Shown: positions 1 to 64,000 of the stretch, one piece after another
How the letters are laid out: each line of letters begins with the position of its first letter
Position numbering within the stretch: position 1 is the first letter of the stretch
Assembly (NCBI RefSeq): GCF_963921235.1
Contig: NC_086097.1
Location: 77,006,001-77,070,000 of the forward strand
DNA: 64,000 nucleotides
Direction: 5' to 3'
Source: Mobula hypostoma
Lineage: Eukaryota
Program-made: the position numbers and the translations under genes
The notes under the pieces: model-generated
What the model was told of the DNA's origin: nothing
Seen by the model: only the letters and a program-made list of their open reading frames with translations
Databases searched by the model: none

Positions 1-839
1 TTGATGGTGTTTGTTGAGGGAGCATTGATGGTCAGGATACTGCAGAAACATCTTGCACCTCCAGACAGTTTCAAAATACCCTGATGTGTCCGAGAAAAAT
101 GTCTCAATTTCACACCTCATATGAAGCAGCATTCACTTTGTATCACAGTAAAATGTAAATTAAGAACATAACAACCAATTTCTCTGACCCTCCACTCCCT
201 CTGTACCACCACCTTCTTGTATCTGAGCAGTGAATGGACACTAAGTTTAAAGTTTAGTTTCAAAGGAATGTTCATTTTCCTTAGCATAAGTGCTCCCACC
301 CACCCTCCAGCAGAGAGAAACGTGATAATGACCAGGAGACAAGTCTATAAAAACTGGCCAAAGATCTCTCATCAGTCGGTATTGCAACATGTCTAAAAGC
401 AGAAATGAGGCTTAGCTCTAAATGAGTGCATCTCAGTCAAAGAAAAACAAAATGAGAAATGCACGACTGATGCCATACTATAAATGACTAAACACACCAT
501 TTTGCTCCTACGGCAGGCAGAAATATGAACTTTGTTTAAATGCCTGGAAATCTCAAGACATCATGAAGTTGTTGGGAACCCATTCTTATAGTGCCTTAAG
601 CTATTCTTCTGGTTAATATGCTTTCATACGTTGACCAACTCCATCTCTGTTATCCCATGGCTGTACATGCTATTCAGTAACATTATGCATCTCCTGTTTT
701 GCATTGTAGTCAAAAATAATTGCTCTTTCCCCATTATGAAGTCTCATGGACCATTTTGACATCATATTAATTCATTTGTGTTTGTTGAAATTACCTACGT
801 TTGTTTACATACAATTCTGTGACCATTGATGTCTCTCAG

Positions 840-967
840 GTTATTAATAAGTATGGAGACCTTTATGGAGTTGAACGGATTGCAGAGCTCCTGGGTGTGG
901 ACAGAAGTTCTTTAGATTTTAGTCCCATTGAAAAAGCCCCAGATCAAGAAGCAACACTGTTATCCTG
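840..967 (+). CDS. RYR3: Ryanodine receptor 3, internal coding exon (VINKYGDLYGVERIAELLG...LLSW); upstream exons lie outside the window
   Basis: AG acceptor 838-839, GT donor 968. Manual translation matches the RyR3-type VINKYGDLYGxERIAELLG as I recall it. 128 nt, ends in phase 2. Confidence 0.93.
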
Positions 968-2983
968 GTGAGTGAACTTTGAATCCATATTCTTTAACAT
1001 CTTATAGAGAAGAAATCAAAATATAGCTTTAAAATATTTTGATCAAGCTTACAAATTTATGCTGAATTTGATTAGAGCAATATAACTGACTTTCAGCTGA
1101 GCATATTAGTTTCTCATGTGTTCAAACATATTTGTGCAAAGGGGAACTTTGTCTAGAACTATTCAATAATTCGATTTTAAATTAATGTTGGCACTGCCTA
1201 CCCTCTGTTAGTATTTGCTGAAGACTTTAAGTTGATCTTCTATATAGCCTTTGAAAAATTAATTTTATAAGCAGGACATCTGATCAGGTCAAGCCATTGT
1301 GTGTCTGACTAACTGTAAGAATGAAGGAAGAACTATTTATGGACTCTTATTTTGAGGCAGTGACACCCTGTTCTAGACAACCCAGCAGGGTAAACATCAC
1401 TTCATATCCACCCTTCTGGGGAATTTTAACTCATGAACCTTTTTTTGTGCTCCCTTTATTGAAGTTACATCCTCCCCTCATTAGGGAGGCATGACCTGTA
1501 CATAATATTTCCAGATCCAGTTTCACTAGAGTCTGATATAACTAATGTCTTCTTTTAGACTCAAACTGTTAGTAATTAACACCTCCCCAGTTGTTTGTTG
1601 AATTTATATAACTTTCAATGTTTCAGGTTCTTCTGAACATCAAAACCTTTTAATCAATGATTTAATCAGTTTTCCACCTTATTTTTCTTTTCCACTCAAA
1701 GAGGTTGACTTCATGTTTTTCCATATACATTCCACCATCTACATCTTTGCCATTCACTCAGACAGTTCATTTACCAAAAACCACTATATCCCCCTAACAG
1801 CCCATGTGGCCTCTTTAGTATCAACAGCAAAGTTGGATATGCTTCAATTAATCTTATCACTCAACTCATCATTGTGGACTGAATCAGAATAAGTATACTG
1901 TATTTTCACTGACATGTTGTGAGATTTGTTAATTTATGGCAGCAGTACTGTGCAAGGCATAAAATATTACAAAGTCAAAAAATAAATAAATAGTGTGAAA
2001 GAGGAATAGTGAATAGTGTTCATGGACCATTCAGAAGTCTGAAGTTATTCAAAAAACATCGGGTGTAGGTCTTCAGCCTCCTGTACCCTCTCCCGGGGCT
2101 AAGACTCCAACATGGATATCTGTGGCACCCCAAATGGTCATACCCTCAGAATCCTAAAATAGCCTGTGCGTTTTGACTCAATTTTTGTCTATCAGCTAAT
2201 ATTCAACTTATGCCAGCAGCCTTTCAAGTTGTAGTTGGTCAAGGGTTTTATGGACGTACAAATGCACCCCACATGAACTGGTTCGTCTTTATCCATTCTG
2301 CTAGTTATAACTTGCAAAACAAAATTGCAGAAAATTTGTCAACATGAATTATAATGGACAAAAAGATTTATTTAACTGTATTATTGAATCATAGTGCCAT
2401 ACAATATGAACTCATCAGTTCACCTTATCCATACTAACCATAAAGTACTCATCCATACTAACCCTGTTTATCAGCACTTGACCCATGGCGATTCAGTAAT
2501 TATCCAGAGCTTCTGTGAGTACCTGTCTCCACCATCCACTCAGGCAGTGTGTTTAAAATTCCAGCCTCCCTCTGTCTTGTATACCCCAACTAATGAAGGG
2601 CAGTATCCTGTCCAGCTCTTCTGCTTTCTTATCTACCTATGCAATCATTTATATACTGAGGTCTCTCAATTTCCTCAATACTCCCAAGGGACTTACCATT
2701 TGTGAATGTCCTACCCTTGGCAGATCTTCCAAAATGATCTTTTTTTTTCTGATATCCACATACATTGCATGAAATGTTGAGCTAGATATCCTGCATCATA
2801 AATTTGTTCCATAAACAATTCAAACAATGGACAGGTTATCTGTGAGATATCAGGCCAGCACTCTGAAGTCCAACAGCAGCTTTCACTTGTTGGAAAGACC
2901 TCCTTTGGCAGAAAGAAAACTGAGGAAAAAAATCAAGTAGAAACTTCTGATCATTTCAACATTTCATTTTGGTTTAATTGCAG

Positions 2984-3044
2984 GTTGAGTTCCATTGATT
3001 TAAAATATCATATTTGGAAACTTGGAGTTGTGTTCACTGATAAT
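2984..3044 (+). CDS. RYR3: RYR3 coding exon (LSSIDLKYHIWKLGVVFTDN)
   Basis: ttgcag|g ... aat|gtaagt; 61 nt; phase joins the previous and next exons. Confidence 0.95.
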
Positions 3045-3963
3045 GTAAGTACAATCAAAAGCAAGTACTAATTTTATTTAATCTGCTCTCATTTCTATAT
3101 TTAGAGTGTGCATCTTCTCTACCTGAAAATATCAGATTTGTTTGTGCAAATCGTATTGTGATTTCTTTTCATCATATAAAAATGTTCAATGTCAGTATTA
3201 CTGATATGTTCAATCATCCAACAATTTTCTACTTAAATAAGTAATGTATAGTAAGAAACTAAACCTTGCAGCCTGAGTTGGTCGGCTATGTTTCAAAAAA
3301 GTCAGTTTAGAGGAAAGTCCTGAAAGTACACTTAAGTCCTTTACCCTGCATTGATAAATGTACAGGTAGCTTAATTTATGTAATGAAGTAATTCAAGTCG
3401 AATGACACTTTGAAATTTAACTTATGAAGTGCTGCTCAGCCAACCTGCTATTTCTCATCCTTACTCTATTTTCTTACCTCATGCTTTTTCTTCTGTTCCT
3501 TGAACTGTACTTAACAATTTATCCCAATTTGTCTTATTTTGCAAATTCTTTTTCCTAATTTTGTAAGGATTCAACAATGTAGCTCTTGTATCTCATAATT
3601 CTCGAACTGTGGTTCTCAAGCTAGACATCTGCCCGAAACACACAGCTAATGCTGGTGTTTTATCTCTGCCACAGTTTACAGCATTGTAGTGACTTGGACA
3701 AAATGCTTACCATTTTGGATGTGACATTTAGTGTTCAATACATTTGACAAGATATTACAACTATTACCCAGAAAACTAATAAATTAACAGTAAACTAAAG
3801 GTTCTAAAACAATATCACATCAATGATATAATGATTTCTTTAAATGGCTTTTGTCTTAGTTCCAAGAGATTTTCTGCTTCAAATTAAGTTGTTTCAAATG
3901 TAATAACTAACTGTTTCCTAAGGACTTGTAATGCAAATTCTCTATTATAATTTCTATTTGCAG

Positions 3964-4110
3964 TCATTTTTGTATCTGGCTTGGTACACAACCATGTCCA
4001 TTTTGGGTCACTACAACAACTTCTTCTTTGCTGCCCACTTGCTAGATATTGCTATGGGTTTTAAGACATTGCGTACGATATTGTCATCTGTAACGCACAA
4101 TGGGAAACAG
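3964..4110 (+). CDS. RYR3: RYR3 coding exon ([49 protein letters not shown])
   Basis: ttgcag| ... cag|gtgaga; 147 nt; contained in ORF 3931..4149. Confidence 0.96.
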
Positions 4111-4311
4111 GTGAGAATTATAAAACAAAAGCCAAGTTTAATGTCTTAGCATTTTTAATCTTGAATGATCTGAAAAATTATTGTAAAGATTTATGTGAAA
4201 TTAGTAATAGCTTGAAAAAGTAGATCCAAACATTTTGTTTTTTATCATATATTGTAAATAGGATTATAGACTTTGGATAAAATCCACTTTGTCAAACATG
4301 ACATAACTTCA

Positions 4312-4535
4312 AACGCAAACAGGAATTCTGCAGATGCTGGAAATTCAAGCAACACACATCAAAGTTGCTGGTGAACGCAGCAGGCCAGGCAGCATCTGTA
4401 GGAAGAGGTGCAGTCGACATTTCAGGCCGAGACCCTTCGTCAGGACGAAGAGTCTCGGCCTGAAATGTCGACTGCACCTCTTCCTAGAAATGCTGCCTGG
4501 CCTGCTGCGTTCACCAGCAACTTTGATGTGTGTTG
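4312..4535. mobile_element. Palindromic mini-copy of a Penelope-like element 3' end (hammerhead-bearing, Neptune-type family)
   Basis: Inverted arms about 4349-4441 and 4444-4536. 15-bp TSD catgacataacttca at 4297-4311 and 4536-4550. Same sequence as the 3' UTR of the PLE at 50355-51652. Confidence 0.85.
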
Positions 4536-5940
4536 CATGACATAACTTCAGTTGCGTTGAATCAACTATCAATTCTAGATTGATTGACATATGCTTGTTG
4601 GTTTATTCCTCCAGTTTTTTACGAGTGTTATATCCTCCAACTCTCTATTTGATTTATATTTAAGAAAGTTCAAAAGATGATAGTGGTATTTGGCCCATTT
4701 TAGTGTATTGATCTGTAGAGATACTGGTCTCACACCAACCACATCCAACGTTCTGGTAAATTATTCATCTTCCATGCTTAATTAACTGAAACTTTCATCC
4801 ATATTTTCATTGTTCTTCCTGTGAACAAAGTTTCCTGAAACAAAACTTAAGTTTACCAAAATATGATTGCATCCTCAAAAATAAAGAAAATGGGAACCTG
4901 GAGGGAATCCATTTGAATCATCATGCTTATGCTAGGTCACTAGGTATCTTATTATAGCTCTGAAAGTATTTCTCTTTCCAGTGTCTATTTTTTTATTATC
5001 ACAGAATCTACTTCCACCACCGTTTTAAGTTAATGGATAACTGATAAATACTGGCATTGCAGTTGATGTCCATATCCTGTGAACAACTCATTGAAAACCC
5101 AAGCCACTTGTCCTGACATCCCTACCCTCTCACTAATATACTGCACTCACTCAAAAAAAATTATATTGCTCTTTTTGTTTTTCCTGACAATTGTAAAGTA
5201 ATATTTAGTATTTTGTCTATTATTATTTCACTTTCTAAATTTACCTGTATGTCTACCTTCCTGAGGTGTGTTGTTGCATTTCTCATTATTAACTAACTTT
5301 AGTACTCTTGATAAATATTAAAAATATTGAAATTATGCCCTGTATATTCAACCCTTATCATTAATATGTACCATGAAGTGCAAGATTCAATTTTCAGCCT
5401 GGGAGACAGTAGTGCTTATTTAAAGACAAAATTGCTGGAAACTCAGCAGATCAGGCAACATCTGTGGAGAAAGAAACAAAGTTATTTTTTCAGTTTGAAG
5501 TCCTTCATCAGAGCATTAACTGTTTCCACAGAAGCTGTAAGTCTTCTTTATTTTCCTCCAGTTTTAAAAGCTTCTTATCACTACTACCTGCATTTTCATT
5601 TAGTCAGTTTTGTATACAGACTTCTATGGTGTCTACTTCCCACAGCTTAAATTTTCCTAATGCCTTTAAATAAGGATTTCATCAAAATGTCTTCTGTAAA
5701 TTGAATGGTGCAGTATCAACAGCATAATGTTCAACTGCCTATTACCCTGCTTAATCACTCAATCAATGTATCAAGCACAATATGCTTTCAACAAACCTGT
5801 ATTGACAGGCCTGAGAAAAATACCTGCCAGATTTATCACACTTCCTTTCATTCAGAAGTGCTGGATTATTTGCAATCTTCTTGACCTACAGCAATTTCTA
5901 GAGAGAATTGCATGATTGAAGAGATTTAATTTATCCTTTC

Positions 5941-6136
5941 ACGAGGAAATCTGCAGATGCTGGAAATTCAAGCAACACACGTAAAAGTTGCTGGTGAACG
6001 CAGCAGGCCAGGCAGCATCTCTAGGAAGAGGTACAGTCGATGTTTTGGCCCGAGACCTGACGAAGGGTCTCGGCCCGAAATGTCGACTGTACCTCTTCCT
6101 AGAGATGTTGCCTGCCCTGCTACAGTCATAAGCAAT
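5941..6136. mobile_element. Palindromic PLE mini-copy (same family)
   Basis: Inverted arms around 6055. 16-bp TSD tttaatttatcctttc at 5925-5940 and 6137-6152. Confidence 0.82.
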
Positions 6137-6833
6137 TTTAATTTATCCTTTCCATAGTTTTACTTAATTGGTTGTGACCATATTAGATCATCTTATTTCA
6201 AGTCTGAACGGGGGTAAGAATCTGGTGGTGTGGAGTCCACAAAATAGGATATAAAATACATGAGCTGGAGGAATTCCAACTGCCACATTATTGAAACCAG
6301 AACAAGAGGTATTCAGATCTTGAATCTGAAAGAGGCACTAGGTGTGGCTTGATACTCACATAACAAAATCAAGCAGTTCTGATCGCAGCTCAAACATCAA
6401 GAAAATCAATCTTTCTACATCCTACCCACCTGATTTGAATATAACTGCTAAGGTTAATACCAAGTTATTTCTGATGAATTAAATTTACCCAAGTGTAGGT
6501 TAATCTAACAAAATTACTTATACTCCTGCTGGTTTTATGAAGAGCGTAAGTAAGATACTATCTGCAATTTCTGAGTTACATGTCCTCCCCTATCACAGTC
6601 TGTTTTCTTCAGATCTTTGTCACTTCCATCTATTGTTCCCAGTTTCTTCCATCATTCCTCCACCACCTTTGTGAACAGCTATATAACTTGCATTTGTAAT
6701 GTAGACCTTATTCTGGCTCATCAATTAGTGCATTTCCTTTGGTTTGTATAGTACCTGGACAGAATTTGAAAGGTCAGAACTCTTTATTTGGCATTGCACT
6801 ATGTTAAAACTGTTTTTCATTTCTTTCATGTAG

Positions 6834-6977
<144 letters not shown>

Positions 6978-7888
6978 TAATGTACATACCATCACCTTTA
7001 TTTTGCATAATTATACACCTTAATTTTTTTTATTCACAAAAGGAAGGTACTGTCACTACGGCTACTCTGCAGTTGGGAGTTTCTGGATTTTGAACGAGTG
7101 ATGAGAAAGGGCTGACTCCTTATGACCCAAGTAGCACTTTTGGCGTACAGGCTAGGGGGTTGTAACTCACTGTTAGCTCTGTCTTGGTGAATTGCTGCAG
7201 TGAATTTTATCAGTGCTTTAGAATGCACCCATGCTGTGTAGATAATGAGAGTGTGTCAACGTGGGAACTCTGTTTAACATGATGTTTCAAGCTTTGTGTG
7301 TTGTTGAAAAGTACGCTCATCCAGACATGAGTTTTCCAAGACACTCCTGATGTAACATGAAGATGTTGGTAAAGCGTTGGGAAGTGCAGAACTGACCTGC
7401 TGTTAAAGTTGTATATTCACATTGCTGATAGTTATATTTCTGATTTCTGGGATATTAATGAACTGCCTTATCATTTTAACAGTGGTAATGCCTAGAATGT
7501 CAAGAAGTGGGATTGAAGGCACATGTATCGTATCTTTGCTTACACCTGCCTGAGTCTGATCTTAGCTCAGGCCTTGCCACACATTTGTGCAGTTGCTTTT
7601 TTACCTTGGGAATTGTGAATGCAAGTGGTTATCCTGCAATTATCAGCGAGAGCTCACTTTTTGGCATAATTGTGCTGAAATTGCTGTAGAAATGCATTTC
7701 CAGAATCGTGCAAAGCCCAGAAAAGTAAAGTGGGTAATTTAACTGAACACCACAGCAATATCTCACTCAGTTTTGATCCTTAGATCAGCTTAATGTACTT
7801 CGTGCTGCTGAGGCAGAATTCACATTATATAAGTTTGCTTCAAACAGTCACCAGTTTGTTCCTGAGTTATAATAAATATAATTACATA

Positions 7889-10104
7889 CAGTACTGTGCA
7901 AAAATCTTAGGCACATACTGTACCTACAGCAAGCGTGCCTAAGACTTTTGCGCAGTACTGTCTTTGCCAACGTGGAGAAGAACGAGTTTGTAAGTCTGGC
8001 GGGAGCAAAGGATGTTGGGAATAGTGAGGGTGCAGTGCTGGGTGAGGGGTGTGGGACAGGTGGCAGAAGAGGAGTGCTGGGGCAGGGGGTGGTGCGGGTG
8101 CAGACACACCCACCCTTGAGACACCAGGCAAGGTTATTTGATTTCAAACAATTGGTTCATTGATCATTACAGAATGTCCCTCTGGTGTTTCCTGCTCTCT
8201 CCCCTCTCCCTATCCTCTTTCCCACTCTCAGCCCATAATAGAGACCGATATCAGAATCATGCTTATCATCACTCATATATGTCATGAAATGTTTTTTTTG
8301 GGCAGTACAATGCAATACATTAAATTACTACAGTATTGTGTAAAAGTCTTATGCATCATAGAGACATAGAAATCTACAGCACATTGCAGGCTCTTTTGCC
8401 CACAATGTTGTGCCGACCATGTAACCTACTCTAGAAAGTACCTAGAATTATACAGTGGCATGCAGAAGTTTGGGCACCCCTGGTCAAAATTTCTGTTACT
8501 GTGAATAGTTAAGTGAGAAGAAGATGAACCGATCTCCAAAAGTCATAAGTTAAAGATGAAACTTTTTTTTCAACATTTTAAGCAAGATTAGTGTATTATT
8601 TTCGTTTTGTACAAGTTCTGAGTGGAAAAAAAAAAGGAAAGGAGCACTATGCAAAAGTTTGGGCACCCCAAGAGATTTGAGCTCTCAAATAACAAGGTCT
8701 CAGACCTTAAATAGCTTGTTAGGGCTATGGCTTGTTCACAATCATGGTTAGGAAAGGCCAGGTGATGCAAATTTCAAAGCTTTATAAATACCCTGACTCC
8801 TCAAACCTTGTCCCAACAATCAGCAGCCATGGGCTCCTCTAAGCAGCTGCCTAGCACTCTGAAAATTAAAATAAATGATGCCCACAAAGCAGGAGAAGGC
8901 CATAAGAAGATAGCAAAGCGTTTTCAGGTAGCCGTTTCCTCAGTTCGTAATGTAATTAAGAAGTGGCAGTTAACAGGAACGGTGGAGGTCAAGTTAAGGT
9001 CTAGAAGACCAAGAAAACTTTCCGAGAGAACTGCTCGTAGGATTGCTAGAAAGGCAAATCAAAATCCCCGTTTGACTACAAAAGACCTTCAGGAAGATTT
9101 AGCAGAATCTGGAGTGGTGGTGCACTGTTCTACTGTGCAGCAACACCTGCATAAATATGACCTTCATGGAAGAGTCATCAGAAGAAAACCTTTCCTGCAT
9201 CCTCACCACAAAATTCAGCATCAGAAGTTTGCAAAGGAACATCTAAACAAGCCTGATGCATTTTGGAAACAAGTCCTGTGGACTGATGAAGTTAAAATAG
9301 ACCTTTTTGGCTGCAATGAGCAAAGGTATGTTTGGAGAAAAAAGGGTGCAGAATTTCATGAAAAGAACACCTCTCCAACTGTTAAGCACGGGGGTGGATC
9401 AATCATGTTTTGGGCTTGTGTTGCAGCCAGTGGCACGGGGAACATTTCACTGGTAGAGGGAAGAATGAATTCAATTAAATACCAGAAAATTCTGGAAGCA
9501 AACATCACACGGTCTGTAAAAAAAAAAAGCTGAAGATGAAAAGAGGATGGCTTCTACAACAGGATAATGCTCCCAAACCCGCCTCAAAATCCACAATGGA
9601 CTACCTCAAGAGGCGCAAGCTGAAGGTTTTGCCATGGCCCTCACAGTCCCCCGACCGAAAGATCATCAGAAATCTGTGGATAGACCTCAAAAGAGCAGTG
9701 CATGCAAGATGGCCCAAGAATCTCACAGAACCAGAAGCCTTTTGCACGGAAGAATGGGCAAAAATCCCCCAAACAAGAATTGAAAGACTCTTAGCTGGCT
9801 ACAGAAACCGTTTACAAGCTGTGATACTTGCCAAAGGGGGTGTTACTAGGTACTGACCATGCAGGGTGCCCAACCTTTTGCTTTGGGCCCTTTACCTTTT
9901 TTGTTATTTTGAAACTGTAAAAGACGGAATCAAGAAAGTAATCTTGCTTAAAATATTAAAGAAATGTGTAATCTTTAACTTTATGCCTTTTGGAAATCAA
10001 GTCATCTTTTACTCGCTTAGCTATTCACAGTAACAGAAATTTTGACCGGGGTGCCCAAACGTTTGCACACCACTGTATATGCCTCACACTTTTGCACAGT
10101 ACTG
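7889..10104. mobile_element. Non-autonomous Tc1/mariner-type composite element with four TIR copies (hosts the Tc1 below)
   Basis: TA|cagtactgtgcaaaaatcttaggcac at 7889; inverted copy ending 7960; third copy at 8331; inverted copy ending 10104|TA. Confidence 0.7.
8453..10075 (+). mobile_element. Tc1 (DD34E-type, IR/DR) DNA transposon, full length, defective transposase
   Basis: TA TSDs at 8451-8452 and 10076-10077. TIRs cagtgg...tttgggcacccc with internal DRs near 8651 and 9864. Transposase 8829-9856 (WTDE, QQDN) with a frameshift in the A-run near 9520; expected IENLW reads IRNLW. Confidence 0.93.
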
Positions 10105-10652
10105 TATTTCATATACAGATCCTGTATGTAACATAGTTTATTGTCCAGATGTTATCCCCAATCATGTTAAATTTTGTTTTGTTTCTGATGCCACTATTGT
10201 ACCATCCACTTTCAGTATCATATTATTTAGTTATAATTCTCTTTTATTAGCACTTAGTATCATTAAGTATATATTTTCAATTTCCTCTCCCTCCATTTCC
10301 ACATGGAGTTTTAGATGGGATATAATTCAAAACCTACAAGCAACCTTGCGTTATCTTCCATCTCTGCGATCATCTGCAAACCATGAATTAATCACATGGG
10401 GATATTCAAACACATGCTCATATCTCATAATGTAGGAACACTTGCTGACTTCCACATATCCAACCCAGGAATGGTAAAACAGGCAACAGAATACTTAATG
10501 GACCTTGAAACTGCAGCACTGATTCAAAGAATGACTCACTTTTTGCCATTCTGACTTAATTCAATGCTCCCTACCTTTACAACACATTTAAGTCTTTGTC
10601 AATGCAGACAAACACCAACAAGATTATGGCAATGTTCTTTTTTTCATTTCAG

Positions 10653-10809
10653 TGCTATTTGTTCCACATGTATGTGGGTGTAAGAGCTGGAGGTGGCATT
10701 GGAGATGAAATTGAAGACCCTGCTGGTGATCCTTCAGAAATGTACCGAATCATCTTTGACATCACATTCTTCTTCTTTGTCATTGTCATCCTACTAGCCA
10801 TTATTCAGG
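10653..10809 (+). CDS. RYR3: RYR3 pore exon ([53 protein letters not shown])
   Basis: tttcag| ... cagg|gtatgt; 157 nt; GGGIGD selectivity filter plus the inner helix. Confidence 0.97.
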
Positions 10810-11606
10810 GTATGTTTTCTTATTACAAGGAAAACTTGAGAAAGAATTTGTTTTCAATAATCACTTCATGGAAGAGTTGTCTGATCAGTTTTATTCACTC
10901 TTCACCTTTGCACAGAGTTGCATCAAATTTCTACCATGGTTCCTTATTTTTAAATATCCAGCATATAATGTAACATTCCCAGCATACACTTGGACTCCTT
11001 TGGCGGTGCTGGTCTACTTGTCATAGAGGAAACAGGAACACTGAGAAAAGTTCAAAAATATATGTGAAAATGACAGTAGAAATGGGGGATGGGGGTGGGA
11101 TGATTGGGCTTTGCTCTTCTCTCTGGAAAAGACTGGGATTTCCTGTTAGTTGTTTTAAAGAGTATTCCAGTTCAAAGGTTTCTAAATTACAAAGATACAA
11201 AAGTGACTGCAGGTTCTGGAAATCTGGAGAAACACAAAATGCTTGAGCAGGTCAGGCAGCATCTATGGACAGAAATATTATAATCAGTCAAAGTTTTGGA
11301 TCAAGACCCATCATCGAGGCTGAAATTACAAAGAGATTTTGTACAGATTGTGCCCATCAAAATGGGTCCAACATGTTAATGAAGATATTATCTCAATTAA
11401 TTGTGACAGTTAATTCTGTGCTTTGAGCAAACCACTTGGTATCAGACAATGTCTATTAACGTTAAGTCAAATTTCATTTGATTTTGGTGACAAAATGTTG
11501 CCTCTTCTCACGAACATGTAATTTCTGCATTTGAATGAGTGTATGGTATTAGTGCCATGTAATCCATAAACAGCCAGTAAATTGCTTATGCTATGACTTT
11601 CTGTGA

Positions 11607-11720
<114 letters not shown>

Positions 11721-12092
11721 TGATGTTTATTTCCTTCTCCCATTCTTCCACTCATTTCCCTGTACCTATTGTCTCTCAACAAATCTCTGCACTTCTCCTA
11801 TGATTAATTTATCCTTTACTCAGGGTAAATTAAGTGTGTAAACTGACCAAGCCTTTGGGATGTGGAAGAAAGCCAGAGCAGGTGACGGAAACTGGAAGAA
11901 TGCACAACCAAACAGTACCAGAGGGCAAGATTAATTCTGGGTTAATTATACAAATATGCTATCAACCAAAAAGTAAAAAAAAAGTCCTCAGAAAGTGAAG
12001 AAATGGTACATATTAATAATGATGTAAAGGAGATAAGACAATCATTGTCAATAATGACTTGAATCAATGATTGCTTTTTCATTCTGTCCCAG

Positions 12093-12193
12093 ACCAAATG
12101 CTTTATTTGCGGGATTGGCAATGACTACTTTGACACAACACCGCATGGTTTTGAGAAACATACTTTGCAAGAGCACAACCTTGCAAACTATCT
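12093..12193 (+). CDS. RYR3: RYR3 coding exon with C-terminal Zn-binding residues ([34 protein letters not shown])
   Basis: tcccag| ... tatct|gtgagt; 101 nt. Confidence 0.96.
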
Positions 12194-12769
12194 GTGAGTA
12201 TGAATGCTGTGTTTGTATTATATTAAATATTTCTGTAAAGATAACAAAGTCACATGAAGGAGAGATAGCCAGTCTTCCTCTGAGGAAGGGAAACCTGTCA
12301 GAAAAAATCCAATAACTCAAGTTTCAAGTATAAACTATTTAAAGAAAACTAAATAAATAACTGCTTGGGGAATAATAGCCCAAATTTTGATGGGTTTTGC
12401 TTGCAGTCCCAAACTAAATCTAGTATTTTTCTTGGTTGTTCACCTCCAACTGACTCCAAAAACAGGATATGAACTTTATACAATCTAAATAAAATACAGC
12501 CATACTGATTGTATAAATTCAGTTCAGGCCATTCAACTGAATGTTTGGCTATGAGGGGAAAAAAAAAAGCATAGTTTTTTTTAATGGGTCTGCCATCATA
12601 TCATTCTTTCTAGTGATTATTAAAATAGATTGAAACTAAGTAAAAATAATTTCATAAATGTCTTTGTATGTCAGGAATGGAGTCTTTCTATGATTTGAAT
12701 TTTTCAGAGAAAATTCAGTAGAATAAAGATCACATAAATACAAAAGCTCCCAAAGCCTGTATCAGGCAA

Positions 12770-13830
12770 AGTTCAAAGTAATTTTTATTATCAAAGTACA
12801 TATATTTCACCATATACATCAAGAACATGAGATGAAGAGTCTTGAGAGTGAGTCCATTGGTTGTGAGAACATTTCAATAATGGGGCAAGTGAAGTTATCC
12901 ACTTCTGTCCAAGAGGCTGATGTGTTGAGGGATAGCATCTGTTCCTGAACCTGGTGGTGGTGTGAGTCCTGATGCTCTTATACCACCTTTCTGATGGCAA
13001 CAGTGAGAAGGGATCATGTCCTGGGTGGTGGGGGACCCTAATGATAGATGCTGCTTTCCTGCAACAACACTTCACGGCGATGTGCTCAATGGCGGGAGGG
13101 CTTTGCCTGTCATAGACTGGGCTGTATACACTACTTTTTGTAGGTTTTTCCATTCAAGGGCATTGGTGTTTCTATACCAGGCTGTGATGCAGTCAGTCAA
13201 TATACTCTCCACCATACATCCACAGAAGTTTGTCAAAGCTTTAAATGTCATGTCAAATCTCCGCAAACTCCTAAGGAAGTAGAGGCTGTGCTTTCTTCAT
13301 AACTGCTGGGACCAGGACGGGTCCTCAGAAATAATAGTGCCTAAGAATTTAAATTTGCTAACCCTCTCCATCCCGATGAGGACCGGTTCATGGACATCCG
13401 GTGTCCTCCTGAGATCAATAATCAGCTCCTCAGTTTTGCTGACATTAAGGAAGTGGTTACTGTTATGACAACACTCATCCAGATATTCAACCTATAACAG
13501 TGGTGTCATCAGCAAACTTGAATACAGCTTTGGAATTGTGCTTAGCCACATAGTCATACGTGTAAAGCAAGTAGAGCAGGGGCCTAAGCACAGGGCTTTG
13601 TGGTGCACCTGTGCTGATGGAGATCGTGGAGATGTTGCTGCCGATCTGAACTGACAGGGGTCTCTAAGTGATCCAGGATCCAATTGCACAAGGAGGTATT
13701 GAGACCAACGTCTTGTAGCTTATTGATTAGTTTTGAGGGGATGATGGGTATTGAATGTTGAGGTGTAGCCGATAAAGAGCATTCTGATGTAAGTATCTTT
13801 GCTGTCCAGATGCTCCAGGGTTGAGCCAAT
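12770..13830 (-). mobile_element. Rex1/Babar-like LINE, 5'-truncated and decayed
   Basis: RT-like peptides (SKLINKLQDVGLNTSLCNWILD; ESILTDCITAWY...LQKVV) in broken frames. Boundaries approximate. Confidence 0.65.
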
Positions 13831-14552
13831 GAGAATATCTCGTGAAGGGAACTACTCATTACTGACATTGGGATGATCAGCCTAAAGTGGAGAGACAATG
13901 GCATGCTCTGATAAATTACTGTTGGAAATATATTTAGTCTGATTCCAAGTCACAGCTATCAGAAGCTTTGATCTGCATTTTTCTAAGTGAACTAAATTTG
14001 ACTTCTGAAATTAATGCTATAAATGAGCTGCCACATCAATTTAGGACATTTCATATTTGTGCACTTTTGAGTGCTGTTACCATCAAAACAGAAGTGGAAA
14101 ACTGGCTATTGTGAGGAAAGTAGCTGCCTGGCAAACAGCAGGCATTATTAGTATCAACAGAGATGGGTTTCAAAATAAAAAGGCAAATGAGAGAGATTAG
14201 CATGACAATTGTGGCCATTTCACTGCTCTTGCCAGCAAAGTGATGCACATAAAAAGTGCTCAGTGTCATACAGTGTCATATAATCAGGACAGAAATGCAT
14301 CATCATCCCATTGCACCCCATATGTTCACAATGTATTAAAGCACCAAGCATAGTAATTTTTTTCAATTGTTGGTCAAGTTCTAGCAGATAGAATACTGTT
14401 ATTTCAAACATTAAATTCATATTGCCAGGTTATATCAATTCATTTTTTTTACCTCCTTGACTTAAATTGACCTCTAAGCATCTGATCCCAAGGGACGCTT
14501 TTTAGGCAATTTAACGGCTCGCTGCTGTTAAAGGCCTTCAATGGCACAACAG

Positions 14553-14715
14553 GTTCTGCAGATGCTAGAAATCTTCAGCAACACACACAAAATGCTTGAG
14601 GAACTCGGCAAGTCAGGTAGCATCTATGGAGGAGAATAAATAGTCAAAGTTTGGGGGCGAGACCCTTCATAGATACTGTCTGACTTGTTGAGTTCTTCTA
14701 GCATTTTGTGTTTGT
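14553..14715. mobile_element. Older, degenerate palindromic PLE 3' mini-copy
   Basis: tctgcagatgctag...gagacccttcat followed by an inverted gatactgtctgacttgttgagttcttctagcattttgtgt. Confidence 0.55.
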
Positions 14716-15049
14716 TACTAAAGGCCATCAAACTGCTTTTCAAGAAAAACTGAACAGGTAATAAGGGGGCTCTAGCCAGAGGGAGTCGTGGAAGCAGGTA
14801 CAAAAGGGAGCTGAGTAAATATCTTCAAGAACCTCCAAGACGATGAAAGGAGAGGTGAATTGCATATATTGCTCTTGAACAGCACTGGTATTGATTTAAA
14901 AGGAGGCCATTTGACCTGTTGACATGTTACTTTTCTGAGATGCTCGCTGCAGCCACAATTTTCTTCATTTTTATCTCTTTGAACCTGCATTTTGAAACCA
15001 TATAACTGACGTATCTTTTTAAGTAGCCAAGCTCCACCTCATGAATTGA

Positions 15050-15910
15050 GCAACACCAAATCGTACAGGCCAGTGCATTTAACATCAGTAGTGGGAAAGT
15101 TACTGCAAAGGATTCTGACAGGCAGGGTCTGACAACATTTGGAATGACAAAGATTGATTAAGGATAGTCAGCATAGCTTTGTATGTGGGAAATTGTCTCA
15201 GAATTTGAATGAATCTTTTTGAAGAAATGTCCGAAGATTAACAAGGGCAGGGTGTTAGTTGTTGCAAATATGGACTTTGTCATAGCAAGGCCTTTGATAG
15301 GGTCTATCATGGTAGGCTGGTCCATAAGGTTAGAGCACATGGGATCCAAGCAACTGGGCACAATTGGCATAATGATAGGAAGTAGAGCGTGGTATTGAAG
15401 GGTGTTGTACAGATTAGCGGCCTGTGGTTAGTTGTGGGGCACAGAGACCTGTGCTGGACACCTTCCCTTCACCTCTCCCTCCCCCCCTGCCGCCCCCCGT
15501 TCATATTCTAAGTTAATGATTTGGATGAGAATGTTGATGACACAGTAAGATTACAGATAACATCAATATTGTTGGTAATGGGCCAAGGAATGGAAGATGA
15601 AATTAAAATTTAACTTGGACAAGGGTGAAATGTTGCATTTTGGGAAGTCACACCAGGACAGAACTTAGAATAGAAAATACTAGGGTCCTGGAGAGTGGTT
15701 CTAGAAAAGGAAAAGCACGGGATAGCTATGTAATTCTTTGAAAGTAATGAAGAGGACAGTACATACAAGAGCTGATGTCACATTATAGCTGTGAGACTGC
15801 ACTGGGAGTACTGTGTGCAGTTCTGAATGCCCAGCTACAGCAAGATGTCATCAAGAAGGAAAGGGTGCATGGATGAGTTGGACCAAAGGGCTTATTTCCA
15901 TGCCATGTGA
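15050..15910 (+). mobile_element. CR1-type LINE RT remnant, highly decayed
   Basis: DNA similarity to the RT regions of the CR1 copies at 38.6-40.3 kb and 54.4-55.9 kb. Boundaries approximate. Confidence 0.6.
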
Positions 15911-16005
15911 ATAAGTATTAAGCACCATGTCATGAGCAGAAAGGAGCTACGGGATGCAGTTTGTGCAAACTGACTGGAATTAAAAACATTTTTATTATCT
16001 TTCAG

Positions 16006-16057
16006 GTTCTTCATGATGTACCTCATTAATAAGGATGAAACTGAACACACTGGTCAG
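16006..16057 (+). CDS. RYR3: RYR3 coding exon (FFMMYLINKDETEHTGQ)
   Basis: tttcag|g ... cag|gtagga; 52 nt. Confidence 0.95.
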
Positions 16058-17056
16058 GTAGGAAGAGGAATGGGGGTGGATGGGGAGGGAAAGAACTATG
16101 GGTGAGGTGAAGTGAACAAACTGAGGTTGAATAAATTGCCTTTGTTTTAGCCACTTGTGCTTTATTTGAAATCTGACAAAGAGCAAAATTCTTTGCATTC
16201 TTTTTCAATGACTTCTCCTCTTTAATTAATTGTGTCCACATGGAATATACATTTTGTTTTAAGTGTTTAGGAGAATATTGATTATATAAGGGAGGAAGGA
16301 AGTGAGACTGAACAAGCCTCTCCAGACTGATGGTGCTAACTCACGATGAGAGATTTTTTTTTTCTTTGATTAAATTTAAGATCAAGAACAAGATGAAGAA
16401 TTGAAGTTGCATAGTGAGTCACAAATGCTGCAAGGAATAACATCCTTGAAGCATACAATACAAGAAGTTAGGAATGCAGAGCAGTTTGCCTTGTAGAACT
16501 GTTGGAAGGTACAGAACTTGGCAAACCCACAAACTAATTTTAAATGTCAATACTTTTAAAATTTTGCCCATGATCAAATTACAGGTATTCTATTGGACCA
16601 CTGGATTCTATTGTAACATTACAAATAAAGCTGTGGTGAGGGGAAGAGAAAGCTGCACATGGCGCCCATTGTATTGAGGAGCATTTGACAGGCTGAACAG
16701 AACAGGAAAATGGAGGAATAGGAAGGACTACGGCAAATGAAGTTCTAAAACCAGAGTTCACACAGGATTGTTGAACGTGAAAGCAAGTCTATTAAAAAAC
16801 TACTAAACTAGTGAAATATAGTCATACAGCATAGAGCCAGACCTTCAGCCCAGCAAGCGCAATATGCACATACATTAGAGAAATGATCAGTAATAGGGAA
16901 TTTCAACTACATTAGCATTGTAAGTATTATTAATTGGCCAGGAAAAAAGCAACTCTAATAATATGCAAGACTTATTTCTAACTCATTATGTAAACATCCC
17001 AATTAAGGACCGTTCGATATTGGATTCAGATCTCAGTAGAAACCCAGAGAAGGAAG

Positions 17057-17292
17057 AGCGGTACAGTAGCGTAGAGATTAGTGTAAACACTCTTAAGTGC
17101 CAGTAAGCCAGGTTCAATTCCACTCCTGTCCGTTTGCATGCTGCCCCCGTGACCACTGGGTTTCCTCCGGGTGCTGTGATTCCTTCACACGTTCCAAAGA
17201 CATACGTATGAGTAGGTTAATTGGTCACATGGGTATCATTGGGCAACACAGACTTATTGGGTTGGAAGAGTCTATTACCATGCTGTACTTTT
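17057..17292 (+). mobile_element. tRNA-derived V-SINE (HE1-like)
   Basis: B-box-like ggttcaattcc, V-domain gggtttcctccgggtgctgtgattccttcacac...ccaaagac, and a CR1-like 3' tail. Confidence 0.65.
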
Positions 17293-17319
17293 TTAACTAA
17301 AAATGAAGAGGGGAACAGC

Positions 17320-19598
17320 AAGGCAAGGGTGGCCATAACAAATTGGCACAGAATTAAGATGATTGAAGAGTTAAATGCGTGGCTCAAGGATTGGTGTGAG
17401 AGAAGTGGGTTTGAATTCATGGGAAACTGGCACAAGTATTGGGGAAGGAAGGAGCTCTTCCATTGGGACAGGCTCCACCTGAACCATGATGAGACCTGGA
17501 TCCTGGCAAATCACATAACTAGGGTTGTGGTTAGGGCATCAAACTAAATAGCAGGGGGGTGGGTTCAACAGATTGAAGAAGTATGGATAAAATAAGAGTG
17601 AAAAGTGTGAATAGATAAAGTAAAAGGTAAAAGAAAAGAAAAGTAAGGGTGGAATGCAGAAAAGTCATGTGCATAAGAGACTAAAGCACAATGAGTGAAA
17701 GGGCACTTTATCTGAATGCCCGTAATACTTGTAACAAGGTCAGTGAACTTGCGGCACAAATCAGTATAAAGGGGTATGATTTGGTGGCCATTACAGAAAC
17801 GTGGTTGCAGGGTGGAAAGGATTGGGAATTAACTATCCAAGGATATTAGGTAATACAGAAGGATAGGCAGGAAGGTACGGGAAGTGGGGTAGCACTCATT
17901 AAGGATGAAATCAGGGCGATAATGACAGACAATATAAGATCTAAGGAGCAGAATGTTGAATCCATCTGGGTAGAGATTAGGAATAGTCAAGGGGAAAAAA
18001 ATCACTGGTGGGAGTTGTCTATCGGCTACTGAATAGTAACATTACAGTGGCACAGGCAATAACCTGCACAGGCAGGTTACAGTTGAGGTTTTGGTGATAA
18101 TTTACCAAAATTTTCTAGACTTTGGGCGGGTCTCAATGGATTGGAAGAAGGCAAATGTCACGCCACTGTTCAAAAAATGATGTAGGCAAAAGGCAGATAA
18201 CTATAGTCCGGTTAGTTTAACACCTATAGTTGGGAAAATGCTTGAAGCTATCATTAAAGAAATAGTGAGGCAACTGGAAAGAAATGGATCCATTAGGCAG
18301 ACGCAGTATGGATTCAGAAAAGGTAGGTCCTGTTTGACAAACTTACTGGAGTTATTTGAGGATATAAAAAGCACAATGGATAAAGGGAAACAGGTGGATG
18401 TTATTTACTTGGATTTCCAGAAGGCGTTCAATAAGGTGCCATATAAAAGACCATTCCATAAGATAAGTTGTGGGTGAATTATTAGCATGGATAGAGGAAT
18501 GGTTAACCAACAGAAAGCAGAGAGCTGGGTTACATAGGTGTTTCTCTGGTTGGCAATCAGTAGTGAGCCATGTGCCACAGGGGTCAGTGCTGGGCCTGCA
18601 ACTGTTCACAATATACATTAACAGTCTGGAAGAGGGGACTAAGTGTAGTGTATCTAAGTTTGCTGATGACATTAAATTGAGTGGAAAAGCAAATTATGCA
18701 GAGGATATGGAGAGTCTGCAGAGAGATATAGATAGGTTAAGTGAGTGGGCAAGGGTCTGGAAGATGGAGTACAATGTTGGTAAATGCGAGGTCATCCACT
18801 TTGGAAGGTAAAATGGAAGAGCAGGTTATTACTTAAATGGTAAAAGATTGCAGTGTGATACCGTGCAAAAGGACTTGAGGGTGCTTGTGCATGAATTGCA
18901 ACAGGTTGGTTTGCAGGTGCAGCAGGCTATCAAGACAAATGAAATGTTGGCCGTTATTGCTAGAGGGATTGAATTTAAGAGCAGGAAAGTTATGCTGCAA
19001 CTGTATAGGGTACTGGTGTGGCCGCATCTGGAGTACTGCGAACAGTTCTGGTCTCCTTACTTGAGGAAGGATATACTGGCTTTAGAGGCGCTGCAGAGGA
19101 GGTTCACCAGGTTGATTCCGGAGATGAGGGGGTTAGACTATGAGGAGAGATTGAGTCGCCTTGGACCCTACTTGCTGGAATTCAGGAGAATGAGAGGAGA
19201 TCTTACAGAAACATATGAAATTATGAAAAGGATAGATAAAATAGAGGCAGGAAGTTGTTTCCACTGGTAGGTAAGACTAGAACTAGAGGACATAGCCTCA
19301 AGATTTGGTGGAGTAAGTTTAGAATGGAGATGAGGACAAACTGCTTTTCCCAAAGAATGGTGAATCTATGGAATTCTCTGCCCAAAGAAGCGGCGGAGGC
19401 TACCTCAGTAAATATATTTAAGACTAGGTTAGATAGATTTTTGCAAAATAGGGGAGATAAGGGTTTTGGGGAAAAGGCAGGTAGGTGGAAATGAGTCCAT
19501 GGTCAGATCAGCTATGATCTTGCTGAATGGCAGAGAAGGCTCGATGAGCCAGATGGCCTACCTCCTACTCCTATTTCTTATGTTCTTATATTCTTATG
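17320..19598 (+). mobile_element. CR1 LINE: ORF1 SGNH/esterase C-terminus plus ORF2 with a large internal deletion
   Basis: LNAWLKDWC...DRLHLN; RT motifs [22 protein letters not shown]; tail of ttcttatg repeats. Confidence 0.85.
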
Positions 19599-19894
19599 AT
19601 ATAAGCATGTTCAAGGCCAGGTTTGTAGACAGGAGAAAGCCTGAAATTGAGAGGTGTGTTTGGAATTAGTAAGATAAAATGGACAAAGCTGAGGGCAATC
19701 AACGTTCAAAATAGGGTTCATCATATTGCAGGAAGAATATATTTTGATACGTAACAAATTAAATGTACATGAGACTTAATGGATGAAGAAAAAATAATGT
19801 AACATCTGAAGATATAAAAAGTATGCATCAAGTATATAACGAGAGATGAAAGGATTGGGAAAACCAAAACAATTCTGTAGTGAAAGAGTACTTA

Positions 19895-21123
19895 TGAAGA
19901 AACATTATTGAGGAATAACAAGCAGGATAGACAAAGGAGAAATGGTTAATGCTGTGTACTTGGATTTGCAGAAGGCCTTTGACAAGGTGTCATACACGAG
20001 GCTGCTTAACAAGTTAAGAGTCCCTCGTATTACAAGAAAGATACTAGCATGAATAGAGCATTGGCTGATCAGCATGAGGCAAAGGGTGGGAATAGAGGGA
20101 GTTTTTTCTGGTTGACTGCCAGTGATTAGTGGTGTTCCCCAGGGGTCTGTGTAGGGACCGCTTCATTTAATGTTATGTCAATGATTTGGATGACAGAATT
20201 GATGGACTTCTGGCCAAGTTTGCAGATGATACAAAGACAAGTGGAAGGGGAGATAGTTTTGAGGAGATAGAGAGGCTACAGAAGGACTTGGATAGATTAA
20301 GAGAACGGACGAAGAAGTGACAGATAGAATAGTGTTGGGAAATGTATGGTCATGTACTTTGGTAAAAGAAATAAAAGAATAAACTATTTTCTAAATGGAG
20401 TGAAAATTCAAAATTTGAGGGGCAAAGGGATTTGAGAGTCCTTGTTCAGAATTCCCTAAAGGTTAATTTGCAGGTTAAGTCAAGACAAATGCGATGTTCG
20501 CATGCATTTCAAGAGGACTAGAAAAAATACAAAAGCAAGGATGTAATGTTCTGACTTGATAAAGCACTGTGAGGCCTCATTTGGAGTATTGAGAACAATT
20601 TTGGTTCCCTTTAATCTAAGAAAGGATGTGCTGACGTTGGAGAGGGTTCAAAGGAGGTTCATGAAAATGATTCTGGGATTGAAAAGCTTGTCTTATGAGG
20701 AGCATTTGGTGGCTCTAGGCTTTATTCACTGGAATTCAGAAGACTGAGGGGTGACCTCATTGAAACCTATTGAAGGTTGAAAGGCCTTGATAGAGTGGAT
20801 GTGGAGAAGATGTTTCCTATGGTGGGAGAATGTAAAACCAGAGAACACAGCCCCAGAATAGAGGGATGTCTTTTTAGAACAGAGGTGAGAAGGAATTTCT
20901 TTAACCAGAGTGATCAATCTCTGGAATTTGTTGCCACAGGCGGCTGTAGAGGCTAAGTCATTAGGTATATTTGAAGCATAGGTTCTTGATAAGTCACGGT
21001 ATGAAGGAATACGGAGAGAAGGCAGGAGCTTGGGGCCGAGAGGGAAAATAGATCAGCCATGTTGAAATGGTGGAGCACAGTCTATGGGCCAAATGGCCTA
21101 ACTCTGTTCCTATATATTATGGT
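19895..21123 (+). mobile_element. CR1 LINE, 5'-truncated RT fragment
   Basis: Decayed YLDLQKAFDKV, GVPQGSV, AKFADDTK and LERVQRRF motifs. Confidence 0.8.
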
Positions 21124-21581
21124 AATCTATCAAAATATCTTCCAGAAAAATCAAGAGGAGGATGGTTTGGATGAGAATTGGAAAAGAAATATAATATCAT
21201 TAACAATACAAGATGGCACAAATACGAAATTACTACTTTGCTTCAGGGTTTAGCAGATGGAATTATACCAGATAATGAAATCAGTGCACTTAAAACAGCA
21301 AAAGGAGATAAATAAGCAAATGAAACATGTTAGGATCACTGCTGTTCACTATCTACATTTCTGTTTTACATTCTGAAATGAACAACAAAATTTATGAATG
21401 TGCATGACATGCTAAATGGAGGATGTATACTTAATACTGCGGAGGAGTATAACAAACTAGAGGTGAACACTATTAAATGGAAAAAAAAGGGAATAAAGGT
21501 TTAGATAAGCAAACACAAGAGGCAGGAGGTTGAAGTGGAGCGTAAATGGTGATTGTGGACTGGTTGAGCTGTATACATATA

Positions 21582-24107
<2,526 letters not shown>

Positions 24108-25333
24108 ATGATAACGCTGCTTGAACTAATCTACTGATTAAACACATGGAACTTGACATGAGTGTAATATAGAAAATAGAGCAAATGGATATTTACTATT
24201 CCAAGTCAAAATAAAAATAAATGTGAAAAGTGTTGAAAATACAACCGTCTTAAACACAATTACATTCAACTTTAAAGTATACAAAGTGTAATATTTAACA
24301 GAATTGGAAGTGTTATGAAGATATTGAAGTTAAACTCTTCTGTGGCTTTTGGCTAACTAATTAAACAGAACCACATCGTCATAAATTCCAAGAAATTACC
24401 AAAAGAAATTGTGCCTTACCTGTGGCCAATGCTAAGCAACAATTTGTATGTCTGTTTTCTAGCTTGTGCTTCTCAAAACAAAAAACTAAGTTAGAATTTG
24501 TTCAGTTTGTTCACATTGTTGAGTCTTACTGTATGCTGTACAAACCTGTAGACTGATATCTGTTTGCCGAAGCAGCAGCTGAGCTGTTAATTTATAATGT
24601 TTTTTCTGGATATGGCATTTAATTTCATGAAATTCTATAACCCTTCAAATCTTTCTTGTGCATCTGGCTGTATGCTTTATTATACATTTTCAAATTAACA
24701 CCATTTACAATCTAAAGCTTCAATTTTAAATCATTCAAATGTGCTAACTGCAATTTAATGCATAGTTTTGAAATAAAGCAATGAAATTCAGTAAAGTATC
24801 TTTTTTAGAATATGCTTTTGTTTAATCTGAGAATAATGACAGTGTATCATTCTGTTACAACCTATACTGGAGCACACTGAAGGCACAGAATAAATATTCC
24901 TTTGGCCATGAATGTGACATCTCTTTGTTTGAATCAATCTGTGAAAGGATCTTTTTTTAAACCTAATGTAATCCATTAATGTGAAAAGCACCAGAGCTGA
25001 TATACGCATAGACAATCAAATCTCTTAAAATTAATCTCTTTGCTTAATGGCACTTTATTAATGTGTAACTTAACCCTTCACTGAGAAAATAACGAAGTAC
25101 ACTCGTGAATTTTACCTTTTCCATTACTGCTTGGATGGTCTCCTTTTACATATAATTCTAAGCCATTCATTGGGTAAAACTCCTAAACTCTGCTTTGATG
25201 TCATACTGTTAAAATATATGCTTTTGAAGCAATTACCCAACTGCTTTGTGCAGGAAATGCAATGCTACTGTTGTGTTTGGAGTCAAGTACTGTTCGTCAG
25301 GATTCACGCACTTGCAAGTCTGTCATGGTAACA
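24108..25333. promoter_or_regulatory. Convergent 3' UTR region of RYR3 (+) and AVEN (-) with candidate poly(A) signals
   Basis: AATAAA on + at 24210, 24216, 24772 and 24889. TTTATT (AATAAA on -) at 24676 and 25054. AU-rich, with no recognisable TE. Confidence 0.6.
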
Positions 25334-25446
25334 TTATGATATCATGCTATCTAACCAATCTTCAAGCTCCTCCTCAGGGTCAACCTTCTTAGCTGTTACC
25401 TTTGGTTGTGAATTTGTATCGTCTATCACCTCTGCACCACAGGAGT
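25334..25446 (-). CDS. AVEN: AVEN (cell death regulator Aven) terminal coding exon (...KKVDPEEELEDWLDSMIS*)
   Basis: Minus-strand acceptor gaacag|ac; stop TAA at 25336-25334. EELEDWLDSMIS is the conserved Aven C-terminus. Confidence 0.93.
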
Positions 25447-25676
25447 CTGTTCAAAAGGCAAAGAAATCATATTGTAACAACAACAATAATAGATATAAAA
25501 AAAACAAACCAGTTTGCATGCTTACTATACCACAAAATCAACTTCAAGTCAAAGCATGCATCCAACAGAAGAAAATGCTATCTCATTTACAATCATCCAT
25601 TCATATGTATAGCTGCGATAATTAAATTATAATGTGTGTTCTTACTTTGTTCCCCCAATCTCAAATAAAATAAAAT

Positions 25677-25935
25677 AGGGTGGCACAATGCTTTACAGTA
25701 CAAGAGACCCGGGTTCAATTGCCGCCGCTGCCTAGGAGGAGTTTGCATGTTCTCCTTGTGATCATGTGGGTTTCTCCGGGTGCTCTGGTTTCCTCCCACA
25801 GTCTAAAGACGTACCAGTTGGTAGGTTAACTGGTCATTGTAAATTATCCCGTGATTAGGCTAGGATTAAATCGAGGGTACTGCTGGGCGGCGCAGCTCAA
25901 AGGGCCAGAAGGGCCTATTCCGCACTGTATTTCAA
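25677..25935 (+). mobile_element. tRNA-derived V-SINE (HE1-like)
   Basis: cccgggttcaattgcc B-box, V-domain ggagtttgcatgttctcc...gggtttctccgggtgctctggtttcctcccacagtctaaagacgt, and CR1-like tail gggccagaagggcct. Confidence 0.75.
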
Positions 25936-26168
25936 AAAATTAAAAAAAATAAAACAGCAAGTTCATAAACTACAACTTGGATTTATCATGTATTACATTG
26001 TAACTTACTGTTTTCACCTGCAATTTGGAAAATATGTTGCATTAGATCAAATATATTATTCATCCACATTCAAGCAGAGGAAATTAATGCTATTTTACTG
26101 AAACTTCAAAATAAGGTCATCTGTACCATTTAAAAATAAAGTACGCTTTTAGTGGCTAAATGTCTCAC

Positions 26169-26493
26169 CAGTTAGAATATTAACTGTTTCCGGATCATGG
26201 AGAACTTCTACATTCTTCGCTCCTTTTAAAGAAATATCATTCTTGTTGACAGGCGTTTCCAACTGAAGTAAAAATTCTAGCTCCTCATCCAGATGGTCTG
26301 CTGGCTCCTGCAATGCACATGCAGGGGTAATACTCTCAGCTATTTGTGTTAGAGGGTCAGGCATGCGGTTGACCGGAATGGTGTCCACATTCGTTGAGGA
26401 AGCCGGAGTAGGTACTCTAAATTTACCAAATTTACTATGCTCTTCATCCAAACTCTTCAGTCTGATCTGCGGTAGCTCCGCAGGAGGATTTAC
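26169..26493 (-). CDS. AVEN: AVEN coding exon (VNPPAELPQIRLK...DHLDEELEFLLQLETPV...ILT)
   Basis: atttag| ... actg|gtgaga; 325 nt; phase 1 joins the terminal exon; overlaps ORF 26149..26451. Confidence 0.9.
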
Positions 26494-29400
26494 CTAAATA
26501 TGAAAGAAACTCAAAATGTAACACTGACATTCACTTTGCCCTTTTCATTAAAAATGTGAACTATTGAAGATTAAAATGTTATTGTTCTACATTGCTTTTA
26601 CTCCTGCCTTTTCAGCTACCGAGAAGTTCACTGAGAAATAGGATAAAATAGTAAAATGGTGGCACATATTTATGATCTTACGGTTTTTGAAGTTGAAGAA
26701 TGAGACAGCCTGCAACAGAGGCAAATTAGGTTACTAGGAGAAGTGAGGGTGGACATTGCAGAGCCTCTAGCTACAGTCTTTAATGCTTATAAATGGTGAA
26801 AAAGAACTGCAAAACTAAATGTTTAACAATAAAGTAAACCTAACATCTACAGGGCAGTCAGCCTGTTATCAATACAGGGGTGACTGGCATTTATGTAAAA
26901 TAAAGCTAACAAAATTTGGATTAATAAAAGAAAAGCAGCATGGATATGTTAAAGGTAAATCTAGATAATCAAAGAAATGAATATAGTAAGCTAAAGTAAC
27001 AGAAAGCTGCTATGGAGATTTACTTCCTTAGTACTACTTCAATCATATTCTCCATGGAATATTAAAAGGTTACGAGAACACAACTGTTTAAAAATTATGG
27101 AGAGATGAATGTAGTATATTTAATACTTCAAAATATTTGAGTAATATTGTAAATATATGATTTGATTAAGCATTCTTGTTTTTGCCTAATTCATTATGGG
27201 TTATATGTCAGAAGTATGTGAATGGCATACATTAGTATGTCACTACATCATATGTGTACACCACACTAATGAAGAAAGTAAATAGACAACACCCTGGCTC
27301 CTGTATTTTTCTTTTGATTAGTTTCTGGAGTTACACAACATAACTCTGGTGACGAGAAAGTTTTAAAATGAACCCAAGATGACTACCTGCCTGTTGAGAT
27401 GCAGCAAGATGTTCAAGATAAAAAAGTGCAGCACATTATTTCTTCAGAAGGGGGAGAGAGATGTGAGAGTTTTTAATAAAAAAGTGCATAACATTGTTTC
27501 TTCAGAAAGGAGAAAGACGGTTGAGTTTTTTTTAAAGGAAGGCAGAAAATAGATGAAATTCACGGTTTCATAAACAGTGAGTACTGGGAGATAATAATAA
27601 TAAATATGAAAAAAGCAGAAATGGCTGGCTACAATGGAAAGATAGACATGTTCGACTGCACAACAGATAACTGGATGATGTATACTGAACAAATTCAGCA
27701 GTATTTTGAAGCAAATGAAAAGCAAGTTCCAGCGTTACTAGGTGCAATAAGTGGAAAAACATACAGCTTGTTCAGAAGTTTAACTACCTCAACCAATCCA
27801 GCCAAAATGAGCTTTGCTGATACCATAAACATAATGCAGGAACATTTAGAACAGAAAACATTGTTGCTTGTAGAACACTTTACATTTCATAAGCGGAATC
27901 AAAAGGAAGTGGAATCCATGTTAGCTTATCGTGGCTGAATTGAAGAAATTGAGCATAGTCAGTTCAGTGATGGGCTTAATGATGCAATGAGAAATCGTTT
28001 AGTTTGTGAAATCTCACAAGAAAGCATTCAAAAACGGCTCTTAACTGAAGCCACACAAGAGCAGTTGAAATTGCTGTATCAATGAAAAAGCAGCCAGAGA
28101 TGCATTTAAGTTACGGTCAGGAAGGAAACTGTGCGTGAACAAAATTGCAAAGTCTAAACAGAAACCTGCTAGGCTGAACAAATTGTATTATGTTGTGGCA
28201 GGGTCTCGCATACGCCGCACCACTGCAAGTTTAAAATGCAACAAAATAGGACTCATACAAATAGTATGTCCGGCAGACAAAAATAAATGTACTGCACAGG
28301 GGAGAGAGGAATATAAAAAGCCAAGTTGCAGTTTCAAGAACAGCACTAATCTGCATTCTGATGATCAAGAATCTGATAATGATGAGAATGACACAGGATT
28401 GGATAGCCTTAAGATTTACAATGTGAAAACTAATAAAACAAGCTATATGGCTTACACTAGAAGTGAACAACAAATTAATCAAGCTGGCTCGGCTGTTTCA
28501 GTCATTCCACAAAATGAATTTGAACGACATTTCAAAGATATTGCACTGAAGCCTGCAGATATCTGACTAAGAACTTGTACTGTGTGAATGACATTTGTAG
28601 CAGTGAAATACAACAATCAACAAGCCACAATGGGCTTATATGTAGTAAAAACAGGAGGACCAGCATTGTGAGGCCATGATTGGCCGAGACAACTGAAACT
28701 TAATTGGTGATCCACCCTTGTATTTGCATGTCACATTCCCTGCAATAGAGTCAACTGAAAGTGAATTCAGAAAGGTACTGGATGATGCCACAGCAGTGCC
28801 CAAGGATAGCATTGGAAAACTCAAACATATCAAGGTTAAAATGATGTGAAAATGCAACACCAGTTCTTGCAAAGCCTGTCCAGTTCCTTGTACCATTTGT
28901 GATAAAGTAGCCAGTGAGCTAGATCACAAAGATGCTAAGGGAATTCTTTCCAACACTGAATGGAGCCCATGGGCAATTAATGGTCCAATAGCTAGGCAGC
29001 GTGGGTTTGTCAGGATCTGTGGTGATTTTAATGCCACCATCAACCCAGTATTGAAAGTAGATCAAAACCCTCTACCCAGGATACAGGATATTTTTGCAAA
29101 CCTTTCTGGAGGGAAACAATTCAGCAAGGTGGACTTAGTGGAAGCCTAACTCCAGATGTGTTGGAAGTAGAGTTCAAAGCATTTCTCACCATAAGCACCC
29201 ATAAAGGGCTTTATCTTTATAATAGGCTTTATTTTATGAGCAGCATCCGCACCTGCACTTGGCAGAAAGTCCGCACCTGCACTTGGCAGAAAGCTATGGA
29301 CCAGGTGCTGCAAGGCTGCCCAGGCACTCAGTGTTACCTGGATGACATCATTGTTACCAGTGAGGATGACAAGGAACATCTCCAAAATCTTAAGACAGTG

Positions 29401-30675
29401 TTAAAAAGATAAATAGATTATGGGCTCAAAGCATGGTACAACAAGTGTGAATTCTTTAAACCAAGCATCACTTACGGTGGTCACACCATTGAAGCACAAG
29501 ATTACACAAGTGTGCTGAGAAAATCCAAGTAGTGGTGGATGCCCCAAGGCCAAAAGATGTGTCACAGTTGCGGTCCTTTTTAGGGTTTGTCAACTACTAT
29601 AACAGGTTCCTGGTAAACTTGGCTACTGTGCTCCACCCCTTTAACTCGTTATTACAGATCAGGAAGAAATGGCCATGGACAAAGCAGTGTGAGGTAGCTT
29701 TCCCCAAAGACAAAGGAAGTGGTGATATCAGACACTGTACTCACACATTATGATCCACATTATCCAGTGAAGCTTGCCTGTGAAGCCTCAGCTTATGGTG
29801 AGGTGCAGTCATGTCACATATTCTGAGTGATGGAAGTGAATGCCCCACAGCCTTTGCATCACGTTCCCTTACCACTAAAAAGAAAAATTATGCAAAGGTA
29901 GACAGAGAGCCCTTGGTCTGGTTTGGACTATAAATGTTTCAAACAGTACTTGTATGGTAGAGAGTTTACCCTCATTACTAATCATCAACCACTTTAAATC
30001 CATTTTCAATCCACAGAAGAGTGTTCCATTAACAGCAGCAGCATAAATGCAGAGATGGGCTCTGTTTCTTGGAGGACATAATTACAAGATCAAATTCAAG
30101 AGGACAACTAATCATAGAAATGCTAATAGATTGTCCTGTTTACACTTGGAAAAGGAAATACCTGAAAAACTTACAAAAGAAGACACTCCTCTTTATGTAT
30201 TTTCCCTAATGCAAATTGAAGATCCATAAGACTAGGAGCAGGATTAGGCCATTTGGCCCATCAAGTTTGCTCTGCAATTCAATCATGACTGATCCTTTCT
30301 ATTCTCCTCCTCAGCCCCACTCTCTGGCCTTTTCCCTGAAACCTTTGATGTTGTGGCCAATCAAGAACCTATCAATCTCCACCTTCAATATACCCATCGA
30401 CCTGGCCTCCACAACTGTCTGTGGTAACAAATTCCACAAATTCACCACCCTCTGGCCAAAGAAATTTCTCCACATCTCTATTTCAAATGCATGCTCCTCT
30501 ATCCTGAGGCTGTGCCCTCTTGCCCTAGACTTCCCCACCGTGGGAAACATCCTTTCTACATCTACTCAGTCTAGGCCTTTCAACATTCGAAAGGTGTCAA
30601 TGAGATTCCCCCTCATCCTTCTAAATTCCAGCGAATACAGGCCCAGAGCCATCAAACGTTCCTCATATTATAAAC

Positions 30676-30799
30676 AACATACATAAAAGTTGCTGGTGAA
30701 CGCAGCAGGCCAGGCAGCATCTCGAGGAAGAGGTGCAGCCGACGTTTCAGGCCGAGACCCTTCGTCAGGACTAACTGAAGGAAGAGTGAGTAAGGGATT
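30676..30799 (-). mobile_element. PLE 3' mini-copy inside the CR1
   Basis: 13-bp TSD tcatattataaac at 30663-30675 and 30800-30812. Confidence 0.85.
30737..30772 (-). ncRNA. Minimal type I hammerhead ribozyme motif (intact core)
   Basis: Minus strand agtc-CTGACGA-agg gtctcgg cct-GAAAC-GTC-ggct; stem I has one G-U pair. Confidence 0.7.
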
Positions 30800-32903
30800 T
30801 CATATTATAAACCTTTGTTTCCCGGAATCATTCTTGTGAACCTCCTCTCAACCCTCTCCAATGCCAGCACAGCTCTTCATAGATAAGAGCCCAAAACTGT
30901 TCACAATATTCAAGATGAGGCCTCACTAGTGCCTTATAAAGCCTCAGTATCACACCCCTGTACTTATATTCTAGTCCTTTTGAAATGAATGATAACATTG
31001 CATTGGCCTTCCTTACCATCGACTCAATCTGCAAGTTAACCTTTAGGGTGTTCTGCACAAGGACTACCAAGTCTCTTTGCGTTTCAGATTTTTGGATTTT
31101 CTCCCTATTTAGAAAATAGTCTGCACATTTATTTCTTCTACCAAAGAGCATGACCATGCATTTTCTAACATTGTATTTCATTTGCCACTTTCTTGCCCAT
31201 TCTCCTAATCTGTCTAAGTCCTTCTGCAGCCTTTAAGTCTCCCTATTACAGCAGAGATGATCCAAAGGCAAACCAGAAAAGACCCCACACTGTCTCAGGT
31301 CTACATGGCGACCCAAAATGGCTGGAATGTGCTGCAGAAATTCCAGGTCGCCCATTTTCACCAGCACGGGAAGGAATCTGCTCTTGACAGGTGTTGCCTT
31401 GTGTGGGGATTGAGAGTTGTTCTACCATCCAAGCTGAGAGCTAAAGTGCTGGAGGGACTATACGCCGATCATATAGGTGTGGTCAAAATGAAAGTGTTGG
31501 CTTGACCCTTTGTCTGGTGGCCTGGTATGGATCAGCATATCCAGCAGCTTGCCGTGCATTGTCCGAGATGGCAACTTGTCCAGAAGATGCCAACAGTAGT
31601 GCCTCTCCATCTCTGGGAATGGCCTGCATTGCCCTGGCGGAGGAATCATGTCGGTTTACTGGATCTTCCGTTAAGATGGCGGCACATTTGGGTCCTGTTG
31701 CAGCAGCTTCTAGGGGGTCAACAAAAGGTGCCACTGTCCTATTTAAATGTATTTTTAATGATCGCAAGATCCTGCTACACATTAAGAACTTAAAGGACTG
31801 CAGGTCTACCACATCAGTGAATTGCTCGCTACCAGAGAAAATGAAGGAGCTGTGTGATGTGCTGCTGCCTGAGTCAATGGAGGTTTACAGTCTAACAGCA
31901 AATGGCCGCCATGGTTGCTTTTCTTGTGATTGCAAGACCCTTTTGGACATTGTTAATGTGGTATGCTGCAAGTTTGATTTACTGATTTACTGGCAGACAG
32001 CAGTGGCAGATGGCGGGGGAGCTGTGGGGCCCCAGCCATAGCGAGGCCAGAAGTGTTCCCAATAGCCCCCACTAGGGCCTCACGCCACTGATAATGTTGA
32101 GAAGCCTCTCCTCAGGGACTGGTTGTCAGTAACAATGGACCACAGATAGCTGCAAAACAGTTTCAGCCATTCCCGAAAATGACTGGAATAAGACCTATTA
32201 CATCTGCACCATACTACCCAGCTACAAATGGCCTGGCAGAAAATTTTGTTTAGAGTCTAAAGAATGCTCTGCGATCAATGTCAGCAGAACACCCTACACT
32301 GACACTGAATCAGAAGCTCGTCAATTTCCTATTTGCATATCTCAGTGCAGTACACTCCACAACCAATAACTCACCAGCTCTGCTGCTCCTGGGTCGTCAC
32401 TTGTGCTCACACTTGTATCTCCTCAAACCTGATCTCAGAAGGAGTATGCAGGACCAACAGCTGAGACAAATTGAGAGCTCCTCAAACAAGGAGTTTCGAT
32501 GTTTCACTCCTGGCAAGGGACTACCTAGGTGATCAAAAGCAGGTACTTGGAAAGATTTAAGTTCAGAACTTGACCACTCTCACCACTCTCCTGCACAGTG
32601 GAGAATGTGTCTGATGTCATCTGGAGACAACACATCGTTCAGTAGAGGAGAGCAGAGTCAACTGTTAGAGAAGAAAGAGGTCCAGAGCTGTCAGAACCAC
32701 TGCCTATAGTCCCAGAGTTTACTCCTACAATCACCATGGAGGAGGCCCCAGAACCTGAGATTGTTTCACAGCCACAAATCTTACCTGCCAAGCAGAGTTA
32801 CCCTCCACCCCCTTGTCAGTAAGGACATTATCCCACAAGAGTAAAAAATCTTGCACTGCGATGAAATCTTCATGCCTGAATGGGACAATTTAAAACTTAC
32901 TAT

Positions 32904-32944
32904 AAAAGTTGCTTGAATTTCCAGCATCTGCAGAATTCCTGTTG
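32904..32944 (+). mobile_element. 41-bp PLE 3'-tip insertion
   Basis: gttgcttgaatttccagcatctgcagaattcctgttg flanked by tttaa(a/g)acttactat at 32889-32903 and 32945-32959. Confidence 0.7.
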
Positions 32945-33349
32945 TTTAAGACTTACTATGCTGTGTTTGTCTATATAGTCATGGTATTATATAGTATACA
33001 GTGTATACAGAGAGCAATATGTTATATATTTGAGCTGAGATGCATTCCATATCGAGATGATAGCTAGGCAGGAAATGTGTAAGCGCATATTTGAGTAATA
33101 TTTTAGGTATGTTGTTTGATTAAGCATCCTTTGTTGTTTACATAATTCATTTTGAGTTATATATAAGTATGTGAATGGCATATGTTATTATACCACCTTG
33201 TCACATGTCTGCACCTCACCAAAGAAGAAACTAAGTAGACACCATCACAGCTCCTGTGTTTTCCTTTTGATATAGTTTCTGGGGTTACAAAACATAAGTT
33301 CAAAGTAATTTTATTATCAAAGTACACATACAGTATGTCACCATACAGA

Positions 33350-33888
33350 ACCCTGAGAAGCCAGACGATGCTGAGGATGTTCTATGAGTCTGTGGTGGCC
33401 AGTGCAATCATATTTGCTGTTGTGTGCTGGGACAGCAGGCTGAGGGTAGCAGACATCAACAGAATCAACAAACTCTTTCGTAAGGCCAGTGATGTTGTGG
33501 GGATGGAACTGGACTCTTTGACGGTGGTGTCTGAAAAGAGGGTGCTGTCCAAGTTGCATGCCATCTTGAACAACGTCTCCCATCCACTACATAATGTACT
33601 GGGTGGGCACAGGAGTACATTCAGCCAGAGACTCATTCCACCGAGATGCAACACAGAGCATCATAGGAAGTCATTCCTGCCTGTTGCCATCAAACTTTAC
33701 AACTCCTCCCTTGGAGAGTCAGACACGCTGAGCCAATAGGCTGGTCCTGGATTTATTTCCTGGCATAATTTACATATTGCTATTTAACTATTTATGGTTT
33801 TATTACTATTTATTATTTATGGTGCAACTGTAACGAAAACCAATTTCCCCCGGGATCAATAAAGTATGACTATGACTATGACTATGAT
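33350..33888 (+). mobile_element. Rex1/Babar-like LINE 3' end
   Basis: ORF 33335..33739 (MFYESVVASAIIFAVVCW...SHPLH...RKSFLPVAIKLYN); aataaa followed by a (tatgac)n tail. Confidence 0.75.
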
Positions 33889-33949
33889 TCATTTTCTTGC
33901 AAGCAAATTCAGTAAATCCATAATAGAATAATAACTATAAAACAATCGA

Positions 33950-34168
33950 CACACATCAAAGTTGCTGGTGAACGCAGCAGGCCAGGCAGCATCTGTAGGA
34001 AGAGGTGCAGTCAACGTTTCAGGCCGAGACCCAGTCTGACGAAGGGTCTCGGCCTGAAACGTCGACTGCACCTCTTCCTACAGATGCTGCCTGGCCTGCT
34101 GCGTTCACCAGCAACTTTGATGTGTGTTGCTTGAATTTCCAGCATCTGCAGAATTCCTGTTGTTTGCG
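33950..34168. mobile_element. Palindromic PLE mini-copy
   Basis: Inverted arms around 34032. 14-bp TSD tataaaacaatcga at 33936-33949 and 34169-34182. Confidence 0.87.
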
Positions 34169-34394
34169 TATAAAACAATCGATGTAAGATTGCACCAACT
34201 TGGGCGTTCAGTGTACAAAAGACAACAAACTATGCAAATACAAAAAGAAAAAAAATAAGCAATAAATACTGAGAACAAGTGAGTCCATTGGTTGTGGGAA
34301 TATTGTGACGATGGAGCAGGTGAAGTTATTGTCTTTGGGTCAAAAGCAAAACGTTGGATACTTGCGAATGCTGGTAACTGACAGCAGAAAGGTG

Positions 34395-34650
34395 CAGTAT
34401 TTAGTGCTGCTGTTTCACAAAACCAGAGACTGGGATTCAGTCCTAAACTTTGGGCACTGTCTGTGTGTAGTTTGCATGTTCCCGACAACGACATTATGAG
34501 TATTCCTAGATACACCAAGTTCCTCCCACATGCCAAAGACATCATGTTTAGTTGGGTGAATGGCTACTGTAAACTGCCCATAATATATAGGATTAGTGTA
34601 GGTGAGTATTTCTGGCTGGCTTGGATGTAGTAGATAAGATCCTATTTCCA
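34395..34650 (+). mobile_element. Degenerate V-SINE (HE1-like)
   Basis: Similar to 25677-25935 (agtttgcatgttccc...ttcctcccacatgccaaagac). Confidence 0.55.
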
Positions 34651-35019
34651 TGTTGTAGGAATCAGAGGTTATCGGACAGTGGAGGAATTACACTGCCCGG
34701 AAGGTTGGTGAACGCATGTTTCAGAGTAGCTTTCAAAAGGAATAAATACTTTAAGAGGGAAACAAGCAAGGATCATGATTAACGAGCAGAAAACGAGACT
34801 TAATACTTCCTCTATGTTTCATGCTTTGCCATCAATCATTTGAATTACAGGTCACAATATCAGAAATAAATAAAGCAACACGCAACCAGATCCAATGAAA
34901 ATTTCTAATTCAACATTAGAAAAAGCATTAATATTTTGGACTGAATACACTTGATCAGAACTGGGTAATAAACAGGAAGGGGAAGGACTGTGAAAGGATA
35001 GTGACAAGAAAAGGTTGCC

Positions 35020-35560
35020 AGGGACTGGATGGTTGGCTGTTTTGCTGATCACCCCCATACAATATGCAAAGGTGATCCTGCGCTTTCAATTTCCAGTCAC
35101 TTTAATTCTCTAACCCCTCTCACACTACATCTGTCATTGGCTCCTCACCCAGTTCCAGCAAAGCTTAATGTTATCTTGAGGAAGAGCATCTCATCTTCAA
35201 GTGAAGAACACTGCACATCAGTATTCAACATCAAATTTAACAACTTTAGATAAATATTGCACCTCATTTCCAGCTCTTGGTTATTTTTACCCCATTTCTC
35301 CTGTTCTTGTTTGTCAGATTCGATCTGTTGTCCCCATTTAAGCCTCATTTTAACGTATATTTGTTGTTTGTTTTCAGTCACCACTGGCACCATCACCACT
35401 GTATCTTGTGACCTCCACTATATAGCAAGTGTTCCCTTCTGCTCCACCCTTCACCTTCTCCGCATATTCTTTTCTAACTTTTCTCAACCTGAAACATAAA
35501 TTCTGTTTCTCTTTTCACAGATACTGCTGAGTACCTCCAGATTATTTTATTTCAGATTTC
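35020..35560 (+). mobile_element. Old Neptune-type PLE remnant (GIY-YIG C-terminus and 3' UTR)
   Basis: Decayed equivalents of RFAEH, HFNS, LEEEHLIF and NIKFNNFR*, resembling the end of ORF 50745..51701. Confidence 0.55.
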
Positions 35561-35991
35561 ATGTATTTTGTAAAGCACCATGGAGAAATAAAACTAAATT
35601 GTTCAATTAAACAAAATCTAACTCCTTCTGAAGTCATGGCACCAATGGCCACTGGAATGTTCCTGCTTGCTCTTACTTTGTGGAAAGGAATAACTATAAC
35701 GATACCACCGTCCTTACTGCATCCCCTAGCAACTGATCTAAGTGCGTGAAAACAAAGAGCTACAAACAGATCTACTCTGCTTCAGCAGACATTACTCTTG
35801 AAGGGAAGCCAATGGAACAAATTACGTCCTTAACATACATTCTAATATCAAAACCCAAGGAAGAACCGCTACTGTTACTTATTTTCATCTACCAAATCAA
35901 TGAAAAATAAACTGTCCACAGAAATGCTTGAAAAGTGCTGAAGTAAATCGACATTTCCGTGTTGTGTGAAGACATAATAAATAAGTCCTAC

Positions 35992-36087
35992 CTGTACCAA
36001 TTCAGGTTCCAAATTTAGTCGAAGGTGAAGTGGCAGTTCTTGAAGAGACTGTGCCAGAGAGTGACAGTCTATAAACAGGGGTGATAC
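35992..36087 (-). CDS. AVEN: AVEN coding exon (VSPLFIDCHSLAQSLQELPLHLRLNLEPELVQ)
   Basis: tttcag| ... cag|gtagga; 96 nt; LQELPLxLRLN motif of Aven. Confidence 0.92.
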
Positions 36088-36564
36088 CTGAAATACAGAA
36101 CCAATTGATAGTACATAATTAAGTAGGAAGTACATATGAATTACAGTACACGAACAGAAATTCAACTCTCTGGAAGCAGGTCAATATTGGTTTCCAGTTG
36201 TAACTATTAAATACTATGTTGTTTAACTCTGAACATTAACTTCTAATTTTTTTCAGTTGTGTCCTAACCAAATACAAACTGACTTAAATATCAGGCCAAA
36301 AAGGAAAATATTACTTTCCTTAAATGAGATGTGTGGGTAAATATATGTTGCAGCATTGAGTTTTCCAGTAAAGAAAAAGTTTAGTCATATGTTTAATAGG
36401 CTGCAGGTCAGGAGCAGTGATCAGAGAATCACAGAAAAATAAGGCACAGAAAGGGATCATTCAGCTCATTGAGTTGCTGGGAGAGAAATCCCATTAGTCC
36501 CACACCTCTCTTTTATCCATAAATGAGACGTGGGAGAAGAAGGGAAAGGGAGAGAGAAAATTAC

Positions 36565-37305
36565 AGAATCAGGTTTATTATCACCAGCATGAGTCGTGAA
36601 ATTTGTTAACTTAGCAGCAGCAGTACAATGCACACAAAGAAAATAATAAGTAATCAATTACAGTTAGTATCTATATGTAGATTCAAAATAATGCAAAACA
36701 GAAATTATATATTAAAAAAAAAGTGAGGTAGTGTTCAAGGGTTCAATGTCCATTTAGGAACCGGATGGCAGAGGGAAGAAGCTATTCCTGAATCGCTGAG
36801 TGTGTGCCTTCAGGCTTCTGTACCTCCTACCTGATGGTAACAATAAGAAGAGAGCACGTCCTGCGTGATGGAGGCCCTTAATAATGGACACCACCTTTCT
36901 AAGGTACTGCTCTGTGAAGATGTCTTGGATATTTCGGAGGGTAGTACCCATGATGGAACTGACCAAGTTTACAACTTCCTGTAGCTTCTTTTAGTCCAGT
37001 GGAGCAGCCCTCCTCCCCCACTCTGATACCAGTCAGTGATGCAGCCTGTCAGAATGCTCTCCATTGTACATCTATAGGTTTTAGATGACAAACCAAATTT
37101 CTTCAAACTCCTAATGAAATATAGCTGTTGTCTTGCCTTCTTTATAGCAGAATCGTTACGATTCTCAGAGATCTTGACACCCAGAAACTTGAAATTGTTC
37201 ACTCTCTCCACCTTTGATCCCTCTTTGAGAATTGGTTTGTGTTCCCTCGTCTTACCCTTCCTGATCAGCTCTTTTGTCTTACTGACATTGAGTGCAAGGT
37301 TGTTG
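36565..37305 (-). mobile_element. Rex1/Babar-like LINE 3' fragment
   Basis: ORFs 36969..37211 (ERVNNFKFLGV...KKARQQLYFIRSLKKFG) and 36754..36966 (LLPSGRRYRSL...RFRNSFFP). Confidence 0.75.
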
Positions 37306-37519
37306 AAAGAAAGGGATACCTAGATAGGCATACAGCGATCGAAAGAAGGAGTTTTAAATCTTAATCTGTTACTAATGGTTTATGTGTTCATCTGAAGTTT
37401 TCAACAATATGGCACAAAAGGAGTTTTTCACTACATTCGACCATGTTCCAGCTGCCCTAGGTTCATTTAAAGGGACAATATTAAGAGAAGCAGAAGAAAC
37501 GGTATAAAGACAGTAAGGT

Positions 37520-40385
37520 AGAAGGGCTGAAATGTGTGTACCTCAATGCAAGAAGCATCAGGAACAAAGGTGATGAACTGAGAGCTTGGATACATACATG
37601 GAAATATGATGTAGTGGCCATTACAGAGACTTGGCTGGCACCAGGGCAGGAATGGATTCTCAATCTTCCGGGATTTCAGTGCTTTAAAAGGGATAGAGAG
37701 GTGGGGGGAAAGGAGAGGAGGGGTGGCATTACTCGTCAAGGATACTATTACAGCTACAGAAAGGGTGGGTAATGAAGCAGGATCCTCTTTTGAGTCAGTA
37801 TGGGTGGAAGTCAGGAACAGGAAGGGAGCAGTTACTCTACTGGGGGTATTCTATAGGCCCTCTGGTAGCAGCAGAGATATAGAGGAGCAGATTGGGAGGC
37901 AGATTTTGGAAAGGTGCAAAAATAACAGGGTTGTTATCATGGGTGACTTTAACTTTCCTAATATTGATTGGCACCTGATTAGTTCCAAGGGTTTAGATGG
38001 GGCAGAGTTTGTTAAGTGTGACCAGGATGGATTCCTGTCACAGTATGTGGACAGGTTGACTGGGGGAATGCCATACTAGATCTAGTACTAGGTAATGAAC
38101 CGGGTCAGGTCACAGTGGGTGAGCATCTGGGGGAAAGTGACCACCGCTCCCTGGCCTTTATCATGGAAAAGGATAGAATCAGAGAGGACAGGAAAATTTT
38201 TAATTGGGGAAGGGCAAATTATGAGGCTATAAGGCTAGAACTTGCGGGTGTGAATTGGGACGATGTTTTTGCACGGAAATGTACTATGGACATGTGGTCG
38301 ATGTTTGGAGATCTCTTGCAGGATGTTAGGGATAAATTTGTCCTGGTGAGGAAGATAAAGAATGGTAGGGTGAAGGAACCATGGGTGAAGGAACCATGGG
38401 TGACAAGTGAGGTGGAAAATCTAGTCAGGTGGAAGAAGGCAGCATACATGAGGTTTAGGAAGCAAGGATCAGATGGGTCTATTGAGGAATATAGGGAAGC
38501 AAGAAAAGAGCTTAAGAAGGGGCTGAGAAGAGCAAGAACGGGGCATGAGAAGGCCTTGGCGAGTAGGGTAAAGGAAAACACCAAGGCATTCTTCAATTAT
38601 GTGAAGTAAAAAAGGATGACAGGAGTGAAGGTAGGACCAATTAGAGATAAAGGTGGGAAGATGTGCCTGGAGGCTGTGGAAGTGAGTGAGGTCCTCAATA
38701 AATACTTCTGTTCGGTATTCACCAATGAGAGGGAAATTGATGATGGTGAGGACAATATGAGTGAGGTTGATGTTCTGCAGCATGTTGATATTAAGGGAGA
38801 GGAGGTGTTGGAGTTGTTAAAATACATTAGGACGGATAAGTCCCCGGGGCCTGATGGAATATTCCCCAGGCTGTTCCACGAGGTGAGGGAAGAGATTGCT
38901 GAGCCTCTGGCTAGGATCTTTCTGTCCTTGTTGTCCACAGGAATGGTACTGGAGGATTGGAGGGAGGCGAATGTTGTCCCCTTGTTCAAAAAAGGTAGTA
39001 GGGATAGTCTGGGTAATTATAGACCAGTGAGCTTACGTCTGTGGTGGGAAAGCTGTTGGAAAAGATTCTTAGAGATAGGATCTCTGGGCATTTAGAGAAT
39101 CATGGTCTGATCAGGGAAGTCAGCACGGCTTTGTGAAGGACAGATCGTGTCTAACAAGCCTGACAGAGTTCTTTGTGGAGGTGACCAGGCATAAAGATGA
39201 GGGTAGTGCAGTGGATGTGATCTATATGGATTTTAGTAAAGCATTTGACAAGGTTCCACACGGTAGGCTTATTCAGAAAGTCAGAAGGCATGGGATCCAG
39301 GGAAGTTTGGCCAGGTGGATTCGGAATTGGCTTGTCTGCAGAAGGCAGAGGGTCGTGGTGGAGGGAGTACATTCGGATTGGAGGGTTGTGACTAGTGGTG
39401 TCCCACAAGGATCTGTTCTGGGACCTCTACTTTTCATGATTTTTATTAACGACCTGGATGTGGGGGTAGAAGGGTAGGTTGGCAAGTTTGCAGATGACAC
39501 AAAGGTTGGTGGTGTTGTAGATAGTGTAGAGGATTGTCAAAGATTGCAGAGAGACATTGATAGGATGCAGAAGTGGGCTGAGAAGTGGCAGATGGAGTTC
39601 CACCTGGAGAAGTGTGAGGTGGTACACTTTGGAAGGGCAAACTCCAAGGCAGAGTACAAAGTAAATGGCAGGATACTTGGTAGTGTGGAGGAGCAGAAGG
39701 ATCTGGGGGTACATGTCTACAGATCCCTGAAAGTTGCCTCACAGGTGGATAGGGTAGTTAAGAAAGCTTATGGGGTATAAGCTTGCATAAGTCGAGGGAT
39801 AGAGTTTACAGGCGCGGGGTAATGATGCAGCTCTATAAAACTCTGGTTAGGCCACACTTGGAGTACTGTGTCCAGTTCCGGTTGCCTCACTATAGGAAGG
39901 ATGTGGAAGCACTGGAAAGGGTACAGAGGAGATTTACCAGGATGCTGCCTGGTTTAGAAAGTATGCATTATGATCAGAGATTAAGGGAGCTTGGGTTTTA
40001 CTCTTTGGAGAGAAGGAGGATGAGAGGAGACATGATAGAGGTGTACAAGGTAATAAGAGGAATAGATAGAGTGGATAGCCAGCGCCTCTTCCCCAGGGCA
40101 CCACTGCTCAATACAAGAGGACATGGCTTTAAGGTAAGGGGTGGGAAGTTCAAGGGGGATATTAGAGGAAGGTTTTTTACTCAGAGAGTGGTTGGTGCGT
40201 GGAATGCACTGCTTGAGTCAGTGGTGGAGGCAGATATACTAGTGAAGTTGAAGAGACTACTAGACAGGTATATGGAGGAATTTAAGGTGGAGGCTTATAT
40301 GGGAGGCAGGGTTTGAGGGTCGGCACAATATTGTGGGCCGAAGGGCCTGTACTGTGCTGTACTATTCTATGTTCTATGTTCTATA
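37520..40385 (+). mobile_element. CR1 LINE ORF2 (APE endonuclease + RT), near full length, several frameshifts and stops
   Basis: [59 protein letters not shown]; tail (ttctatg)n. Confidence 0.92.
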
Positions 40386-40719
40386 ATAGCCTTAGGACTA
40401 TTTTAAGTTCCTGTGCAGAAGGAGCCATAATCTGTATCAAAATGAGCTGGTCTGGATTCTGGGAACAAAAGAGTGAGTGAGAACAACAGAGGGTGAAGTG
40501 CAGAGGAAGGGAAACAAGAAAGAAAAAGAGTGAGTGAGAAAAAGAGCAAAAATGAGAAAATAAAGTGACAGTGAGGACAATGACCAGAACACAGTGAGAG
40601 AGAAAGGTTAAGCCGATGGTCTCTAAACCAGGAGATTATACAGGGAACTTTAATCAATGTATAAATTTTGTTGCACCTGCCTCAGTGTGTTTGGTGGAAT
40701 ATTATAGAAGGAAATTATC

Positions 40720-41045
40720 ATCATCATGTGGCGGGTTGTATGAAGCGGCCGATTGTGGTCTTTGACCATGATTATTATTGGCAAATTTTTCTACAGAAGT
40801 GGTTTGCCATTGCTTCTTCTGGGCAGTGTCTTTACAAGACTGGTGACCCCAGCTATTATCAATACTGTTCAGGGATTGTCTGCTTGGCATCAGTGGTCGT
40901 GTAATCAGGACTTGTAATATCCACCACTTGCTCCCATGACTTCATGTGACCCTGATCAGAGGGCTAAGCAGCTGCTATATCTTGCCTAAGGGTGACCTAT
41001 AGGCTAGCAGAGTGAAACTGTGCATTACACCTCCTTTGGTAGAGA
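40720..41045 (-). mobile_element. RTE-related SINE-like element
   Basis: Minus strand gaagcaatggcaaaccacttctgtagaaaaatttgccaa resembles the RTE/BovB and Sauria-SINE motif as I recall it; (gat)n tail. Confidence 0.45.
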
Positions 41046-42589
41046 CATAGCCAATGTTCCCTCTAAGGTGTGCATGTATGCACGCACACACATCTTTTGC
41101 TACTTGCGCACAAAAGGTTGTCACCCTCTACCTCATTGGTGTGTTAAGTATATTTCACAATCATACACAATCACATTTCCTTTTCCAGTTTCTGATGCGG
41201 ATGGTGTTGACAACGTGGAGTTTGCAATGATTTGTCTGCAGATTTTAGAACTGGCTTACTTATACTGCTTTTACTGAAGAAATTATACAGTGCGCACATG
41301 TTGCCACTGGGCAAAAAATTGCACAGCATAAGATTTTGCACACACTGGTCATTACAAATTAACTTTGGACTTAGCTCCACCCTGCCAACATTTAGAAGGG
41401 AATACAGTCTGCATTTACCCTACTCAAGGAGGGCAAGAGAACCAGACATGTAGTAATAAACCATTGCTTCAAAGTTCCCCTCCAAGTGATCTACTGCCCA
41501 GACCTGAAAATACATTGTTCTCCCTTCATTGGTACCAAGTGTAGTTTACCAGCAAACTGCACTATTTCCTCACTGTAGCTGTCCAAGATGGTGGATCATC
41601 TCAAGGGCAGTTAGGGATAGGTAATAAATATGAGGCTTTTCAGCAATGCCCACTCACTGAAAATTGTACTGAAACAAAATCCCAGTGTGAGTCATTATCC
41701 TTCATGAAAAGCAGAAACAAACTGGACCGGCGAGGGACAGGACGTTAAATGATGATCGATGAGTCACCCAATTATAGAATTTATTTCTCTAATGACCTTC
41801 CTTTTCCTACAAGTACCTTAACTGTTATCTGTTCAAGAGTAAATCACGACATTTTCTGAATTTCAGTTACTCTAATTAATTTTGCTTTTATGGTTACAAC
41901 TGCCCATTGGAATGCATTGGCTTAAACACAAATAAGGGTGACAGAAGAAAATTCAAACAATGGCTTCAGAAAGGAATTAGCTATGAGTCAAAGAGAAAGA
42001 GCTCAAGAATGGTACTAATAACATTAAAGCCAGCATTCACTCAATAGGCTAGATGGCTTCCCCTGGGCTATACCATTGTGAATAGGCTGTATGTCTAATT
42101 GTATGTCAACGTGACCTAGTCAGGTCACTCGTCTGAGTGCTACTGGTACCATGTAACCCAGTACGACCTGTCGCATGGTCGGGTGGTTGGCGACTAAACC
42201 GGCTCCTCCATCAGGCTTGCCTGGTGAGGAGAGTGGCTAGACACCCTGCAGGACAAAAAACAAGATCTGTCAAAGGGCAGATGAACCCTCTTGTAGGGTC
42301 AATGGCCATCCTTTGCATCGAAGCTTGGTCTGGCCATTCACTGCAACAGAACTTCCCCCAGCCGTCTTGGCCCCACCATGCCACTGGATCCGGGAGGGGA
42401 TGTCGAGAGGGTGGGTCTGGACCTGTGCAACCCCCTACTCACCTAAAATCCACTCACGCACACACTGTTCCCTTCTGAGGAGTGGGGTACCATCCCACTA
42501 AACAACTGAATGGAACCATCATCATCCTATCGGAGGGATAGCCAAACAGAGAAATGTCAAAGTTTGACAGGAAATTATATGTCTGTCTT

Positions 42590-43395
42590 GGAGCAAGAAG
42601 TGAGTTCCTCAAAGAATTCAGAAGGTCAGGCAGCATATGCAGAGGGAAATGCATGTTTTAGGTTTCAATACCCATCATTTGTATTGAAAGAGTAGAAAGA
42701 AGATTGGTAGTATAAACAGGTAAGAGGGAGAGGTAAGGCAAGAACTGACATGTGATAGCTGGATCTAGGTAGAATGGATGTTTGGCAGATAGAAACATAG
42801 AAAACCTACAGCACAATACAGGCCCTTTGGCCCACAAAGTTGGGTCAAACATGTCCCTACCTTAGAAATTACTAGGCTTACCCATAGCCCTCTATTTTTC
42901 TAAACTCGATATACCTATCCAAAAGTCTCTTAAAAGACCCTATTGTATCTGCCTCCACCACCGTTGCCGGCAGCCTATTCCACGTATTCACCACTCTCTC
43001 CGTAAAAAACTTACCCGACATCTCCTCTGTACCTACTCCCAAGCACCTTAAACCTGTGCCCTCTTGTAGCAGCCATTTCAGCCCTGGGAAAAAACCTCTG
43101 ACTATCCACACGATCAATGCATCTCATCATCTTATACACCTCTATCAGGTCACTTCTCATCCTCTGTCGCTCCAAGGAGAAAAGGCCGAGTTCACTCAAC
43201 CTGTTTTCATAAGATAGAATCAAGTCGGGCAGGGGAAATGTAGATATAGTAATGGAGGTTGAGAGGAGACAAGTGAAAGCAACAAAGGGCAGTAGATTAT
43301 ATCTATTTCCTTCCATAGATGCTGCCTGACCTGTTGAGCTCCCTCAGAAACTCATATTTTGCTCCAAATTCCAGCATTTGCAGGTTCTTGCATTT
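42590..43395. mobile_element. Old inverted PLE 3' remnant interrupted by a CR1 3' fragment (about 42789-43212, - strand)
   Basis: PLE-like ends ggtcaggcagcat... and ...atgctgcctgacctgttgag. Internal CR1 peptides LGLFSLERQRMRSDLIEVYK and FFTERVVNTWN. Confidence 0.65.
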
Positions 43396-43845
43396 CCTGT
43401 CTGTCTTCTGAAATGGCTATTCTCCAGACTCAAATACCAAAGAAGTCAGGGAATCAAATAAGAGAGTCATAAGTTGCACATGGACCCTGAATTGGATTGG
43501 GCTTCAACTGAGGCAAGATCCCAGTGCAAACAATACAGCAAAGGACTTATAAATCCAATCCAATTTCACTGCCAGCCTTACTACGATAAAATTGATGAAC
43601 TGGGGGCAAAATAAGCTGTAGGAAGTTGTAAACTCAGTCAGTTCCATTGTGGGCACTAGCCTCTCCAGCATCCAGGACACCTTCAAGGAACAATGCCTTT
43701 AAAAGGCAACTTCCATCATTAAAGAGCCCCTTCACAGGACACGCCCTCTTCTCATTGCTACCATCAGGGAGGTGGTGTGTGTGTGTGTATATATAAATAT
43801 ATACACCTGATTCTGATACAATTTGAAATGTTTGCACAGTCTTAC

Positions 43846-43916
43846 CTGTTTACATGTGGAGACTTCTATTTCCCACTCCTTTTCTTCAGCAAAACGGAAT
43901 TGCGCAAATGAATCAC
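43846..43916 (-). CDS. AVEN: AVEN coding exon ((G)DSFAQFRFAEEKEWEIEVSTCKQ); no upstream exon found in the window
   Basis: ttacag|gt ... cag|gtaaga; 71 nt; GDSFxQFRFAEEKEW motif of Aven. Confidence 0.93.
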
Positions 43917-44402
43917 CTGTAATAAAACAAAGGCATAATTAAGCCTGACAAATACTAGTTACATTTCAATTCACAGAAATCTTTTTCTATCAATCATACA
44001 TGTCAAACAGTAATCACATTCTAAACACAAGAGATTCTGCAGATACTGGAAATACAGAGTAACACACACAGAATGCTGGTGGAACTCAGCAGGTCGACTT
44101 TACGGGCTGAGACCCTTCAGCAGAAATCACATTCTTACTATCTCACATAAATGGGGAATAGAATCATTGATCTTACATAAAATTATATTAAAAAATAATG
44201 ATTTTAAAATATCAGTTGATTATTTTACAAATGTACATAATTATCCTACAATGTTGAAATGTTACCTAAAGCATACAGTACTTTTATATTGAAATTTAAT
44301 TTCAATTTCCAAATTGAAACATTATTTTAAAATTTGAATTCTAAAAGGCACATTAGTACAATCTGGCAAAAAGGTTTTGAAATATTATCTCCTATGAGAA
44401 AG

Positions 44403-44720
44403 TACTTGCATTTTGTACAGCACCTTTCACAGCCACTAAAGTACTTTTGAAATTTAATCATTGCCGCTAATGTGGTCAATCATATATCAAACTCCAATGA
44501 GAGATGATGATATAAACAACCAGATAATCTGTTAATTAATGTTGGTTGAATGTTGGAAAAGTGCCCCATTTGTTACAATATTACCTTGGACTTTTGTTTT
44601 ACATATCCACGGAAGATCCCAGACTAAAATATCATCCAAAATCCAGCACTTTCTAGCAATGCCATATTCTTTCAGTAATATAATTACAGCCAGGATAATG
44701 CATTCATATCTATGGCACAA
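44403..44720 (-). mobile_element. Deu-domain SINE (AmnSINE1/SacSINE1-like), degenerate; a second remnant probably lies at about 1-190
   Basis: acttgcattttgtacagcacctttcacagcc...aagtacttttgaa...accagataatctgtt...atgttggttga matches the reverse complement of the Deu-SINE 3' part as I recall it. Confidence 0.55.
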
Positions 44721-45404
44721 GGCTTGAATTTTATCAGCATATTCACCAGTGAAAATATTCATATTAAGCTATAGTATTTAAAATCATAATGATTATCACT
44801 CAATTTGCCTGCCTAATTTTTGAAATATAAACAGAATTCTAAATTATCATAAAGTATACAACCATCTTCAAATTTAAATGTTGTAGTTATTGCTTGAATG
44901 TTCAGAATAGCTATTAATGAAGGCAGTCCCAAGTTTTCAACAGCATCGATTTACACCTAGATACTTGGGGACAAATTTAATTCCCAATGATTTTTGTTCA
45001 TCAGATTTATGCTATACTGATTACTAAAGCCTATATCACCACAGCCCAGTGGCTTTACACTCAATTGCACAGCTTGTCTTTGGCATAGCTTTAATCGGAT
45101 TCTCACGGACTAGTTTTTGTGCCCCAGCTTTCAGGATTTACAATGCGAAGTCTAGCCTTCTTATCTCAGAAGCAGCTTCGCAGACCTGTGATAAGCTAGT
45201 TCAACAACTATATAGCCAGGGAAGACAGCCAGATTTAATAATTTAAATGCCAGAAGCTGGCCTACAGATACGAGTATCCAAGCAGCACAAACATAAAATA
45301 TCAATTACTTTTAACAGCATATGAAATATCTGTGTACTTACACAAAGGCGAATTTTTTCTTCAGTACCCATTGCTCTGAGCAATAATTCAACAAATAATG
45401 TGAC

Positions 45405-45820
45405 ACTTTGAATAAGCTAGGACTTTATTTCTTGGAACGTAGAAGATTGAGAGGAGATTTGATAGAGGTATACAAAATTATGAGGGGTGTAGATAGGGTA
45501 AATGCAAACAGGCTCTTTCCACCGAGGTTGGGTGGAACTACAAGCACAGGTCATGGGTTAAGGGTGCAAGGTGAAAAGTTTAAGGGGACATGAAGGGAAA
45601 CTTCTTCACTCAGAGGGTTGCGATAATGTGGAACGAGCTGTCAGCATAAGCAGTGTCAGTGAGCTTGATTTCAGCATTTAAGAGAAATCTGGATAGGTAC
45701 ATGGATGGTAGGGGCATGGAGGACTATGGTCCCGGAGCAAGTCGATGGGAGTAGGTAGTTTAAATGGTTTTGAATAGACTAGATGGGCTGAAGGGCCTAT
45801 TTCTGTGCCATACTTTTCTA
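45405..45820 (+). mobile_element. CR1 LINE 3' fragment
   Basis: ORF 45408..45593 (LGLYFLERRRLRGDLIEVYKIMRG) and a 3' tail gggctgaagggcct. Confidence 0.8.
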
Positions 45821-46474
45821 AACCTGCCCACAATGCTAAATTCATTCAAATCATCAAGGTGTCCATTCTAGATAGTGCTGCTTACTTTCCACCTGCTTTG
45901 TTAAGGTAGAGTGACCTTTCTAAGTCCACCCAGGAAATAGCACTGTAACACGTTCAGTTCCAGTTCACACACAAAAGTGTTCCGCTTTAGTGTGGCAGTG
46001 GTGTGTTACCAAAACTAACAAAATCTTAACAGTCATACAATTGATTGTCATCAGGTCTGGAACTGTTCACCTGTTTTTGACATCAAGATGAAGAGAAGCA
46101 AAGATCAGAGGGAAAGGAGAGATAGAAGGACAGACTGGGGCGGGGGAAGAGGAAGATTTGCAAAGGGTGAGGCAGCACAAAAAGAAAGGGTAGCAAATGT
46201 CTGAAAGTTTCTGACAACTCCCCCACTCTTAGCTGTGTGGAGGCCATTTAATTAGAGAAATTTAAGGTGGAAATAAATATTTGAAAAAATATCGCCTACA
46301 CACACAGTTGGAGAAAATAAGGTAAACAGCGGGCCGTCATCATACTATTCTCAACAATTCCTTCTTTCCCTTCAGCGTATGTTACCATTACGCAAAAAAA
46401 AAAGCTGAGACTAATTATTCCAGCAGCAAATTGTAGAGAGGAGACTCCAAGAACAAACGGTGGCCTGCAGAATT

Positions 46475-49020
46475 ATAGTCATAGAGTCATAAAACACTAC
46501 AGCATACAAACAGGCCCTTCAGGCCATCTAGTTCATCCCATCGACCTGCACCCAGACCACGGCCCTCCGTACCCTTCCCATCCATGGAATTGAATAGAAA
46601 TCCAAATTTCTCTTCTATGTTGATATCAAACTCACACCCACCACTCTCACCACTCTGAGTGAAGACTTCCTCCTCATATCTTATTTACATCTTTCCTGTA
46701 GGTAGGTGACCAAAACTGCACACAGCATTCCAATCTAGGCCTCACCAACATCTTGTACAATTTTAACATAACATTCCAACTCCTGTATTCAATACATTGA
46801 TTTATGAAGGCCAATGTGCTAAAAGCTTTCTTTATGAACCTATCTATCCGTGGAATTAGGGATCTGCATGCACAGATTTCTCTGTTCTACTGCACTCTTC
46901 AGTGCCCCATCGCTCACCGTATAAGACCTGTCCTAGCTTGACCTCCCAAAGCACAAGATCTCACACTTGCCTGCATTAAGTTCCCATTTTTCTGCCCATA
47001 TTTCCAGCTGGTCCAGATTCTGCTGTGTGCTTTAATAGTCTTCCTCACTACACCCCCCATCTTGGTGCCATCCACAAATTTGTTGATCCAGTTTACCACC
47101 TTATCACCCAGACGATCGATATAGATGACAAACAACAACGGAACCAGCAACAATTCCTGCAGCACACCACTATTCATTCACAGGTCTCCAGTTAGAGAGG
47201 CAACCATCTACAACCACTCTCTGGCTTCTTCTGCAAAGCCAATGTCTAATCACATTTACTACCTCCTCTTCAATGCCAAACAACTGAGCCTGCTTGACTA
47301 ACCCCATGTGGGACCTTGTCCATGTAAACAATACCTACTGTCTTGTCTTCGTCAACTTTCCAGGTAACTTCTTTGAAAAACTCTCTAAAATTGGTTAGAT
47401 ATGATTTACCACACACAAAGCCATGTTGACTAACCCGAATCAGTCCCATATTCTAATGGAGGTATTCTAAGGGACTGGAGGTATAAGTTTTAAATACTTA
47501 TATATCCGGTCCCTTAGAATACCTTCCAATAACTTTCCCACTACTGATGTCAGGCTCACCGATCTATATCTTCCTGGGTTCTTCTTAAAAGCCTTTCTTA
47601 AACAATGGAACAACTATCCTCCAATCCTCCGGCACCTCACACATGGCTTAAGATGTGCAATTTCTGCACTAATCTTCCACGGGGTCCAAGGGAACACCTT
47701 GTCAGGTCCTGGAGATTTATCCACCCTAATTTGTTAAAAGACAGCAAACACCTTCTCCTCTGTAATCTGTATGGTGTCAACTACTTCACTGCTGCATTGC
47801 TTCACATCTATAGACTGTGTCTATTTCCCAAGTAAATACAATGCAAAAGATCTCCCCATCTCTTTTGGCTTCATGCATAGGTTACTAGTCTTATCTTCCA
47901 GAGGACCAACTGTGTCCCTTGATATCCTTTTGACCTAATGTATCTGAAGAAGCCCTTAGCATTCTCCTTCACATTGTCTGCTAGAGCAACCCCATGTCTC
48001 CTTTTATCTCTCCTGATTTTCTTAAGTGTTCTCTTGCATTTCTTATACTCAAGTACCTCACTTGTTCCTACCTGCCTTTACCTGCTTTCCACCTCCTTCT
48101 TTTCCTTAACCACGGCTTCAATATCTCTCGAAAACCAAGGTTCCCTACACCTATTCTCCTTGCCTTTTATTCTGACAGGATCATATAAACTCTGTACCCT
48201 CAAAATTTCACTTTTGAAGGTCTCCCACTTACCAAGTACACCTTCGCCTGAAAACAGTCTGTCCCAATCCTTCTCCATAATTATCTTGAAATTAATGGCG
48301 TTATGATCACTAGATGCAAGGTGATTCCCCTTCATGACACAATGGTGACACAAACTTCCATCACCTGCCCTGTCTCATTCCCTAATAGGAGATCAAGTAT
48401 CCCCCCTCTCTCTAGTTGGGACTTCTATGTACTGATTAAGGAAGCTTTCCTGAACACATTTGACAAACTCCTTCCCATATAGCCCTTTTACAGTATGGGA
48501 CTTTCAGTCAATATGTGGAAAGTTAAAATCACCAACCATCACAACTTTATGTTTCTTGCAACAGTCTGTGATCTCTCTACAAATTTGTTCCTCTAAATCT
48601 CGCGGACTGTTGGGTGGTCTTTAATATAATCTCATAAACATGGTCATACCATTTTTATTCCTCAGTTCTACAAATGAGGCCTTACTAGACAAGTTTGCCA
48701 GTCTGTCATGACATTTTCCCCGACTAGTAAGATCACTCCTCTTGCTCTACCATGTCTAAAACAACAGAACTCTGAAGCATTGAGCTGCCAGTGCTGCCCT
48801 TCCTGCAACCCTCACTAATGGCTACAATGTCATAATTCCACGTGCTGATCCATGCCCCAAATGCATCGTCTTTCCTACAATACCCCTTCTGTTGAAATAT
48901 ATGCAGCTGTGAACGTTAGTCCCACTGTGCTCAACGCTTTGATTCCTGACCTTGTATGTAGGCTTATCAACCACTCCACTAGTTCTGGTGCTCTGTTTCC
49001 CATCCCTTTGCAATTCTAGT
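46475..49020 (-). mobile_element. CR1 LINE, decayed, with internal deletions
   Basis: Fragments SSDHNAINFKIIMEKD, PLLFVIYID...WINKFVD, CIYFN; tail catagagtcata. Confidence 0.8.
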
Positions 49021-49094
49021 TCTATAAACGCCCTGCAGGTCAGGCCATGTTGAGGGGGAGAGGGAGGGGGAGAGGGAGAGGTTAATACTGAGAT

Positions 49095-49640
49095 GAGGAA
49101 CTATGCCACTCCTCATCCCATTCCCACTCTGGTCTCTCGGTTTTTGATTTCCTGTACTGTTACAATGAAGCCCAACGCAAGGCTTGAGGAACACCTCTGG
49201 GTACTTTGCTGCCTTGTAGCCTCAATAATGAATTCATTTACTTCAGGTAACTTGATTTCCCTGTCTGCATCAGTCATGCAGCTGGAATAATATCTCAGCT
49301 TTTTTCCCCCTTTCTTCCTCTCTCTGGGAGTGGAGAACATCCCCAGCCTGACCTGCTGGGCTCCTGCTCTGCATTTCACTTTTGGAAAATGTTCTCACAC
49401 TCTAACCTCCCATCCACTCATTGCGCAGCTAACCTTATTTACAGCTGATCACGTTGTCAGTGACATTCTTTCTCCCCAACCCTCCCTGTAGCTCTAAAAG
49501 CTATTTTGTCTCCTTCCCAGTTCTGACGGACACCGCTTCAAGGGTCTAAAACGTTGACCCTGTTTCTCTATCCATATTTGTGGCCTGACCTGCTGGGTAT
49601 TTCTGGCATTTTATGCTTTTGATTTAGATTTCCAGCAACT
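49095..49640 (+). mobile_element. Old PLE remnant
   Basis: cactcctcatcccattcccactct...aggcttgaggaacacctc (RLEEH-like), a degenerate ctgacg...aaaacgttgac core, and a tail cctgacctgctg...agatttccagca. Confidence 0.5.
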
Positions 49641-50354
49641 GGAGTTATTTGATTTTCTTACAAATTATGTTTGCTTTTGAGATTTGTAGAATATTCTTGC
49701 ATTTTCTATACTGGCAAGTCATCAATTTCAAGAAAAGTTTCTTGACTCATATTACAAGGAAAGGTCAAGAGCCAGGAAAGGTCAACACCACTATGTTCCT
49801 ACTTAATCATTTTCATATTTTTGATAATATATATAGAACACAGATTAGATATATTGAACATAGCAACCTCACAACATTGGTTGGCGGATTGGTGTCTTCT
49901 TTTTATGGAAGCTTGTATGGCATATAGCTCCAGGTTTACATTCCAAATGGGTTTTTTTTCCCTTTTTTTTGTTATCAGGGTTTTTTTTTCTATTCTAGTT
50001 AGTAGGAGTTCTTTTTTTTTCTTTCTTTCCTTTCTTCCATTAAAAAAAAGCTTTAACTGTTTTTTATTATTATTGATATACTGTTCAGCTTGGTTGATAG
50101 TTTAACTCTTATTCTACATTTAGATATGTCTTGATTATTTTGATGCATTTTTCTCTGTTGTTGATTTTCAATAGTAATTAATAAAATGATTTAAAAAGAA
50201 AAAGAAATGCCTCTTAAACCCTGCTATCATATCTGCTTTCACCACCTTTCCAAGCAGCATGTTAGAGACACCTACCACTTACTGCACTAAAAAAAATTGC
50301 TTCAGAAAACACTCTAAAATTTCCCCCTCTCATCTAAAAGTGATGCCCTCTAGT

Positions 50355-51652
50355 AATATACATCAAAGTTGCTGGTGAACGCAGCAGGCCAAGCAGCATC
50401 TATAGGAAGAGGCGCAGTCGACGTTTCAGGCCGAGACCCTTCGTCAGGACTAACTGAAGGAAGAGTGAGTAAGGGATTTGAAAGCTGGAGGGGGAGGGGG
50501 AGATGCAAAATGATAGGAGAAGACAGGAGGGGGAGGGATAGAGCCGAGAGCTGGACAGGTGATAGGCAAAAGGGGATACGAGAGGATCATGGGACAGGAG
50601 GCCTAGGGAGAAAGACGGGGGGGGGGTGACCCAGAGGATGGGTAAGAGGTATATTCAGAGGGACAGAGGGAGAAAAAGGAGAGTGAGAGAAAGAATGTGT
50701 GCATAAAAATGAGTAACAGCTGGGGTACGAGGGGGAGGTGGGGCCTAGCGGAAGTTAGAGAAGTCAATGTTCATGCCATCAGGTTGGAGGCTACCCAGAT
50801 GGAATATAAGGTGTTGTTCCTCCAACCTGAGTGTGGCTTCATCTTTACAGTAGAGGAGGCCGTGGATAGACATGTCAGAATGGGAATGGGATGTGGAATT
50901 AAAATGTGTGGCCACTGGGAGATCCTGCTTTCTCTGGCGGACAGAGCGTAGATGTTCAGCAAAGCGGTCTCCCAGTCTGCGTCGGGTCTCACCAATATAT
51001 AAAAGGCCACATCGGGAGCACCGGACGCAGTATATCACCCCAGTCGACTCACAGGTGAAGTGATGCCTCACCTGGAAGGACTGTTTGGGGCCCTGAATGG
51101 TGGTAAGGGAGGAAGTGTAAGGGCATGTGTAGCACTTGTTCCACTTACACGGATAAGTGCCAGGAGGGAGATCAGTGGGGAGGGATGGGGGGGACGAATG
51201 GACAAGGGAGTTGTGTAGGGAGCGATCCCTGCGGAATGCAGAGAGAGGGGGGGGAGGGAAAGATGTGCTTAGTGGTGGGATCCCGTTGGAGGTGGCGGAA
51301 GTTACGGAGAATAATATGTTGGACCCGGAGGCTGGTGGGGTGGTAGGTGAGGACCAGGGGAACCCTATTCCTAGTGGGGTGGTGGGAGGATGGAGTGAGA
51401 GCAGATGTACGTGAAATGGAGGAGATGCGTTTAAGAGCAGAGTTGATAGTGGAGGAAGGGAAGCCCCTTTCTTTAAAAAATGAAGACATCTCCCTCGTCC
51501 TAGAATGAAAAGCCTCATCCTGAGAGCAGATGCGGCGGAGACGGAGGAATTGCGAGAAGGGGATGGCGTTTTTGCAAGAGACAGGGTGAGAAGAGGAATA
51601 GTCCAGATAGCTGTGAGAGTCAGTAGGCTTATAGTAGATATCAGTGGATAAG
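50355..51652 (-). mobile_element. Neptune-type Penelope-like element, 5'-truncated (RT thumb, Zn-finger linker, GIY-YIG endonuclease, 3' UTR with hammerhead)
   Basis: STDIYYKPTDSHSYLDYSSSHP (ORF 51172..51768). Frameshift in the G-run 51247-51254 into CKWNKCYTC...GVIYCVRCSRCGLLYIGETRRRLGDRFAEH...LEEQHLIF (ORF 50745..51701). Confidence 0.92.
50416..50451 (-). ncRNA. Minimal type I hammerhead ribozyme motif (intact core)
   Basis: agtc-CTGACGA-agg gtctcgg cct-GAAAC-GTC-gact: stem I agtc/gact, stem II agg/cct, self-complementary ACGT in place of stem III. Confidence 0.75.
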
Positions 51653-51720
51653 TGCTTCCTTTCTGTAACATGACAAGAGGACTGCACACAATATTCCACA
51701 CGCAGCCTAAGTTTTATACA

Positions 51721-51823
51721 AGCAACACACATAAAAATTACTGGTGAATGCAGCAGGCCAGGCAGCATCTATAGGAAGAGATACAGTCGACGTTTTGGGC
51801 CGAGACCCTTCGTCAGGACTAAC
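51721..51823 (-). mobile_element. PLE 3' mini-copy (hammerhead GAAA mutated to AAAA)
   Basis: 7-bp flanking repeat ttataca at 51714-51720 and 51824-51830. Confidence 0.75.
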
Positions 51824-52002
51824 TTATACATTTGCATTAGATTATATACGGCAAATGAAAGATTCTTGGAGTACATAGAAGCCTAGATAATCCAAAAGGC
51901 ACAGTTAATCACACCTCATAAAGGATATAATGTTGAGAAATCTTATCCAAACAGAATATGATCGAACCACCCTCAGATTTCAAATGAACTGAAGTGTTTC
52001 AG

Positions 52003-52416
52003 ACCTCCACGAGGACCACAACCTTGTCGCGGTTTGGAGGCTTGCATACCTCAGTGAACTATGCTGGGTGGAGTCAGGGTCTTATGCTTTGGCTCTTGCT
52101 AGAATCACCCATGCCAAACAGGTCAAAGGGTACAGGCCAGACTGAGAGGTCCACCAGACCTTCAGGGGTGGGAGTTCAGCTTGGGGTTAACAACCCTGAC
52201 CAGTAAAACAACACTGTTATGGAAACAGCAATGAAGGATGCTCCTACATCTGAGTGCGACCGTATTCCTGAGTCTCCGCCTGGAATTTGCACGACTAACA
52301 GTAGTGAAAACCGAGAGGAAGCTACTGACACGATAAAGGAAATCCTGAACACCACCAGAGATGGGAGAACCTTCATTGTTACCCTAAACACCAGTGGCAT
52401 AATGGGCAGTAAGTAG
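52003..52416 (+). mobile_element. RTE-derived non-autonomous/SINE-like element
   Basis: 5' part ccacaaccttgtcgcggtttggaggcttgc resembles RTE/BovB 5' UTRs as I recall them; 3' end gggcagtaagta. Confidence 0.5.
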
Positions 52417-55047
52417 GAAGTGTTTCAGAGGGCATTTCTCTAAACAATTCCTGCTGTACCAATGACATAGCAAGGAAGAGTGAGGAGGTCCTGGACAGTG
52501 AGTATAGAGAGCTTGGTAGGAAGTTGAAAAGCAGGACCTCGAGGGTGGTAATCTCAGGATTGCTACCTGTGCTAGGTGCCAGTGAGGGTAGGAATAGGAT
52601 GCTCTGGAGGAGGAACAAGTGGCTGAGGAACTGGTGTAGGGGGCAGGGTTTCAGATTTCAGGATAATTGGGACCTCTTCTGGGGCAGGTGGGACCTGTAC
52701 AAGAGAGACAGGTTACACTTGAACTACAGGGGGACCAATATCCTTTCAGGGAGGTTTGTTAATGCTATTAGGGGGGCTTTAAACTAGATTTGCAGGGGGA
52801 TGGGAACCACAGTACCAGAGCTGACAGTGTGGCTGGGGTGAAAATAAATGATGTTAAAAGTTCAAGCAAATCCGCTAATAGAAAGGTTGTGAGTGGTGGT
52901 AAAAACCTTCTGAGGTGTATATATTTCAATGCTAGGAGTATTGCGGGGAAGGCGGATGAGTTGAGGGCGTGGATTGTCACGTGGAATTATGACGTTGTAG
53001 CAATTAGTGAAACTTGGCTACAGGAGGGGCAGGACTGGCAGCTTAATATTCCAGGGTTCCGATGTTTCAGATGTGATCGAGGCAGAGGAATGAAAGGTGG
53101 GGGAGTGGCATTGCTTGTTAGGGAAAATATTACAGCAGTGCTTAGGCAGGACAGATTAGAGGGCTTGTTTACTGAGTCCTTGTGGGTGGAGCTGAGAAAC
53201 AGGAAAGGTATGGCCACATTAGTGGGATTGTATTACAGACCACCCAATAGTCAAAGAGAATTGGAAGTGCAAACCTGCAGAGAGATAGCAGGCAACTGCA
53301 GGAAACATAAAGTTGTGGTGGTAGGGGATTTTAATTTTCCATATATTGATTGGGTCTCCCATACTGTTAGGGGTCTAGATGGTTTAGAGTTTGTAAAATG
53401 TGTTCAGGAAAGTTTTCTAAATCAATATACAGAGGGACCAACTAGAGGGGATGCAATATTGGATCTCCTGTTAGGAAACGAGTTAAGACAAGTGACAGAA
53501 GTCTATGTAGGGGAGCACTTTGGTTCCAGTGATCATAACACCATTAGTTTCAACTTGATCATGGACAAGGATAGATCTGGTCCTAGGGTTGAGGTTCTTA
53601 ACTGGAAGAAGGCCAAATTTGAAGAAATGAGAAAGGATCTAAAAAGCGTGGATTGGGACAAGTTGTTCTCTGGCATGGATGTGATCGGTAGGTGGGAAGC
53701 CTTCAAAGCAGAAATTTTGAGAGTGCAGAATTTGTATGTTCCTGTCAGGATTAAAGGCAAGCTGAATAGGAATAAGGAACCTTGGTTCTCAAGGGATATT
53801 GCAACTCTGATAAAGAAGAAGAGGGAGTTGTATGACGTGTATAGGAAGCAGGGAGTAAATAAGGTGCTTGAGGAGTATAAGAGGTGCAAGAAAATACTTA
53901 AGAAAGAAATCAGGAGGGCTAAAAGAAGACATGAGGTTGCCTTGGCAGTCAAAGTGAAGGATAATCCAAAGAGCTTTTACAGGTATATTAAGAGCAAAAG
54001 GATTGTAAGGGATAAAATTGGTCCTCTTGAAGATCAGAGTGGTCGGCTATGTGCGGAACCAAAGGAAATGGGGGAGATCTTAAATAGGTTTTTTGCGTCT
54101 GTGTTTACTAAGGAAACTGGCATGAAGTCTATGGAATTAAGGGAAACAAGTAGTGAGATCATGGAAACTGTACAGATCGAAAAGGAGGAGGTCCTTGCTG
54201 TCTTGAGGAAAATTAAAGTGGATAAATCTCCGGGACCTGACAGAGTGTTCCCTCGGACCTTGACGGAGACTAGTGTTGAAATTGCAGGGGCCCTGGCTGA
54301 AATATTTAAAATGTCACTGTCTACAGGTGAGGTGCCAGAGGATTGGAGAGTGGCTCATGTTGTTCCGTTGTTTAAAAAAGGATCGAAAAGTAATCCGGGA
54401 AATTATAGGCCAGTAAGTTTAACGTCGGTAGTAGGTAAGTTATTGGAGGGAGTACTAAGAGACAGAATCTACAAGCATTTGGATAGACTGGGACTTATTA
54501 GGGAGAGTCAACATGGCTTTGTGCGTGGTAGGTCATGTTTGACCAATCTATTGAAGTTTTTCGAGGAGGTTACCAGGAAAGTGGATGAAGGGAAGGCAGT
54601 GGATATTGTCTACATGGACTTCAGTAAGGCCTTTGACAAGGTCCCGCATGGGAGGTTAGTTAGGAAAATTCAGTTGTTAGGTATACATGGAGAGGTGGTA
54701 AATTGGATTAGACATTGGCTCGATGGAAGAAGCCAGAGAGTGGTGGTAGAGAATTGCTTCTCTGAGTGGAGGCCTGTGACTAGTGGTGTGCCACAGGGAT
54801 CAGTGCTGGGTCCATTGTTATTTGTCATCTATATCAATGATCTGGATGATAATGTGGTAAATTGGATCAGCAAGTTTGCTGATGAAACAAAGATTAGAGG
54901 TGTAGTAGACAGTGAGGAAGGTTTTCAGAGCCTGCAGAGGGACTTGGACCAGCTAGAAAAATGGGCTAAAAAATGGCAGATGGAGTTTAATACTGACAAG
55001 TGTGAGGTATTACACGTTGGAAGGACAAACCAACGTAGAACATACAG

Positions 55048-55185
55048 TTAGTCCTGACGAAGGGTCTCGGCCTGAAACGTCGACTGTACCTCTTCCTAGA
55101 GATGCTGCCTGGCCTGCTGCGTTCACCAGCAACTTTTATGTGTGTTGCTTGAATTTCCAGCATCTGCAGAATTCCTGTTGTTTGC
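55048..55185 (+). mobile_element. PLE 3' mini-copy inside CR1 ORF2
   Basis: 13-bp TSD gtag(a/g)acatacag at 55035-55047 and 55186-55198. Confidence 0.88.
55050..55085 (+). ncRNA. Minimal type I hammerhead ribozyme motif (intact core)
   Basis: agtc-CTGACGA(55054-55060)-agg gtctcgg cct-GAAAC-GTC-gact; predicted cleavage after 55081. Confidence 0.75.
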
Positions 55186-56329
55186 GTAGGACATACAGGG
55201 TTAATGGTAAGGCACTGAGGAGTGCAGTGGAACAGAGGGATCTGGGAATACAGATACAAAATTCCCTAAAAGTGGCATCACAGGTAGATAGGGTCGTAAA
55301 GAGAGCTTTTGGTACATTGGCCTTTATTAATCAAAGTATTGAGTGGAAGAGCTGGAATGTTATGATGAGGTTGTATAAGGCATTGGTGAGGCCGAATCTG
55401 GAGTATTGTGTTCAGTTTTGGTCACCAAATTACAGGAAGGATATAAATAAGGTTGAAAGAGTGCAGAGAAGGTTTACAAGGATGTTGCCGGGACTTGAGA
55501 AACTCAGTTACAGAGAAAGGTTGAATAGGTTGGGACTTTATTCCCTGGAGCATAGAAGAATGAGGGGAGATTTGAGAGGTATATATAATTATGATGGGTA
55601 TAGATAGAGTGAATGCAAGCAGGCTTTTTCCACTGAGGCAAGGGGAGAAAAAAACCAGAGGACATGGGTTTAGGGTGAGGGGGGAGAAGTTTAAAGGGAA
55701 CATTGGGGGGGCTTCTTCACACAGAGAGTGGTGGGAGTATGGAATGAGCTGCCAGACGAGGTGGTAAATGCGAGTTCTTTTTTAATATTTAGGAATAAGT
55801 TGGACAGATACATGGATGGGAGGTGTATGGAGGGATATAGTCCGTGTGCAGGTCAGTGGGACTAGGCAGAAAATGGTTCGGCACAGCCAAGAAGGGCCAA
55901 AAGGCCTGTTTCTGTGCTGTAGTTTCTATGGTTTCTATGGTCTATGTTCCATCTATTCATTTAAGGAGTTTCTCAAATACATGCAGCACACAGGATATAA
56001 ATATCTAACCACCTCTGATTTTACTGGAACTGGCCCCATTAGTTAGACTCACCCTTCTTTTGAAAATTGGTTTGAAGTAGATTAAAGGGGCACCTAGGGA
56101 CTTGGTGAATGATGGTACCAGTATTTCATCACCTTAACCATTAAGACTGAAGGATAGTGAAAGAAACAAATAAAGAAGAGTAAATTATACTGAAACTAGA
56201 TACAGAGCGAAATAAAGAGGGGGGAAAGAAGGAGTGGATTAAAATGCTAAGAGACAAAAAAACACTTGAAAACTTTACAGAGACAAAAATAACCCTGAAA
56301 ACTTTACAGTTAAGATTTTTCAAAAACAG

Positions 56330-56670
56330 AGTCATAAAGAGACATAACATGCAGAAACAAGCTTTTTGGCCCACTGGTCCATGCTGTCCGTCAAGCAGTC
56401 AATACACTAAAACTATGTTAATCACATACTTTATTCTGGCTAGCTCACCCACATCCTATCACTCACCGATACAATAGAGAGAATTTTCGGTGGCCCATTA
56501 ACCTACCAAAATGCACATTTTTGGGATGCGATAATAATGCAGAACATTCGGAGGACCTACATGGTGATATGGAGAAGGTATAAACCCTAAACAGGCAGCA
56601 TCTGAGGTCAGGGTCCAATCTGGGTCTCTGGGGCCAAGAGCAGCAATTTTACAGCACCACTACTGCGCCG
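56330..56670 (-). mobile_element. Degenerate V-SINE (HE1-like)
   Basis: Reverse-complement similarity to 25677-25935 (attaacctacc...tttttgggatg...). Confidence 0.5.
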
Positions 56671-57020
56671 GTCTTAATTTTAAGTTGTGGTCATTAGTTA
56701 TCGCATTAATTAGTCATTAATGCATACATTTATCAAATTTTTGTCATTCACAAAAATGCAAATAGCTCAGTAAATAGTGACTCATAATTTAGTTATATCT
56801 TTGTTACCACAAGCTAATGAATAATTTGCACAATAATAACAAAAGTATCATCAAATTTAATTTTACTTTGACAGCAAATAGAGAAAAAAAATCACGTTTA
56901 ATTGTTAATATACAGAGAAAGATATTTTGTTTAATCACTGAAGTGTACAAAGTATCTTAAGTTTGCTTTATATATTAACCTGTATATTGAAAAAGGATCT
57001 AGTGCTTTCTTGGAGTATAT

Positions 57021-57190
57021 GATGAATAAATTCTTCTCTGGCTTCCAGCCGGGAGCAGGTATTGATTATATGTTTCAATGACAAACTCTGCCATCTTCAT
57101 CAGGGATGATGCCTATTGAAGATGGCAGAGTTTGCCATTGAAGTGTTGGTTAAAATCGATACTTGTACCCAGCTGGAAGCCTAAGAAGAG
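57021..57190. mobile_element. Palindromic mini-copy of a third PLE-like family with its own hammerhead-like core
   Basis: Inverted arms (ggcttccagccggg...acaaactctgccatcttca / tgaagatggcagagtttg...cccagctggaagcc). Minus strand CTGATGA-a-gatggcag ag tttgtcatt-GAAAC at 57103-57072. Confidence 0.6.
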
Positions 57191-57264
57191 CCTGGATATT
57201 ATTTATTGAATTTTTCAGGAGAGCATTAATTACTACCATCCCACTGTAAATTCAGAGATGGGAC

Positions 57265-58031
57265 TGTGCAATGGGCTGGATTAATCAGATCCAAGCTATC
57301 CGAGCGTTCAGGAGATGTGGTAAAAGTGTGCAACCACACCAAAGTAACTTCAACCTAATTTATCATTTAAAAAAAAGGCACAAATAAACCATGCAAAATG
57401 CTACATAGCAAGTCACAAAGATTTCAGGGCTCAAGATTCTTGGTCATCCCTGTTGTCGGGGGAATTCCAACTCACTCATAAAACCACCATGATCGCAATT
57501 TCCAATCCTTGGTTGAAGTCCACACAGACATACAGAGAAAGACGAACTCATTGATCATTTGTCTCAACACAGCCTGCTTTTTTTTAAAACACATCCTGTG
57601 TCCATTAACACAGTTTTCAGCGTACCCTCATAAATCAAATAGACACTTTGATGATCACTCTCCGTAATCTTGTAGCACACAACATTCCTTGGACTTACAA
57701 AAGGACATTAATGTCTATATACATAAACAATAAGCTCGAATGTAGACACTAAGAAAGAATCCACCAACCCCGCCCTCAAAGTGACCAACAGACATTTAGT
57801 CACTCACAGACAATAACAGACCATAAGACTATAAAACTTAGAAGCAGAATTAGGCCATTCAGCCCATCAAGTCTTTTCCAGTGTTTACAGACCTACAGTA
57901 TTTGCTCTGAACAGACACTTCACAAACATTACCCACTATCAGACCACACATGCAAGACGATCAGAAAGAGCTAAGTTGTCACTTTGAGTTTCCAGGCACT
58001 CATCCAATGTTCTACGAAATCTAATTTCACA
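57265..58031 (-). repeat. 3' LTR of the ERV
   Basis: TGT...CA termini on the minus strand. Long direct repeat of 63276-64000 (e.g. gcgtaccctcataaatcaaata, acataaacaataagctcgaatg). Confidence 0.85.
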
Positions 58032-61000
58032 TTTCACCCCTTGAATGTCTGGCAGTATAAAGTCGCACAGAACTCTTCCTTCTGCTTAAAATGAAGAATA
58101 CCTATTAATAGCCCTTGGATGGCTAGAACTAATATTATCACCATAATTAAAATTTGAGAAATTATACAGATCCAAGTATAAACCTCAATATTCACATTAA
58201 AGGTCCTCATCTGTAAAAGGGGGGCGGGGTGGAATTAACAACGTCTCATTGACCATTCAAACAATGAGTAAGATTTACAAATTCTACATTGTGATCAGGG
58301 ATGCAAGAGTCAGATTACAATCAATTTATCACTTGTTTCACAAAAAAAAACTATATGAGGCCAGTCACTCTAGGTTTACAACATTCCCTCACAGTTAAAG
58401 GCCCCCAGCATATCATATAATGTACATCTTTTCCCCAAAGAATAATATCACTTTTACAAATTACAAAGTTATCAGTGGCTTGTTAGGTTAACAGAAATCC
58501 AACATCCAACAAAACACAAGACAAGCACTGAAGTAGAACAAAACAACATTCTGACAGGAACACTTAAAAACAAAAGTGGATAGATAGTTAGAAATGTTTT
58601 CATTCCCTGTTACCCGTGTCCACACAGAGAGGATGAGACCCATCCTCCTACCATCACCCAGTATGTATTTCCTTGTCCTTTGGCTCCATTGGAGGGGAGG
58701 TAGGGTATGTCACTCATAATATAGCCCCCTTGCAGAACTGAATTGTCTCTTTATCAGCACGTTCAGTTGTGCTATCACGTACAAAAGGAATAGATCATCC
58801 TGTCATTAACAAAAAGGGAGTGCCTCCCTTCAAAATGAGATTGTTCAAATTTTACAAAGCACGGGGAAGGACAGGTAATCAACCAAACAAAGTCATGGCA
58901 GGAGTAAGTAAATACATTTGCTGTTTTAATAGGCCATTCATTTGTTCAACCTGAAAGTGAAAACAATTATTGGATTGAATTTCAAGTAGATCGCCATATG
59001 CATAAGCAAGATGTTCTAATCCCCAAAGTGTCCACCGTAAGTACTGGAATCACTTCTGTAAAGGAAGGGGACTGAATAGTCTGTTGCCAAATCTGAGCAG
59101 AGGCACACCCATGGTGTAAGGCAGCCAAGGGTCATTTTACAAGCTATCAGTCCTTGGTTTTTAAAATTAGCTACAATTCCCTACTGCTGTACAAGTACAT
59201 CGGTGGGAAGGAATAATCCACACAGCCTAGACTACTCCACAGTACTCTGTACCAACAAATGACCAGAAGGCTCATGGAACTACCAGACGAGTGGCCATTA
59301 TGGTATTTGAGGCTGAGGGCCGCATCAACACAAGCAAGTTTGTCAGCATCATTGTTACATCAAATCATGTTTCAAATGGGTGTCGAATTGGTAACGTGCT
59401 GATTGCCTCCAAGTGTCCTTCCGTAACTCTACTCTCCAGAAGGTACACCCCATAAAAGTACAAGTCTGCTGGTTCCACTGGGACAACCAGACAGCAAGTC
59501 CATTAGCAACAGCCCAAAAATCGGAATAAATATGGGCTTCTTCGGGTTCATGCATAATGACAGTACGCACTGCTAAAAACTCTGCATATTTACTCGGCCC
59601 ATCAGAGCCTCCCTTTTTCAAAACTTGCTGTGTGAGAGGATTAACAACAACAGCCTTCCAAACACAATGAGCATTCTTCCACATCACAGAGCCATCGGTG
59701 AACCAGGCATGCTGCCGTTGAGCAGGAGTAAGAAGATCAAAGTCAAGACTTCAACCAGAGTAGTTTCAGGTGAAGGTGTCAAAGCTTGAGGGGATTCAGC
59801 GACCAGTTCATGTACTTTATTAATTCTGTCTGGTCCCTTTGATGCTCATTCTGAAATACATCATTTCCACTTAACAACTGAACTCTGTTGTGCACCCCCC
59901 TACCTTATGAGTGAGTGTGTCAGAGAGTACCCACCCCATGATGGGAAGGTCAGGGCGTACTCCGTGGTGGTCACCTCCATGCTGCTGACACTATGAAGAC
60001 TGCCCCAGCTGCTGTGCTCCTTGCCTGCTAATATAATGAACTGATAAGGCTTTGGCTACTCTGGGCTGCTCCAGGGTTTGGATCTGAGGACTCAATTTTG
60101 GTTGGGAATGCTGTTGTTTGCTTCAAATATTTTCATGATTTTGTTTTCTCTTCTGCATTGAATGTTGTTGGTCTTTATTTTTTGTTTTTATTCTTTGTTT
60201 TCTTTAATTGGGTACTTTCAGATTTCTCGTTTTGTGGCTACCAGTGAGCATGCAAATCTCAAGGTTGTATCGTTTATACTTGGATAATAAATGGATCTCG
60301 AATCTTTAGAGAGATGAGAGAATGTCCCATCTGTGTTTCAGTCTCTGTCAAAGCCCAGCAGCAGGCAAGAAGTTATTTCTCAAATGCAGTGTATCTAAAG
60401 ACAGCATCAGGAAGCTTTTGGAACCACAAACCCAGAGGCATGTTCCTTCCTCCATACTTCTACCATAGGCTCTGGACAGCCACATCAACGTTAACAGAAA
60501 CTTGCAATTCAAAGGGGAGGCCCTCTCAATGAGGAGATTGAGGTAATGCAGAGGCGACAGCCTCAAAAACTGATGTTGTTTGGGGCCCCAATACAAAACT
60601 ACATTTCTTTCTGGTCACAGCATACAAGGGTTGGTGGAGCATAGTCAAATGCAGTATGTAGTGCCGACAGTATCCCAAAAGGCCAACAAAGCCAAAATAA
60701 GGTCCATGACATAGCGTTACCAACAAAACAGGAAGCCCTTTCATCCTGGAGGGAGGAGTGCTATGCCTAGGATCTTATTTCCAACCTTATCAGGAATGAT
60801 CCTATCGTTTTTAGTCCATTGTATTCATAGAAAATGAACAATCGCAGCTGGGTCCTGTACTTTATCCGGGGTTAATTTCCCATCCCCTCGATCGCAGGTG
60901 ATCAAAGTATTAAGGCTTTGGAAACCTCCTCTTCAGAGGATCCCTGCAATAGCACATCATCTATATAATCAGCTACTTTAATGCTGGGGTACAGGACATA

Positions 61001-63275
61001 GTCAATAAATCCTGCGCTACGATGTTACGGCAAATAGTAGGACTATGGACATATGCCTGTGGAAGACATGAAAAGGTGTACTGAGGGCCATTCCACATAA
61101 AAGCAAACTGATCTTGGGACTGCTCAGCAATAAGGATGGAGAAGAAAGCACTAGCCAAATCAGTAACAGCATAATAACTGTCAGCCCCACTACAGAAGTC
61201 CTCAATCAGGATCACAACATCTGGAACAGCTGTGGCCTGCAGAGGGGCAAACCGATTTGACTGGTGATAATCAATGGTCATACACCATGAAGCGTCAGGT
61301 TTCTGAACTAGCCAGACAGAGTTATTAAAAGGGGATGTGGCAGGATTAAGAACCCCCAATTTAGAAGGGATTTGACTGTCTCATCGATTTCCTTATGCCC
61401 TCCCGGGAGCCAATGTTGCTTGGCAATCACTATGTGCAATGGCAAGGGTATAAAGACAGGTTCCCATTTTGACTTTCCAACCAGAATAGACACCTTCCCA
61501 ATACCAAAAGCAAATTTGCCAAAGGGTGTCGTGATCGAAGTTCCCCTTAACAAATCAATTCCCAAAATGGTTTCAGGTACCTGGGAGAGGAGCATGGGAC
61601 AGACCAAGGAGATACAGCGAGGTGGGCCTTTTGTTTGTACAGCATCCATAACCGATCCTCCATATCCCTGGATACAGATTCAGAGTTCCATGCAATAAGT
61701 AACCTCAGCCTCCACCAGGCTGATTCGCTGCCTCGTATTTACTGTGTGAACACCAAAGGGTAATAGCTATGTATGGCTTCAGGTTTCCCCCGGGACACCG
61801 GAAATGAGTTTCCATAGCAAATTGGTAGTCCCAGAGCTTTAACCATACCCCTAGGTGACGGGTTGAGTAACACGCCTTCCAAGGTTCAATTCACAGGTCT
61901 GAATATAACTAGGGAACATTCCACTTTTTGGGATTAATGTTACATTTTGGTGTGGGGCAGAGAAGCAACCAATCCCTTTGACTGAGCAATAGAATGCAAC
62001 CCACCTGGGTCACAACGGTCATGGTATAACGCAAAAAGAACACCAGCTGGTACACTATTAATTCTTTCCTTATCCAGCCATGTCTTCAGCAGGGACAGAA
62101 CATTTCCTATGGCAGGAAGAGGGGCTCTTTGATACTGACTGCTAGGGCACGGTCATTGGCTGCTTTAGGGCATTCCTAGTTCCATTCACCATGCACCCAG
62201 AATGCCCCTACTGCTGCCGGGATTCAAAAGCAGCCCCATTCCCATTGCTCCCATTCCCAATCTACATCCGACCCTTCCAGATAGGCCAATAGACTACTAG
62301 TCTCTTGCAATTAGCCCAAATAGAGCCACAAGATGCCTCACCACCATGAATGTCCCCATCCCATCAATCGGATGTGCATACCAAGGGAAGAGGAGACAGC
62401 CAATGGTAAGACTGTGATGCCATATCACAGAGGCGTGAATTAGCCTCCAAAGGTGGGGTTCCAAGTATGAGGACACTCATCCCAATCCAAAGGAGCAGGG
62501 TAGCAAGCACGGACAGCTTGTATGGTCAGTGCCCACAGGAATCATTCGAACTCAGCAGCCTCACTGGCCCGCAATTCAGTCGGGACCAATGGTTCCGCCG
62601 TTAATGACCCTAACTGAATCAATTCATGCACATTAAAAAACATTTAGCCTTTGGGCTAAATCCTCTAACTAGGTAATGTAGTTAAGGATACTGGTCTCAG
62701 TGGTGGTAGGGACAGTCACCACAGCTTGATTTTATTCATCAGCATTCCAGCGATCCTCTCTAAAGTTTGCATATCTGATTCTATTGTTTTCGTCCCCATC
62801 TGAATTGTCATCGTACAATATCTTCCCGACAGCCACGGCAGTCTATTTAGGCTTGGAGCATTTAGTGTGCTCCTGCCCCACTTGTGGCATGTCACTTAAA
62901 ATAGTGATCTGAGAACTCAAAGAGGCCAACTCATACTACAGTCACCTGTTTTCTTCAGAAAGCTTAGCTGGTTCAATACTCAGCAGCCACAATGCAGTCA
63001 TAAAATTTATCCCTACAGAGGCAGAGAATCCCTTTTAGAGGGAAAAACTATATGCTTAAGGCACTGTGATACTATAAATTGTAGTTTAACACCAGACAAT
63101 TTAGCAAATACCTTCTCCTTACATTCAGGAGGACCCATTTATTCAGAACATTAGTCAGCGATCCAAAATCCTCACAGTTATTTGTCCATCCATGGATCTG
63201 ATAAGTCTTCGGGACCTGTACACTCAACTTGCTTCTCAACCTTCACATTTTCCTAGATCCTGCTCGCAGCACTGA

Positions 63276-64000
63276 AGTTCAATGGGCTGGAATGATCAGA
63301 CTCAAACTATTCAAGTGTCTGGGAGCCATAGGAATAAGCGTACAAGCATAACAAAGTAAGTTAAACCTAATTTATCATAGAAGAGAAAGCACAAATAAGT
63401 CACACACAATACTACATAACTCACAAAGATCGTTGCAAACCACAAAGACTTCAGGGCTCACGACTCTCAGTCACCATTTGATTGTCGTTGTCATTGAGAG
63501 AACTCCAAACTATGACTTGCACATGAAGCTACCCCCGGGTCCCAGGCATAAATCGTGATTTCCAATCCTTGGTTGAAGTTCAACGAAGCTGAGAAAGGTA
63601 GCCCAATATAATCACAAGCTTCACAAGGCAGAGACACACAGAGACCATCTCTTTGATCTTTTGTCTCAACATAGCCTGCTTTTTTTTCCAAACACATCCT
63701 ATGTCCTTTAACACAGTGTTCAGCTTCAGCGTACCCTCATAAATCAAATAAACGTTTTGATGGTCACTCTCCATTATCTCGTAGCACACAACATTTCTTG
63801 GACTTACAGAAGGACATTAATGTCTACACACATAAACAATAAGCTCGAATGCAGATACTAAGAAAGAATCTATCAACTCAGCCCTCAAAGTGACCAACAG
63901 ACTTTTGTCTAGTCACTAATGTGTAGTCTAGTCACTTTTGTGTAGTCACTAATAGACCTACAGTGTTTACTCTGTAAAGGCACTTCGCAAACATTACCCA
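63276..64000 (-). repeat. 5' LTR of the ERV (truncated by the window end)
   Basis: Direct repeat of 57265-57935, with the PBS immediately adjacent. Confidence 0.85.

Follow-up and report, generated by a model that had tools for sequence, protein, structure and literature searches.

Short insertions of a Neptune-type Penelope-like element in Mobula hypostoma tend to end at the upstream edge of the hammerhead motif

Insertion units of EN+ Penelope-like elements (PLEs) are described as a pLTR, an adjoining inverted and 5'-truncated copy, and a tail of 30-40 bp (PMC3846280; PMC8557442). For the Poseidon element PAc of Anolis carolinensis, in vitro work showed that both target strands are nicked and extended, that two adjacent internal RT start sites define the tail, and that ribozyme cleavage is dispensable, RNA ends being absent from the cut site (Frangieh et al. 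2024, PMC11167929). Dual hammerhead motifs on opposite strands have been noted in metazoan PLEs (Cervera and De la Pena 2014, PMC4209133), and in Drosophila virilis Penelope the intron runs up to the 5' end of helix I (Schostak et al. 2008, PMC2377424). How PLEs transpose, what the hammerhead does and why introns are retained are treated as standing questions (PMC8557442; PMC11167929).

The window, a stretch of 64,000 nt of Mobula hypostoma NC_086097.1, holds 16 insertions of related elements, eight young and eight older (Table 1). Element positions are numbered from the C of the core CTGACGA (+1, zero omitted), with hammerhead cleavage predicted after +28. The young set comprises copies A-G and one long copy, 12 arms in total. 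The long copy carries an RT thumb, a C-x4-C-x2-C linker, a frameshifted GIY-YIG endonuclease, a pyrimidine-rich 3' UTR of 300 nt and the hammerhead. Its RT-thumb frame lies upstream of the GIY-YIG domain and core RT is missing from it, while it is 95% identical to a Mobula protein with the RT catalytic motif; the GIY-YIG match (Pfam E 2e-4, 21.9 bits) falls slightly below the 22.6 cut-off. It thus shows the EN+ order of RT followed by a GIY-YIG endonuclease at the C terminus, and the two 3'-end classes of the family agree with an inverted 5' copy and an optional 30-40 bp tail. The linker (frame 50745-51713) has the CX2-5CxxC form, Zn-finger-like and placed between RT and EN, that defines the EN+ Neptune/Nematis type (PMC8557442). 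As a correction to the original prediction, the long copy has a tail-less end from which the 40-nt tail is absent, and a search for its TSD found none.

As predicted, the hammerhead of the long copy has the minimal type I arrangement of CUGANGA, helix II, GAAA and NUH, with a short helix I, AGTC (-4 to -1) facing GACT (+29 to +32), and only a palindromic remnant of helix III. Core, helix I and helix III remnant resemble those of metazoan PLE hammerheads, whereas helix II here has 3 firm bp, and clustering of breakpoints is not reported in the text of that study (PMC4209133). An Rfam search gave no hammerhead match; its weak miRNA-hairpin matches on copies A and E, below gathering, are due to palindromy. 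Immediately upstream, CAG at -9 to -7 and TAG at -5 to -3 are both candidate acceptors and initiator-like, and presumably fit the splice-acceptor and initiator consensus. From its letters, the edge is therefore a candidate pyrimidine-tract/AG splice acceptor combined with an initiator-like motif. The region from -25 to +35 ranks in the top 7% of local folds of the element by stability, and the MFE of -20 to +35 is -14.6 kcal/mol compared with -5.4 for helices I and II alone. In the predicted hairpin (-19 to +12), the partners of the pyrimidine tract are the core and the helix II 5' strand.

Table 1. Insertions and hammerhead features in the window (o, older copy; element positions relative to the core).
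Feature	Position	Strand	Form	Arms and 5' ends	TSD and junction
Copy A	4312-4535		inversion, head-to-head	tailed arm (minus) from -3..+1 to +134; tail-less arm (plus) from +3..+6 to +94	15 bp (4297-4311/4536-4550); axis 4441-4446, microhomology 3 nt
o5	5426-5537		inversion	forward arm (minus) from about -2; inverted arm short	not found
Copy B	5941-6136		inversion	tailed arm (minus) starts +10..+12; tail-less arm (plus) starts -1..+2	16 bp (5925-5940/6137-6152); microhomology 2 nt
o11	11197-11322	-	stub	starts at CAG right before degenerate core	12 bp
o14	14542-14718		inversion	tailed arm from about +4; tail-less arm short	13 bp, 1 mismatch
Copy C	30676-30799	-	tail-less	-32/-31, outside cluster	13 bp
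Copy D	32902-32947 (predicted 32904-32944)		micro-inversion	inverted +76..+86 (11 bases), tail +91..+130; 5' ends +76..+81 and +91..+96	15 bp, 1 mismatch; joined via GCAAC/GTTGC stem
Copy E	33950-34168		inversion	tail-less arm (minus) starts +9; tailed arm (plus) starts -4..+1	14 bp
o44	44023-44124	-	stub	starts at -2..+4	11-15 bp
Long copy	50353-51652 (predicted 50355)	-	5'-truncated	about -1205	
Predicted minimal type I hammerhead	50415-50451	-	layout as in PMC4209133	core at 50447	
Edge region where 5' ends stop	50449-50470	-	branch-point-like motif, pyrimidine tract, two candidate AG acceptors		
Copy F	51721-51823	-	tail-less	-8/-7	7 bp
Copy G	55048-55184 (predicted 55185)	+	tailed	-9..-6, CAG common to element and target	14 bp, 1 mismatch

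Judged by alignment (blastn, 82-100% identity over 40-135 nt), the seven stubs are 3' ends of a ray Neptune-type PLE, and they and the long copy lie where they had been placed from the letters alone. The direct repeats of 7-16 bp described around all seven were recovered in each. Exact repeats of at least 11 bp turned up in 0.2% of 1500 random flank pairs and those of at least 7 bp in 5.9%, so only the TSD of copy F is weak by itself. Copy G sits in what we take to be a CR1-like LINE. The 3' ends of the young arms form two classes about 40 nt apart, at +79 to +96 (7 arms) and +123 to +135 (5 arms). All stub bases map to the PLE end and therefore no head, such as a SINE-like Pol III head, has been added. 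Copy D, listed originally as a hammerhead-bearing stub, has no hammerhead and is instead a fourth, tiny inversion of a tail and 11 inverted bases.

The stubs share head-to-head arms, junction palindromes, a one-ended tail, TSDs and microhomology with canonical EN+ PLE units, from which they differ in length (only 40-225 bp) and in having breakpoints at the hammerhead edge (PMC3846280; PMC8557442). The architecture of inverted PLE units is thus already published, and no new element class is shown. Metazoan non-LTR retrozymes are likewise short, non-coding, hammerhead-bearing and PLE-related (PMC7229834; bioRxiv 10.64898/2026.07.22.740005). Retrozymes, however, consist of units in head-to-tail tandem, every one with its own hammerhead (PMC7229834), while the stubs lie scattered as single or head-to-head copies that hold no more than one full core; the window contains no head-to-tail array.

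At the upstream edge of helix I in the hammerhead, 5' ends are more frequent than expected by chance. Five of the eight young insertions start between -9 and +4, which bears out the clustering that had been proposed, and a simulated scan statistic for 5/8 ends in any 14-nt window gave 0.0002-0.03 under six smooth nulls. Eight older relatives had been missed, of which three to four start between -9 and +4; judged from pyrimidine content and weak tblastn matches, three of the other four extend upstream, and one begins 3' of the core. When the window is taken from the young copies, the older set alone (3/8) is suggestive, as p is 0.02-0.13; extending the window to +4 post hoc, after o14, gives 4/8 and p 0.005-0.05. 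Pooling young and old copies places 8/16 in -9 to +2, with p between 2e-5 and 2e-3 as a bound for any non-increasing length density.

The contigs listed from four public runs, none of which spans the stretch, also have an end here. Among the 24 of 3552 rows listed, in which some ends go uncounted, a pile of loose ends at -4 is the largest in both DNA runs (470 and 461 contigs, letter agreement 0.39-0.40). The 3' UTR of a sister family diverges at -4 too, and its share of the pile is 15-33% by a rough mixture estimate. Summed contig depth in run X1, a quantity that differs from copy number, is 6.4-7.6M at the hammerhead end, 1.7-4.5M in the 3' UTR and 2.2-4.0M at -390 to -760, a step followed by a plateau. 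That the cluster is accidental, short copies dominating all retroelements and a few ends near one spot being meaningless, is barely credible: the sample is small, the window was picked after the data were seen and the older set alone is equivocal, but the scan statistic, the pooled bound and the occurrence of the loose-end pile in two species all speak against it.

Several sources of the ends were considered and rejected. Self-cleavage, which had already been doubted as the sole cause, is rejected because none of the 12 young arms starts at +26 to +35, around the cut site at +28/29. A stop at a lariat branch point is rejected given the absence of ends from -18 to -23, and copying of a spliced template into an upstream exon given the lack of such sequence at nine core-edge junctions. 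Microhomology alone does not select the core, inverted 4-mers being equally common at +20, +70, +90 and +110.

Three long palindromes with their axis at the core had been described; A, B and E are indeed inverted there, but asymmetrically, with one full core each. All five resolvable inversions (A, B, D, E and o14) join one tailed to one tail-less end (chance 0.027), and junctions in A, B and D have 2-5 nt of microhomology. In L1 twin priming, a 5' segment is inverted, with a TSD and microhomology at the inversion point. Copy D has the classic non-overlapping form of this process, whereas in A, B and E a single region was copied into both arms, from two fixed starts, for which two templates or two repeat copies are needed.

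That the hairpin of about 200 bp is a non-autonomous master element, spreading in SINE- or retrozyme-like fashion as the original prediction proposed, is very unlikely. A, B and E are alike in size and TSDs, one putative RNA contig in run X17 has a strand-change joint at -3/+40 with a mean depth of 1673, and non-autonomous PLE derivatives are known (PMC8557442; bioRxiv 10.64898/2026.07.22.740005). A master would leave numerous copies that have their junction and their private variants in common, but all three junctions differ, although with three copies many separate masters would also be compatible. The variant sets of A/E and B differ as well and recur in non-palindromic copies, the second RT start site marks the end of the inverted arms, and folding of hairpin RNA is predicted to bury the core in a duplex of about 80 bp. 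It is similarly improbable that one cDNA primes itself at the hammerhead inverted repeats and copies itself, the reading of palindromes in rotifer PLEs by Arkhipova et al. 2013 (PMC3846280). At its axis, copy A folds back perfectly around a 2-nt loop, and variants are common to both arms within each palindrome. Nevertheless, the simple one-cDNA fold-back first envisaged is impossible for B, whose tail-less arm has -1 to +9, absent from the tailed arm, and for D, whose arms share no overlap; both need two priming events. The arms of A differ at +46, variable between copies (a single site, where later mutation is possible), and a fixed tail-less end is left unexplained. Rather than being a new element that spreads by itself, each palindrome was likely generated de novo as it inserted.

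B and D cannot be single-cDNA fold-backs; priming from both sides, at the paired RT start sites known for PLEs, is consistent with them. With modest confidence, the truncated insertions and palindromes are attributed to such priming and to microhomology joining of short cDNAs that end at a template boundary at the helix I edge. By analogy with Poseidon (PMC11167929), the endonuclease would nick both target strands and RT would start at two internal sites, giving the tail. RT starting near the RNA 5' end would copy just 95-140 nt and stop at a boundary at -9 to -3, which may be the RNA 5' end or a splice-acceptor boundary, and trimming during joining would spread ends out to +12. Retention of one cDNA would yield a plain stub (F, G) and of both a palindrome (A, B, E). 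Two-sided nicking and extension, paired RT starts and dispensable cleavage would be common to PAc and the window element. PAc belongs to another clade, however, and was studied in vitro; the article text has no 5'-end map of genomic copies, while coverage in Fig. S2 may show the edge (PMC11167929). That the element of Frangieh et al. is Poseidon and not Neptune-type counts against the mechanism.

A boundary is tentatively favoured over stalling as the reason that cDNAs stop. A structural stall on a continuous template, at the hairpin from -19 to +12 or where two RTs meet at a hammerhead that is dimeric or bound by protein, is possible but less probable. All eight clustered young arm ends (-9 to +12) lie within the predicted hairpin, which would outcompete the hammerhead helices in energy, and the end of copy D falls within a different stem-loop. 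Dimers are the presumed active form of minimal hammerheads (PMC4209133), and protein assists the PAc ribozyme (PMC11167929). On the other hand, at about -10 kcal/mol the hairpin would hinder RT modestly, RT seems to pass stronger ones at -575 to -640, as the depth plateau suggests, and the ends gather at the loop and far side, not at the entry side. The stall at the folded ribozyme originally put forward thus survives as one of two live explanations, but a helix I stall predicts ends at +29 to +33, where none occurs. Counting against the boundary, in turn, no window copy has upstream-exon sequence, which a spliced template would sometimes give, the stable fold at -25 to +35 suits stalling equally well, and copies C (-32) and D (another stem-loop) end elsewhere.

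The stubs, in their thousands and with a sharp 5' boundary, may serve as a fossil record of in vivo cDNA end points, and they favour two-sided priming that meets a boundary at helix I over self-cleavage. A putative RNA-only joint, 50450/50796, occurs in runs of two related species, in a single contig of each (marked 'between: not known', the RNA status of the runs being guessed). GT-AG placement into -3/-2 is possible, with a weak donor; such placement arises by chance at 7/760 partner sites. The joint echoes the D. virilis Penelope intron (PMC2377424), and for vertebrate PLEs no helix I acceptor is mentioned in the text of PMC4209133 or PMC2377424. Speculatively, and with little expectation that it is correct, the acceptor might be conserved from Drosophila Penelope to the ray Neptune-type element and act as a switch: the intron pyrimidine tract would silence the core by pairing to it, splicing would unmask the ribozyme, and RT would be blocked at the boundary on processed RNA. 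Processed RNA would then give only strong-stop-like stubs and palindromes of 100-140 nt, and unspliced RNA long copies. If true, this would explain PLE intron retention and make the stubs a genome-wide map of an RNA boundary.

A search of open-access article text turned up no paper in which 5' ends of PLEs gather at the hammerhead, and none that describes twin priming for PLEs. When metagenome, viral and prokaryote collections were scanned for the pattern, 199 loci came back, all taken as chance (longest similarity 24-32 nt), and host proteins in the other reading frame of the element gave no match. Two RefSeq Mobula proteins contain short copies, starting at about -7 and -12; P0024, in which the copy starts at about +30, directly after the start codon, was left out of this count.

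The long Penelope-like element (PLE) copy lies in repeat-rich animal DNA (window GC content 40.7%) and codes for an RT thumb followed by a C-x4-C-x2-C linker and a GIY-YIG endonuclease. Its endonuclease region shares 95% identity with a predicted Mobula hypostoma protein and 77–88% with the best Hypanus proteins. From these domains and identities, the source is classed as a PLE of a ray, its domain layout being that of the Neptune type. Position +1 is the C of CTGACGA, and the hammerhead cut is predicted after +28.

Positions of PLE copies and neighboring features, with 5' ends relative to CTGACGA
Feature	Window position	Strand	5' end(s)	TSD	Remark
Long copy	50353-51652	minus	about -1205
Stub A	4312-4535		-3 to +1 and +3 to +6
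Stub B	5941-6136		-1 to +2 and +10 to +12
Stub C	30676-30799		-32/-31
Stub D	32902-32947		+76 to +81 and +91 to +96
Stub E	33950-34168		-4 to +1 and +9
Stub F	51721-51823		-8/-7
Stub G	55048-55184		-9 to -6
o5	5426-5537		within -9 to +2	none	start at inversion
o11	11197-11322	minus	within -9 to +2	12 bp
o14	14542-14718		+4	13
o44	44023-44124	minus	within -9 to +2	11-15 bp
Older PLE end	43210-43392	plus	3' of core
Older PLE remnants	49110-49650, 35041-35541, 42591-42780, 22334-22540				weak GIY-YIG traces or pyrimidine-rich UTRs
Inverted repeat	22037-22161/22648-22772				125 nt, 82% complementary
LINE fragment	52930-55700				long; broken by G

All seven stubs of the original prediction were found with their claimed target-site duplications (TSDs), which are far above chance for six; the 7 bp of F is weak by itself. 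Not every stub bears a hammerhead as had been claimed, since D has none. It is a fourth inversion, in which the tail (an extra ~40 nt at the 3' end of some arms, or inversion halves) is joined to 11 inverted bases via a 5-bp stem. The 3' ends form two classes, +79 to +96 (7 arms) and +123 to +135 (5 arms). These represent the known PLE tail, traced to two RT start sites in PMC11167929.

Five of the eight young insertions (stubs and long copy) have a 5' end at -9 to +2. Simulation under six smooth nulls, using starts +98 and +135 that differ slightly from those measured, gave a chance of 0.0002–0.03 for five of eight ends in any 14-nt window. A profile scan of the window yielded eight older related PLE ends, four further matches with E >0.05 being left out. 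Three (o5, o11 and o44) start in the same interval, o14 starts at +4, three extend upstream and one begins downstream. This set by itself gave p 0.02–0.13 against a conservative bound; pooling gave 8/16 (p ≤0.002). The anticipated clustering of breakpoints at the hammerhead core is borne out, and is very probably real.

Contigs from public runs of two related organisms, with RNA labels guessed, were compared with window 50340-51240. Among the 24 of 3552 rows listed, the largest loose-end pile was at -4 in both DNA runs. It comprised 470 contigs in one run and 461 in the other, whose loose ends had a median length of 99 and 175, respectively, with an agreement of about 0.4. A sister family is a confounder here, as its 3' UTR diverges at this very base, and it accounts for a roughly estimated 15–33% of the pile with match rates assumed. 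At codon resolution, short copies in RefSeq Mobula proteins XP_072132000.1 and XP_062913069.1 start at about -7 and -12. The same stub is read as coding sequence in RefSeq Mobula models of predicted host proteins (P0023, P0024 and P0025: STARD3NL isoform, coenzyme A synthase and an uncharacterised protein), reflecting exonisation or an annotation artefact.

Each of the five inversions that could be resolved (A, B, D, E and o14) pairs a tailed with a tail-less end (chance 0.027). In B, -1 to +9 is present in the tail-less arm and missing from the tailed arm, which alone carries the tail. As each holds sequence that the other lacks, neither is a copy of the other; the arms of D do not overlap. 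Two priming events are therefore needed for B and D. Such two-sided priming fits in vitro work in which a PLE protein nicked both strands and extended them from two start sites (PMC11167929). Both target strands would be nicked, each priming RT from one of two start sites, to give an inversion with one tailed end. Junctions of A, B and D show 2–5 nt of microhomology, and that of E has three bases matching upstream sequence and one C missing.

A ~200-bp hairpin spreading by itself as a SINE- or retrozyme-like unit, as also proposed, is unlikely judging from sequence. The three large palindrome junctions (A, B and E) all differ. C34/G84 is common to A and E, while B has T34/C20, as in F, so A/E and B come from different sources. 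As RNA, E is predicted to form a -185 kcal/mol duplex burying the core, and no head-to-tail arrays were found in the 64-kb window. A strand-change joint at -3/+40 (window 50408/50450) in one RNA contig (run X17, mean depth 1673) may reflect a junction type that arises often, or else an effect of assembly.

None of the 12 young arms starts at +26 to +35, which rules out hammerhead cleavage as the main cause and agrees with the prediction that self-cleavage by itself is not the explanation. The proposed stalling of RT at the folded ribozyme fared less well, as a helix I stall predicts starts in this empty zone; stalling in a hairpin at -19 to +12 survives. We lean toward a template boundary stopping the cDNAs. 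For PAc, the Poseidon PLE of Anolis carolinensis, RNA must extend past the start sites and products reach the template's 5' end (PMC11167929). On a monomeric transcript the only complete start site would lie close to the 5' end, leading one to expect short run-off cDNAs. Helix I marks the end of the Penelope intron in D. virilis (PMC4209133 and PMC2377424).

Joint 50450/50796 was seen in the two RNA-labelled runs, one from each organism (depth 75.6 and 83.7), and in no DNA run. It permits GT-AG placement from the endonuclease C-terminus to -3/-2 in helix I, and was flagged 'between: not known'; 7 of 760 partner sites permit such placement. Among the skips listed, 2 of 13 were canonical, both RNA-only. 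A second canonical joint, 50842/51039, occurred in one RNA run. Judged by the splice-acceptor and initiator consensus, the -23 to -3 segment can be read as a branch-point-like motif with a pyrimidine tract and two AGs, both AGs being initiator-like as well. Against a simple spliced template, no exon sequence was found at the window copies. The competing and less probable model, in which RT stalls in the hairpin at -19 to +12 or RTs collide at a dimeric, protein-bound hammerhead, draws on the predicted ability of this hairpin to outcompete the hammerhead helices in unspliced RNA and on the location of all eight clustered young ends inside it; stronger hairpins upstream and an upstream plateau in contig depth argue weakly against it. 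The hairpin, an alternative fold predicted at window 50428-50466 (minus), would join the upstream pyrimidine tract to the core and the 5' strand of helix II, and would be lost on splicing.

Published PLEs already show inverted 5' copies, palindromes at the junction, tails and minimal hammerheads (PMC3846280, PMC8557442 and PMC4209133). Full-text literature searches found no paper on PLE 5' ends clustered at the hammerhead (figure content apart) or on twin priming in PLEs. The feature is real and its architecture known, with one testable regularity; the window adds the logical argument for two-sided priming (B and D) and a lead on a splice acceptor.

The 3' end is common to several PLE families that differ in age. 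The older end at 43210 is preceded by ~80 purine-rich bases, possibly an inverted 3' UTR piece. The inverted repeat, with 486 nt between its arms and a weak GIY-YIG trace inside, may be an old PLE whose ends are inverted. The LINE fragment is presumably CR1-like.
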